64,000 nucleotides of DNA from Styela clava (taxonomy: Eukaryota): NCBI RefSeq assembly GCF_964204865.1, contig NC_135252.1, positions 12,710,001 to 12,774,000 of the forward strand, in the 5' to 3' direction. The notes beneath the pieces were generated by a model. That model was given only the letters and a program-made list of their open reading frames with translations. It made no database searches and was not told the origin of the DNA. A program made the translations under genes and the position numbers. Shown here one piece after another: positions 1 through 64,000 of this stretch. Numbering within the stretch: the first letter of the stretch is position 1; every line of letters begins with the position of its first letter.

Positions 1-1149
1 TAGCCTGGATGAATCCAAGTTCGCTCCAGTATCATTTTTCATTGCAAAATTACTTATACTACGAATAAAAACTATATGCCCAAAGGGCAATATGACAAAT
101 TTTAACCGCAACGAGTTGTTTTGAATCGCATCTATGAGAAGAACGCATGTTAAGTTCACTTCGGAATCCGCAAAAAAACAATATTTAAAACTACACTCGC
201 TAAACAACATACAAACGGGCCGTTTTGCAGGATTGTTGTTGTTATTGAGTGAAAATAGCTTATTTTCGCAACTAATGAACCTACAATTTTTCATAAAAGT
301 AGTCAGAAGGCCACTGCTTTCATTTTTTGAAATTCCTTTCCGAGGGCCGATATTTCGTCAAAAATGTCGCTGTTTCATTTAGGTTAATTAAAGGGGAAGA
401 CTTTTCAGTACGTATTGTTTGTTGGCTGGTCTTTATCTCTTGAGTAAAGTCAATGCTCTAAACTTGTTAATGCATAACCGTACTGGTGCATTGCGTTTAC
501 GCATATAATAAACCTCGCAAGCTCAAATAAGCAGGGTGGATTACTAGTCGACAGCGTAAAGATACTACAAATTATTTGCCTTCCCTTTAATCTCCTAAAT
601 GCTTGAATATCACATCCACAGCTCACATCAGCTAGACCTAATAGAATGTTGCTAATATTTTTGAATAAGCTGGTAGATGAACAAAGGGTATTTTCCTTAA
701 ATCAATCCTAGCATGGCCAATACACAAAAGTTCAAACACAATTTTTAATAAAAATATAATTTCAATATCTCAATATATAACACTTCCACCACAAACGAAC
801 CCGTAAAAATTCAGAAAAAAAGATTCATTATAAACAAACATTACTCTTTCTTCGCTATTAACATATTCCATTTTTAGTGAATACTTAGTTATAGATCACA
901 GTGAGCTCCTCTGGTATGCAAATTCATCAGTTACATTACGACCTATTATATGTTTTGGCTTAGTTGAAATAACTTAGAATTCGATGCAACAACAAAGTGC
1001 CAATGTATAAATTGAATGTAGACTGAACAGCATTTCCTTTAAAAAAAATAAATTTTTCATTCACAAATCCTATCTTAGATATGCTCAAAAAATCTCTAGA
1101 TTTTAAAATTAACTAATGTAGTTAAATAGGATAGGATTCTACATATTTA

Positions 1150-1392
1150 TTCCGCTGGAGAGGAAAGTCAACAATATGGCTTAATCATATGTTGAACCAC
1201 AGCCTCTCGCCCAGTTACCGGTCCATGTCTGGTATGGATTAGATAGCCAGTTATTTGTTTCCAGATGCTTGGACTTCATGGTGGATGAAGCCGTAACCGA
1301 CCACCAGTTATGTAAACCAACCTACAGCAGCGAGGAATCCAGCACTCCTCTCGCACATAATTTACACATAAGATTTAAACCTGTGACCCCGC
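1150..1392 (-). mobile_element. SINE family A, reverse copy
   Basis: Reverse complement of the family A body (ccagttaccggtccatg, gccgtaaccgacc, ctcgcacataatt). Confidence 0.6.
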
Positions 1393-1515
1393 ACAGGTAA
1401 TCAAAAGTTTGCAAAGAATTTTGAAAGGATTATTGTTAAGTCTAACCAACTCGTATAAGAAATTGCCATTCAATTTGGAAAGCCTATATTCAAGAGTACT
1501 TAAAAAAAATTGTAC

Positions 1516-1683
1516 CTTTTCCATCAATGGAATCGAAACTATAATCTGACATAATTTCATCTTGAACTTCCTCAAGAAGTGATGGCAATTCGTCAAAACT
1601 ATCTGCTAACACAATTTTTCCAGTAATTGTCAGTAGCTGGTCAGGATTAAAAGATCCAATTCCAATGGCAACTATTTTGATCC
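1516..1683 (-). CDS. vWA domain 2, exon d (may read on to TGA at 1490-1492)
   Basis: GIKIVAIGIG...DSFDEL; ends at donor gtacaa or at an in-frame stop 8 codons later. Confidence 0.8.
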
Positions 1684-4600
1684 CTTGAATTAAGAAGTTT
1701 CAAAACAGATATTATCTAAAAGCATAGCAGTTTCAGAATCAATGTAATAGTATTCAATATACGAAAAGCCATATATTCTTTCCTTTATCAGAATGAAAAT
1801 GAAATATAATCTATCTTGTCTCCATATTTACTCTAGAACTGAGAAGCAACTACAATATCTAAAAAAAATGTTCAAAACGTGCCTATTGCTTTCTTCATAT
1901 AGGATCACTGCCTAATTGGTTAGTCCAACTATAAAACGTCAGCTAGCTGACAAAGTCAAGAATACATAAAACCTAGCTCTTTCGAATCTTCTGCTAAAAA
2001 TTGCAAACAAATGGCTGTATAATAATACTTTCACTAACAAAAATCCTCAATAACCTTCCTGTCTGGCTTCTAATGCTGGCTGTTTAACATCATCATTTGA
2101 TCTTCCATCAGTTAAAATAACCAATATCTTGTCAACATTATCACGACCGAGTGCTTCAAAATGTTTGGTGCCTTGTGTAATTGCATTACCAGTAGCAGTA
2201 CAACCTTTCATTTGGCTGATTTCCATGATGGTTTCTCTCAGATATCTGAATGGATATTGGCCAAGTTCTACTTCAATCTAAATTGAAAACTTGTGAGTTT
2301 AAATAGGTGAAAGACAGAAAAAGTGATATGAAACCAACTTTTACCCGATATTTTGGATTCAGAGCACCAGATGCACACATGAAAGCTGATTCTCCACTGT
2401 ATTCAATTATACCAACCTGAAAATTGGAGAAAACATAACATTAAAAGTCAAACAATAGCATACAATGTGATTACAATTCATTCAAATGAATGTTATGATA
2501 CTGTTTTTCTGTTCCATGTAGGCTCTCTACTGAACCCTTACGATTTCTTATTGAAATAAGCTCAAGCCTTTGTACAGGTGAGCAGTTACTTGATCACAGC
2601 CATATTTGAAGCAGAAATTTTACATTTAATTTCAGAGAGAGCAAATATGACTTTATCCATTGACAAAACATGATCTTTCATTCAGTCACAAATCCGAATT
2701 AGATATTCATCCAGATACATACTTGTAAGGGGAAAAAGACATGACTGACCAGCAATGATAAGGGGCCTCTGCAGAGACCACCTGCCTGAAACCTGATGAG
2801 GAACCATGCAATCCTCTATCTCACATAAAAATGTGGAAACACTCCAATACACAGACAGAAAGTGCTAATCAGAACATGCCAGATACATTCCTAGGTGCTG
2901 GACCCACAGATACCAGAGATGACACTATCAAGACTTCTCGGACTATGAGATGGCATATGAAAAGGTTTGTAGTTTTATGTTAGGGTTCTGTATTACTTAA
3001 ATTGCAATGTACTGGTGTCAGCAGATTACTGGTATAAGTCGCTACTGCCGTAAACAAGCCCAAATGTGATATAAGTCCACATGCATTGATAATTATCAAA
3101 CAACTCCCAAATCAAAGTCATAACTCAAACCATCTTACGCCACCTCATGTCCTTGTTTCGAAAAGTCTGTAAACCCCAGGAATTATACAATATAATGCAA
3201 GACCCTGCCTAGTTGATTTGACAATATCATGAATTACCCTGGTGGCACCAATGTCAATTTCTCCTTGCATATCTTCAAACATTCTAACAACCCATTGTTT
3301 TGCGAATATAAAATCTTCATCATTTATACTTCCCGACCCATCAATTAATAGAATGATATCTCTCGCACAAAGGCCTTGTGAACAGGCTGGAAATAAAGAA
3401 TAATAGTCAAAATGATGAAAAAGAACTCACAAGCTAAAGTATATGGTCAGTTGAGACATCTAAGGCAATACACAAATGACTACTGATATTTAACAATACG
3501 TAAGGACCTTCTATTTTTAGAAATACTGCAATCTTTACGGCTCAGTATTGCGTAACAGCAAGCATGAGACGTAGCTGGCATTGCCAAAACGGCTAAGTAT
3601 AATGATTTAACCAATTTGCCATTCTTTGCACCCTCATCTCTATCATCTTGCTTTTAAAGGATCTTAGTAACTTTTGATCACAGTCACAGATCGATTTGAA
3701 GCAAGCAGTACAAAAATTGCTGTACAAAATTTTGTATAGTTCAAGTATATACACTTAAATTAAATGGTTGAAATGGCCATCGTCCAGGCACAACCAAGTC
3801 TATGTCACTACCTAAGTATGTCATCCAGATTCAGATTTCAACCATGTTTTAATAATAAGAATTGAATTTATCTGATAAAAATATAAATACTTGAGCAGAT
3901 TGGAGGTGGATTTTCCCATATGACATGACCTTGCTTTCCTGCATCAACACATACAATCATTGCACTTCCTTGAACTATATACCCTTCATTACAATCAAAG
4001 CGGCATACAGAGCCATACGAATTATTTTTCGTGCATTCCACTATCCCGTGAGCAGGAGGTAATAGCACCGGCTGACAGGATAATCCTAAAATAAAATAAA
4101 AATGGGGGATTCAAAATCGGAATTTCCCACCGAACGGCAACTGAAACAGTCACATTGATTACACCACTCGTCAGGAGAGCAGAGTTTTTCAGTGGATAAT
4201 GTTTTTTTGTTGCGCAAAATATTCAATCCATGACAGATATAAGCAGTTCAAATGCTGGCCTAAATAACCACGCCCTCTGATGAATTCAAATCGATGATTT
4301 CAACAAAATTAGCTGTGCGAATCGCACTGATTATTAAGCAAAAATTTCAAGAGGGGGAAGTGGGTGAGACCCCCAAAAAAAACCTTGCTGTGCCACTGCT
4401 TACAACTGTACAAGTATTAATATGTAACCAAATAATTTTAAAAACCAAAAAATTACAGTTTATTATTAAGTGAAAAATCATTCAGATACATATTTAAATG
4501 ATTTCAAGGCCAATCCTATACGGCTTGTTACCTGCCACACATATAGGCATTCGAGCATTCCATTGACCAACACCTTTTCCGAGTGGGTCTCCACAAAACA

Positions 4601-7600
4601 ACTGGGATGAACCAACCAAATTGAAACCATCTTTACACCAGATACGACAAAGTGAGGAAAAGCTGTTTTCTTTAGTACAGTCCATCTCCATTTCTGGTAT
4701 AGGTAGTAGAGGAGGGCAGACAACACCTAATAACAGCCAGATATCAAAAAATGACATTATTACTTTTATTAGAAAATAGTGTGTATGTCCTCAACATATG
4801 TATATTTGTATTTATAGGAAAGAAATCATTTAAGGACAGAATACACATACAAGACCCTTCAAGTCATAAAATATTACAAAAAAACGTACTATTTACAAAT
4901 ATAAATGTTCTTCCAAAAACTATACTACATATCAGTGGCCGCTTTTCAAGGCCTTGTTTGATGGAGAATATATCCAGTGGTCTGGCAGTTAAAGTGCTAG
5001 ACTCTGTAAGAATCACAGGTAACACATCTTGGGTTCAAATCCCATGGGGTGTAGTAAATTCGGGATACCGTACCAGTTAGATCTTGCCACTTTATAAAAT
5101 TATAGCTCTTTGAATATTGTTAAATATTAGTGGCTGCTTCTACATGACCTTGTTTGCAGTGAACATGGCAAATGAGCGTCGGATAAAAAAGGATGAAAAA
5201 AAAATCAGTTAACATCAACAACATTACTTATACAACTTCCTGGTGGAGAAATCCATTCAACACTTCCATCCCCATTCATATCACCACACAGAGCAGTTGC
5301 TTGTCCAACTAATTGAAAACTATCATCACAATGAATTGTACATAATTCACTGGCAGGACCATCTTGCTTCAATATACAAGTTACTGTGCCATTATCTATT
5401 GGTCCAGAACAGAGAGAATGATCTGAAATGCACATTTTGTTAAACGAAATGTTAAACGAAAAAGAAATTCTTAATATATGGACAAAATGAAGAAGTTGAA
5501 TAATAGGGCCACCGCAAAGTCAGCTAAGAAATTAGACAAAAAGGGTGAAATATTTCATACCTTTACAGTCAATTTTAATCAAGTCTGTAAGAAAAGTTGT
5601 TGTTACTTCATTTAATTGGTCTGTTGTCGACGCCGTAAATGATCTGATATAATTTTTTTCTAAGAAGTTAGTGGCTTCGTCTCCAACACCAATCCCAAGA
5701 ATAGTGATATCTGAAAATTAACTCTTTAAATTATGTAGTGTATGACAAAGATGGGAGGGAGAAAGCAAAAATTATTATATGTTGGAGCATTTTACTAGTT
5801 TGTGTGTACTTCGCTAGTCTAGTCTGACACATTCTTCCCAAAGGCAGGTATGGCCTTACCGATAGTGAAGTGAATAGTTAAGAAGGCTGAACTTTGCAAG
5901 ATCGGCTAAAAATTTCTTAGCAACACCATAATGAAGCTCTCACCAGATTCATTTGCTTTGTTTAACGCAATATACGTGCCATCTTCAGCTTCACCACCGA
6001 GTAAAAGTACTATGACAGGCATCATATATGGACGTTGCCTTTCTTCAATATACTGCATTGTATCGATCATGGCTCGACCAAGGTGAGAGCATCCTCCAAC
6101 ATGTTTAATTTTTCTTACTTTTCTTTTCAAAGCCTCCATGTTCCGATAATCCAACTCCATTTCTATCTTTTATAAAGTTGGGAGGGTTAGGCTCAATTAT
6201 ATGGTCAGATTGAATGCTTATGTATGGTGCAAAATTGAACAATTTTATGCAATGCATTACTGCCAATTTCAGAATACTTATCATGGCTGTGAAGCCGTAG
6301 AAAATTTTTAAACTCCCCCTAATTTTTATTGGGAAAAACTTCAGCTTCGACTTTTGAATTTGAATTCTGAAAAAATCAAATTTTGATAACAAAAACTTCG
6401 GTGTTGAGTTTTGACTTCTTTATCACTAAAAAAAGCAGACAGAATTTGACTTTGTGGAGCTTGAAATTAAGATTCTCAATCCAGTAAAGATATGCCAAAC
6501 ACAGCTCTGCTACTCATATACCTCTGATGGAATATTGAGCATTTTTAGGATTGAAAAACGGCAAATAGTGGAACACTTCACTGACAACAATATGATTTTC
6601 ATTTATGAGAAAGATCTATACAAAAGTTTACAAAAACAATATATTAATAATATATTGAAAATATTTATGACCTTGAAATGTGGAATTGTATACGCAGTGT
6701 TGCATTTCTTTTCTCTACTTCCATAAACAGCAATAGATATCCAAGTAGCTCCAGCATTGATACCTCCACGAATTTTGTTCAGAGCTCCAGACAACCAATC
6801 ACGAGCGTCAGAAAAGAACCATGATTCCCATTTTTGTGATCCATCCATTAATATGAAAACATCTAAAAGTCCGACGCCACATCCTGAAATATTTATATTC
6901 ACAGATTAAAAATTTGATTTTTCATCTTTGCTACTCATTCCTTTTTGATTGCACCATAGTCTACCACTTAACATTGGGTGCATGAGTGTAATTGACCACA
7001 TAAAGCCCAAGCAAATGTGGTCAAATCCACAACTAGCATAGTTTGACAGTTGGCATATTATGCTAAGCGATAACAACTAGCTTCCCATAGAACTCCTAAA
7101 TACCCTATGTGGGTTAGCACAGTTGAATCCTGTGGGAGGTAATTATGTGCGGGTGGATTATTATTGAACTCTTCGCAGTTGGTCAGTTACCGGTTTGGTA
7201 ACAATAAAGTTTAAAACAAATTACTGGTGAAGGAGTTTTGTCCCAGGGTTGAAGGTGAAGTGACCACCAACAAGACTGACATCAAGGGCATGATGAATCT
7301 TCTTTTTCGATTTATACCCAGCCTTATGTATGGCCGATGATGCTTTTCTTATTTTTTTTATAATTTTTCAATTTTTAACTGGGTCCAAACTAACTTTCCT
7401 TCAAGCTTTTTGATTACCAACCTTACACGCTCCCGTTGCACCACTTGTAATAATAACTGATTAAAAAGCACAACACAAAATGGAATAAACAATGTACCTG
7501 CACAAGAGAGAAGATCTTTATCCCAAAACCCAGCACCATCGTTAACACCTGGATCTGCACAAATAAATTTGACGTTTTCTTTGTATTTTTGTGATTTATG

Positions 7601-10600
7601 TGAACATTTTACATCACATTCAGCTCCCGGTGAATTTCCACCAAGACAATAAGCATCAGGTCCAAACATATCTTTGAGATCAGGAAGACAATTTGTAGCT
7701 GGGAGAGAATATTATAAAAATCACCATGAAAAAGGAATATTCAAAGTGAATATTTTTCAATCATGTACAAGGCAGTTCGATTCAGACCTGGAACACATTT
7801 ACCAACCCAATCAATGGCATATTGAAAAAAAATAGAAAATTTAATGGCTTGTTGTCATAGTAACTCGTAATATGCTGTTATGATACCAATGTAAATGCTG
7901 ATAAATATATCCTAATTTGATTTACAAATAATGTTAAGATGGAAAGTTTCATGTCATTGAGTCAATGTAACTCGTATTTATCCATTTCAATGTTGTTTAT
8001 GTTTTAAATCTGTTATGATGAGTAACACGGAATGAAGACAAGAGCATTTTCGAATACCGATTTCAGAATCAAATATCAAATACTTGGGAAATTGATGACG
8101 GTATGAAATTTTTTTATTCTTATTTTTATTTCTGCAGACTCATAAATTACTGAAAAATAGAATCAGACATCTTGCCTTTCATTAGAAAACATGTTTTTTA
8201 TCACTAAATCCATTGAAAGAAAAGAGTCACGTCAGTCACTCAAACAGTTCACTTAGTTTTCACACACAATCAAAAACATGTTTCATCAATAAATCACTCG
8301 GAAGAAGAGTCATATGTCTGTTTGCATATTAAAAAAATGACTTCCAACAAACAAAAAAATGGATTCACCTCATTCTTTGGCAAAACAGAATAAAAACAAG
8401 ATGGCGGTGATTCGAAATTTTTGTTTGAACCAATTCGCCTAATTTACTATTTGATTCAAAATGCCCATCTCCACTCGAAATATCAGTGTTTCGACTCTCG
8501 CATCACTAAACAAAAACAATTTAATACATGATCCTTACGGTCACAAGTAGGTGTTGAAGAGTTCCATATTCCTTCCTTAGTACAAACTAGCTCATATGGA
8601 GGAACAGGTTGAAATCCTGAATCACAATTGAATAAGCACTGAGATCCAATACTGTTTAATTTTGAACAAATTGCTTCTCCATGATCAACTTTTGTTCCAG
8701 AAATGGCACATGAAGTTCCTAAAAAAAGTGAAAGATAGCGATTTCGAGCATAATCGATGAACAGATACATGATTTTCTATTTTTATCCCAAAGAGAGGAA
8801 AGCCTATAAAACAAAATAATCACATGGCGAACCGCTTCCTCTCAAGGCGGTTATCAGCCCATCCCAGCTATGAAAATAGTTACCAGTTATTTGTTTCATA
8901 TGCATGAACTTAATGGTTGAGGAATCCGTAACTGGTCCTATGACGGCGATAAATCCAGCAATCCAATATTGAGTCAATAATTTTTCATGCTAATACTAAT
9001 TAGATTTATTTAGTTATTAGTAGTAGAAAAGTAAAAACAAATTACACATACAGAGGTACAAATCAACTTGAAATTTCAAGGTGAAGGTGGAAGTGAAAAA
9101 AATCACACTGGTTGTCAAGTAGCAACAACACAATCATAAAAGAAAAAACTTGGCATGACTGATATAAGGCCTGATTGCACCAACTAACAACTAACCTCAA
9201 AGCAAAGTAAGAGCCAATAGTTATAGAAATTATATAATGGTATATAATGGCATATGGCACTGTAAACTGGTGAACTATTCATATTTTTGACTTTGACAGC
9301 CTTGACAGGCAATATGGCTAGAGTTTTTCCATCATTCCGGATAATAGAAAATCTTATTGAAAGAAAAGAAAATGACTCAACAAAAAAAATAAATAAATAA
9401 AATGCCATTGATAAATGTACAAAATATACTTACTAATACATTCCGGTGGTCGGAAACTCCATTCTCCAATCCCATCTCTATTCCTGTCTTCACAATCAAT
9501 GATATCTCTACCAGTGTCAAGTTCTAAACCTTCTGGACACTTGAATGTACATCGAGAATCTTTTTCATTTGAGTCCGTACAAGTGTATTCGGTCTCGGGT
9601 GAAAGTTCAAACTTCTCAATCTCTCGACACAAATATTTGAAAACTGCAAATAAAATGTTAATTTTTATAAAAAATATATAAAGGGAGTTACTACTTTATA
9701 AATTAATGATGTTGCGTTATGTGACAGCAAATTTTTCCGGCATGAGACTTGAAGTGGTTGCATTCTATATGATCAGTTGACAACTTTTTTTCTTGGTCTT
9801 CTGCTAAGCGGTGTGGCGCATCATGCTAAGCGTTAGGAATACTATCGCCACCACACCTCTGATTACCCTGCATGGGTTTATAGATTTGAATCCTGTGTGG
9901 GATAATTATGTCCAAGATTTGCTGGACTCCTCGATGCAATAAGGTGATTTGGTTCACGTAATCTCTGGTCGGTTACGGCTCCATCCACCATCAGGTTCAC
10001 GCATTTGAAACAAATAAATGGCTAAACTAACTGCATACCCAACATGGACTGGTAACTGATGGAGAGGCCATGGTTCGCCATATGAATAAGGAGTCTTATC
10101 GGATTTCCCCTCCCCCTGGATGAACATGTATTATTATCCTCTCCTGTCTAGACCATTGTTTCCCAATTGCGAAGGAATAAGGGAAATTTGTTGTTTCGGG
10201 GGAAAATACAGAAATATTACTTTGTATCAGGTGTGGCTTTGCTGATATTGTTCAGATATTTAATATTATTGTAACACATATTTACGCACAGATTACTGCC
10301 TATTCGAACCGTGCAAAAGAGTGCAAGTTGAACTAGCTAAAGATTCTTTGAAGATTGAACAAATAAAGGAAATATTCATAATGAGGCGGGGATGAAGAGA
10401 TCCAAAATAGGCAAATCGATAGAAATCTATTGAAAAAGGTTGGGAACACTCGAATAAACAGTGACAGTTCATGAACAAGAGCCCAAAAAGAAGCAATAAA
10501 ATAAATGCAATAAACAACCTTCACATTCTGGAACCTTTCCAACCCATTCCCCACCATCCTCTGTTTCAGTCAGGCCACAAGTAACCAGATTGACATGGGA

Positions 10601-13600
10601 TAAAACAAGTCCCGAATCACATTCAAATTGACAATCTGATCCTACCCTATTCAAATCTGAGCAACTGAGGGCGCCATTTTCTGGAGGTTTCAGAGGAGGA
10701 CTACACGTATATACACCTGAAATATTAAAAACAAAATGTTGGATTTATTATAAATATGGAGGGTTGAAATTTTCCATTAATATGATCCGTGTCGTATCTG
10801 GAGTTGAATTCAAAATTCTGAAGTCTCTGTCAAAATTTCAGATTTTTATTTTTAAGTGAAGAAGTCAGAAACAAATTCAAAACAAATCATGTTTATAAAG
10901 TGATCTCAACACTTAATAGTCGGCTTGTTTTGTTATTTTCTCAGAGTTCGGGTCAGATTTTTATAACCCGGCGTAAATTTTCCTCACCACAGGGGAAATG
11001 TACTAGAATTTTCGAAGCAATAACTGAAAACAAGCAGATTGTGAAGGGGTAAGTATTGTCAAGTCTTACAGTGAATGTGACTTAAGTTTGTCCATTTCAT
11101 GTGGGTATTAAATTTAAGATGAATTAAACCTGACACAGAACTCAACCTGATTTAACACTCCAGAGTGCAGTGACTCAAAGTTTGGACTAGTTTTTATTCG
11201 AGACTTGGATGACCTGTGAATTGACTTATAATTCAGAAACTTGCATCTAACACTTTTGTTATCTAAATTTGATAAAATATACATACAACTAGGTACTTTT
11301 GTGCTCCATTCCCCATCACCATCTCCATTTTTATCGACACAGGTTATTTTACCGATATCTTCATCTAATCGCATATTATCCGGACATTCGAATGAACATA
11401 CAGAATTTCCTAGATTTGCATTCGTACATGTAAATGTCGTTTGTTCTGACAATTCAAACACTTCAATTGCGATGCACACGATTGCTGGGAGAAAAAAAGA
11501 TTTTATTTATTCATATTAGAAAGAGAACATTAGGTCTTTAAGACTTTCAATTACAATGCTATCGTAGGAAGGAATAAGAATGATAATACAAATTAATCAT
11601 ATGGCGAAAAACAAACATCTCGCCCCTTTATGAGTCAGGTTCGGGTATGGGAATAGGTAATTGTAATCTAGCCATTCTTTTTACAAAATCACCTACACAG
11701 GGTTTAAACTAAGAAAGGAAAGTGAATGAAAAAAATTTTTATTGCACCAACAACAAACTGCACCAAGCATAAACTGAACTTACGAATCACACTAGGAAAT
11801 CAGAAAGGTGATAATAATCAGAATCGCTGGACTTCTCATAGTTACATGGTGTTTCACGTACCACTGTTCGGTAACAAGTATTATCATTATTCAAATCAAT
11901 AAATTGGTTTGCTCTTCCAGAAACCGACCTGGGCTGGTAACCAAACAAGAAGCTGTACCGTTCACCATATGATTAGCCTATCTTTTCCTATTCCGCAGGA
12001 TAAAAATGGAAATCCTGTACTATCCAAATCGCAATAAATAATGATAGCTTACGTATACAATTTGGTATTTCACCACTCCATTCCCCATTTCCATCTCCAT
12101 CATTATCTTCACAGACTATTACATTTTCAACGGGATCTGATTTCCATCCGATCGGACAATTGAAAGTACATTCAGAATTTCCGTGATTAAGTTTAGTGCA
12201 ACTATATGAAGTTTCAGTTGATAATTTGTCATCATCTATTTCCTCACATAGAATAGCTGTGCATATATCAAGCAAAAATAAACACTTGACCTTCGGCAAA
12301 AGTATAATTTTCATTGTTATCATTATGAGTGTGTTTATTAAAAATACCCTGTTTTTGATAAGAGTACAGTATTGATGGTTGTTATTATGTCTATGAAGTC
12401 GGGTAAAATTTATAATTGACTCAGATTAACGAATCCAGGTTGAAATAAATTTTAACGTCCAATTTAAAGATTGTATTCTTCGCCGGAAGACGATTATTTT
12501 GATTTTGAAATTTTCTGTAGTCTATATGAGATTTGTTTTTGTGTGCAATGACGTCATTCAAAATTGTGCACCTTTTGATTGTGACAGTAGTTTATTGTGA
12601 CAGATTGTATAAATGTACTACTTCGTTTTGGCGTTGTATGCTACTACGACCAAATACATTCTAAAAAAGTTGTTTCCGAATATATAATATATTCAAAATT
12701 GGGTGATGACTTCTATATTGGATTAAAAAAATTAAATTCTTATCGATTTAAGCATTTAGAGTTTTTGAACTTTGATTAACTCACACAAACATAAAGCAAT
12801 TAGAAAAATCTTTACGTGTGCAATCGGGAACTTCTTTATCCCAATCTCCAAAATCATCTCCATCTAGATCTTGGCATGTTACTTGATTGTGTTCTGTGGT
12901 TAGCTTCATACCAGATGGACATGTGAAGTTACATACAGAATCCAATTGATTTGATTTAGTGCACTCATAAATTGTGTCTGGATCGAGAGATTTTTCATCA
13001 AATTTACACGAGACAGCTAAAAATAAAGCAAATGTTTTTTATAAATAGGAAAACACCCACAAATACAAAATCCATTACCATAACTAAAATATAAAGAAAC
13101 TGTAAATTTATTATATTGAAAAATATGTTGTGTTAATCTAGTCGATTTATAGTTTTTTTGGACAATGCTTTCTCATGTCTTTCACTCCGAATAAGGCCCT
13201 GCATGAGCAGCTACTGATGCCTGAGTGGGTACTATTTTGGGAAGGTCTGTAATCTTTCTGGTACGGTAATGCCTACCTAATTTATTACACAATGGTTGAG
13301 GTGGGATTTGAACCCAGCATGTGTAATCTGCATTCAAGTCTTACGCTTTAATTGTTGGAAAAACTAAATTTATTAGATTTGGAATATGAATATTATATCA
13401 TTGCAAAAATGACAAGATTATTCCGAAAATATATAATATGAATTTAATTATGTTAAAAGATCAGAAATATGATTTTAGAATATCAATAAATTTGCTTCAA
13501 TTTAGTTGAAAGAATTCATCCAAAGCAAGGTCAGGTGCCTTCAGAAGTAAATGACACTCAAGTATGTGCAAAGTTAAGTTTGACCTATATATACCGTAGG

Positions 13601-16600
13601 TATAGGGTAGTGCATTAACCTGGCAAATCCAAATTGGGATGAGACTCAATTCACTACAAGTTGATATGATCTCAACCCTCATTCTCCCATTTATCCCCTT
13701 CCCCCTGTTAAATTTACTCGGGGAGTAGAGAACAACATGGATATAATACTTGCAAAATTTATCCCGAGGCAGGAGCTAGCTTTCAATGTGCTTTTAAACA
13801 TTACCATGAAAGATAATGATAATTAAATAGCTGAAACAGATTTTCACTTCAATAAAATTATTTTTATAATATTTTGAATTTTTGATTTATTTGATACTCA
13901 CGAACACAATTAGGTATACCATCGCTCCATTTTCCTCTGCTTGTTTCATCAACATCTTCACAATATATTGTGTCCACTCCATTATGAAGTCGATATTTAT
14001 CAGGACAATTAAAATCACATTTGCTGTTTCCGATATTTTCATTTGTGCATGAGTAATTGGTCTCTCTGGATAGTTTATTAGGATCAATCACATCACAAGT
14101 TATCACTATAAATTAAACAGAAATGAAACAAATTAGAATGCTTATTTATTTTAAATGATTCAAGCAGGCTGTGAAGTTGAGGGGAATTCACAATTGTTTG
14201 AATTTATTTGAAATTGGACGTCTCAAATATTCACCGAATGGCGTCTGGCAAAGGGAGCTACACATAACTCTGAAAATTATTTAACAGCGTTTCGCTACAA
14301 ATGACACAAAATTTTTAGTATTTCAAACGCCTCATGACACCGCGAGTTGCACTTTTGACGCACTGTTCAGTTTTACCTTAACTCCTCTGTTAAAAAATTC
14401 CTAGCTGCACCAATGAGTACACTGTTCCGAATGTCTAACGAAATTAATGCCTTTCCTCCAGGAAAATCAAAATTTGAACACCAACATCTGGGAGTCCTGT
14501 ATTTAGGCAGGGCTGTGGAATCGAAAAAAACCTGCGCACCTTTAATTCCAATCTCGATGCGTCCCAAATATTTAGATACTTACATATTGCCAGAAGAATT
14601 TCAAGGCCACCTATTTCATTATTCAACCCCATTAGAGTAGCTTTTATTCACCTTCACACGTTGGTTCCATCTTCTCCCATCTGCCAATCCCATCATTATT
14701 ATCATCAGTGCATTCGTTCCTTGATGAACCAGCAACATAATAACCAGTTTCACATTCAAAAGTACAAACAGAATCTTTGATATTTTCATTTGTACATGAT
14801 AATGTACCAGACTCCGGTGATTCTAACTTTGGTTTGCATTTGACAACATCAGCTGTGAATCACAATGTTCGAATGCATTATTTAATACTAACTATTTTGG
14901 GGGGTGTAGTACAAATGACAACAACGATAGATATATTGGACCCAAAGTGTACATATGAATTGTTTTGTTATATTCCTGCTAATTCACTCTAAACAAGGCG
15001 CTATGCTATACAAGTGGCTACTGAAATCTCACAATATGTAAGGAACTACCTTTATTTGGAAGGACAGGAATCTTTCAGGTTTGATATTGCCTACCCAATT
15101 GTTTTTGCCCGTAGTAATACCAAACAGGAATTGAAATGTCTTTAATGTAACGTATCACACGCATTGGGCACTATCAAAAAGCAGTTTATGTGACTGAATG
15201 TTTCTTGTAAGATTCCCCCTTTCCAAAGGGGCAGGCATGGTATTCAAACAAGAGATGAGTGATCTGTGATGCTAAAATGGTTAAGTCTAACGCTTTTACT
15301 GCTAGGCCACTGCACCATCCTTGTATCTTGTTACTGAGACAAAAAATCTTTTTTTTCCTCGCAAATAATGAACCAAGTGATTGATCTCCAATTTTCTGTA
15401 CTTACAGATGGAAAAGCTCACTAGAAAGATATATATTTTTTTCCTGATTTTTCATCAAAACAAATTTGACGCTAATTTAGAAGTTATTATTTCACTGAAT
15501 AGAAATTTATGTAAGTAGCTTGACTCAACAATAATTATAATATTTATCTTAACAGTTTTGTCTGATGAAGTTAGAGTATGATTTAATGAAAGCTTACAAA
15601 TATACATGCTATTCCATGGAAAGAGTTTATGGTATATATTTATGTATACTTACGAAAGCAGATCGGTTCATCATCGCTCCATTCACCAATTTTATCAAAA
15701 TCATTGTCGTTACATGTAACCACATTACTACCAACAACATGATATTCTTCGATACATGTAAATGTACATACTGATGTAACATATGATTTGCCAGTGCAAG
15801 ATACATCACCATGAATAGGGGATCCATATGGTGGTAAACATTCCCCCAAATAAGCTGAAATTAAATAAAATGAGGAAAAAACATGGTCGTCGAAAAAACT
15901 TACGGTAATTTCTTCTACAAGAAATAAGAAAATGTATTCAATTTTGTTCACATTTGAACTTCTGTTTGTGTATGATTGTGCCCTAAGGTTTCAGTCATCT
16001 AAGACATTCCAAATGACCGTCTCAGCACTGGAGACAACCCTACGTCCAATGCTCAAAAATTTACAGCACTCGAACGTACTCCTGTCAAGGGATTTTGCTG
16101 ATCTTAGCTACAATTGCAGCCCTGGGTTCACCAATTGTTTGATGAATATGTATAAAAAAGAATTGGAAAAAGTAGTAGTCAACTATAAAATATTAGATCA
16201 TTCTTTACCCTCTTAATCTAAAGTTTTTCAATATGAGTAAGAGTTACATAAGCTTAGTTGTTTGATAGTGTAAGGATTGATGAAAGCTATTCGACATCAA
16301 TTTTCTCACACTTTTGCTTGAGGTTTTTCTTAAATATTCACTCAAAGCAATTAAATTGCTTCCATTGCTCAGAATGATAATTTTCCAAAGGAACTACCGG
16401 TATTCTAAAATATCCCAAAAAGCTAGAATCCCAAATATCAAATATGAAAGGGAATTTTTTTTGGACACCCATGGTAAAGAAACATATATTTTTCAAGCCA
16501 TTACCAAATTTTATTATTTAATGTAGATATTTATAAATAGAATATTGTTCTCACTTGAGCAGATAGGAAAAGTATCGGACCACAAGTAAGCATCTTCTTC

Positions 16601-19600
16601 TTCTTCATTTTCTAAGCATTCAATTTCCTCAGGACCGAATAAAACATATCCATTATTACAGTAAAAAGAACATATAGAACCAACATAGGCTGCATCAGTG
16701 CATTGCATTTCCCCATCAGCTGGATCAGTTAAGTCAGTACAATCGCTCGGAATAATGATTACATATTCTGTGTAGAAAATTTTTGAAAGATTTGAAAAAA
16801 AAATGCATTATTGCTTGGTTAGAGCAGGAGCAGTGGATGTTTTTGGATGTCACAATTCCCATTTGATATGATTGTGTCAAATTTAATAGTGGCTGACATT
16901 ACTGAACTGAAGATGAAAAAAACATTAATATTATTTTAACAATTCTTAGTTTAAATAAGGTTTAAAAATAAATCTCAATTTTGTATGTAGTTTCATTTTC
17001 ATAACTTTCTCTAGGAGCAGGGTACTGCATAAAATGCTTTAGCGGACGGGCAGCAGTTTACCTATAACTGGATGAGAGTGTGCATTATTGGCACAAAAGT
17101 AGCATGTTCAAATCCAATACTGGTTATATAGACCAGGGCTACTCAACTATTTTTACCGAAGATCCACATACAAAACTTCAAAAATATTTGGGTCCGGTCT
17201 TTCCAGAAATTTTATTTCGCCATCCTTAAACACACACTTCCTCGGCCGACTAATGATTATTAACTATTCAAGATTGTTTATTATGGCGTTTTAGTTCTTT
17301 TCATATTTATTTAAATCTATAAAAGTGATTTTATAAAAGAAAAATTCAAAAGTGGAGCTAATGATCCAAAATAAAGAATTAGGCGCGGTCCGAATCGAAT
17401 ACCCGAAAGGTCCGGATTCGGACCGCAGTCCGCCAGTTGAGTAGCCCTGATATAGACTATGACCAAGATGCCTGAAGTCACATACAATTTACGACAGATT
17501 GGAAAAAAATTCCTTTTTTTAATATTAAATTATGACAAGGAAAGGTTTTATAATGTATGGTCATTCAATTAACCAAACCAAAATCTGGACACAATTTTTT
17601 GATATTGCTAAAAACAACACCAGATTTTTTGATTTTTGCTAAAATAGAAAAATGTCAATAAGAAAACAGAAGAGATTTTTAATACCGAAAAATACATTGT
17701 CATTTGTCAGAGAGATAATACATGAATGATAGACATGTTTTCTTACCTTCACAGAAAGGAAAGCTGGCATTCCAATCTCCGATTCCATCATTGTTTTCAT
17801 CAAAACAAGATGCCGGTGCCAAACCAATCAATCGAAAACTATAATCACATGTATAATTGCATGTTGAGTTAAAAAAATTTGAATCAGTGCAGTTGACAAC
17901 TCCATTTTGTAAAAACGAATATTCAGGTAAGCATTTGATTCCTGGAAAACGAAATAGAGATGGGCTAAATAAACATTCCTGACATTCAAAGCGAATGAAA
18001 TACTCAGTTCAAATTCATATATATACCAAACAGTATTGTTTTTATCAACTGACATAGACATACACCAATGTGAAAGCATAGAGTAAGGATAAGTAGTTCG
18101 TAGGTATTTATATTCTTTTTGCTCTGAACAAGGCTCTGCCCAAGCAGCCAATGATATGTAAACAACTGCTTAATTTTGAAAGGACCGGAATCTTCAAGGT
18201 GCGTGGCTCCCCCTCTCAATTTATCAAATCCATGAGATGATGAGGTGGGATTTGAATCCACAACTCCATCATACATACAATAAGTTTCACGTTTCAACCA
18301 CTAAGCTTTTACAGAAATTAGGATCTAGATAATTATATTTCATTGAAAAAATTTTCTCACTTTCACATTTGGGTATTTCCGTTGTCCATTCTCCTTTTCC
18401 ATCTTTATCTTTATCCTTACATGTCATGCTAGTATCAGATCCATCAACCCACATTCCGTCAGGACATGTAAATAAGCATTTCGATCCCCAGTAGTTTGTA
18501 TTTGAACAGTTAATATCAAGTTTATCGTCCACCATTTTCCATATAATCTCATCACAAAAGATGTCTAATGCATAGGAAATTGTGATTATGTACTTAAAAT
18601 GTCTTGCAACATATAGCAAAATGCTTTGTCGGGGGGGATTTCTTGACAGAAGACAAGTCAAGTTTATTTTTTCCAACATGACATGACCAAACCTGAATAA
18701 TATACTAGTCAATGTATAGCACATGAGTTTGAATTTGGAAATGTGGGAAAATGGAGATAAACAATGATTTGATTGGTTTTATATATTTTACAGTTTTTCA
18801 CAGAAATTAAATGAAGGCCTTTCTGGTTATACTGTGATACCTTCAAAGCTAAAAATAAAGTTTTTCAGATTTTAAATTAATAACTAAACCAAGAATTTGA
18901 AGTACAGAATGAAAAAATTTACAGGTATGTTATGTGAAGATACTTTGTTCTTATGTAATAAATCGGTAGTCGAACGACTTGACACTCCAACAATTCGACA
19001 CTCCAATAAATCCAAACACTCTTATGTCGACTTACGAATACAATTAGGTATTTCATTCTCATCCCATTCACCTACGCCATCATCATCCAAATCCTGGCAT
19101 TTCATTTCATTATATTCTTTATTTGATATCATTCCTTGCGGACAATTAAATGAACATACAGAACCAGCATGATATGAATTTGTGCATGTCATTTTTGTAT
19201 CGTTTGACAGATTAGTTAAATCAAGTTCGGTGCAGTTTATTGCTAGAGAAGAAAATGAAAAGTATTTTAGTTATAAGAATGCTGAGAGTGTTGGTGTGGC
19301 CTATTGAAAATAGTTAACGCCCAACATTGCAAAGACTGTTCAAAGACAGAGCTTTGTTCAGAAGGGGAAATTATGATTCATACAAAGGAATAGCACAAGT
19401 TATTGTCATCAAATAATAATTAAATCATTTAATAAATATACCGTCGTTGTTCAGAATAAAAATGTAATATAAAAATGGAGCTTTATTGATTATAGGCAGT
19501 GAGCTTAAAAGGAACAAAATTTCAGAAAAGCATATACGGTATTTTATTTTCTGATTCTTTGAAAAATAGTATCTCATCATATGAGAGTGACTTCTTTCTT

Positions 19601-22600
19601 GTACAGAGTCGCATTCAGAATAAAATGCATAAAAAGATAATTATTGATTTTTGGCACTAGGCTCAGAAAAAAAAACAAAATCCAGCAAAATCAACACTTA
19701 ATAGGCAAAAATTTATTTTAGTTCCCAGTCCCTTATCAAAATAGTGCCTCTTCATGTAGCAGTGACTCCAAAATGTTGCATAAAAACGATATTAATAGAT
19801 CATAGGAAGTAGGCTCAAGCAACATTGAATAGGTGACATGTTATTACGTAAAAACTCACGTCGACAATTTGGAACCTCATCACTCCATTTTCCTGTTTTA
19901 TTTCCATGTGGATCTTCACATATAAGCACTTCCGAGCCACCGACTAATGTAGTACCATCATCACAATAAAATGAACATTTCCAATTTGAACAAGAATAAA
20001 ACGTTTCATCTGTCACCATTGATCTTTTAATTTTATCACATTCAACATCTGCAATAACAGAATGCATGACACATGAAGAATTTGCTGTGAGGCCGTGAAA
20101 CAATTTGAAATGGCCATCTAATTTTCAAACAATAATGGTGATTGGTGATTGAAACAAATTACAAACCGATACATATTGCATACTAAAGATACTTACTTAT
20201 ACTTATTTTATTTTTTGTCAATTCAACCTGTGGGCACGTTAAGCTAGTTAAGCTGGAGGAGGCATGGGAGGACGGGAAAATGAAACAGCCTAATCCGGTT
20301 GACATTCTATGCCAAGTATGGGAATAGTTCGCCAGTTGTTTCGGGTGCATGGACTTGATGGTGTGATTGAACTGACCAGTGGTTTCATGGACTACCCCAT
20401 GAGTGCGAGGTATCTGGAAACCCTCTCGCACATTATTATCACCCAATTGAACCCGCAAATTTTCACAGGGTCATCAGACTATATCCTGCTATTTCGGTTT
20501 GAAAAAGTTCTATTCGCTTTGAAAATTGACTTTCCATAAAATATATCTAGATTGTCATCTTCGAATCCTATGTATATTACTGTAACTACTTAAGTTGTAT
20601 CAATTAAGTACATTTGTAATGCCTACCATAACAAATTGGTAGAGGGTCACTCCAACTGCCGTGTTCGTCATTATTCAAATCTTCACAATATATTTCCGAT
20701 ATAGCATTTGGTACTTGCATTCCATCTGGACATTGAAAAATACATTCTGATCCAAAAATATTAGTGTCATTGCATTCGAAGCTGGTTTCTGGCAATGAAT
20801 CTGAATCAATCTCTTCGCATGTTATATCTGTCACAAAAATATTCAACATATAAAATGGTAGGTATTCACAGCCACAGGAACTAAAAATAAAAAGTATTTA
20901 TTTGTGATCGTATTGTCTTGATAAGTCAAGTCAAGTTTAGTAAACTAGTAAAAAAAAATCACAAGCATAAATTACAAGAAATTGATAATTTACACAGTTT
21001 TACTGGGGAAGGGAAGTCGCGGGGAACCAAAGCTGGTTATCGAGCAGCGACACCCGATGAATTGATAGTAATTGAGGTTTGACGGTAATCTTTGCACGCC
21101 AATCAAACCAGGAAAATATCTAATGTGGCATTTTCAATAAAAAATAGCTGAAGGATTCTGTGAATATTATTCATTATAATAAGTAGTGTATTTATCGCTA
21201 TATACCAACGGCTCTGTCCCAAGATTAACCGGGTTGTCAATGCAACTATTTATTGGTAAGTAACATGGTAATTCGGGGTTAACTCAGCGATCAGTTAAAA
21301 ATTTAGATGAAAAATGTTTTAATGATCATTTGGTTCTGTTGCTAGTTTTGAGGTCCAGTATTACCATTAGCCCAGTACTACGATCTGCAAATCAGATGTA
21401 CAACTGAACATTGGGCTCAGTATCCTGACTCAACCCTTCAATTTTTTAATGGATAAGTCCATGATACTACAAGAAGGTGGGCAGATTAGGCAAATAATAA
21501 AATTTTAAGCCATACTCAATGATTACAGCAAAGGATAAAATTACATGTTATTCACCAAGCTTTACCAAGAAAAAAGAGAGAATATCTATTCGCCATCATA
21601 CACTCTGCAACTCCTCATGACAATCGAATGAGAATTTGCCATGCCTTAATTATAAGTTGCATGAGCCCACAAAAATGTCATTGATTATGACCTTAGGTAA
21701 TTCCTAATTTACTGACGTAACTGGAAATGAATTCCGTAAATTCCGTGCAAGCCTATGTATGAGTAAACTGCGAATAAAGTTATTTTACTATGGTTGTATT
21801 TATCGCAATCACATTTTACCCCAAGTGTTAAAGCACAAAAAACAGACATATTTATTGGAATAGATTTGCTTTTTTATGAGTATAAGAAAAAAAATGTATA
21901 TTTTACCTATACAACTCATTTCAGTACTATTCCATTCACCGAATCCATCAGCATCCCTGTCTTCACATAACAACATTTCTGGTCCCCCATCATTATCCAA
22001 TCTTTTACCGGTAGAGCAGCTTAATGTACAAATCGAATGTTTCTTATATTCTTTAGTACAATTCACTTTTGTGATATCAGATACGAGCTCCTTAAGATCA
22101 GGGCAGAGAACATCTGAAAATCATAACAAATGATAGATTTCATGTCAATCATTTAAGATGGTTAACAAAAGTATATGAAGATATATGAAAAAAAAAATTC
22201 CACTGGTGTACTTTTGAAGTGTGTGAAAATGATAGAAAATGTGATCCGATACCAGCTAAAAACGCCGATACCAATACTACAGAAATGCCGATATTACCGA
22301 TATTCCGATACTATATAATTATTACTTACCGTAATTAAGTGTGCTGTGTAGGGCAGAAAGGTTAAAACAATGGTCTTTGAGCGTTGTTCACTACACATTA
22401 TTTCGATCGAAAAAAGAAATATATAACATAATATGAAATTGATGTTTGGTATCCAGATGCTGATTAAGATGCATTGTACAGTGAAACTAGTAATCTCGGT
22501 GTTCAATTAGAAAACTCATAAGCCGGGATGTCCAATTCGAAGTTAATGTTAAAATCGCGACCTTCGAATATAGTTATTCGTGTTTAAAAGAATATCGAAT

Positions 22601-25600
22601 ATCGCCCACACATTCTAACGCCGTCGTCCTACGTTCAAATTAAAAGCATTTTACAAATATTTTATTTTGTGGTTGATCATAATCGTCGCCGCAATAAATC
22701 AAAGCCAACATCAAAGAATATCAATCAGCGCCGACAAAAAGAAGGCCTACTTATAACTGTCGAGGATGTTTTTTTACTTTACTATTTTATAATATTTTAC
22801 AATTGCTATCATATATTTTGAGACAGTCTAGGGCTCTAGGCGGTCATGTCAATATATCTATGTGGAAATTAAACAAAATTGAAATTAATACCTGCGTATA
22901 GGGATAATTGTGTCGGAATTTAGTTTATCGATGTCGACGGACTAAATGACACTCGTACTTGACGATTAACAGTCAGAATTTATAGACGTGCCCGAAGTGC
23001 ATGTGGCGTTAACAAGGACTCCAATTCCACTGTATATGATTTAAAACTGGGCGCCTCGTTGCTTTTTGTTATGTGCTGTGTTGATATATTTCTTCAAAAT
23101 TACTATGTAATATTAAGAATGTCAATATAAAAATTTGACAGCGAAAACAGCCAAATTAGTTGAGCTAGTTTGGCTGATAAATAGCTAAAAACAGGTGGAT
23201 CCTATTCCCTTGCGGGGGTGGGGACATGTATGGCTCATAGCTCACGATCTCTCTGGACAAAAAATAAATTTGAAAAGTAGTATTTCAACTTATCTTTAAA
23301 AACATTCTGGACCATATCAAAAAAGTTAATATATCGGCCTTAATCCAACCGATATCGATACATGGCCGATATTGCCGATACCGATACATCTCTAGTATCA
23401 GTAGCTTTAGTCACTTTAGTGTTCGCCCTTAGATTCACTCAGAAACTTCTTTATTCCGAGTAAGTGTGTGTGACCTTCTTCGAACAAATTGAGCAATTGA
23501 AAATTTATTCTACAATATGATTGATTATTTATAGTCTCAGTAGCTTTAGTCACAATAGTGTTCGCACATAGATTCGCTCAGAAAATTCTTTATTTCTGTG
23601 TAAGTGTGTGTGACCTTGCTTTGGACAAATTGATCAAAAAAAGTGATGTGGAATAAAAAATAAACAATAAAAAAGCAGCATCCTTGCATTGTACACATAT
23701 CATTTTACTAACGCAAACGCATAGAGCAAGGAAAGCGGTAACACCAACTAATATTTTTTAAGTTCATTCATTAACATACCAACACAAGAAGGATATTCCA
23801 CATTCCATTCACCGACACCATCTTTATTAGAGTCATGACATGTGAGTGAATCTGTCTCTCCAGTTAATTTAGTTCCCTCAGGACATGAAAGTTGACATTC
23901 TGTTCCGTATTTATTTGATTTTGTACAGTTTGAAATCACTTCTGATATATTTGCATTTTCTATCTCACATTTGATTTCTGAATTATGACAGAAGTGAGGA
24001 GTCATTATTAACCCCTTTACATCATGAGATCAATAGTTTTCATTTAAAAAACTTTTCATTTAAATCAATCGGTACTCGTGATGAAATGAATATTTCTGAA
24101 AATGGCCCGTTTAAGCTAAGAAAAATAATTATATGAAATCAACACTGATCAAGACTGCTTTTCTATTCTTGCTTGAAAACAATTTATCACCTTATGCATG
24201 CAAAACAGAAATGCAACCTTAATAGACTACAATAAGTGTAAAACCTATATAATATAGAAAATAACATTCTGTTATATCAACTTTCAATTCGGAAATTTTA
24301 AATTAAATACATATTTAATATTTATCAAATATCCTATCAGATGATGAATAAATATTAACTTCTTTTTAGAAATACATTTTTATGTACCGGTAAGTCAAAT
24401 TCACTCTTAGTCTAATATACTGATAATATAAATTTGAGCACATCAAGATGAGATAACCAATTTCAGACATTTAACTGGGGCACGCAAAAAAGGCTATCGA
24501 TTAGCTCTACAGTAATAAGGCCACCGGGCAAAACGGCGAAAGATTTATACATCATATATTCACCCATTTTGAACCTAGGATTTTATGATTAATGAGGGAA
24601 AATCTGAGTGTTGACAAGGGGACATACTAAATGACTTGGTGGGCCTGGTAGTGGCCCGGGGGCTGCCTGTTGCACACCCCTGTTCTAGATAATTCGAAAT
24701 CTATTAGTCTAATAGCTGCAACAAAAAAAATCAGGAAAAATTCAGCAAAACAATCTACGGGTCAAATTTGAATCTAGAAATACTCTTCAAACTCACGAAA
24801 ACAATCAGGATATGTTCCATTCCATTCTCCATTAAAATCTCCATCTGTATCTCCACATTGAATTATTTCCTGATCTAATTTTGAATTTAGCATACTTCCT
24901 TCTAAGCATTCAAAACCACAAACTGCTCCATATGATTGTGTTCCTCGGTGAAATTCATCAGTACAATTGAATTTGGTCTCAGGGGCAAAGTTTTCGGAGT
25001 CAAGTAAAGGACATAGAATTTCTGAAATATATAAATTATCAATATGTAAGATAGAATGATTAAAAACATGAGTTTCCAGATTCGGGATCAAGAATGTAGC
25101 TGTGTTGGCATCGCAAGTTAGAACAGAGCTGGGGTATTGGAAAAAATAAAAATGTTCAAAAATAATTAGTCAGTCAGAAACATGGAAGCCTGGACTGATT
25201 CAAACGTTGTGACCAAAACCTCACTCAGGATGCAATAAATTACTATGTTATTAGATTTACCAGATACCAGTAAGTACCATATTTTCCAGCTTCAAGATTT
25301 TCTGGACCCAATTTTTTGACCTGATTTTTTGGAGTCCCATTATTTAGCAGTTGGGCCTATTTTTTTTTTGCAGTCTGCTCATTTTTCCACATATCCCATC
25401 TCAGACATATCAATGAAATTTGACTAACTTGGTGGCAAAAGTGGCGCTGTGTGATGAAGTACTCCCTATGTATGGCCAATAAAAAGAAAAATATGGCAAC
25501 TGGGAGATAAAATGATTCATGACTCTTGGATTTTGACAATTCAAACAATAAGAGAAATGTCACAAGACTATTCGACACATCAGTTAACTTACGAAGTACT

Positions 25601-28600
25601 GGCTTTATTGAAGAGAATAGTAAATTTCATGTCTGTATGATTCTAGTGAAATAAACATAATCTTGTTCTAACACACTAATAGAAAAATAAGTAAAATAAA
25701 ATCGATAAAAATAGAGCAAACATTAGTGCTTAACTGACAAACAGAGAAGCAAAGTAACACAATTTTCCTGCCCCAACTTATTGGGTAGTTAAATGGGAAA
25801 AAATTTTGGTACTAAGAATTGGCCTGGTCTTATTTGCCGAATAGACTTATTTACAGGAAATACAGCATGTGGGAAAATTTCGCTAGTAAGAAAGTCATTT
25901 ATTAGAAATTTACAGATTATTTTGTTGTTTCGTTCAGAATGAAGACATTAATTTTCAACTATAAATAATTAAGTTAGTAAATAACAAAGCATTCAGAGAA
26001 AATATATAAAAAAATAAAATTTCAGGTGTTTTTCAGAAAAAAAATAAAATTTGTCACGCAACACTAACAAACCATTAAAAACTCCACCTGTACAGTTGGG
26101 AAAAGTCCCATTCCAATCACCAAACCCATCATTATCATCATCATTACAAGAAATGATTGGATCGCCATTTTCTAATTTCTTGCCAACTGAGCACGAGAAG
26201 TGACATTCGGAATTGACAAGATTTTCAGATGAACAAGATACCCCAAGTTCGGGATTAATTAAAGATGTATTAATCCCCTCACAGACGATATCTGCAACAA
26301 GAGAAAGATAGAATAAAGTTTCTTGTTTTGTCAACCAGTCCCTACATAAAAGTGAATGCTTAAACTAGTGTTCGAAGTGAAAGGCACATAAACTTTGTGT
26401 AGAAAAGTACAGTCTTTTCGTCCCAAAAGCTGAATATGTGAAACAAAATCAAATATGCATTATCATACTTATGCATTCCGGAATATCAGTATTCCATTCT
26501 CCAACACCGTCATCATTTGCATCTTCGCATGTCAGCATGGCCGTACCATCATTATCTAATTTCATGAACTCAGGACATGAAAATGTACATTCAGATCCAA
26601 AATTTTTAGATTCAGTGCATGATAACATGGTTTCTGATGAGATAGCTGATGTGTTGATCGCTGGGCAAGTGATAACTGAAAGTAACAAAAATGAGGTATA
26701 ATAAAATTTTTCATGACTTTTGATCCCACAAAATCCCATACTTCTAAGTTCCTATTACAGGTATATTTCAATATTGCAAAATTTTCGAAGTTTATTTGAG
26801 AGTGTTTAGCAAGGTGTTCATAACCATCATTTGGAATTGAAATACTTAACCAACTGTAATTTGAAAGAACTGATAGCTAATTTCAGCCTAACAGCCTGAG
26901 CCACTAGAGGAGAAAAACAATATTTCTTAACAGCAGCAACATTGATGGTGTTTGAATTTGAAATCAAAGTATGCAAAGTACCGTAGATAATTTTAACTTT
27001 GCAACTTGTCTACCTGCACAACTAGCTGCAGAAACATTCCATTCTCCTTCTCCGTCACCATCATCATCTTCACAAATAACAGATCCAGATCCTGTACTGT
27101 CATCCAATGTCATTCCTTCAGGACAACTCATATCACAATTTGATTTTTTTATAAATCCATTTGTACATGTCACTTGTGTTTCATTCGTTACAATGGTGGA
27201 TAGATCAGGACATGAAACATCTAAATGACGAACGACCTGTTACTAGAAGCTTCTTTTTTTATACCATACAAAAAAGTTGAGATATGAAACTACAGTTTAG
27301 CAAAATAAAACAAGATTTCCCCGAATGTGAAAGTTCAGAACTGTATATACTAGACAGATACAATAGTCAATTTTATATACATAAATGAGGAAGTGAATTT
27401 GGCCAAGGTGGTATTTAGGATTTAGAAAGCAATTGAGGAATGGTACCAACTATAACTATATGAATATGAGAAAATGTAGTGAATTGTTCACACAATCCAT
27501 GTAATCTTTATCAAAATACATATACATCAGGGTTTCTTAACCATGGATACTTTGAGAACTGTTGTTCGGGTAAGAGAACGCTTAATTGTTTGGTTCTGCG
27601 GAAAAAATACATGAAGAGTGCAAACAACAGCAATAAAAATCTATTATTTCAACTGAGACATGGCACTGGCAAGATACTGATATATTACTGTAATTTATCC
27701 ATTATTAGATAATGTAATACTAATTGTATTATATTAGTATCAAATACATAAAAAATTGAAAATTTTGTTATTTATATAAAAAGCACTTGATGGCAACAAT
27801 TCTACTACATAAATATTCTTACCGATACAATCAGGTACCGGTACATCAATATTCCATTCACCAACACCATCATCATTCGAATCAACACATTCCATTGTAT
27901 CCATTCCACCAGATAATTTCATTGTATCGATACATTCAAATATACAAACAGAAGCATAGATATTCCTATTTGAGCAGTTAAAAGTTGTTCCAGAAGAAAA
28001 GTTGGACATAGTAAAAGACGGACAAAGTATTTCTGAAAAATAAATTATTACCTGAACATGTTAGGGTAAGGAAATTTGTATTTGCTGGTAGTTGGTACCA
28101 ACAATGGGTAACTGGTTTGATATCACAATGGCTCCAGCTTTACGGCATATTTAAACTGTGGCTGCAGCTCTAGTATTTCATTTTCCCCTTGGGGTCTAGC
28201 TTCATTGAGGATTTTCGTTATGACCACCTTCATGAAATTTTGCCCTTGATGTAGTTTCACAGCAGTGGGACTCAAAACCATAGTTAAAGGGTTATAAATT
28301 TTAAAATTTAATTCTATACTTTTAAATATTAGAAATTGAATATTGAAAAAATTATAAGCTAAAAAAGGATAGATTTTATTATTTGTATGAAGTAGTAGAA
28401 AATTATAAATATGAAAAAATAATAGGATGGTCTGGAGTAGTAGCTAATAAAATTTCTGGTAGTTCCAGCTCCATCTGTCATGGTAAGCTCAACTCTAGCT
28501 CCAACAAAATGTCTTGGCTCTATAGCTTCGGTTGTCCAGTCCTGTTGAAAATCTTGGCCAAAATGTGAAGTTTACAGTCTTGGTAATTTAGCAACAAAAA

Positions 28601-31600
28601 TTAAGAATAGGACGCTTGACAACAAGTAAATAAAAGATGCCATGAATATACGCAGATCATAAAATAATGCTGTAATACCTACAGGTCATACAAAAAAGCA
28701 AATGGTGCTAGTGGTAGTTGTGCATGTGGTACAAGTGGTGCAAAAAGCAATACAGGTAGTGCAAAGGATACAAAAGTACAAGTGGTACACTTTTGCAATA
28801 AAGGTACACATACTACATAGTACATACTACACATGTAAATGCTGTATGTATGATCCATATGGTACAGATGGTGCAAGTACCACATGTGGTGTGCAACCTT
28901 TCAAAAGTTGAGTTGCATGAAAAGTGTGCAAATAGTTTAATCAAGGTGAGTCTGACTAGTCAGATGATCTGCACAATTGTTTTGGCCATTCAAATTAAAA
29001 CTATAATTTGAAGAAAATGAAATTATGCTTCCCAGTGCTTATACTATATTAACAAACTCCAGTATGCAAGAAATGTTACCACTAAACTTACATATAGGTA
29101 TCAGAAACAGACCAAATGATGCTATGAACCTGAGAAAGTAGGAAAAATTGTATTTAATTGAAATGTTTGTTGTAGCCATATAATATTTACCAATTACCAG
29201 TACAATTTGAAGCAGTTGAACTCCATTCTCCGACCTTATCATTATTATTATCTTCACAAACAACTGTCTCAGATCCAGTACCATCCAATGTCATTCCTTC
29301 ATTACAACTCACAGTACAAGATGAATCGATTATATTTTCATTTGAACAACTTGCTGTTGTATTGTTTGATATTGATTCGTTAAAATATGAGCAGATAATA
29401 TCTGAAATGGGTAAATAACATCATCATAATTAGATTATACCATGTTCAATTATCTATAGCAATGTTGACATGTAAAGGGAGAAACTAATATACCATAGAA
29501 GAACAGAGATGTGCAACAGGCGGCGCGGGCCACAACCCAGTCTGCCAAGTTATCCAATGTGGCCCTTGTCAACCAACACTCAAGATTTTTCCCCATCAAG
29601 CATAAAATCCAAATCCAATACAGGTCTATATTTGAAAAGGCGCTCACATAGATCATAGTACATGTTTTTTTGCTCTTGTCGCTGCGTTTTATCTTTCGCA
29701 GTTTTTCACAGGGTATTTTTTACGATAAGGATAAGCAGATAGCACCATTCTCTTCTCTTTTCCACTGAATTTTCTGTGTGGCCCGGCTAGATGTCTGAAA
29801 TGGTCATATGACCCCACCCGACAAAAAATGTTGCACACATCTGCCATAGAAGCTATAAATACAAAAGGACTTGTACATAGAAATTCAGTAAAGAATAAAC
29901 TTACCTATACAATCAGGAATTTGAGCATCCCACTCTCCTACTCCATCATCATTAGAATCTTCACATTTTATAACACTGGTTTCTACATTTAATTTCTTCT
30001 TATCAGGACAACTGAATGTACATTCAGAATCAAATGTATTTGTTCCAGTACAATCAAAAACAGTTTCAGGTGCTAGAGTTGATGGATCCAAAGTTGGACA
30101 AGTGATGACTGAAAATGAAATAAACAGTAGATATCGTAACTACAGAGTGAGTTAATAAACTGTTAATTTAGGAGTTTACTTGCATATCATGTTTGAACAA
30201 ATTCAGAATCAAAACCAAGCAGTGCAATTTATAAAATGGAAACTACCATTTATTCAAAACAATATTAAGACATTGTCCGGAGTGAGCTTTAACATTGGCA
30301 ACAATGCCTAGCTACCTTGGAAACGAATCATAATATTTTCACCAAAACATTGTAGTAATACAATTATACGAAGAAAAACAGTCAACTTTAGAATTAAGAA
30401 AAAGATAAACTCAGTTGTTGGTCACTGGTATGGCGCATTATGCTATGCTTGCCACAGCCTCTCTGATCACCATGCGTGGCTTCGCAGGTTCGAACCACAT
30501 AGGGGATAATTATGTGCGAGAAGATTAATGGACCCATCGCTGCTGTAGGGTGATTCACATAACCGTTGGTCGGTTATGGCTTCCTCCACCACCAAGTTTA
30601 TGCGACCGAAAACAAAATAACTGGCTAACTAATCCCATATCCAACGAGGACTGGTAACCGGACAAGAGGCCATGGTTCGCCATATGATTTCACCCTGGTA
30701 AAATTATAGTTTTCGATCAGCTTTCAACTACGTTGAAGTCACTACCATAATGCTCCATTGAGTTCAGATAATCCAAAACAGCAAGCAAGTACTGAAATGC
30801 ATATATTTTATATCACCATCACCAAGTCCAAATAACTCCACAAACCTTTGCAACTAGCTGCAGTTTCATTCCATTCTCCTTCTCCGTCACCATCATTATC
30901 TTCACAAATAACAGATCCAGATCCTGTACTGTAATCCAATGTCATTCCTTCAGGACAACTCATATCACAATTTGATTTTTTTATAAATCCATTTGTACAT
31001 GTTACTTGTGTTTCATTTGTTACAATAGTAGATAGATCAGGACATTGAACATCTATGAACAAGAATCACCATAATATTTATGGCAGTAACATTTAACAGT
31101 TTGAGCCATTACATGATATCGGGCATCAAGGTATTAAAAGTTCATTTTCTCAAAACGAATAACTTTCCCATACACGACATAGGTAAGTAACTGGATGAGG
31201 CGCTGTGGTTCGACATATGATCACGCCATCTAACCAGAATAAATACAAAAATTTTTATCCTAGGGTTCTTAGATCTATAGAGAAATAAATTACTTTACAT
31301 CAGTGGTTCTCAAACTTCAGAATTTGTCAAGTCTTGCGCCCTACCTCAAAAATAACTAAGCTAACAATAAGCTACAAATAATAGATAGTACGGCGAAGTA
31401 TGTTTTATTAAAAAAACACGTTGATAATATGTTTACCTAATAAAGAAATGCAATATATATATATCTCGGATGATAGTGATATTGTACCATACGTGTGAAA
31501 CATTCAAACAATCAAACAGCATCTGTTAAAAAACAATATACTTACCAATACAATCAGGAACATCAATATTCCATTCACCAACACCATCATCATTTGAATC

Positions 31601-34600
31601 AACACATTCTATTGTATCCATTCCACCAGATAATTTCATTGTATCGATACATTCAAATATACAAACAGAAGCATAGATATTTATATTTGAGCAATTAAAT
31701 GTTGTTCCAGAAGAAAAGTTAGACATTGTAAAAGATGGACAAAGTATTTCTGAAATGGAAAATACATTGAAGGAACCGAGATGCTTGTACATTGTGTATA
31801 TTGTCACCAGCAAATGAAAATTTCATTGTAGTCTCTTCCTACAAAATGTAAAGTGTCAAGTCTACACATGTTTTAGATGCAGATGGCTTTCTGCACGAAA
31901 TATATCTTCAATGAAGACACACAGGACACAGCATCGGCACCAACCCTAATATTTGCAATATTGTTATGAGATTGCTTACACTCTAAAAACACAAAACAAA
32001 ACCCAAAATATGAAAACCTTCACATTATCACAGATTCAGAATATTTATGAATTCTGATAGAAACATACAGCCTAGCAGCACATAAACACCAACAATGCAC
32101 AATTTCTGCCACTTCATTCTCTTGGCCAGGGCTCTTCAAACTGGCTGAACTGCCCGGTGAGTCGCAAAGGAGCTCAATGGAGGTGTACAATCTTTTTTGA
32201 CACTAACTTATGCTAAAACCGATACTGCTTAAATTTGGAACAAGTACTGAGACACACCGTCACCAGAACAGAGCCAAGATTCGTTTTTTTGCACATCGGC
32301 CCTCGAGGTATTGTCCGTTTCACTATTTTTTTTAATTTCCTGTATTTTTATATTTTACTGAGGGTCACAAATTTTTTTTTCATTTGGCTATGCCAAGTGG
32401 GTTGTGATGAAAAAAGTTTGAACAACACTGCTCTTGACGATAGCTGATCAATGACAGTTTAGACCTAATTTTAGCTGCTTGAAAAGTTGAATAACAAGTC
32501 CATTAAAATTGTAAATATGCTGGGAGATCAGAAGTCTCAACAAACTGTTCTTTCTTATATATAACATAAGCTTTAAACAGCATGGCAAACAATCCAGAGA
32601 AAGTCACAAATCTCGAAAACAATCAACACTGTCATCTCACAAATGTTTAGTCTACACTTAGCATGAGTAACGTGATTCTGTGTTTGATGCAATGTAAAAT
32701 CGTTGAAATGAATTTAGAATCTACCTATCTAAAGTGATTCATCATTTTAGAAATTAATAACAATCATCAAGATCTGATATTTAGAAATGAATAGAAAATT
32801 GAATTATATTCTCCGAATATTATTGGTGTGAGTTGGTATTGAGTATTAGAAGTTGTAACAAATAAGGGGTTGTATTACATAACATTGTCTATACCAGTGT
32901 TTCCCAACCTACGAGTCGCACCCAAAACTGGGTTGCCTGAGAGCCCACTCCGGTTGCTTGTTTTTTCAACAAAAAGTTACTGATTTTATTTTCCAGTAAA
33001 TTTCATATTTGGTATTGAAGTGTTGCTCCGTAGTATTGTATTAGTGAGTGATATCAAGGTGTAAAAACTTGGATGTATCTATTTTTCTCAGGTAATGCCA
33101 TGGTACAATATCAAAAACTCGCAAATGACAAACAAATGCAGCTTTTTCACTTTGAGGTTCTAAATGCTATGTAGAAATATGGTTTTATAATAGCCATTTA
33201 ATTTTGCGGGCAATAACAGCACTACATCAAGTCTCGTATTTCTTTGTATAATATATCATTGGGACGCGAGATTTTACAAAAATTGGGAACCCCTGAAATA
33301 TACTATTAAATATTTCATACTTTACCAGTGCAATTAGAAGCAGTTGAACTCCACTCTCCGATCTCATCATTATTATTATCTTCACAAACAACTGTCTCAG
33401 ATCCAGTACCATCCAATGTCATGCCTTCATTACAACTTACAGTACAAGATGAATCGATTATATTTTCATTTGAACAACTTGCTATTGTATCGCTAGATAT
33501 TGATTTGTTTACATATGGGCAGATAATATCTGGAAAAAATGTAACAGCCCGGTCACATTCAAGTCTTGAAGACTTGAGATAGAGTCACGTTTTTAAAGAC
33601 TCGAGTGCTCTAAGCAAAATAACTCGACTCAAAAGAGCACAAAAGAGAGTTGGAGGAAATTTTGAAGGAGGAAAGGAGTTTTGAAAATCAGATAAAACTC
33701 TGGTTAGGTACTATTTACAACAGTGATTAATGTTGTATTGCAAATATAGAAATTCCTTATTCCTTTCAACAATGACTCGTAATATCTCGACGACTCACAG
33801 GCCTCATGATTCGGGAACTTTTATTTAACACTGATAGATAGGACTTTTCTGAAACCAATGCAAATCTTTTCACTTTCAATGTGACATATATTAAATCGAT
33901 AAATAAACAATCTAACCAATACAGTCAGGAATTTGAGCATTCCACTCTCCTATTCCATCATCATCTGAATCTTCACATTTTATAACACTGGTTTCTACAT
34001 TTAATTTCTTCTTATTAGGACAGCTGAATGTACATTCAGAATCAAATGTATTTGTTCCAGTACAATCAAAAACAGTTTCAGGTGCTAGAGTCAATGGATC
34101 CAAAATTGGACAAGTGATGACTGTAAAACAGAAAAATATAAAATTTTAACAGCTCTATCAATAGTGAAGTTGAAAACTCTATACAGATATCCAATATGTA
34201 ATTTTTTTTCTATTCTCTATCACACTACATCAAGTTCAGAAAACGCCAAGACATTCAAAAAAATCAGTCAAAACAGCACTTATCAAATAGCACATTCAAA
34301 CTGCTAATAATGAACAATTCAGCATATTTACATGTTCTTATTTTGAAAAATATGGGTACTATTAGTTTTGACCAACTACCTTTACAACTAGCTGCAGATA
34401 CATTCCATTCTCCTTCTCCATCACCATCATTATCTTCACAAATAACAGAACCAGATCCTGTATTTTCATCCAATGTCATTCCTTCAGGACAACTCATATC
34501 ACAATTTGAATTTTTTATAAATCCATTTGTACATGTTACTTGTGTTTCATTTGTTACAATAGTAGAGAGATCAGGGCAGAGGATATCTGAATAGGAGAAG

Positions 34601-37600
34601 CATAAAGTACAGACTGTTGTAAAACAATATATACTACAAAAAATCATTTTGTACAAGATCTTCATGACAGAAGATTTTTCCAATATGAAAAAATGATAAA
34701 ATACGTATGCAAATGCAGCTGTTCGTTTAATTCAAGTTGGGGTTGACTATAAAACAATTAACAGTAAAATGTACGTAAATAGGATGTTATATTTTCCACC
34801 TATTGTGAAAAAGCCATTATTACATTTTCAGGCTTGAACACAAAATAAAATAGTTTTAAATTAAATTTTGAAAATCTTAATTGACAGATAGTAAACCCTA
34901 ACCAATAAGTGTTTCTACATGTTTCTAGCATCAGCAGTTTCAAGAACATTCAAATTTTAATTACTGTATGTAACAACCGAATGGTAAGACATAAACCATA
35001 TTTTTCCGGCTAATAAGCTAATTTTTTTTTACCCATTTTTTTGCCCGTCTGCTCATTAGCTGTCTGGACTTACTTTTTTATTACGAGGGAGGGGGGATTT
35101 TGGCTTATCATGGCTGTGAACCAGAAAAGTTGAATCAGCGCAGATTTTTGAATTTAAAACCCCATCAATGGCAAGCGATAGGGAGAAGTGACGGAATTTA
35201 CGGAAGTTTATCGATGTCCGTGCACTGAAGCTGACAAAAGCAGTCAGAATATATAATCAAAACTAGTCATCTGCACCTTTGTGAGCGGACTCTGATTTCA
35301 TTGCACAATTTAAAACGCTTCTAAATAGCAAAATAGAAATGATAAAAATAGAGCGTGCATTGCTGCTTGACTGATGAAACTGTCAAATAGATAAACAAAT
35401 AACAAAATATTTTTCTGCATTTGTTCATTGGGAATATGGGATAGTCATAATAAACCTCATTTTTGGTGCTAAAACTCGCCTCATTCATCAGTTTGCTTGT
35501 TAGCCGGAAAATAGGGTATATGCTGAAATCTTCATGCAAACTTTTCATACAAACTATAACAATCATCACATAAAAAACTGAGCTAATGAACGCATGAAAA
35601 TATACACACCAATACAATCAGGTACATCAATATTCCATTCACCAACACCATCATTATTTGAATCAACACATTCTATTGTATCTATTCCACCAGTTAATTT
35701 CATTGTATCAGTACATTCAAATGTACATAGAGAATCATAGATATTTATATTTGAGCAGTTAAAAGTTGTTCCAGAAGAGAAGTTAGACATAGTAAATGAT
35801 GAACAAAGTATTTCTGAAAAATGAATAGATTATTACCTGAACTCAACTTGACAAGATTTTGATCAAAGAATTATTTACGGTAAGTTGCATATATTATTGA
35901 AAGTGTATATCATCTTAGCCTATCCATATCTGTATCATTAATTTGAGACATCCAGCAACTTGAGCATACCTCAGTTCAGCATAATGTAAATTGATTCATC
36001 TGTAATTTGAAGCCAATTCAAATGAAGAACCTGGCCTATCTTTTTCATCAAATGAAGTTTTTTTTGTCAAAAAACAAAATGCACACCATTTGTGCTATAA
36101 TTACTATGCTATTTATACTTGGTCCAAGATTGATGTTACAAATATAAAGAACCAAGCAAAAAATAAACACATACATTACCTCATGTGAAGGATTTTCTTA
36201 AATGCTGATGTCACCATTTGGCAGCATTGGCACCACTTGCACCATGCATGAATACCACTTGCATAATATCTCCCTACTAGTGAAATGTTTATCGCATTTC
36301 TATAATAAGTACTACATGTACAACTTTTACATCACATACCAAAAATTATGCTTGCACCATGTATAGGCCCATTGCACCATTTGAACCATTTATACCTTTT
36401 GCACCACATGTACCATGTCTACAACTTTTACCACTTGTCCCATTTTAGCAACATGTATACACTTGCACCACATATACCTCTTGTACATGAAAATCTTGTG
36501 CAATGCAAAGAAGAATTTCACTTCTGTGTATGCCACTTTCATAATTTCACCAAATGTACCACTTGTGCCATCTAGTATCATGTATGCCTTGCCACAATTT
36601 GTGAAAATTGTGTCATGTTTACCCTCCGCACCATATATACGATGAGCATTATGTGTACTGAATATATCAGATGCACCACATGTACTCTTTGCACCATTTG
36701 TACCACATGTACAACTTTAAACACTTCTATCAAATCTAGAAATGGTACCACTCACACAACGTGAAACATATGTACATACTAGTTACACCACATGTGCCAT
36801 CTTCACCATTTCTATTGTGTAAATATTGTACCATGTGTACACCTATTTGGACTTTGAGCACTTGAAATATGCAAATCATTTTGTAAGTGCCACAAGTTGG
36901 TAAATCCGGATATAGATATGAGTGGGGACAAAATGGTCATACCTGAAATAAGCTAGCAAAATACAAAACTCAACTAGTTAACACAATTTTTTGTGAGTGG
37001 AACAATTTTCCAATTTAATATATAGGGCTGTCACGTAATTCGGAAGTATAGCGATTTTCATTAGTTTATTTATCTTTTGAGCATGAAAGAGAAGATGATA
37101 ATTATATGACAGTTTATCTATTATTTAAATACTTTACCAGTACAATTTGATGCAGCTGAACTCCATTCTCCAACTTCATCATTATTATTATCTTCACAAA
37201 CAACTGTCTCAGATCCAGTACCATCCAAAGTCATTCCTTCATTACAACTCACAGTACAAGATGAATCGATTATATTTTCATTTGAACAACTTGCTATTGT
37301 ATTGCTTGTTATGGATTTATTCATATATGAACAGATGATATCTAAAACAGAATGACATGGTTACATTAAAGCAATATGTAATCAGGCCGCATTAATTATG
37401 AAGTGTTCAATATATCTTACATATATAATGAACAATGGTGATATACCAGTTTTGGGGTAAAATATTCAATGTATATCAGACAACCTATATAAATGTCGTC
37501 AATCATCTTGCAATAAAGCTATGTATTGATTTCACCTTACTTATAACAACAAAAGTACAGCATAAACATATTCAGAAGAAAAAAAAACTAACCAATACAA

Positions 37601-40600
37601 TCCGGTATCTGAGCATTCCACTCTCCTATTCCATCATCATCAGAATCTTCACATTTTATAACACTGGTTTCTACATTTAATTTCTTCTTATTAGGACAAC
37701 TGAATGTACATTCAGAATCAAATGTATTTGTTCCAGTACAATCAAAAACAGTTTCAGGTGCTAGAGTTGATGGATCCAAAGTTGGACAGGTGATGACTGT
37801 GGACCAAACAATTTTAGAAATTGTCAATGGTAAAGTGGAAAACACAAGATGATCAACCAATTGTTATTCAAGATATTTTTCTACGTTGACAATGTTTGCA
37901 ACACAAACCAAGTACTGTTAATTATAAATCAAAATCACCATTAGTCGAATACAAAATTGAAACAGCTAATAATGTACATTACATGATCAGAGTTGTAGTC
38001 TTTATATGTTCTTATTCTGTTAAATATAAAGATTTATAAGTTTTGACTTCACAATCACATACCTTTGCAACTAGCTGCAGTTTCATTCCATTCTCCTTCT
38101 CCGTCACCATCAATGTCTTCACAAATAACAGATCCTGATCCCGTACTTCCATCCAATGTCATTCCTTCAGGACAACTCATATCACAATTTGAATTCTTTA
38201 CAAATCCATTTGTACATGTTACTTGTGTTTCATTTGTTACAATAGTGGATAGATCGGGGCAGAGAATATCTACGAAACAGAAACGTGACTAATAGAACGC
38301 ACATACTATAGCAGTCAATTGTCCCAAATGTCCTAATTTTATCTACATAAATCTTGTTTACACACCAATACAATCAGGAACATCAATATTCCATTCACCA
38401 ACACCATCATCATTTGAATCAACACATTCTATTGTATCCATCCCACCAGTTAATTTCATTGTATCGATACATTCAAATGTACACACAGAACCATAGATAT
38501 TTGTATCTGTGCAGTCAAATGTTGTTCCAGCGGTAAAATTAGTCAAAGTAAAAGCTGGACAAAGTATTTCTGAAAAAAAATGTAGAGTTTATTACCTGAA
38601 CTCAACTTCACAAGAAGATATTGATCAAAGATTTATGTAAGTTGCACAAAATTATTGATATATATCATCTTAGCCTATCAACATCTGCCTCATAAATTTG
38701 AGACATACAGCATCTTGAGTGCACTTCAACACAGTGTAAATGTATGCACTTGTGTCTTAAAGTGAATTCAAATGAAGCCCCTGGCCCAACTGCTTCATTA
38801 TATGAAGTTTTTGTAACAAAATGCACACCGTTTGGACTATGAATACTATTTATTTATATTTGGTCCCAGATTGACTTTACAAATACACCGAACCAAGCAA
38901 AAAATAGACAAACATTACCTCATGTGAATAATTTTCTTAATTGCTAATGTGAAAAATGGTAGCATTGGCACCATGCATACGACTTGCAAAATATCTCCCT
39001 ACTAGTGAAATGTTTTAGCCCATTTCTAAACTAAGTACTACATGTACATACAGCCTTCATATCCCATACCGTAAATTGTGCTTGCACCATGTACACACCT
39101 CTTGTACCATTCCTACGTCTTGCACCACATGTATCATGTCTACAACTTTTACCACTTGTGGTTGTAACACTTCAGCAACATGTATACACTTGTAGAGCAT
39201 ATACTACTTGATGTGCAAAGAAATATTTCACTTCTGATGTGCATGCCACTTTTATTATTACACCAAATGTACTACTTGTGCCATCTATCAACCCTATAGT
39301 AACCCTGCCCGGCCTCAATTTGTGGAAAATTGTGTCATTTTCAACGTCTGAATCATATATATGTGAATTATGTGTACCACATACCGTATATCAGATGCAC
39401 CACATATACTATTTGCACCATTTGTAACACATGCACAACTTTCCACACTTCTAGCAAATCTAGCCCTAATAACACCTATACATGAATCATGTGTTACTCC
39501 ACATGTACCATTTTCATCATTCCCACTGTGTACATCTTGTACATCTATCTGGAATTCCAAATACATGCATTCAAATCATATTGCAAGTGTCACAAGTTGG
39601 TCAATCCGGATATAGTTATACTGGTAAGTGGGAACAAAATGGTCATACCTGGAATAGGCTGGCACAACACAAAGCTCAACTGGTTTACACAATTTTTTTG
39701 TGAGTGGAACAATTTTCCAATTTAACTGCTGCCACTAAATTTGAGAGCATAGCAATTTTCTTTAGTTTGTATTCATGTTTTGAGCATGAAGGAAAAGTTG
39801 AGAATTGTATTACAATATATCTATTATTTATTTCAAATACTTTACCAGTACAATCAGAAGCAGCTGAACTCCACTCTCCAACCTCATCATTATTATTATC
39901 TTCACAGACAACTGTCTCAGATCCAGTACCATCCAATGTCATGCCTTCATTACAACTTACAGTACAAGATGAATCGATTATATTTTCATTTGAACAACTT
40001 GCTATTGTATCGCTTGATATGGATTTATTTATATATGGACAGATGATATCTAATATAAAATTAATGGCATGGTTACATTTAGGCAATATGTAATCAGGCC
40101 TCATTAATTATGGCTTGGTTAATATATCCCACATATGGTGATGAACCAGTTTTGGAGTAAAAATATTTACTGTATGTCAGATAACCTATATTAATGTCGG
40201 CAATCATGTTGCAATAAAGCTATGTATAGATTATACCAGGGGTGGGCACACCGCGGCTCGCCAGACTTTTTGTGCGGCTCTTCTCGCTAACATAAATTAT
40301 TATCCAAATTTTAACTAAGAAAAAAACTTTAATGTAAACTCTTTTAATTTAATAAGAGTCGTAAAGAACTTTTCGTCAATGATTAGGACAAATTATGTTT
40401 TAGTATGAAAATCGCTGTGGCGTTGAATTTTGAATTTAAGTCAATCAAGTCAGCAAATCTTTGTCTCAACGGTCAATGTTTATTGATATGTCGGCAAAAT
40501 TGCAGCTTGATTGCGGTTAGTTAGTCTAAGTTACTGTGCGATATGTCCTCAATTAAAAAACGAACGTACAAAGATAAAAACAGAGTTGTCAAGTCAGAAT

Positions 40601-43600
40601 GGGAAGAACGTACGGATTTACCAGTCAGGAGAATAAACCTTTGTGCTAAATCTGTCATAAGCTACTAAGTCAGAATAAAGTCAGCAATGTTAAACGGCAC
40701 CATGAAACGAATCATGAAAACTTCATACGAGACTACCCTCGTAAATCAGCTATAAGGAAACACAAATTAAATGAGCTCAAATTGTGCGTATATTTGAGTA
40801 TAGCTGCCTTATTCATCTATTTATTGTTATTAGACTCTCGTGTGAATTTCTTTTCTGTTCATGGTATTTTGATAATATTAATGAATTCACAAATTCTGCG
40901 GCTCTTTTAAAGTTCTGACTTGCAGCATGCGGCTCTTATACTGAAAAATTGTGCCCACCCCTGGATTATACCATACTTATAACAACAAAAGTACTGTATA
41001 AACATATTCAGAAGAAAAGAAAACTAACCAATACAATCTGGTATCTGACCATTCCACTCTCCTGTTCCATCATCATCAGAATCTTCACATTTTATAACAC
41101 CGGTTTCAACATTTAATTTCTTCTTATCAGGACAACTGAATGTACATTCAGAATCGAAAGTATTTGTTCCAGTACAATCAAAAACAGTTTCAGGTGCTAG
41201 AGTTGATGGATCCAAAGTTGGACAAGTGATGACTGTGGACCAAAAATATTTAGAAATTGTCAATGGTAAAGTGGAAAACACAAGAGGATCAACCAACTGT
41301 TAATCAAGAAATTATTTTACGTTGACAATGTTTGAAACACAAACCAAGTACGGGTAAATATAAATCAAAATCACCATTAGTCAAATAGAAGATTGAAACA
41401 GCTAATAATGTACATTACATGATCAGAGTTGTTGTCTTTAGATGTTCTTATTCTGTTAAATATAAAGATTTATTAGTTTTGACTTCACAATGACATACCT
41501 TTGCAACTAGCTGCAGTTTCATTCCATTCTCCCTCTCCATCACCATCATTATCTTCACAAATAACAGATCCAGATCCTGTTCTTTCATCCAATGTCATTC
41601 CTTCAGGACAACTCATATCACAATTTGAATTTTTAATAAACCCATTTGTACATGTTACTTGTGTTTTATTTGTTACAATAGTAGATAGATCGGGGCAGAG
41701 AATATCTACGAAACAGAAATGTGAATAATAGAACGCACATACTATAGCAGTCAATTGTCCCAAGATTTCCTGATTTTTTCTAAAGAAATCTTGTATACTC
41801 ACCAATACAATCAGGAACATCAATATTCCATTCACCTACACCATCATCATTTGAATCAACACATTCTATTGTATCCATTCCACCAGTTAATTTCATTGTA
41901 TCGATACATTCAAATGTACACACAGAACCATAAATATTTATATCTGTGCAGTCAAATGTTGTTCCAACAGTAAAATTAGTCATAGTAAAAGCTGGACAAA
42001 GTATTTCTGAAAAAAATGTAGAGATTATGACCTGAATTCAACTTTACAAGAAGATATTGATCAAAGATTTATGTAAGTTGCACAAAATTATTGATATATA
42101 TCATCTTAGCCTATCAACATCTGCATCATAAATTTGAGACATACAGCATCTTGATTGCACTTCAACACAATGTAATTGTATTCATTTGTGACTTAGAGTG
42201 AATCCAAATGAAGCCCCAGCCCGGATGCTTCATGATATGAAGTTTTTGTAACAAAATGCACATCGTTTGCGCTATGAATAATATTTTATTTATATTTCGT
42301 CCCGGATTGACTACAAAAACACCAAACTAAGCAAAAAATAGACAGCCTTCATATCCTATACCGTAAATTGGGCTTGCACCATGTACACACCTCTTGTACC
42401 ATTGCTACGTCTTGCACCACATGTATCATATTCATCTCTACAACTTTTACCACCTGTGGTTGTAACACTTTAGCAACATGTATACACTTGCAGCGCATAT
42501 ACTTCTTGATGTGCAAAGAAATATTTCACTTTTGATGTGCATGCCACTTTTATTATAACACCAAATGTACTATTTGTGCCATAGTAACCCCCTCCCGGCC
42601 ACAATTGGTGGATAATTGTGTCATTTTCAACGTCTGAACCATATATATGATGTGCATTATGTGTACCACATATATCAAATGCACCACATATATACTATTT
42701 GCACCATTTGTAACACATGCACAACTTTCCACACTTCTAGCAATTCTAGCCCTAATACCACCTATACATGAATCATGTGTTACTCCACATGTACCATTTT
42801 CATCATTCCCACTGTGTACATCTTGTACCATGTGTACATCTATCTGGACTTCCAAATACATGCATTCAAATCATATTGCAAGTGTCACAAGTTGGTCAAT
42901 CCGGATATAGTTATACCGGTAAGCAGGAACAAAATGGTCATATCTGGAATCGGCTAGCACAATATAAAGCTCAACTGGTTTACACAATTTTTTTGTGAGT
43001 GGAACAATTTTCCAATTTAACTGCTGCCACTAAATTTGAAAGCATAGCGACTCTCTTCAGTTTGTATTTATGTTTTAAGCATGAAAGAAAAGTAGAGAAT
43101 TGTATTACAATATATCTACTATTTATTTTAAGTACTTTACCAGTACAATTTGATGCAGCTGAACTCCATTCACCAATCTCATCATCATTATTATCTTGAC
43201 AAACAACTGTCTCAGATCCAGTACCATCCAATGTCATGCCTTCATTACAACTCACAGTACAAGATGAATCGATTATGTTTTCATTTGAACAACTTGCTAT
43301 TGTATCGCTTGATATTGATTTGTTTAAATATGGACAAATGATATCTGAGATAAAATTAATGGCATGGTTACATCAAAGCAATATGTTATCAGCCCTCATT
43401 AATTATAAGTTGGTGGTAAACCAATGGTGATAAACCAGTTTTGAGGTAAAACCTTCACTGTATATCAGATAACCTATATAAATGTCGGCAATCACGTTGC
43501 AATGAGGCTATGTACTGATTTTACCTTGTTACTTATAACAACAAAAGTACAGCATAAACATATTCAAAAGAAGAAAAAACTGACCAATACAATCCGGTAT

Positions 43601-46600
43601 CTGAGCATTCCACTCTCCTATTCCATCATCATCAGAATCTTCACATTTTATAACACTGGTTTCTACATTTAATTTCTTCTTATCAGGACAACTGAATGTA
43701 CATTCAGAATCAAATGTATTTGTTCCAGTACAATCAAAAACAGTTTCAGGTGCTAGAGTTGAAGGATCCAAAGTTGGACAAGTGATGACTGTAAATCGAA
43801 AAAAAAAAGAAATATGTCAATAGTGAAGTGGAAAACACAAAAAGATCAACCAACTGTAAATCTATGACAATTTTCTATGTATCAGTTGATAAGGTTCACA
43901 ATGTTTGAAACAACAAACCGTATTAGCTAAATAAAAATTAGAAGCACCATTAGTCAAATGGTACATTACATGATCAGAGTTGTAGCCTTTATAGGCTATG
44001 TTTGTAATGAGTGAGAAATATAGTACCTTGATATAAGGCTTTATTCAACTTAAATTTAAAGCACTCTTAGAATGAATCTAAAATAATATAACACAAGCAA
44101 ATGTTATTAAACAAGAAAACAAATACGTATCGAATTGCTGATGCTAACAGTAAGCGGCTCAATAGTTAAATGAATAAAGTCGAAAGAATTAACACACTAC
44201 ATCTACAGCACAGCAATGATTGGTGTCTGATTTAAAACGCCACAGCAATCATCGCTTGACTGCAGCTGTATAAACAAATAGATACATTGAGTTGCATTTC
44301 CAAGTTATCACATTCACCGCCACTTTAGAGATTTAGTCTGTCTACGGTTCGGCGTTCCCTGATTGATCTCCGTAGAACTGGAGGCGATGGAGATCTAGAG
44401 ACAATATTATTTTCAACAATATCTTCTTGCGTTTGAGTTTTATTGTTTCCTTGATTGATAGATGGAGACATAGGTTGAATCGAAGACTCGTCTCTAACGT
44501 GCAATGGTGTTTCATGGTTGATATTGTCTGTCCCTTGCCTATTCATCGAAATTTCGTAACCGACAGGGGCCAGATGTTTTGAGGCTACAGTTGTTTCTCT
44601 GCCATCTGGAAATCGAACATGAGCATATTGTGGATTTGCTTCCAGAAGCTCGACTTCATCTACTAAAGGTTCGGTTTTCGACTTCCTGACATATCTTTTC
44701 AAAAGCACTGGTCCCGGCGTTGACATCCAGGATGGAATAGAACATCCAGACGTAGATCTTCTGGAGAATTTGAAAACTCGCTCATGAGGAGTCTCATTGG
44801 TGGCTGTACACAATAACGACCGTATGGAATGCAAAACATCAGGCAAAACTTCATGCCACAATTGAACAGGAAGACGTTTCGATTTCAGCGCCAACTTCAC
44901 CCCATTCCATATCGTGCCATTAAAACGTTCAACCTGTCCATTTCCTGCAGGATTATATGGTGTGGTGCGACTTGTTGCAATACCTTTGTCATTGAGAAAA
45001 GAGCGAAGTTCTCGACTCATGAAAGCAGAACCTCTGTCTGAATGTATAAAAGCAGGCATTCCAAATGTAGTGAATAGTTGCGTGAGACATTTAATGACAC
45101 TTGCTGTGGAAACATCTGGACATGGGAATGCAAACGGAAATCTCGAAAATTCATCGACTACGTACAGAAAGTATCGATTATTATTGTTTGACGGTAGGGG
45201 TCCTTTAATGTCTATATTGAGACGTTCAAATGCCTGTGTAGCTTTGATAAGGTGCCCGGTGTCAGGGTTATGAAATCGCGGCTTGCATTCACAACAAACA
45301 GGACATGTTGAAATAACTTTTCGAATGTCATCCATCGAATATGGCAAATTCCTGACTTGAATAAAGTGAGACATTCTCGTAATTCCTGGGTGACACAGAG
45401 CGTCATGAAGTTTATACAAAAGATGATTTTCGGGATCTTGTACAGTTGCGCACGATATTTTTGAAAGTGCATCAGAGGGAATATTTTCTTGCCCAACGAT
45501 AACGAATGTCAAAACTATAGCAGCAGAGTTCTAGTCGCCATCGCATGATTTTATCATTTTTAATCTTTGTTCTGTGATTTCGATTGAACATAAATGATAC
45601 GGATCTCAATGATGGCCTTTGCTTCCTTCTCTATTGAAGGGTGTTTGAGTTCTGGACCTTGTAGCATGCGAGAGAAAAAAGCCACTTTAGGGTTGCAGCC
45701 AATGCTACATCAGAGGCATCTGTTTCTACTTCAAAAGGTAAAGTTTCATCCACAGCTATAACGACAGCAGATTCTACGAGTCGCTTCAATTCGTGAAACG
45801 CATGAATTGCCTGGTCGTCGAGAGGGAAAGTTTTCGCAGATGCTAGTGGTCTGATAGTATCAGAAAACTTTGGTATCCACTTTGAGTAGTACGAGAAAAA
45901 CCCAAGACAACGCTTTAAAGCGGAAACTGAGGTAGGAATCGGCAAACGCCGCAAAGGTTCTAGTCTCCCAGGATCCGGACGTATTTGGCCTTCCTCAATC
46001 TCGTAACCTAGAATCTGAAGTTTTCTGGTCGAAAATATGCTTTTGTTTTCGTTCAATTTTAGATTTCGTCGTTTAGCGGCTTCTAGAAACTTCTGCAAGT
46101 TGATATCATGGTCTTGTTGAGTATGCCCACAAATGGTAATGTTATCGAAATACGCGAAAACACCGGTCAGGTTTTCTTCTTTTACCAGGTTCATCATTGC
46201 CCTCTGGAAGCAGGCCACACCATTTGTGACTCCAAACGGTAAACGAGTGAACTGGAACAGAGCACCCGCAGCTTCGAAAGCAGTATATTTCTGGTCTTCC
46301 TTTTCAAGTGGAACCTGATGGTATGCACTTTTTAAATCCACTGTGCTATACACACGATAATGAGCAATTTCGTTGATTATATCGCTCATATTAGGTAAAG
46401 GAAACGCGTCTAACTGAGTAAATTTATTGATGGTCTGTGAATAATCGATTACAACCCTTCGTTTGCCATTTTCACCCTTTACGACAACAACTTGAGCTCT
46501 CCACGGAGATCTGCTAGGCTTTACAATTCCTTCCTGTAACAAACGGTTGACCTCCATTTCAATAAACTTTCTGTCATCTTTGGAATACCAAAGAGACTTT

Positions 46601-49600
46601 GTAGCAATAGGATGGCAGTCAGCAGTCAGATTTTTGAATGGTTCTGGTGGCAAACTTTTGAAAGTTGAAAAGCCACATACAGACATTGGAGGTCGATCGC
46701 CGCCGTAATTATAAGTTACACTTTGATGTTGTCCTTGAAAGTCTATTCCAAGTAAAAAGTCACAACATAGATCATCCATTACTCTCAATATGAATTTTCG
46801 ATAGTGTCGGCCCTGATATTCAATATCAGCTGCTGTGCAACCTTTTATAGGCATGGAACACGCCAGAGAAGCCATTGCTACCTTGTCCTTAACTGTGTCC
46901 CTTTTGATTGGGAGGTTACACCTTTCTATGAGACGAGGGTGTATGAAACTCTGACTACTGCAACTATCAAAAAGTGCGCGTACTTTGTGTCCTTCAATAT
47001 GAATCACAGACGACGACCCTCTCAATGATTTCGGGGTATTGTCAAAAGCCATTCCTAATATATACGAGTTAGAACATGCAGTGACTTTGTCAGGATTTTG
47101 TGGGTTGAAAACGGTTCCTCTGCAGACTTTTATGAAATGTCCTTTTTTATGACATTTGAAACAAAACACATTTCGGGCTGGACATTTTGAACGAGGATGT
47201 TTCTTTCCGCCACAGAAAAAGCACGCGGAATTTGCAGTAGCAGATATTTTCTCGATATCACACGATGTCTCATCGTTTTGAGTTTCACTGTTTTGAGCAG
47301 CCGCAGACACAGTAGAAGGATCGGATACTCGATAAGCTTCAGCATTCTTAATTGCTACTTCTAAGCTTCTGGCTTGATCGTATGTCGTATTAAGATCAAG
47401 GTGTTTGTTTTCCAACAAACGCTGTCGTATCCATGTGGAGTTTAACCCCCGGATAAAAGCGTCTCGGACATAAGCATCTCTGTTTTGAACAGCAGATACA
47501 GCTTTGAAATTACAATGTTTGCTTAACGATTTCAATGCTTGCATGTATTCGTCTACATTTTCAGATGCTTGTTGGTTCCTGGTTGCCAGAACATGCCGAG
47601 AATAAACTTCATTGAGAGGTTTGACAAACATTGTTTTCAGAATCTCAATCGCAGTATCGTACGATTCTGCCTCCTCAATGTTTTGGAATATACGAGGAGA
47701 TATGAAATTCACCAGTACACCAAGTTTATCAAGGCCTTCAGACGGCAAGGCGTTTAGAAAATTATCAAAAGTCTTCTTCCAGTGCAGCCACTCACAGGAT
47801 GCTTCACTAGAGTTAGGATCTGCCTCCAGTCTCTCTGGTCTCAGAACCTTGTCCATGCTTCTACCAGAATACTCTTGTGAAATGATTTAAGTTGAATAAA
47901 TTGTAATGAATGAGAAATATAGTACCTTGATATAAGGCTTTATTCAACTTAAATTTAAAGCACTCTTAGAATGAATCTAAAATAATATAACACAAGCAAA
48001 TGTTATTAAACAAGAAAACAAATACGTATCGAATTGCTGATGCTAACAGTAAGCGGCTCAATAGTTAAATGAATAAAGTCGAAAGAATTAACACACTACA
48101 TCTACAGCACAGCAATGATTGGTGTCTGATTTAAAACGCCACAGCAATCATCGCTTGACTGTAGCTGTATAAACAAATAGATACATTGAGTTGCATTTCC
48201 AAGTTATCACAATGTTCTTATTCTGTTAAATATAAAGATTTATTAGTTTTGACTTCACAATCACATACCTTTGCAACTAGCTGCAGTTTCATTCCATTCT
48301 CCCTCTCCATCACCATCATTATCTTCACAAATAACAGATCCAGATCCTGTACTGTCATCCAATGTCATTCCTTCAGGACAACTCATATCACAATTTGATT
48401 TTTTAATAAATCCATTTGTACATGTCACTTGTGTTTCATTCGTTACAATAGTAGAGAGATCAGGGCAGAGAATATCTACAAAACAGAAATGTGAACCATA
48501 GAATGTGCTTACTATAGAACAGTCAATTGTTTCAAGATGTCCTAATTTTTTCCAAGTAAATTTTGTATACTCACCAAAACAATCAGGCACTTCAATATTC
48601 CATTCACCAACACCATCATCATTTGAATCAACACATTCTATTGTATCCATTTCACCAGTTAATTTCATTGTATCAGTACATTCAAATGTACATGCAGAAC
48701 CATAGATATTTATATTTGTGCAGTCAAATGTTGTTCCAGAAGTAAAATTAGAAATAGTGAAAGATGGACAGAGTATATCTGAAAAATGAATAGTTCATTA
48801 CCTGAACTTAACTTGGCAAGAAGGTTTCAACCAAAGATTTGAGTCAGTTGCACAAACGGTTTATGTATATCATCTTAGCCTATCAACATCTTCTTGTACC
48901 TCTATGGCAGTCAACATATTTAGTGATCTTCAATAAAATGTAAATGCATTTATATGTGCTCTGAAGCCAATTCAAATGAAGCACAAACACATAGTACAAA
49001 GAAAAGAATCACACAAATTAGCTCATTTAAATAATTTTCAGAAATACTGTTGCTAACATCGAAGCATTGCATATATCACCTCAATTGTTCAATGTGCTCA
49101 TACAACATGTATTGCTTTTACACCCATCCATTTGCATCATGTGCCGGCTTAGAACCATATATACCCTTGTACTACATGTACCTTGTTTAAAACTTCTATC
49201 TATTATACTAAATGCACTAATTGGCAACATACAACTTGCACCACTTCTACCTCCTGTACATCAACTGCTTGTGGAATGCAAACAAATGTTCCACGTTTGC
49301 CATGTGTGCCAAAAATGTACTTTTTGTACCATTTATCTACTTCAGGCCTGCACAACATACGGCCCGCAGGCCGCATGTGGCCCGCTAGATACTTCTGTGC
49401 GGCCCGAGGGTGATTTGGAAACACGCCACTTCTCAGGTCTAACAATCGGAGCCGGCATTGTTATGCAAGCGCGCCGCTACTCTGATCATATCCGAAATCG
49501 TGTGATTTATATTTTGCACTAGTTTCAATAAATATCGAACATTGTGTGAAATTAGTGTGCCCTTCTCGACCCCTATATTTCGTCGCTCGACCCTCGTTTG

Positions 49601-52600
49601 GGAAACCCTGATTTAGATATCTCAGTATTCAGACTGAATCAAGCTTAAAACAATATCGGTATACAATCTTACACCCATTAGTGCATATTAGCAACCTTTA
49701 ATAACCCCATTATTTTTTACTAGAGGTTTATGAAACTGAAGTATCTTTTTTGTGACAAAGCTTGAGGCCCGCCGGGCCTTCAGATTTATGCTTGCGGCCC
49801 TCGTGGTAATTTGAGTTGTGCAGGCCTGATCTACTTCCTAATATTTGGACCATTTGTACAATATGTGTCTTGTATGCCCAGCCATCATTTGTGAAAAATG
49901 TATCATGTTTATTGCAATTAGCATATATGCAATGTGTATTAGAATATTAGATCACCCCATGAATCATGTGGACCACGTTTACTATTTGCACTAATTGTAC
50001 CACATGCACAACTTTCAACACTTCATTTCCCCTTGCCGCATGCATCGCAATTGATTGATTCAAATTGGCATATGTTGCCCCAAATTGATATAAGTGGGTA
50101 CAGATTGGTAATGTTTAAATTGATTGAACTGATTGTTTATAAAAGGTATGTAATATACGGTAATAGTTATCGCAGGTTGGTACAAATTGATTGATATGGG
50201 TATGAGTCCACCGCACAAATTAGCCCAATTGCCTGTCAGGTATATTCAGGCTGTAAGACATTGAGGTTTGAACAGATTGTCCATGTTGACAAAAGTTTTT
50301 TGAGCATGCCCATACAGCCGTACATGAGGTAGTACGGATGATCTTAATGATACGATAAAAAAACACGATACACACGATAAAAAAAGTACAAGTAGTACAT
50401 GTCATTTTTAAGCTGGCAGGTAAAATACCAAATTCCTTATTATAGTGTGAAAATATTGTACATCATCATTGTACATCAGGTTAAATTAGTGAATATATAT
50501 TGATTTTAATGGGTTTTATCATGATTCGAGCATGAACAAGTAAGAGAAATTGTTTATTGTATTCTAGTTAATTGCATTGCATTGTATTACCAGTACAATT
50601 TGATGCAGCTGAACTCCATTCCCCGAAGTCATCATTATTATTATCTTCACAAACAACTGTCTCAGATCCAGCACCGTCCAATGTCATGCCTTCATTACAA
50701 CTCACAGTACAAGATGAATCGATTATATTTTCATTAGAACAACTTGCTATTGTATTGCTTGATATAGAATCATTTAAATATGAACAGGTGATATCTAAAA
50801 TAAAGAAATGGCATGGTGACATTGGAGCAATATATTTTTATTCTCATTAATTACAAAGTGTTTGATACCGAAAACATAAATGGTGTTCAATGATGATGAA
50901 CTGGTTCTGAATGAAATATTCAATGTATATTAGAAAACCTACATTCACCAGCGAACTATGCTTTAAAATAGCTCAAATGGTAAATTTCATGCTTCTGCAT
51001 TAGTTTCATTAATTTTGTCTCATCGATAAAATCAAGTTTTGTACATACATATCCAGAAAGAAACGAACCAATACAGTCCGGAATTTGAGCATTCCACTCT
51101 CCTACTCCATCATCATCAAAATCTTCACATTTTATAACACCGGTTTCAACATTTAATTTCTTCTTATCAGGACAACTGAATGTACATTCAGAATCAAATG
51201 TATTTGTTCCAGTGCAATCAAAAACAGTGTCAGGTGCTAGAGTTGATGGATCCAAAGTTGGACAAGTGATGACTGTAAAACAGAATAACGTAGTTACCGG
51301 TATTCTTTGATTCATTGGTCGAAGATAGAAGTATTCGGAAAACGATATTGGATAAGCCAGCTGTTCCCGAACTTTTTCTTATTGTGGAACAAAATTATCA
51401 GGTAAAAAACTTACGGTGCACTTACACAAAAAAAATGCTGCTTATAAATGAAAATCAATTTTGTGATCGTTAAAGTGTACTTTATGCCTTTTAAAGTTTT
51501 GTAAATATTTAGGCCTAATGTCAACTCTTCTTTCTTATCTCTGCCCGATTTTTCCTTTAAAATACTGAAATAATCACTTATAATCGCTAAACTCGGTTCA
51601 GCAGATAAATTGCAGCAAGTAGTGTCTACTGTATTGTTATGTAACAATAGGGGCAGACATTACGAAACCAAAAGAAATGTGATAGAAAGATAAAATGCAT
51701 TTATTGATTCGTGTACACAGCATTTAAAATAAGAAACCATAAATGATTTATTATAAATACAATATGTAAAATATTCAATCATATTTTAGTTATTTTTACA
51801 ATTCTAATAATTTTCATGACCCACTTAGTAACTCGCTGTGTCGTGGTGCACTTTTTGGGAATTGCTGGGTTAGCCAGTTGTTATTCCTGCTAATTATTAG
51901 GTTATTCTGGAATAATTAGTTTGAATCTCATAAGATATGATCAAGTAAGATAAGTTTGCCTAACCACACGCTGTTCCAAGGTAAGATAAATGAATAAATA
52001 TATTTTACTAAATATTAGAGCTGAAGCAATATCACACTAGACAAAAAATAGTTGAAAGGATTCAAAAGATACAACAATTGGAAAGCTTTGGAATAATGAC
52101 CAGCAACAACAAGAAATGATTTACATAATCCTGATAGCATTCACTACCTTTACAACTAGCTGCAGATTCATTCCATTCTCCTTCCCCATCGCCATCATTA
52201 TCTTCACAAATAACAGATCCAGATCCTGTACTGTCATCCAATGTCATTCCTCCAGGACAACTCATATCACAATTTGAATTCTTTACAAATCCATTTGTAC
52301 ATGTCGCTTGTGTTCCATTTGTTACAATAGTAGAGAGATCAGGACATAGAACATCTAGAATACAGAGAAGTGGATTCATGAATCTACTTACTGTTGCACA
52401 GTAAATTGTGTCAAGATGCCGTAACAATAATCAATTCATTAAAGATGATACATAAATAAATCTATGATACTGTAATCTTACCAATACAATCAGGTACATC
52501 AATATTCCATTCACCAACACCATCATCATTTGAATCAACACATTCTATTGTGTCCAATCCACCAGTTAATTTCATCGTATCAATACATTCAAAAGTACAA

Positions 52601-55600
52601 GATGACCCAAAATTGTTCATATTTGTGCAATCAAATGATGTTCCAACAGAAAAATTGGAATTTGTAAAAAATTGGCATAGTATTCCTGAAAAGAGATTCA
52701 TAAACTTTTACATGAATACAAACAACTTAAAATTTCATGTTGGATAACTAATTTTGCAAATCAAATTGATATTGTGAAGAGCATTCAATGACATCTTATT
52801 GAAGCTCAAAAGAACTGTTGCAATACCATTTTATTACAGATTCAAATAAAAAGGTTAGTTTAGTGCATTTTCCGTTCCACCAGATGCCTCATTCTAAAAT
52901 ATATAGTGAATCAATTAGGAATATTTTACTTACCCCGAAGGAAGGGAAAGTTGATGTTTTTAATCATATATGACAAACCTGGGCAACTAATGACAGCCTG
53001 GCATTAGTAAACCAGTTATTTTCTTCAAGTACATAGACTTGATAGTGAAAAAGGCTGTAACAGACCAGCCATTATGTGAACCACAACAGCGACGGGTTCA
53101 GTGATCCTTCTCACATAACCACCCCCCACTGGATTCGCACCTCCAGTGCTGAGTAGTCAGAGGATGGCAACACTTGATGCACAAACCAACAAGCCAATCT
53201 CCTATTTGGTTTTGTCTTCAAATTACTTTTGTAAATGCGTATATTGAAGCTACTGGCAATGACACATACTTTCAACAATCATGACTGAAAAGTTTTCCAT
53301 TTGATTAACCTGGTTTTATCAGTAAAACAACAATAAATGTGACACTAATAATAGGTGTCATAGCAAAGGTTTAGAGTGAGTGTAACTCAACCAAATATAA
53401 CAGTAAATTATATTTTACCAATACAATTAGAAGCAGCTGCACTCCACTCTCCGACCTCATCATTATTATTATCTTCACAGACAACTGTCTCAGATCCAGT
53501 ACCATCCAATGTCATGCCTTCATTACAACTTACAGTACAAGATGAATCGATTATATTTTCATTTGAACAACTTGCTATCGTATCGCTTGATATAGATTCA
53601 CTGAAATATGGACAGGAGATATCTAAAATAAAGTAATGACATTGTTACAAAGGAGCAAGATAATTTTATCCTCATTAATTATAAAGTGTTATTAATTATG
53701 TCTCATTGATAAAATCAAAAGCATTTTACATACATATTCAGAAAAAAAACGAACCAATACAATCAGGAATTTGAGCATTCCACTCTCCTATTCCATCATC
53801 ATCTGAATCTTCACATTTTATAACACTGGTTTCTACATTTAATTTCTTCTTATCAGGACAACTGAATGTACATTCAGAATCAAATGTATTTGTTCCAGTA
53901 CAATCAAAAACAGTTTCAGGTGCTAGAGTTGATGGATCCAAGGTCGGACAAGTTATGACTGTGAAACAGGATAACATAGGTATTTAACAATTCATTGGTC
54001 AACGATAGGAGTAATACGGAATAGGAAATTGTTCAGAAACTTGTTATTCCAGCTAATTAATAGGTTACCTGGAGTATTCAGTTGGAATATCATGTAATCA
54101 AGCGTCACAATATTGCAACATTTAGCGAAAGCTTTGGAACAATGACCATCTACAACAAGAAATGATTTATATAATCCTGATAGCATTCACTACCTTTACA
54201 ACTAGCTGCAGATTCATTCCATTCTCCTTCTCCGTCACCATCATTATCTTCACAAATCACAGATCCAGATCCTGTACTGTCATCCAATGTCATTCCTTCA
54301 GGACAACTCATATCACAATTTGAATTTTTTATAAATCCATTTGTACATGTTACTTGTGTTTCATTCGTTACAATAGTAGATAGATCAGGACATAGAACAT
54401 CTAGAAAACAAAAAAAAGACTCATGAATGAGCATTTAATACTGTTAATATGTCCTCATGATAATTTTTTCCAAAACAACAATACTTAATAAATCTACTCT
54501 TCTTACCAATACAATCAGGTACATCAATATTCCATTCACCAACACCATCATCATTTGAATCAACACATTCTATTGTGTCCAATCCACCAGTTAATTTCAT
54601 TGTATCAATACATTCGAATGTACAAACTGAACCAAAATTGTTCATATTTGTGCAGTCAAATGATGTTCCAGCAGAAAAATCAGAATTTGAAAATATTTGG
54701 CATAGTATTCCTGAAAAAAAATTCATAAAATATAAATAACAACAAATTACATTAAAAGTTACCAGATTTACCGGCGAATAAGTCGCTTTTCTAGACCAAA
54801 ATTTTTTGCCTGATTTTGGGGAGCCATCCCATTGGGCGAGTATGGTAATTTCCATTTTTTCGGTGTCGGCTTATTATTCAATTCTGACCATGAAATACCT
54901 TGGCCGATAGCATCCCCCAGAACTTCCCATCAGGTCAGTTTAATCCCACAAAACACCAGGTAACACGAGTGTCACCGTGTCCTGAAGCCTACACTACACA
55001 CACACACACATGTACTGAATTGTCCAACAATGCAATGGGCCGTACACCTGTTATAAAATATTTAAATATCAGAACACTCAGTGGCGCACTGATTCCCTAG
55101 GTGTGGCCTTTTTACCAACTGCCTGAAAATATGTCACATATCAGATTGGGTGAAGATGCTTGGAGCAACTATTTTAAAAATCAAAGTAGGATTTAATTTT
55201 AAAAATCATCGTATTTCAATTTAGAATTAATTTATATTAGTTTGTTATCTTTTGTGGAATGTAAATGCATGCACTCAGTTTCTCCTGAGGCTGATAAAAA
55301 TTGTGGTGACACGGATGTCACTGCAGTCACTTGAACACATTTTATCCTTTATTTTCATGAAAAGGTTTGCACTTACTAAGACTCTGTTGAGACTTTAGAG
55401 TCGTAATTTTCGATCAATGCTATTGTAAGGAGCATTCAATAACATTTTAAAGGAATTCAAAGCATTTTTTGCAACAACATTTTACCAAAGATTCAAAAGA
55501 AGGAGTCTAGGGCAGGCAACCTTTTTCGGCTCGCGTGCCAAAATCGGCTTAATTTTAACGACAAAATTCCTCCGCGTGCCGACAAAAATTAAAAACAATG

Positions 55601-58600
55601 CTTTGCTACTATCAAAGCAAAGATACACAATTAAAAACCACCCTTTTAAACATGTCCAGGCAAATTCACTATTCGGGAAAATATTAGTCCAACAAATAGA
55701 TTCGATTACTTTTCTTATTATATATCAGTGGGACTTCTGCTGCTGCATTACCGCTGATAGCGATTTTACATTGGGTTTATATTTTGTAACTTTCAGCGAA
55801 ATACACGAACTACTGGTTTCATCTTTCAGGCTACTCCTGTTATAAGATTTAATAAAGCTCATAACCGAGAAGAGATATCCACAAGCATATGTAGATGAAA
55901 ACATGGAGAGTAATGCAGTTGCAAAGTTTTTAAGACACGGAAAATTTTTGGGAATGACATCCCAATCACGCAATAGTTCGTTTTCTGCACTCCTCTCTTG
56001 TATCCCCCCCCCCCCCCCCATAATCGCTTTTAAAGTATCTCTTTCTAAATCAATTTATAAAAGTAACCAATATGAGCTGTATAACTTCATAAATCAAGCA
56101 GAAATGAAGAAAAAAGGTGGCACAGACGAATTATATTATGTAAGAATGTAGCCAAATGAATGCTGCGCTCTTCTGGAGTCCTAACTCATTTGTTACGTCA
56201 TAATATATTTTTTGTAGCCATATGTCATGAAAGAACAAAAAGAGTTTAACTAAATAAGGGATTGTTAACAAACGATAATGAATAAACGAACACCGAGTTT
56301 CATCAGATAATTCAGAGTCTTGAAACTTTTTATCTGAAGGAGAATGATCTCGTTTCCGAAGCCTTGCTCGCGTGTCGAATAAATGGGCTCGCGTGCCAAG
56401 TTCGGCACGCGTGCCAGGGGTTGCCCACCCCTGGTCTAGGGCATTTTTTGTTCCACCAAAGGCCAGATTATAGACTATAATATATTCTGAGTTAGATAGT
56501 AATATTTTATTAATCCTGGATTTTCAAGGAAGGGGAAAGTTGATGAGATGTATTTAATCATATGGCAAACCTGGGCCTATCGTCTGTATGTAAACCAGTT
56601 TTTTTTTCCAGATGCATGGAATAGATAGCGGAGAAAGCTGTAACAGATCATCCCTTACATGAGTGATCAGCAAACTAAATGTAGTTGCGTAGCCTAATAT
56701 ACACATTTCTGGTAGTGTGCGAGTCGCATTACTTCCACCAAAGAATAATCGCCACATTAAACTTTAAATTATGTCACATTCGCACCTTCTATTGCCGTGT
56801 TTAAAGTCTGCAACAACGAGACTAATAACCAATAACTGCGATGCTGATCTGGCATATCCAGTTATAACTGGTTTGCAATGCGCAAAAAAGGGAAATATTT
56901 TCCGTCCAAGCACTTTGGAATATGCAACTCCATCGCAAACTTCCCTCCGTGTCCCAGATATATTTAATTTCAAATATCAAAATTAGCCCAACTTACGAGT
57001 ACAAACAATGATGATTAAGTAAACGACATACAATACAGCTTACTACAAAACAAGCACCGTACAGTGGCACATGGAACCTCATAAATCTGTGTGGCTGACC
57101 CCTGCCTTAAATAAACCACTCTATGATGACGAGGGGTCCAGCAAATCCCTCTCACATAACCATTTCCCACTGGATTCACATCTGCTACGCTGAGTAGTCA
57201 GATGAATGCAACAATTAGTATGATGCACTAACCATCAAGCCAATCCCCAATTTGGTTTTGTCTTCACATTGCTCTTTCCAATATGTATATTGAAGCTACT
57301 GGTAAAGACACCTTCCTTGAACAACAATAACCGATAAGCTATCTTGGACAATGACATAGGCATTTGATGATCCTGATTTATATTCATCAAAATCACAAAT
57401 GTGACAACAGCAATAGGCATGGTAGCAGGATTAAAGTGGTGTGATTTACCCAAATAAAATAGTATAGTATATTTACCAACACAATTTGATGTAGCTGAAC
57501 TCCATTCTCCAACCTTATCATTATTATTATCTTCACAAACAACTGTCTCAGATCCAGTACCATCCAATGTCATGCCTTCATTACAACTCACAGTACAAGA
57601 TGAATCGATCATATTTTCATTAGAACAACTTGCTATTGTATCGCTTGATATAAATTCATTTAAATATGGACAGGTGACGTCTAAATCAATTACAACAATA
57701 TGGTTATTTTACAGTTTGTTTATATAACGTATTATATATGACAAGGGGGTCCAAGGTTGCGAGATTGTGAAGCCATAAAAAATTTTTAGGCCGCCTCGCG
57801 GACCGCACGGAATGTGACCAGGATTCGGAGCACACTGATTTAACACAATTTTTTATTAAATCAGATATTGTATTACTTCAGCCAGTATGTTGCAGTACTA
57901 GGGCTGTCCAAAATCGAATAATTTTTTGATTCGAATCGAATCGAATATTTTCTCCGAATCGAACCGAATAATCGAATATTATTGCGCAATAGTAAATCTG
58001 TCTCTATTATACAATAAACGCCTGCCCTTCGATGTTGTGGTAATGTATGTGCAGTTACATCAAAGGAGATCACACACTTGTATGACCTGGTCAAAAAAAT
58101 TGGAGAACTCCAAAATTTGGGTCTCGAAAACTGTTGAGTGTTAAGAGTAAAAATTGCACTATTCAAAAATTGCAATCTCAATTTTGATGGATTCAGTTTT
58201 AATAGGACATGTAAAGCCTGTAGATGCTATTTTAATCCTATTCACTAGTCTTTATGTTTTTTTGTGTAAATTTCAGCAAAATAATAACATCCATCAATAT
58301 AGATAAAACTGTTGCTCAAGTTCAAAATTGCATTTAAAAATTCCAAGCTAGTTTGATGACAATATTATTTGATGACTATAATATTGTTAGTGTACAACAG
58401 CCATCAAAATGCAAGATGGAATTTGTTGTCTTGGTATATAGATGGATAATACAGTAATGCCATCATAAGAAATTACAAATTCCAATTTAAAGAAGGTATT
58501 GCCATCATAAGGATCCCAAAACCTGTTTCAGCTTTGAGTTGCCTGTACCATGTTCCTATGATAACTAACTCAACAGCTTCAAATCGATTCTATTTATAGA

Positions 58601-61600
58601 ACTATCGTTTTTTAAATTCTCTCCTTTTTCTCCTTGTTCTCTCTCAAAAACGTCACGATCGATTATACCTTGTTATGACGACCATGCATGAAATGGCTAA
58701 TCACGTGCCACCGGGCGGGCATTAGTAATGACATGTTTATCACAAAATGAAGGCGAGAGAAATATCGGGAAACCAATTAAGCAAGCCGGGAGCGAGAGTG
58801 GTCTGAGCTCGGAGCGCCGCCGCTTGCCCGGTGAAAAACATCCCGTAAAAATATTTCCGCTTTATGTACCGATACCTAATTTTAGCGATTCGAAAATCAG
58901 CCGAAAAACGATTCGAATAATTTGCGATTCGATTCGATTTCGAATATCTGGTTCGCTTGGACAGCCCTATGCAGTACCAGGAGTATAATCAGAATTTCAG
59001 ATTTTCAATGATGATTAGAGAGGTCAAAATTCAAACAAAACCTCAAAGAGCATTTTTCACTAGTTATTCAGCAGTATATCAAAGAAGGCTAAGACACACC
59101 AAAGATTTCTGTATTAAAATTTCTTAAGTTCAAAACTGGAATCGAGTCAAAATTCATTACAACTCGGACCAATAGACAACTAATTATGTCCATATTCAAG
59201 TTGATTTTCTAAAAATACTTACTACCAGTTACTATGCATATATTGACATCCTTATTTCAAATACATTTAAGTTGTTGACTTCTTATCAGAGACGACAAAA
59301 AATCTAATCTACAAATGAAATTGCAGAGAAAAACTGACCAATACAATCAGGTATTGGAGCATTCCACTCTCCTATTCCATCATCATCAGAATCTTCACAT
59401 TTTATAACACTGGTTTCTACATTTAATTTCCTTCTATCAGGACAACTGAATGTACATTCAGAATCAAATATATTTGATCTCGTGCAATCAAAAACAGTGT
59501 CAGGTGCTAGAGTTGATGGATCCAAAGTTGGGCAAGTGATGTCTGTGATTCAGAGAAGCATTATAATTTATTAAATCATGAGTCAGAAAAAGAGGAACAA
59601 GATAAATAGTCAAACAAAGTAAATAAGAAAACTAAAAAGTTTAAATGAATGTATCTCATATACGGGTGTCTTATGAATAACAGGTAATGAGCGCTTCAAT
59701 ATTCCCAACAAATTTATTATGTCTTATTAAGCTAATTCACAAAATTCAAAAAACCTAGCTTTGCATATTATTATCTATGAGCATAATTGCACTATATTAT
59801 GAGCATAATTGCACATCTTCAACTTCCACATTACTTCCACTTATACATATCAATATATCATTACTGCGTCTAGTTTGGTGACTAAGAAAATAATGTTCTG
59901 CAATCAAGACAAGAAAGTTCATACTGTATTTTACCTAGCCCTGTCATCAATCAAAATTAGTAGGCAAAGTTAACAGAAATACCCAAAACCCATGAGAACG
60001 AAAATAAGTTCTCCAACCTCTCAATGCCTCAATGGTCGTCTGAAGAACTTTGGTATAAAAAAAAATCACAAAAAAAGCATCATTAGCAATGAATGTTACA
60101 TAGTTGGTATTTCTGGTAACAAAACATTAAAGCATCTCATCCAAGTAGCCCGCCTGATGTCCTATTTTTGGATCGTAATGAAAATAAACTACTGAAGTAG
60201 TCGACTTTTTAAGAGTATAATAGCTTTCATGTCGTGTAAATTATTCAATCCATGTCAACTGCAAGAATGTAAAATGTGTTTCTTTTTTAATCTAATTGTG
60301 TTCAATGTAACTGGCGGTTGCGTCTTCTTACCACAAAACAAAAACATCACTACTCCAAAATACCCTGGCAATCTGTGGACATGAAAATTTCGTTTTGATA
60401 CATACTTTTGCTATCTGGCGAATCCGATATTATTGTTAAAAAAATGCATAAAATAAAATTTTTTTCAGTACAATGAAAATACATATACCGTATTTCTTCG
60501 CGAAGCAGTCGCTTTTCTAGACCCAAATTTTTGGCCTGATTTTGGGGGGATCGTCTTATTAGGCGAGTATGATAATTTTCATTTTTTTGCTGTCGCCTTA
60601 TTATGTATTAGGTAGGTAATGTTCTTTTATGGTGGACGCAATCGCAAGTTGAACACAATTAGATTAAAATTTAAAGAATTACCATAGTTATTATGGATTG
60701 AATATCTCGCTACAAGAAAATGTCATTATAAGCGTTTTTGACCAACAAGCAAACGCGGCGACCGCTCAAAAGGCATTTCATGGTAATTTGTGATTCAGAT
60801 GTTGATGCGATTTTACTACCCCGACTTATTGGCAGGTTATATGCAAAAACCCATTTTTTCAGGCTTGGAAACGGGCTTCGTCTTATTTACTGGGTAGACT
60901 TATTCGACAGGAAATCCGGTAGGTGTTTTAGTAAATGTATATCCAATATTCATCGCCTCGATACTTTTTCGAAGAATTATTTCTATGTCGCCTAAAAGTA
61001 ATAAATTCCTAATCGATACAGGCATATTTAAAATGTTTTGCTTTAATAATTTAATTTTCTTCAATTTAACCTGCGGTTGCATCGACAAGATAAAAGCATC
61101 ACTAGTCACTACCCCAAAATACCACTGTAGTCCGGGGAAATAAAAAATGTGTGGTTAACTGCACGATTATATCTTGTTTTTACTGCCATTTTGCGAATTC
61201 GACAAATATGAGCTGTACTTGCAACACTGACTCCACTCTATCGCAATGCTGCCACTCACATTATTTTCAAAATATGATCTGAGAAAAATCCCCAGGTTTG
61301 GTATAAAATCTTACTGAGCAGAATTTAATTGAGTATGTACAATAAAAATTGAATGCATATTCTTTAGATTATTTATCTTATATATCATGACAATCCGGGA
61401 AAATGTCCAACCTTGTATAATGCTAACATGAAAATTTTCGATAGCAATTTAAAGGAATGGATAAATGTATAAAGAGGTAAATTCTGAGCACTATTACATG
61501 TGTTTCATTTCAGTGACGGTATGGTTTTCAACGTCAATCAAACGTATTAATGATATTTTGAGATATTCAATGCCTAAAGAAGTGTATTTAATCTATCGCG

Positions 61601-63883
61601 AATCTCCTACAACAAAACGTTTGATTCCTGTTTTAATCTACAGTAATATTTTATTTTGCCGCTTTTCAATCAAAAAATTTGAAGCGCGAATTTATTCATT
61701 TGTGTGTCTTTAACATCTCGCGTCCATGAATATATAAAAATGTTCACTGTATTCACAATTATGTGAAAGTACAAGATATACTTATGTTGAGAAAAATTTG
61801 TGATTGAAAGATGAATTACCACAGACGTAATTAATTATGTTTACGTCCTAAATAACATGTGAAGCAAACGAAAACAAAATGCAATCGCATATTTTATAAG
61901 CGACTTTTTCAGTTATTCGAAAATTTCAAAAGGGGGAGGGGGCTCCACCCCAACCCCCTTGGCTGCACAACTGCACCCAGGCATGGCCAAAATATCAAAA
62001 TATCCAAGAATGGGTTTGAAATAGGTGTAGTAAATTATGAGCAAACTTTATATAAAATTTAAATAACCCATTTATTACCATCACTTACAGACACAATCCG
62101 GTATTGACAAATTCCATTCACCATTGAGATCGTTATCAACATCCTCACATTTAATCTCATTATGATCAACTGTAAGCCTTGTGCTATATCCACAGTGGAA
62201 TACACAATTAGAGTTCAGGTTGTCTGAATCAGTACAAGAGAAATATGTCTCAAAAGACAGTATTTCTGCATCAATTTTCGGACACTTTATTGCTGAAAAT
62301 GTTGAAATAAAAATATATTGGTTGTAAGACATTTTACGATAGAGAAAATCTTGAAACCAATGGAGGCTTATTTACACTATTCACAATGAACAGTCACACT
62401 TGAATCTAACAAAGGTGAGGAGCTATTATTCTTGGAATTATCACAATCTTTCAAGTTTGTCATTGTCTACAGATTTTATTTCGCCAACCTGCGTTCTGCG
62501 ATCGACTAAAATCTTGAAAAAGGTTCGCGATCGACTGATCGGTAATAAGATCATACACGAAAACGAATGGGTACTGAATATGCAGATAACTGCACACACA
62601 CATACAAAAAATTTCCCCGCTTCCAATAAGCTTAGCTTTGTAGGTGCATTCTTTAATTAAGGAAATTAACACACAATTTTTATTTGTATGTTCTATTTTA
62701 GCTGTTAAATTGATTGTACCAGAGTAAATGTTTCATCATTTATTTAAGATTTATTCAAAGCATTCAATTCAGATATACCGGTAAGCCTGCCTAATTTTTA
62801 GTCGTAAGTGTTGAAAATTTCTCAAGAAACCTCGCTAAGTATCAATGTATTATCTGAAGAGCGAATAATGAATATTCTCAAACCATGAGTGCTACATGTC
62901 TGTTCAAACTTCAGTATCTAATTTACAATTGCCACCAAGTGCTTCTTCGCTTTTTTGGAATTAAAAAAATAGTTCATTTTGATGCCGCTGCCACCATTGC
63001 GGATAAAATTGATCACACTACTCTTGGAGTGAGACAATAACTTTCGCATACTGCAGAAGTTATTGTAGGAACGTTCTTAGCCACCAATAATTGATAATTC
63101 ATTTCGAAACCTTAGCAGCGGCAAAACTTGCATTTATTACGTAATAAGATGCTGTGTCGGGCTTGCCCCAGATCGCATTTTGAGTACAGTGTACTCCTGT
63201 ACAGAGTACAGTATTCTTCCTGTTTTAAAACACTCAACTGGTTCAAGGAAATTTTTTGATGTATGTTATAAACTTCACTCAACATCAGACGTGATGGACT
63301 GCGCGAGATGTGGCGATCGACAGGTCGATCACAATCGACGTGTTGGCCACCCTGGTATATAGCGATGTGTGAAAAGTAAGATAAAAACTACCTACATACA
63401 TTATTTAAGCTAATTGAGAATTTGCCTGCAGGATTTACTAAAAATAGTTACATAACACTATAATTGTCGAAAATACTTCTAATGCAGGCCGGTTGATCGC
63501 AATCGACGAGTTGGCCACCCCTGAAATATAGCGATGTGTAAAAAGTAAGGTAAAAAATTACATACAATTGTAGGCTAACTGAAAATATCGCCTGCAGGAT
63601 TTGTTAAAAATAATTACATAACACTATAATTGTCGAACATACTCCTAATGTACTGAAACATCCCAGTTCTGATTACCTATAGCAAAACAGCTTGGAAACG
63701 ATGGAGTCCATATTCCATCAAAATCCCCATCTGGGTCAATGCAGTTAGAAATATCAGTATCCGAATTGAGTTGAAATCCATGATCACAATAAAATTTACA
63801 TTGTGGGTTTCCGTCCGCTTCGGAAAAATAACAGTAATAGCCCGTTCCTGGAGAAATTCCTTCCACACTAGGGCAATGCACAT
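1516..63883 (-). CDS. Giant multi-exon extracellular protein gene (partial, 5' end outside window): 55x sushi/CCP - vWA - 3x sushi - vWA; selectin/SVEP1-like modules; 65 exons, about 4,330 aa in window
   Basis: Regular series of about 200-nt minus-strand exons with AG/GT boundaries, all phase 1, each encoding C-x-C-x-S-x-C-x-F-x-C-x-C-x-W-x-P-x-C; frames join into two vWA domains at the 3' end. Confidence 0.9.
2055..2277 (-). CDS. vWA domain 2, exon c
   Basis: IEVEL...KGCTATGNAI...ILVILTDGRSNDDV. Confidence 0.88.
2345..2416 (-). CDS. vWA domain 2, exon b
   Basis: VGIIEYSGESAFMCASGALNPKYR, phase 0-0. Confidence 0.82.
3238..3386 (-). CDS. vWA domain 2, exon a
   Basis: DIILLIDGSGSINDEDF...GATR, intact DxSxS (hand-translated). 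Confidence 0.88.
3891..4085 (-). CDS. Sushi exon 58
   Basis: 195 nt, CVDAGKQGHVIWENPPPIC. Confidence 0.88.
4532..4726 (-). CDS. Sushi exon 57
   Basis: 195 nt, CGDPLGKGVGQW. Confidence 0.88.
5228..5422 (-). CDS. Sushi exon 56
   Basis: 195 nt, CGDMNGDGSVEW. Confidence 0.88.
5561..5710 (-). CDS. vWA domain 1, exon c
   Basis: DITILGIGVG...IDCK (hand-translated). Confidence 0.85.
5944..6166 (-). CDS. vWA domain 1, exon b
   Basis: IEMEL...GGCSHLGRAM...VIVLLLGGEAED; 223 nt, the same length as vWA2 exon c. Confidence 0.82.
6672..6883 (-). CDS. vWA domain 1, exon a
   Basis: LDVFILMDGSQKW...ISIAVYG; beta-A strand with degenerate DxSxS. Confidence 0.85.
7498..7698 (-). CDS. Sushi exon 55
   Basis: 201 nt, CADPGVNDGAGFW. 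Confidence 0.85.
8539..8718 (-). CDS. Sushi exon 54 (canonical short loop)
   Basis: 180 nt, CTKEGIWNSSTPTC, no acidic insert. Confidence 0.88.
9434..9643 (-). CDS. Sushi exon 53
   Basis: 210 nt, CEDRNRDGIGEW. Confidence 0.88.
9808..10135 (+). mobile_element. tRNA-derived SINE, family A (near full length)
   Basis: A-box-like tggcgcatcatgctaag, degenerate B-box gatttgaatcc; body ggtcggttacggct..ggactggtaac..ggttcgccatatg shared with other copies. Confidence 0.7.
10519..10716 (-). CDS. Sushi exon 52
   Basis: 198 nt, CSPPLKPPENG...CGLTETEDGGEW. Confidence 0.85.
11287..11484 (-). CDS. Sushi exon 51
   Basis: 198 nt, CVDKNGDGDGEW; last Cys codon split by the intron (T|GT). Confidence 0.8.
12053..12256 (-). 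CDS. Sushi exon 50
   Basis: 204 nt, CEDNDGDGNGEW. Confidence 0.88.
12816..13016 (-). CDS. Sushi exon 49
   Basis: 201 nt, hand-translated VSCKFDEK...CQDLDGDDFGDW. Confidence 0.88.
13902..14105 (-). CDS. Sushi exon 48
   Basis: 204 nt, CEDVDETSRGKW. Confidence 0.88.
14652..14852 (-). CDS. Sushi exon 47
   Basis: 201 nt, hand-translated DVVKCKPKL...CTDDNNDGIGRW. Confidence 0.85.
15654..15854 (-). CDS. Sushi exon 46
   Basis: 201 nt, CNDNDFDKIGEW. Confidence 0.88.
16555..16767 (-). CDS. Sushi exon 45
   Basis: 213 nt, CLENEEEEDAYLW; acceptor less certain. Confidence 0.8.
17134..17449. mobile_element. hAT-type MITE
   Basis: TIR cagggctactcaact / agttgagtagccctg; 8-bp TSD atatagac. Confidence 0.9.
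17747..17941 (-). CDS. Sushi exon 44
   Basis: 195 nt, hand-translated GIKCLPEY...CFDENNDGIGDW. Confidence 0.85.
18361..18564 (-). CDS. Sushi exon 43
   Basis: 204 nt, CKDKDKDGKGEW. Confidence 0.88.
19036..19242 (-). CDS. Sushi exon 42
   Basis: 207 nt, hand-translated AINCTELDL...CQDLDDDGVGEW (not in ORF track). Confidence 0.88.
19860..20048 (-). CDS. Sushi exon 41
   Basis: 189 nt, CEDPHGNKTGKW. Confidence 0.85.
20262..20480 (-). mobile_element. SINE family A, reverse copy (further partial copies about 7050-7200 +, 8790-8965 -, 11800-12005 +)
   Basis: gcatggacttgatggtg, ctctcgcacattattatc shared motifs. Confidence 0.5.
20627..20827 (-). CDS. Sushi exon 40
   Basis: 201 nt, CEDLNNDEHGSW. Confidence 0.88.
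21907..22113 (-). CDS. Sushi exon 39
   Basis: 207 nt, CEDRDADGFGEW. Confidence 0.88.
22245..23393. mobile_element. Degenerate or nested MITE with ccgata subterminal repeats
   Basis: Clusters of ccgata/gataccgata at 22245-22310 and 23330-23390; termini not resolved. Confidence 0.4.
23395..23640. repeat. Local tandem duplication (~140-bp unit)
   Basis: cagtagctttagtcac..gtgttcgc..agattc.ctcagaaa..taagtgtgtgtgacctt occurs twice. Confidence 0.8.
23780..23977 (-). CDS. Sushi exon 38
   Basis: 198 nt, CHDSNKDGVGEW. Confidence 0.88.
24797..25021 (-). CDS. Sushi exon 37
   Basis: 225 nt, CGDTDGDFNGEW. Confidence 0.88.
26088..26291 (-). CDS. Sushi exon 36
   Basis: 204 nt, CNDDDNDGFGDW. Confidence 0.88.
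26469..26675 (-). CDS. Sushi exon 35
   Basis: 207 nt, CEDANDDGVGEW. Confidence 0.88.
27014..27220 (-). CDS. Sushi exon 34 (unit 8, R4)
   Basis: 207 nt, CEDDDGDGEGEW. Confidence 0.9.
27823..28032 (-). CDS. Sushi exon 33 (unit 8, R3)
   Basis: 210 nt (extra VP), R3 repeat. Confidence 0.9.
29198..29401 (-). CDS. Sushi exon 32 (unit 8, R2)
   Basis: 204 nt, CEDNNNDKVGEW. Confidence 0.9.
29504..29843. mobile_element. Degenerate hAT-type MITE
   Basis: Imperfect TIR cagagatgtgcaac / gttgcacacatctg; ccatagaa on both flanks. Confidence 0.6.
29905..30108 (-). CDS. Sushi exon 31 (unit 8, R1)
   Basis: 204 nt, CEDSNDDGVGEW. Confidence 0.9.
30426..30700 (+). mobile_element. tRNA-derived SINE, family A
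   Basis: tggcgcattatgct, B-box ggttcgaacc, same body as the 9808 copy. Confidence 0.7.
30846..31052 (-). CDS. Sushi exon 30 (unit 7, R4)
   Basis: 207 nt, R4 repeat. Confidence 0.9.
31546..31749 (-). CDS. Sushi exon 29 (unit 7, R3)
   Basis: 204 nt, R3 repeat. Confidence 0.9.
33326..33529 (-). CDS. Sushi exon 28 (unit 7, R2)
   Basis: 204 nt, CEDNNNDEIGEW. Confidence 0.9.
33917..34120 (-). CDS. Sushi exon 27 (unit 7, R1)
   Basis: 204 nt, R1 repeat. Confidence 0.9.
34380..34586 (-). CDS. Sushi exon 26 (unit 6, R4)
   Basis: 207 nt, R4 repeat. Confidence 0.9.
35610..35813 (-). CDS. Sushi exon 25 (unit 6, R3)
   Basis: 204 nt, CVDSNNDGVGEW. Confidence 0.9.
36210..36900. repeat. Degenerate ~9-bp minisatellite (tgtacca/tgcacca-rich) in R2-R3 intron; also 38950-39600, 42370-42900, 49060-50030, and inverted at 28690-28930
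   Basis: Recurring tg(c/t)ac(c/a)a motif at about 9-nt spacing. Confidence 0.7.
37138..37341 (-). CDS. Sushi exon 24 (unit 6, R2)
   Basis: 204 nt, R2 repeat. Confidence 0.9.
37593..37796 (-). CDS. Sushi exon 23 (unit 6, R1)
   Basis: 204 nt, R1 repeat. Confidence 0.9.
38063..38269 (-). CDS. Sushi exon 22 (unit 5, R4)
   Basis: 207 nt, CEDIDGDGEGEW. Confidence 0.9.
38366..38569 (-). CDS. Sushi exon 21 (unit 5, R3)
   Basis: 204 nt, R3 repeat. Confidence 0.9.
39846..40049 (-). CDS. Sushi exon 20 (unit 5, R2)
   Basis: 204 nt, R2 repeat. Confidence 0.9.
40237..40963 (+). mobile_element. hAT (Charlie/Buster-like) internal-deletion element with N-terminal transposase remnant
   Basis: TIR caggggtgggcaca; TSD gattatac; broken frame MSSIKKRTYKDKNR..EWEE / KPLC*IC...SNVKRHHETNH zinc finger. 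Confidence 0.88.
41029..41232 (-). CDS. Sushi exon 19 (unit 5, R1)
   Basis: 204 nt, CEDSDDDGTGEW. Confidence 0.9.
41499..41705 (-). CDS. Sushi exon 18 (unit 4, R4)
   Basis: 207 nt, R4 repeat. Confidence 0.9.
41803..42006 (-). CDS. Sushi exon 17 (unit 4, R3)
   Basis: 204 nt, R3 repeat. Confidence 0.9.
43141..43344 (-). CDS. Sushi exon 16 (unit 4, R2)
   Basis: 204 nt, CQDNNDDEIGEW. Confidence 0.9.
43585..43788 (-). CDS. Sushi exon 15 (unit 4, R1)
   Basis: 204 nt, R1 repeat. Confidence 0.9.
44003..44312 (-). repeat. 3' LTR of Gypsy element
   Basis: Direct repeat of 47902-48211; preceded on the minus strand by a weak purine tract AAAGTGGCGGTGAA. Confidence 0.95.
44325..45512 (-). CDS. Gypsy integrase (continuation of pol after frameshifts)
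   Basis: HDALCHPG..CPVC zinc finger, IDIKGP, HSDRGS, NGQVERFN DDE motifs. Confidence 0.92.
   Translation of the reverse strand: MTFVIVGQENIPSDALSKISCATVQDPENHLLYKLHDALCHPGITRMSHFIQVRNLPYSMDDIRKVISTCPVCCECKPRFHNPDTGHLIKATQAFERLNIDIKGPLPSNNNNRYFLYVVDEFSRFPFAFPCPDVSTASVIKCLTQLFTTFGMPAFIHSDRGSAFMSRELRSFLNDKGIATSRTTPYNPAGNGQVERFNGTIWNGVKLALKSKRLPVQLWHEVLPDVLHSIRSLLCTATNETPHERVFKFSRRSTSGCSIPSWMSTPGPVLLKRYVRKSKTEPLVDEVELLEANPQYAHVRFPDGRETTVASKHLAPVGYEISMNRQGTDNINHETPLHVRDESSIQPMSPSINQGNNKTQTQEDIVENNIVSRSPSPPVLRRSIRERRTVDRLNL
45631..47856 (-). CDS. Gypsy gag-protease-reverse transcriptase-RNase H N-part (frameshifted in RNase H)
   Basis: Two CCHC knuckles (CFFC..H..C, CFKC..H..C), LFDSCS protease site, VDLKSAYHQ, LPFG, YFDN, ETDAS. 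Confidence 0.92.
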   Translation of the reverse strand: MDKVLRPERLEADPNSSEASCEWLHWKKTFDNFLNALPSEGLDKLGVLVNFISPRIFQNIEEAESYDTAIEILKTMFVKPLNEVYSRHVLATRNQQASENVDEYMQALKSLSKHCNFKAVSAVQNRDAYVRDAFIRGLNSTWIRQRLLENKHLDLNTTYDQARSLEVAIKNAEAYRVSDPSTVSAAAQNSETQNDETSCDIEKISATANSACFFCGGKKHPRSKCPARNVFCFKCHKKGHFIKVCRGTVFNPQNPDKVTACSNSYILGMAFDNTPKSLRGSSSVIHIEGHKVRALFDSCSSQSFIHPRLIERCNLPIKRDTVKDKVAMASLACSMPIKGCTAADIEYQGRHYRKFILRVMDDLCCDFLLGIDFQGQHQSVTYNYGGDRPPMSVCGFSTFKSLPPEPFKNLTADCHPIATKSLWYSKDDRKFIEMEVNRLLQEGIVKPSRSPWRAQVVVVKGENGKRRVVIDYSQTINKFTQLDAFPLPNMSDIINEIAHYRVYSTVDLKSAYHQVPLEKEDQKYTAFEAAGALFQFTRLPFGVTNGVACFQRAMMNLVKEENLTGVFAYFDNITICGHTQQDHDINLQKFLEAAKRRNLKLNENKSIFSTRKLQILGYEIEEGQIRPDPGRLEPLRRLPIPTSVSALKRCLGFFSYYSKWIPKFSDTIRPLASAKTFPLDDQAIHAFHELKRLVESAVVIAVDETLPFEVETDASDVALAATLKWLFSLACYKVQNSNTLQ
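47885..47900 (-). promoter_or_regulatory. Non-tRNA primer-binding site complementary to LTR segment 47939-47954 (self-priming type)
   Basis: Minus-strand TTTATTCAACTTAAAT 1 nt after the 5' LTR; no TGG start; perfect 16-nt complement inside the LTR. Confidence 0.75.
47902..48211 (-). repeat. 5' LTR of Gypsy element
   Basis: Direct repeat of 44003-44312, TG...CA termini. Confidence 0.95.
48269..48475 (-). CDS. Sushi exon 14 (unit 3, R4)
   Basis: 207 nt, R4 repeat. Confidence 0.9.
48575..48778 (-). CDS. Sushi exon 13 (unit 3, R3)
   Basis: 204 nt, R3 repeat. Confidence 0.9.
49343..49828. mobile_element. hAT-type MITE
   Basis: TIR caggcctgcacaac / gttgtgcaggcctg; 8-bp TSD atctactt; ggcccg subterminal motifs. 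Confidence 0.9.
50591..50794 (-). CDS. Sushi exon 12 (unit 3, R2)
   Basis: 204 nt, CEDNNNDDFGEW. Confidence 0.9.
51069..51272 (-). CDS. Sushi exon 11 (unit 3, R1)
   Basis: 204 nt, CEDFDDDGVGEW. Confidence 0.9.
52148..52354 (-). CDS. Sushi exon 10 (unit 2, R4)
   Basis: 207 nt, ag/gt, R4 repeat. Confidence 0.9.
52482..52685 (-). CDS. Sushi exon 9 (unit 2, R3)
   Basis: 204 nt, ag/gt, R3 repeat. Confidence 0.9.
52930..53185 (-). mobile_element. SINE family A, reverse copy (paralogous copy at about 56520-57230 split by an insertion)
   Basis: aatcatat..ccagttattt..gtaacagacc..ctcacataacc..tggattc matches reversed family A. Confidence 0.55.
53419..53622 (-). CDS. Sushi exon 8 (unit 2, R2)
   Basis: 204 nt, ag/gt, R2 repeat. 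Confidence 0.9.
53755..53958 (-). CDS. Sushi exon 7 (unit 2, R1)
   Basis: 204 nt, ag/gt, R1 repeat. Confidence 0.9.
54194..54400 (-). CDS. Sushi exon 6 (unit 1, R4)
   Basis: 207 nt, CPDLSTIVTNET...CEDNDGDGEGEW. Confidence 0.9.
54507..54710 (-). CDS. Sushi exon 5 (unit 1, R3)
   Basis: 204 nt, ...CIDTMKL...CVDSNDDGVGEW. Confidence 0.9.
55513..56433 (-). mobile_element. hAT (GTF2IRD2/EPM2AIP1-like) deletion derivative with C-terminal transposase remnant
   Basis: TSD gtctaggg; right TIR ggttgcccacccctg, left TIR partly deleted; ORF 55725-56021 FSSTYAC..LFS..KS..RSSL..QKSH. Confidence 0.85.
57477..57680 (-). CDS. Sushi exon 4 (unit 1, R2)
   Basis: 204 nt, CPYLNEFISS...CEDNNNDKVGEW. Confidence 0.9.
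57899..58969. mobile_element. hAT (Ac-like) MITE
   Basis: TIR tagggctgtccaa / ttggacagcccta; 8-bp TSD tgcagtac; subterminal tcgaat/attcga repeats. Confidence 0.9.
59339..59542 (-). CDS. Sushi exon 3 (unit 1, type R1)
   Basis: 204 nt, CPTLDPSTLAP...CEDSDDDGIGEW. Confidence 0.9.
60486..60921. mobile_element. pogo/Tc1-like MITE (related fragments at about 54760-54880 and 34995-35520)
   Basis: Ends taccgtatttc / gaaatccggta; internal gtcgcttttctagacc(c/a)aaatttt..gcctgattttgggg shared with 54780. Confidence 0.55.
62089..62292 (-). CDS. Sushi exon 2
   Basis: 204 nt, phase 1-1, CEDVDNDLNGEW. Confidence 0.88.
62478..63354. mobile_element. Degenerate hAT-like element
   Basis: gcgatcgac subterminal motifs at both ends, right end ttggccaccctg; left TIR eroded. 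Confidence 0.45.
63325..63650. repeat. Local tandem duplication (~167-bp unit) including a transposon end
   Basis: caatcgacg..ttggccaccc..tatagcgatgtgt..gcctgcaggattt..cataacactataattgtcgaa occurs twice. Confidence 0.8.
63677..63883 (-). CDS. Sushi exon 1 (first in window)
   Basis: ag/gt bounded, 207 nt, 6 Cys, loop CIDPDGDFDGIW. Confidence 0.85.
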   Translation of the reverse strand: MCIALVWKEFLQERAITVIFPKRTETHNVNFIVIMDFNSIRILIFLTALTQMGILMEYGLHRFQAVLL

Positions 63884-64000
63884 CTAAACAAAAATATATT
63901 TTTATGTACAATGCCTTCAAACATACTGTACTTTCAAAGAAGTCATATACTTAGCCCAATATCGTGGAAAAAGAGTGACTGAATATTGTATGGTAAGTTT

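What the first reader, a model, noticed from the sequence alone, without database searches (positions are those of the whole stretch)
3891..63883. Giant array of six-Cys sushi modules with a grafted Dx[DN]xDG-type acidic loop: a candidate Ca2+-binding CCP variant
Seen: 50 of 58 modules have C-x-D-x-[DN]-x-D between Cys5 and the conserved Trp, 36 with the full DxDxDG or DxNxDG and most with E/D at position 9 (e.g. CEDNDGDGEGEW, CVDKNGDGDGEW). The pattern holds even in highly diverged modules. Exon 54 shows the ordinary short loop (CTKEGIW). Established: selectin-type SCRs have six Cys and only a short turn here, and D-x-[DN]-x-D-G-x-x-[DE] is the Ca2+ loop of integrin alpha FG-GAP repeats and EF-hand-like sites. 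Inference: a >4,300-aa secreted rod with about 50 cation sites capped by vWA domains, possibly a Ca-stiffened matrix, adhesive or mineralisation scaffold. I do not recognise this combination as a named family.
Basis: partly seen in the sequence, partly recalled or inferred. Interest (0 to 1): 0.8.

Follow-up and report, generated by a model that had tools for sequence, protein, structure and literature searches.

The report
Sea-squirt sushi array with calcium-type loops
A sea squirt (very probably Styela clava) expresses a giant gene of 58 sushi/CCP modules plus a vWA domain, and most modules carry a conserved loop with the sequence signature of a calcium-binding site, which I found reported for no sushi domain and which no test here shows to bind calcium.

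Summary
On the minus strand, 58 one-module exons (3891-63883) are all phase 1-1 with AG/GT splice sites and six invariant Cys plus Trp. Of these, 50 carry C-x-D-x-[DN]-x-D, 36 add Gly6, and 35 have the full Dx[DN]xDG-xx-[DE]. Only exon 54 has the ordinary short loop.

The gene is real. Spliced transcript contigs from three studies join exons 47-53 at the predicted ends. The eight copies of a four-module unit differ by 6-12% with dN/dS 0.18-0.30.

The same loop occurs in Ciona, Phallusia and other Styela proteins, including four-Cys CCPs. It occurred in none of about 65 non-tunicate sushi proteins examined. Variants occur in Clavelina.

The pattern matches the integrin-type "calcium blade" signature, so I consider Ca2+ binding likely (about 0.6). 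About 35 canonical sites are predicted, not 50.

The window holds one C-terminal vWA. Upstream lie C-type-lectin-like exons, giving a selectin-like layout. CR1/CR2 CCPs already have nine-residue loops at this position.

Verdict: a new variant of a known domain.

The parts
63677..63883 (-). exon/module 1; 10-residue loop, acid triad without Gly6
62089..62292 (-). exon/module 2; triad without Gly6, acid at +9
59339..59542 (-). exon/module 3 (unit type Ra, copy 1); full Dx[DN]xDGxx[DE]
57477..57680 (-). exon/module 4 (Rb, copy 1); triad without Gly6
54507..54710 (-). exon/module 5 (Rc, copy 1); full motif
54194..54400 (-). exon/module 6 (Rd, copy 1); full motif
53755..53958 (-). exon/module 7 (Ra, copy 2); full motif
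53419..53622 (-). exon/module 8 (Rb, copy 2); triad without Gly6
52482..52685 (-). exon/module 9 (Rc, copy 2); full motif
52148..52354 (-). exon/module 10 (Rd, copy 2); full motif
51069..51272 (-). exon/module 11 (Ra, copy 3); full motif
50591..50794 (-). exon/module 12 (Rb, copy 3); triad without Gly6
48575..48778 (-). exon/module 13 (Rc, copy 3); full motif
48269..48475 (-). exon/module 14 (Rd, copy 3); full motif
43585..43788 (-). exon/module 15 (Ra, copy 4); full motif
43141..43344 (-). exon/module 16 (Rb, copy 4); triad without Gly6
41803..42006 (-). exon/module 17 (Rc, copy 4); full motif
41499..41705 (-). exon/module 18 (Rd, copy 4); full motif
41029..41232 (-). exon/module 19 (Ra, copy 5); full motif
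39846..40049 (-). exon/module 20 (Rb, copy 5); triad without Gly6
38366..38569 (-). exon/module 21 (Rc, copy 5); full motif
38063..38269 (-). exon/module 22 (Rd, copy 5); full motif
37593..37796 (-). exon/module 23 (Ra, copy 6); full motif
37138..37341 (-). exon/module 24 (Rb, copy 6); triad without Gly6
35610..35813 (-). exon/module 25 (Rc, copy 6); full motif
34380..34586 (-). exon/module 26 (Rd, copy 6); full motif
33917..34120 (-). exon/module 27 (Ra, copy 7); full motif
33326..33529 (-). exon/module 28 (Rb, copy 7); triad without Gly6
31546..31749 (-). exon/module 29 (Rc, copy 7); full motif
30846..31052 (-). exon/module 30 (Rd, copy 7); full motif; the module modelled with AlphaFold2
29905..30108 (-). 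exon/module 31 (Ra, copy 8); full motif
29198..29401 (-). exon/module 32 (Rb, copy 8); triad without Gly6
27823..28032 (-). exon/module 33 (Rc, copy 8); full motif
27014..27220 (-). exon/module 34 (Rd, copy 8); full motif
26469..26675 (-). exon/module 35; full motif
26088..26291 (-). exon/module 36; full motif
24797..25021 (-). exon/module 37; triad without Gly6
23780..23977 (-). exon/module 38; full motif
21907..22113 (-). exon/module 39; full motif
20627..20827 (-). exon/module 40; triad without Gly6 and without acid at +9
19860..20084 (-). exon/module 41; 10-residue loop, triad lost
19036..19242 (-). exon/module 42; full motif
18361..18564 (-). exon/module 43; full motif (a regex mis-hit was corrected)
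17747..17941 (-). exon/module 44; full motif
16555..16767 (-). exon/module 45; 11-residue Glu-rich loop, no triad
15654..15854 (-). exon/module 46; triad without Gly6
14652..14852 (-). exon/module 47; Dx[DN]xDG but Arg at +9; both exon ends confirmed by spliced RNA contigs
13902..14105 (-). exon/module 48; triad lost; exon ends confirmed by RNA
12816..13016 (-). exon/module 49; triad without Gly6; exon ends confirmed by RNA
12053..12256 (-). exon/module 50; full motif; exon ends confirmed by RNA
11287..11484 (-). exon/module 51; full motif; 3' end corrected by RNA, with the last Cys codon split T|GT across the intron to exon 52
10519..10716 (-). exon/module 52; 10-residue loop without triad; exon ends confirmed by RNA
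9434..9643 (-). exon/module 53; full motif; exon ends confirmed by RNA
8539..8718 (-). exon/module 54; the only ordinary short (5-residue) loop; best Pfam Sushi score of those tested (36.5 bits)
7498..7698 (-). exon/module 55; 11-residue loop, no triad
5228..5422 (-). exon/module 56; full motif
4532..4726 (-). exon/module 57; 10-residue loop, acid ligands lost
3891..4085 (-). exon/module 58; 10-residue loop, acid ligands lost; natural control modelled with AlphaFold2
3238..3386 (-). vWA exon 1 (phase 1 to 0), with the MIDAS D-x-S-x-S; boundaries predicted from AG/GT and frame, not checked by RNA
2345..2416 (-). vWA exon 2 (phase 0-0); predicted
   Evidence: similarity to the paralogue P0020
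2055..2277 (-). vWA exon 3 (phase 0 to 1); Pfam VWA E = 6e-10; predicted boundaries
1490..1683 (-). last vWA exon; the open frame runs to a TGA at 1490-1492, and a further splice from an internal GT is not excluded

Best explanation
The window holds most of one expressed minus-strand gene of an ascidian, very probably Styela clava.

Shown:
- The product is a chain of 58 six-Cys (selectin-type) CCP/sushi modules, one per phase 1-1 exon, followed by a vWA domain with an intact MIDAS motif.
- Modules 3-34 are eight diverged copies of a four-module unit, kept under purifying selection.
- In 55 modules the turn between Cys5 and the core Trp is lengthened from 5 to 10 residues.
- In 35 modules this loop reads Dx[DN]xDG-xx-[DE] between two beta strands.

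Inferred:
- The loop is a Ca2+ site of the integrin calcium-blade / EF-hand-loop type. The ligands would be the side chains at positions 1, 3 and 5, the carbonyl of residue 7, and the acid at position 9.
- Sea-squirt body fluid is close to sea water (about 10 mM Ca2+), so the sites would be permanently filled and would have a structural role.
- The hairpin lies just after Cys5, which pairs with the first Cys of the module. It therefore projects from the N-terminal pole, next to the short 3-4-residue linker to the preceding module. Bound Ca2+ would probably stabilise each module and stiffen the module-to-module joints, as Ca2+ does in tandem cbEGF domains.
- The 14 modules without Gly6 and the 8 without the triad probably bind weakly or not at all.
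- The rod would present C-type-lectin-like domains at one end and a MIDAS vWA at the other, for adhesion or recognition.
For: - Gene structure and motif counts.
- Expression and splicing: contigs from four runs of three studies join exons 47-53 at the predicted ends, with GT..AG introns on the minus strand.
- Six invariant Cys and the Trp. The profile aligns end to end with E-selectin CCPs.
- Constraint: 22 of 30 non-redundant module types keep the triad, against 0.57 expected. Unit copies have dN/dS 0.18-0.30, and the Asp1, [DN]3, Asp5 and Glu9 positions never vary among copies of a unit type; the sites that do vary within the loop are the x positions and, in type Rb (which lacks the Gly), position 6. 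Loss of the triad goes with loss of the +9 acid (17/3 versus 1/4, Fisher p = 0.012).
- Cross-species: the same 10-residue loop occurs in 14/28 and 10/22 CCPs of two Ciona intestinalis proteins, in 9/21 CCPs of a Phallusia protein, and in Styela paralogues.
- Pattern definition: the calcium blade is Dx[DN]xDG plus an acid two residues later, in a strand-loop-strand setting. Grafting such a loop between two strands of CD2 created a Ca2+ site (PMC3123361).
- vWA: Pfam E = 6e-10 and 3.5e-5, with the D-x-S-x-S motif present.
Against: - No metal-binding test is possible with these tools.
- The naturally degenerate module 58 is modelled almost as confidently (mean pLDDT 92.3, about 89 across the loop region). 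An ordered loop in a model therefore says nothing about Ca2+.
- Fourteen triad loops lack the Gly that all known Ca-binding instances have (PMC3123361). Clavelina and one Ciona protein have Pro there.
- Asp/Asn/Gly-rich loops are also simply good turn formers.
- The stiffening role and the position at the module junction are inferred from general CCP topology and were not modelled.
- The N-terminus, the signal peptide and the tissue of expression are unknown.
Confidence: 0.6

Rival explanations
1. The lengthened acidic hairpin is a metal-free surface feature. It would be a rigid, negatively charged knob used for binding a basic partner, for hydration or anti-aggregation of a very long rod, or simply as a favoured turn. 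The match to Dx[DN]xDG would then be convergence on Asp/Asn/Gly turn formers.
For: - Long loops at the same place exist without the triad in CR1, CR2 and Crry CCPs, in a holothurian 'P-selectin' and in a nemertean protein.
- The degenerate module 58 keeps the same hairpin in the model.
- Fourteen loops lack Gly6 and some homologues have Pro6.
Against: - The conserved positions are exactly 1, 3, 5, 6 and 9 of the Ca2+ pattern, while positions 2, 4 and 7 vary freely.
- The non-tunicate long loops do not show this periodicity.
- The +9 acid is lost together with the triad.
Confidence: 0.25
2. The loop binds a different cation that ascidians handle, such as Fe, Mn, Sr or vanadyl, and the protein is a metal store or carrier, or a mineralisation scaffold, rather than a Ca-stiffened rod.
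For: - Carboxylate-rich sites are promiscuous.
- The rod has about 35-50 repeated sites.
- These points rest on general knowledge of ascidian metal handling, not on any tool result here.
Against: - An all-oxygen Asp/Asn/carbonyl site with this spacing is the classical Ca2+ geometry (PMC3123361).
- The ambient fluid holds about 10 mM Ca2+.
- No spicule or mineral link was found in the literature searches.
- The loop occurs in ordinary lectin-CCP proteins of Ciona and Phallusia.
Confidence: 0.07
3. The high motif count is a by-product of copying one founder unit, with no constraint on the loop itself.
For: Thirty-two of the 58 modules are eight copies of one four-module unit.
Against: - The triad is kept in 22 of 30 module types that share only 21-47% identity.
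- It is also kept in orthologues and paralogues of three other ascidian genera.
- Unit copies differ at dS 0.18-0.32 but keep every ligand residue.
Confidence: 0.05

Closest known systems
Selectin / SVEP1-type six-cysteine CCP (sushi, SCR) modules
   Same: - About 60-residue CCP fold, with six Cys in the same spacing, the core Trp and the Gly-x-Trp.
- One phase 1-1 exon per module.
   Different: - Selectin CCPs have a 5-residue turn between Cys5 and Trp. Here 55 of 58 modules have 10 residues, mostly with the acid pattern.
- The acid-loop modules fall below Pfam's Sushi threshold or are missed.
Long-loop CCPs of CR1, CR2 and Crry (for example CR2 SCR1, CR1 CCP2/9/16)
   Same: - An insertion at the same position, giving a 9-residue loop rich in Ser, Asp, Asn and Gly and ending in Gly-x-Trp.
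- The structures are solved, and they align with the model.
   Different: - They are one residue shorter, four-Cys, and have no Asp1/[DN]3/Asp5/Gly6/acid9 periodicity.
- I know of no metal site reported there (own knowledge).
Dx[DN]xDG calcium loops, especially the integrin alpha / FG-GAP 'calcium blade'
   Same: Same linear pattern, including the acid two residues after the Gly, in the same strand-loop-strand setting (PMC3123361).
   Different: - The host fold is a CCP, not a beta-propeller, so this is a resemblance in mechanism and not family membership.
- Binding and loop geometry are untested.
- No sushi/CCP context is listed in that survey.
Tunicate lectin-CCP proteins annotated 'SVEP1-like', 'complement receptor type 2-like' or 'E/P-selectin-like' (Ciona XP_026695874 group, Phallusia CAB3266737, Styela XP_039248480 and XP_077967218, Clavelina CAK8697520)
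   Same: - The same 10-residue acid loop in many of their CCPs.
- C-type lectin at the N-terminus and/or vWA at the C-terminus.
- These are the true relatives.
   Different: - They are much shorter (10-28 CCPs), and most of their loop-bearing CCPs have four Cys.
- Clavelina and one Ciona protein have Pro in place of Gly6 or 11-residue loops.
- A 4,777-aa Styela paralogue has 13-residue loops.
Calcium-binding EGF (cbEGF) arrays of fibrillin and Notch
   Same: A functional analogy only: a small disulfide-rich module in long tandem arrays, with an acidic site at its N-terminal pole where Ca2+ rigidifies the joint to the preceding module (established knowledge).
   Different: The fold and the motif are different, and the analogy is inference.

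Membership tests
Sushi / CCP / SCR domain (Pfam PF00084) | About 60 residues with four framework Cys, an invariant Trp, and Gly-x-Trp before the last Cys | tested here: met
   The six Cys and the Trp are invariant in 58/58 modules, and the Gly is present in over 90%.
Sushi / CCP / SCR domain (Pfam PF00084) | Significant match to the family profile | tested here: inconclusive
   Modules with short or degenerate loops pass the 20.7-bit threshold (26-36 bits). Of the four repeat-unit modules tested, which carry the acid triad, three gave no Sushi hit and one scored 17.4 bits. Three other triad modules (exons 1, 47, 51) scored 20.2-26.5 bits.
Sushi / CCP / SCR domain (Pfam PF00084) | CCP beta-sandwich fold | tested here: met
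Sushi / CCP / SCR domain (Pfam PF00084) | Disulfides I-III and II-IV (plus a third in six-Cys modules) | not testable with these tools
   No coordinates or chemistry were available.
Selectin-type six-Cys CCP | Two extra Cys flanking the segment before the C-x3-C | tested here: met
   All 58 modules have them. The profile aligns end to end with E-selectin CCPs.
Selectin family proper | C-type lectin, EGF, CCPs, transmembrane segment and cytoplasmic tail | tested here: not met
   C-type-lectin-like exons lie just upstream (Pfam E = 7e-4 to 0.03, below threshold), and the nearest one has a phase-1 donor that fits exon 1. However, no EGF exon was seen, and the chain ends in a vWA with no hydrophobic tail in the last open frame.
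SVEP1 / polydom orthologue | vWA, CCPs, HYR, EGF and pentraxin domains together | tested here: not met
   Only CCP and vWA were found in the window, and lectin-like exons upstream. 'SVEP1-like' is only the automatic name of the homologues.
Dx[DN]xDG calcium-binding loop (Rigden and Galperin) | Asp at position 1, Asp/Asn at 3, Asp at 5 | tested here: met
   50/58 modules and 22/30 non-redundant types.
Dx[DN]xDG calcium-binding loop (Rigden and Galperin) | Gly at position 6 (present in all known metal-binding instances) | tested here: inconclusive
   Met in 36 modules. Not met in 14 triad modules, including the whole Rb unit type.
Dx[DN]xDG calcium-binding loop (Rigden and Galperin) | At least one further acidic ligand later in the sequence | tested here: met
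   Glu or Asp two residues after the Gly position in 47 of 50 triad modules, the same spacing as in calcium blades.
Dx[DN]xDG calcium-binding loop (Rigden and Galperin) | Canonical loop backbone (0.55 A or less to calmodulin EF-hand 1) and a bound Ca2+ | not testable with these tools
   The structure tool returns no coordinates and models no ions. pLDDT does not discriminate, as the control shows.
Integrin alpha FG-GAP / calcium-blade family | The motif sits in a blade of a beta-propeller | tested here: not met
   The host fold is a CCP, and Pfam gave no FG-GAP match. The loop may work like a calcium blade, but it is not a member.
von Willebrand factor A domain (PF00092) | Profile match and the MIDAS residues D-x-S-x-S ... 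T ... D | tested here: met
   E = 3.5e-5 and 6e-10 for two exons. The motif can be read in the sequence.

The most novel reading that the evidence does not exclude
These are the first calcium-binding CCP/sushi modules. They would give a new natural structural context for the Dx[DN]xDG loop, the natural counterpart of the loop engineered into CD2. The loop arose in tunicates and spread through their lectin-CCP-vWA proteins. In this gene, about 35 sites in a row would make a roughly 4,000-residue rod whose stiffness and stability depend on Ca2+, as in cbEGF arrays.
Probability: 0.5. Interest if true: 0.7.

Novelty: new variant of a known kind. Interest (0 to 1): 0.55.

Why it matters
CCP/sushi modules are among the commonest extracellular building blocks, found in complement regulators, selectins and many receptors, and they are treated as metal-free.

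A lineage-wide variant with a built-in Ca2+ site would add a new context to the catalogue of Dx[DN]xDG loops. It would show that evolution reached the cbEGF solution, a Ca2+ ion at each module joint, a second time on a different fold.

It would also supply a ready-made natural series for testing how the loop works: full-motif, Gly-less, degenerate and short-loop modules all sit in one protein. For tunicate biology it flags a family of lectin-CCP-vWA proteins whose automatic names ('SVEP1-like', 'CR2-like') hide a shared, unstudied feature.

If the loop does not bind metal, the finding reduces to a lineage-specific loop insertion in a very large but otherwise ordinary sushi-repeat gene.

Tried and rejected
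- **Pfam on single modules.** Pfam confirms Sushi only weakly for the repeat-unit modules. I did not take this as evidence against the fold, because the model and the PDB comparisons are clear.
The loop is ordered. The control with degenerate module 58 shows the criterion does not discriminate, so I do not count it as support for Ca2+.
- **Atlas search.** The ESM Atlas did not accept the window's own exon. With the Phallusia homologue it returned only generic Sushi clusters.
- **Assembly artefact or pseudo-exons.** Rejected. Unit copies differ by 6-12% with dN/dS 0.18-0.30, every exon is open with intact splice sites, and RNA contigs are spliced as predicted.
- **Founder-effect explanation of the motif count.** Rejected.
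- **Membership in the selectin, SVEP1 or FG-GAP families.** Each fails a defining feature.
- **Mineralisation scaffold.** No support in three literature searches.
- **My first donor for exon 51 (11254).** It was wrong. RNA puts the exon end at 11287.
- **Literature.** Five searches and the Dx[DN]xDG survey gave no description of a Ca-binding sushi domain. The library covers open-access papers only, so this is absence of evidence.
Full report
**What is in the window.** The window is G000:C3:12710001-12774000 of a 377-Mb assembly. I therefore take the genome to be Styela clava. Other notes of this scan say the same.

A six-frame scan finds 58 six-Cys sushi-like modules, all on the minus strand. 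Each module is one exon of 180-225 nt with a polypyrimidine-AG acceptor and a GT donor. Every exon starts and ends in phase 1, so the array is freely modular. The outer exon ends are 63883 and 3891, exactly the coordinates given. The 58 exons sum to 11,838 nt, or 3,946 residues.

Downstream on the same strand lie four exons of a vWA domain (Pfam E = 3.5e-5 and 6e-10). They have a readable MIDAS D-x-S-x-S and phases that fit exon 58. The last open frame ends at a TGA at 1490-1492 without a hydrophobic tail.

Upstream, outside the window, the minus strand carries C-type-lectin-like exons (weak Pfam matches) and a few diverged sushi modules. The nearest lectin exon ends in a phase-1 G|GTAAGA donor about 490 bases before exon 1. 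The layout is therefore probably lectin(s) - CCP x 58 or more - vWA. I did not establish the true 5' end.

**The motif.** Two modules that my regular expression first mis-parsed were corrected.

The loop from Cys5 to Trp is 10 residues long in 55 modules and 11 in two (exons 45 and 55). Only exon 54 has the ordinary 5. Modules 3-34 are eight copies of a four-module unit, so I reduced the set to 30 types at 70% identity. Of these, 22 keep the triad, against 0.57 expected when each loop's residues are shuffled. Fourteen keep the full pattern, against 0.06 expected.

In the non-redundant 10-residue loops the conserved positions are Asp1 (24/25), Asp/Asn3 (21/25), Asp5 (20/25), Gly6 (15/25), Gly8 (23/25) and Glu/Asp9 (18/25). 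Positions 2, 4 and 7 vary freely. Gly8 is the ordinary sushi Gly-x-Trp glycine. The novelty is therefore a five-residue insertion between Cys5 and that glycine.

**The gene is real and expressed.** Contigs from four public runs belonging to three studies lie on window 9400-14900 as spliced pieces. The joints are at 9643/10519, 10716/11287, 11484/12053, 12256/12816, 13016/13902 and 14105/14652. The skipped parts all end CT..AC on the plus strand, which is GT..AG on the minus strand. These are my predicted exon ends, with one correction. Exon 51 ends at 11287, so its last Cys codon is split T|GT across the intron. One contig of 5,879 nt runs about 2 kb further on each side. The runs are labelled only as probable RNA, but the splicing shows that they are RNA.

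The eight unit copies are 88-94% identical in nucleotides, with dS 0.18-0.32 and dN/dS 0.18-0.30. The Asp1, [DN]3, Asp5 and Glu9 positions never vary among copies of a unit type. The sites that do vary within the loop are the x positions and, in type Rb (which lacks the Gly), position 6. This is neither an assembly artefact nor a decaying array.

As a control I modelled module 58, which has the long loop but has lost the acid ligands. It is almost as confident, with mean pLDDT 92.3 and about 89 over the loop region. The loop is thus ordered in models, but that does not test metal binding.

**Relatives.** A profile of the 58 modules, run against 1.84 billion representative proteins, gave 2,389 hits. 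Among the best 150, the same 10-residue loop with Dx[DN]xDG occurs only in three tunicate proteins:
- a Phallusia protein (9 of 21 CCPs);
- two Styela clava paralogues, one of them on the same chromosome and ending in the same three-CCP-plus-vWA tail.

Related variants are also tunicate:
- 11-residue loops in Ciona;
- Asp-x-Asn-x-Asp-Pro loops alternating with short loops in a Clavelina CCP-vWA protein;
- 13-residue loops in a 4,777-residue Styela protein.

A word-based search with the Phallusia protein added two Ciona intestinalis proteins with the loop in 14/28 and 10/22 CCPs. About 65 other sushi proteins in that search carried no loop with the triad. They came from amphioxus, vertebrates, echinoderms, hemichordates, molluscs, arthropods, annelids, nematodes and a sponge.

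In Ciona and Phallusia most loop-bearing modules are ordinary four-Cys CCPs behind a C-type lectin domain. The loop is therefore a tunicate-wide CCP feature, not a property of six-Cys modules. The Styela genome has further loci that match the profile.

**What is already known at this position.** The PDB profile search shows that CR1, CR2 and Crry CCPs have nine-residue, Ser/Asp/Asn/Gly-rich loops at the same place, ending in Gly-x-Trp. A holothurian 'P-selectin' and a nemertean protein have 10-11-residue loops. None of these has the Asp1/3/5-Gly6-acid9 periodicity.

**Mechanism.** The Dx[DN]xDG survey (PMC3123361) states the following:
- The metal is held by the side chains at positions 1, 3 and 5 and by the carbonyl after the motif.
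- At least one later acidic residue is always added.
- In the propeller 'calcium blades' that residue follows after two residues, in a strand-loop-strand setting.
- All metal-binding instances have the Gly.
- Inserting such a loop between two strands of CD2 sufficed to create a Ca2+ site.
- Sushi/CCP is not among the 16 folds listed.

Thirty-five modules here meet every sequence criterion, in the same secondary-structure setting. I therefore consider Ca2+ binding the most likely function, at about 0.6.

The hairpin follows directly on Cys5, the partner of the module's first Cys, so it must project from the N-terminal pole. That pole lies next to the 3-4-residue linker to the preceding module. 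This follows from standard CCP topology and was not modelled. By analogy with cbEGF arrays, a filled site there would stabilise the module and stiffen the joint. In sea-water-like body fluid the sites would be permanently occupied. These last steps are inference.

The Gly-less Rb-type modules, the Pro6 variants and the modules without the triad argue that not every long loop binds metal. They also leave room for the rival reading of a metal-free acidic knob.

**Limits.**
- Tissue of expression is unknown because run identities are coded.
- The window's own protein did not appear among the database hits. I cannot say whether it is annotated.

**Verdict.** I classify the feature as a new, tunicate-restricted variant of the CCP module with a probable, untested Ca2+ site, set in a large but otherwise conventional lectin-CCP-vWA gene.

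Noticed in passing
window 44325-47856 (minus strand), inside intron 14 (43789-48268): A Ty3/gypsy-type LTR retrotransposon lies in the same orientation as the gene. One open frame of 741 aa carries gag, aspartyl protease, reverse transcriptase and RNase H. A second of 395 aa carries the integrase. I only observed it.
   Followed up: partly
window 63003-63361 (intron 1): An interspersed repeat has at least 40 copies at 72-79% identity on many contigs of the same genome.
   Followed up: no
window 48476-48574 (intron 13): This 99-nt intron between an Rc and an Rd module is stop-free and in frame, so the two exons read through as one 177-aa open frame. The equivalent introns in other unit copies are 96-132 nt. 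Retention would insert 33 residues without breaking the frame. Whether it happens was not tested.
   Followed up: no
window 11285-11287 / 10715-10716: The codon of the last Cys of module 51 is split by the intron, with T in exon 51 and GT in exon 52. Spliced RNA contigs show this. All other modules keep that codon whole.
   Followed up: yes
window 9400-14900: Transcript contigs from different studies differ from the assembly at 1-8 positions per 200-nt exon, and they differ from each other. This fits the high heterozygosity usual in ascidians.
   Followed up: no
P0001 (Styela clava XP_039258803, 4,777 aa; another chromosome): This paralogue has 53 CCPs whose Cys-to-Trp loop is 13 residues long. 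A conserved Asp-Asp-Asn-x-Asn-Gly lies directly before x-Trp. It may be a shifted version of the same kind of site.
   Followed up: no
L007 (G000:C3:12705001-12710000), minus strand; L005 1-3510, plus strand: The downstream neighbours are a gene with transporter-like hydrophobic exons and a 1,170-aa open frame of low-complexity, repeat-rich sequence on the other strand. Neither belongs to the sushi gene.
   Followed up: no
G000:C3:15874062-15883838, C9:4629156-4632109, C4:6266287-6271701, C6:9854657-9884054 and others: Further loci of the same genome match the module profile. Some are in open frames of 630-810 aa that hold several modules without introns.
   Followed up: no

Follow-up and report, generated by a model that had tools for sequence, protein, structure and literature searches.

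A primer site complementary to its own LTR suggests self-priming in a chromodomain-less clade of animal Gypsy retrotransposons

Main finding

The 64-kb stretch of Styela clava DNA that we examined (the window) contains a young Ty3/Gypsy LTR retrotransposon with no tRNA-type primer site. In its place lies a 16-nt sequence exactly complementary to a segment of the element's own 5′ LTR. This feature is real and conserved across the clade to which the element belongs. It probably reflects self-priming of the Tf1 kind, in which the 5′ end of the element's own RNA would act as primer in a clade of animal elements that lacks a chromodomain. That the window element works like Tf1 overall appears very likely from the sequence.

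Structure of the element

The element is of the Gypsy type, measures 4,209 bp and lies on the minus strand of the window (Table 1). Its TG...CA LTRs and the 5-bp target duplication on both sides are Ty3/Gypsy hallmarks, and the domain order gag-PR-RT-RH-IN, found in the window element and in full-length relatives, is that of Gypsy. The best PDB match of a full-length relative was Ty3, and the best protein match was a Styela clava protein (82% over residues 1-260). Several sister copies have a single unbroken frame of 1,213 codons. An LTR search of the 377-Mb genome gave at least 42 matches, and 13 of the loci returned carried the primer site. In one sister copy, L003 (G000:C6:24248481-24248558), an inverted piece of its own LTR sits inside gag, ~85 bp beyond the point where the matched 5′ region ends.

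Table 1. Positions of the element, its primer-site features and the host intron in the window.
Feature	Positions	Strand	Remark
5′ LTR, TG...CA, 310 bp	47902..48211	-	2 mismatches vs 3′ LTR
3′ LTR, 310 bp	44003..44312	-	2 mismatches vs 5′ LTR
Target-site duplication AACAT, upstream copy	48212..48216	-	Flanks 5′ LTR
Target-site duplication AACAT, downstream copy	43998..44002	-	Flanks 3′ LTR
One-base spacer A, LTR end to primer site	47901	-	
Primer-binding position TTTATTCAACTTAAAT, without TGG	47885..47900	-	
Predicted self-primer (16-nt LTR arm complementary to primer site)	47939..47954	-	
AATAAA closing the LTR arm	47944-47939	-	
Initiator-like core within LTR arm	47951-47946	-	
Predicted 5-bp hairpin GCCTT/AAGGT, from first base past arm	47924..47938	-	Folding and shuffling
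TATA-like TTATATTA	47983..47990	-	28 nt before arm; not conserved in relatives
gag-protease-RT and start of RNase H, 741 aa	45631..47856	-	Window copy broken inside RNase H
Integrase frame: H2C2 zinc finger, rve core	44325..45530	-	No chromodomain detected
Purine-rich tract ahead of 3′ LTR, likely PPT	44313..44326	-	
Arm copy in 3′ LTR	44055-44040	-	No partner downstream
Host intron GT...AG of Sushi-repeat gene, element in sense orientation	43789..48268	-	Paralogous introns without insertion

Primer site of the window copy

The earlier note had claimed that no tRNA-type site follows the 5′ LTR, that the sequence found there is instead the exact complement of an LTR segment 38 nt away, and that this segment contains AATAAA. 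All three claims were borne out on the letters. No TGG was found within 35 nt of the 5′ LTR, the first one lying at 47866, 36 nt past the LTR. TTTATTCAACTTAAAT (47900-47885) is the exact 16-nt reverse complement of LTR positions 47954-47939, the gap between the two arms is 38 nt, and AATAAA closes the LTR arm. None of 20,000 dinucleotide shuffles of the LTR reached 16 nt (mean best 5.8, maximum 13). The 75-nt RNA 47954-47880 folded at z = -6.3, with 0 of 200 shuffles equally stable, and the matching stretch of the 3′ LTR did not fold (z = +0.5). The match was perfect in 12 of the 13 copies of the window family; the remaining copy had a single change in the arm.

Relatives within the same genome

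A gag search with 40 fetched stretches yielded five further families in the same genome, with gag 39-60% identical to that of the window family. No two of the six families share a primer site, and each site is matched perfectly over 14-16 nt by the LTR of its own family (14 nt in L061; 15 nt each in L069, L077, L078 and L079). The primer-site sequences vary among the families and the register is constant. Since each of the six sites follows its own LTR, one host RNA cannot prime all six.

As outgroups we used 32 Gypsy loci of the same genome, with RT 18-35% identical. The LTR end could be placed in 23 of these, and all 23 had TGG within ~12 nt of the LTR. None of the 23 had an anchored helix, the complement being at most 9 nt. 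The TGG primer site that characterizes Mag and other tRNA-primed Gypsy clades is absent from the window element. In two of the tRNA-primed outgroups, L104 and L117, tRNA-like sequence continues past the TGG site; the stretch in L104 is ~25 nt, longer than the usual primer site.

Conservation, register and covariation of the helix

A metagenome scan returned 79 loci, of which five were dropped because they had no gag start or no upstream DNA. The remaining 74 and 41 own loci gave a set of 115 loci, which fell into 39 families at 80% DNA identity. An anchored helix of at least 11 bp was present in 70 of the 115 loci and in 30 of the 39 families, as compared with 1 of 575 shuffles; the families are related, and their counts do not represent independent events. 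Among the nine families without an 11-bp helix, two had 9 bp in the same register, one lay outside the clade by RT (26%), and no helix was found in six single-copy families.

The register was nearly invariant. The helix began past one spacer base in 67 of the 70 loci (62 directly and 5 with a CACA-shifted count), and the other three were copies changed at the helix base. The spacer base was A in 28 of 29 families and G in one. The 3′ base of the arm pairs two bases past the CA of the LTR, which is where the 3′ end of a primer must sit to copy the LTR end.

Pairing was then compared position by position, counted from the 3′ end of the arm, in 29 families, one of the 30 having been dropped for short upstream DNA. 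Each family's own pairs were 100% Watson-Crick at positions 1-12 and 93% at position 13; the helices were located via the longest complement, which makes pairing at positions 1-11 a given, so that the comparison with shuffles, the register and positions 12-13 carry the weight. Pairs formed across families were Watson-Crick in 41%, 34% and 32% at positions 5, 7 and 12, respectively, where 3-4 pair types are in use. The compensatory covariation between primer site and LTR segment that the earlier note had proposed to look for in relatives is thus present, and the complementarity, whose loss in relatives it had named as contrary evidence, has been kept in most families.

The pairing fell to background by position 17. 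Single folds had made it seem plausible that the helix continues upstream of the arm; this was rejected, as own and cross-family duplexes were alike (permutation p = 0.24). Such an end, with no upstream extension, is what would be expected for the 5′ end of an RNA.

Most variants within families were one-sided. In one copy, L133, the same change was found in both LTR arms together with the mirror change in the primer site, and this copy is 98.3-98.9% identical to its sister copies. The changes in L133, a single event, fit copying of the primer into the primer site.

Hairpin next to the helix

Of 30 families, 23 had GCC and 4 had ACC directly after the arm. A hairpin of 3-10 bp starting from the first base past the arm was predicted in 24 of the 29 families, with loops of 4 to ~30 nt and, at position 4, four pair types beyond the common one. 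When the first five and the last four bases were fixed and the rest shuffled in 300 rounds, a mean of 7.1 families and a maximum of 15 gave such a hairpin.

Proposed priming mechanism

In the mechanism that we propose, transcription would start at 47954 or a few bases before it, and the first 13-16 nt of the RNA would fold onto 47900-47885. The RT/RNase H of the element would, by analogy with Tf1, cut between 47939 and 47938, which is the predicted junction of the primer helix and the hairpin. From the new 3′-OH, synthesis would copy the spacer A and then the final 37 nt of the LTR, and the resulting strong-stop DNA of ~38 nt would jump to the 3′ R. The hairpin may serve to mark the cut or to assist this jump. 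The same helix would hide AATAAA in the 5′ LTR only, likely as a second benefit; the arm of the 3′ LTR has no downstream partner, so that AATAAA would be free there. The prediction is exact to the base, with an RNA start near 47954, a cut after 47939 and ~38 nt of strong-stop DNA, and the window family is young and multi-copy, so that natural RNA can be examined.

The element may prime itself from an RNA end other than the capped 5′ end, although we regard this as unlikely. Transcription would then start further upstream, or the arm would be supplied by the 3′ R copy or by another packaged RNA molecule, and the one thing that matters would be the 3′ cut ahead of the hairpin. The register, the covariation and the hairpin indeed fix just the 3′ end of the primer, and the arm is present in both LTRs. 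The TATA argument for a start at the arm, made in the earlier note, fails: TTATATTA is present 28 nt before the arm, but this is not general, as a TATA 40-18 nt before the arm was found in 5 of 29 families and such motifs were evenly spread over 120 nt. No conserved TATA was found, which suits an upstream start. On the other hand, pairing stops at 13-16 bp without extending upstream, and the arm itself holds an initiator-like core. In 17 of 29 families, primer position 11 is the A of a YNAKT match, against a mean of 0.9 elsewhere; the INR motif is quoted as TCAKTY in PMC3601003. This A falls at position 11, whereas pairing is kept to position 13, and the motif may be inherited sequence only. 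Nevertheless, the initiator-like core, together with the abrupt loss of pairing at 13-16 bp, would support a start at the arm better than the TATA does. As for the 3′ R as primer, its use would presumably remove sequence that the strong-stop DNA needs for the jump.

It is less likely still that the helix is purely regulatory, acting in poly(A) hiding in the 5′ LTR, packaging or end-to-end pairing, with some other primer in use. In 22 of 29 families the arm contains the hexamer A(A/T)TAAA, which by itself could select for pairing, and folding is seen for the 5′ stretch but not for its 3′ counterpart. Hiding of AATAAA alone, however, leaves unexplained both the fixed register, as masking needs no single-base register at the LTR end, and the arms without a hexamer. 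The helix persists in the 7 of 29 families without a full poly(A) hexamer in the arm, of which three have it only in or across the loop and four in neither. The place of the primer is also taken up by the helix, and no alternative site was found.

A host RNA, either a tRNA half or the ascidian spliced leader, is a very improbable primer, with the LTR match as a secondary matter. The Ciona leader (Table 1 of PMC1488885) equals the arm at 12 of 16 positions, and our Rfam search for tRNAs scored only 63 of 33,143 candidates. Against this, there is no TGG near the LTR, the six different sites each follow their own LTR, and the clade also occurs in non-ascidian hosts. The 15-nt arm had 77 genomic matches, and of the 20 that we scanned outside previously known LTR copies, none fell in a tRNA gene and about half were further LTR copies. 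The spliced leader was rejected as primer, as a leader-like tandem array of the host matches the arm at 11 of 16 positions and the six sites track the LTRs, not the leader. We also rejected as a primer source a conserved TTT-N-AG in the arm, which resembles a splice acceptor, as the pairing crosses it to position 13.

A chance inverted repeat in AT-rich DNA (the genome is ~34% GC, and a reversed 15-mer control was found 35 times in it) or a one-off template switch in the window copy is refuted by the shuffles of the LTR, the 12 perfect copies and the helix shared by 30 families.

Phylogeny and distribution of the clade

Within the genome, RT identity was 44-100% in the clade and fell to 31-34% for everything else. 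A quick IQ-TREE analysis covered 49 RT rows, with outgroups solely from the same genome, 18 of the 39 families lacking a usable RT, and Tf1, sushi and Cigr-1 not represented. The 21 clade rows (18 with and 3 without the helix) lay on one side of a branch with length 1.13 and SH-aLRT of 100.

The domain search of the window integrase detected neither a chromodomain nor SH3_Tf2-1. A chromodomain was likewise absent in 10 of 10 full-length relatives (E 0.1) and from the Pfam annotations of the 120 integrase matches listed. The earlier description of the lineage as non-chromovirus-like thus agrees with the missing chromodomain, and is a statement about domains, not about a tree with Tf1/sushi.

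Named protein matches, which are protein hits and not primer sites, came from cnidarians, echinoderms, crustaceans, insects, a cephalopod, a rotifer, a nematode, a ray and Styela. No relatives were found in a viral-contig scan or in a metagenome scan with a single protein. We consider it an evenly balanced proposition that an old Gypsy clade, animal-wide in the sense of spanning ascidians, cnidarians, echinoderms, arthropods, a cephalopod, a rotifer, a nematode and a ray, gained self-priming independently of Tf1/sushi. In such a clade, ~16 nt would combine the roles of initiator, primer and poly(A) signal; a hairpin stacked on the primer helix, not a pretzel, would set the cut.

Comparison with known systems

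The comparisons in this section draw on excerpts of the cited papers. Tf1 and Tf2 of Schizosaccharomyces pombe, Tj1, Tosmo1-3 and Tcry1, which are Tf1/sushi chromoviruses, have no tRNA site, and the position after the LTR is complementary to an LTR segment (PMC7175516, PMC4600332, PMC10085805). The window element resembles them in both respects, with its primer position complementary to its own 5′ LTR. The paired stretch in Tf1 is the first 11 nt, and the RNase H cut falls between bases 11 and 12 (PMC7175516). Unlike those 11 nt, the helix described here has 13-16 bp and usually ends in a poly(A) hexamer. The clade also differs from Tf1/sushi in the distance from the arm to the LTR end, only 23-71 nt across families, and in the lack of a chromodomain or SH3_Tf2-1 domain.

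Tf1 is further described as forming a three-duplex "pretzel" in its 5′ UTR (PMC10085805). In our 29 families, neither of its additional duplexes was detected (p = 0.09-0.71 for loop with leader and 0.81-0.99 for LTR end with loop), a comparison that very short or bulged duplexes would escape, and the clade instead shows a local hairpin at the predicted cut. A Tf1-type cut in this clade is, in consequence, an extrapolation. As two defining features of Tf1/sushi, the chromodomain and the pretzel, were looked for and not found, the window element should not be filed in that group.

Tf1/sushi, Tcn1 and TAR are the groups named as self-primed in PMC6317226. For the plant Tcn1 chromoviruses and the TAR lineage (Houba, Osr-1) of Ty1/copia, self-priming was predicted there from a complement of at least 10 nt between the LTR and the primer position. 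Counted in this way, between the 5′ LTR and a primer position 0-5 nt past it, the window element has 16 nt. Tcn1 is a plant chromovirus related to Tf1/sushi and TAR a plant copia lineage, whereas the present clade is an animal Gypsy lineage without a chromodomain. As far as these sources go, Tf1 is the element in which self-priming has been demonstrated experimentally, with predictions extending to related chromoviruses and to a single copia lineage of plants; here we deduce it from sequence.

The dictyostelid Skipper and the fungal GalEa also lack a TGG primer site, and unconventional priming has been proposed for them (PMC5006619, PMC6934838). According to the excerpts, Skipper has no complement in its LTR and GalEa has a hairpin inside the internal region, whereas the partner of the primer site in the window element is in the LTR.

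Cigr-1 is reportedly a compact single-ORF element, and the window element is similar to the size that Cigr-1 is said to have. The Cigr-1 Gypsy clade was first described from the ascidian Ciona intestinalis and also occurs in Biomphalaria, Octopus and annelids (PMC6238403, PMC8556966). Kinship with this clade, which we compared by description, is only a lead.

In the portions of the literature available to us, we came across no animal Gypsy clade outside Tf1/sushi for which self-priming had been reported; Repbase, GyDB, and the Levin, Butler and Cigr-1 papers may already note such elements. If the reading of self-priming is true, a large animal clade with a simpler RNA fold would point to repeated loss of the tRNA primer, and some of the LTR elements described as having no primer site would be accounted for. 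As an example, 361 of 1512 elements were left without an assigned primer site in PMC13524379, in a group different from the present clade. Self-primed elements would presumably also escape silencing by tRNA fragments directed at the primer site.

Host gene and other genomic features

The host gene around the element is long, runs on the minus strand of the window (11000-58000) and consists of repeated exon-intron units, of ~2-3.4 kb in the 35-56 kb region. Of nine exon frames tested, six gave weak Sushi/CCP matches, none of which reached the Pfam cut-off. The repeated units of the gene also hold recurrent degenerate arrays with a 9-nt period (36281-36753, 39103-39468, 42395-42754 and 49150-50023). 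A segment of ~760 bp (40221-40979) bounded by 30-nt inverted arms, 80% complementary, is possibly a non-autonomous DNA transposon.

Elsewhere in the genome, a tandem array close in sequence to the Ciona spliced leader (G000:C3:24847563-24923046), with ~47 copies among the matches listed, is likely a leader-RNA gene array of the host. A dense cluster of tRNA genes occupies G000:C2:15882721-15990539. On the small contigs C154, C191, C216, C296 and C318, equal-scoring tRNA genes recur every 44-46 kb, a spacing that suggests a large tandem unit.
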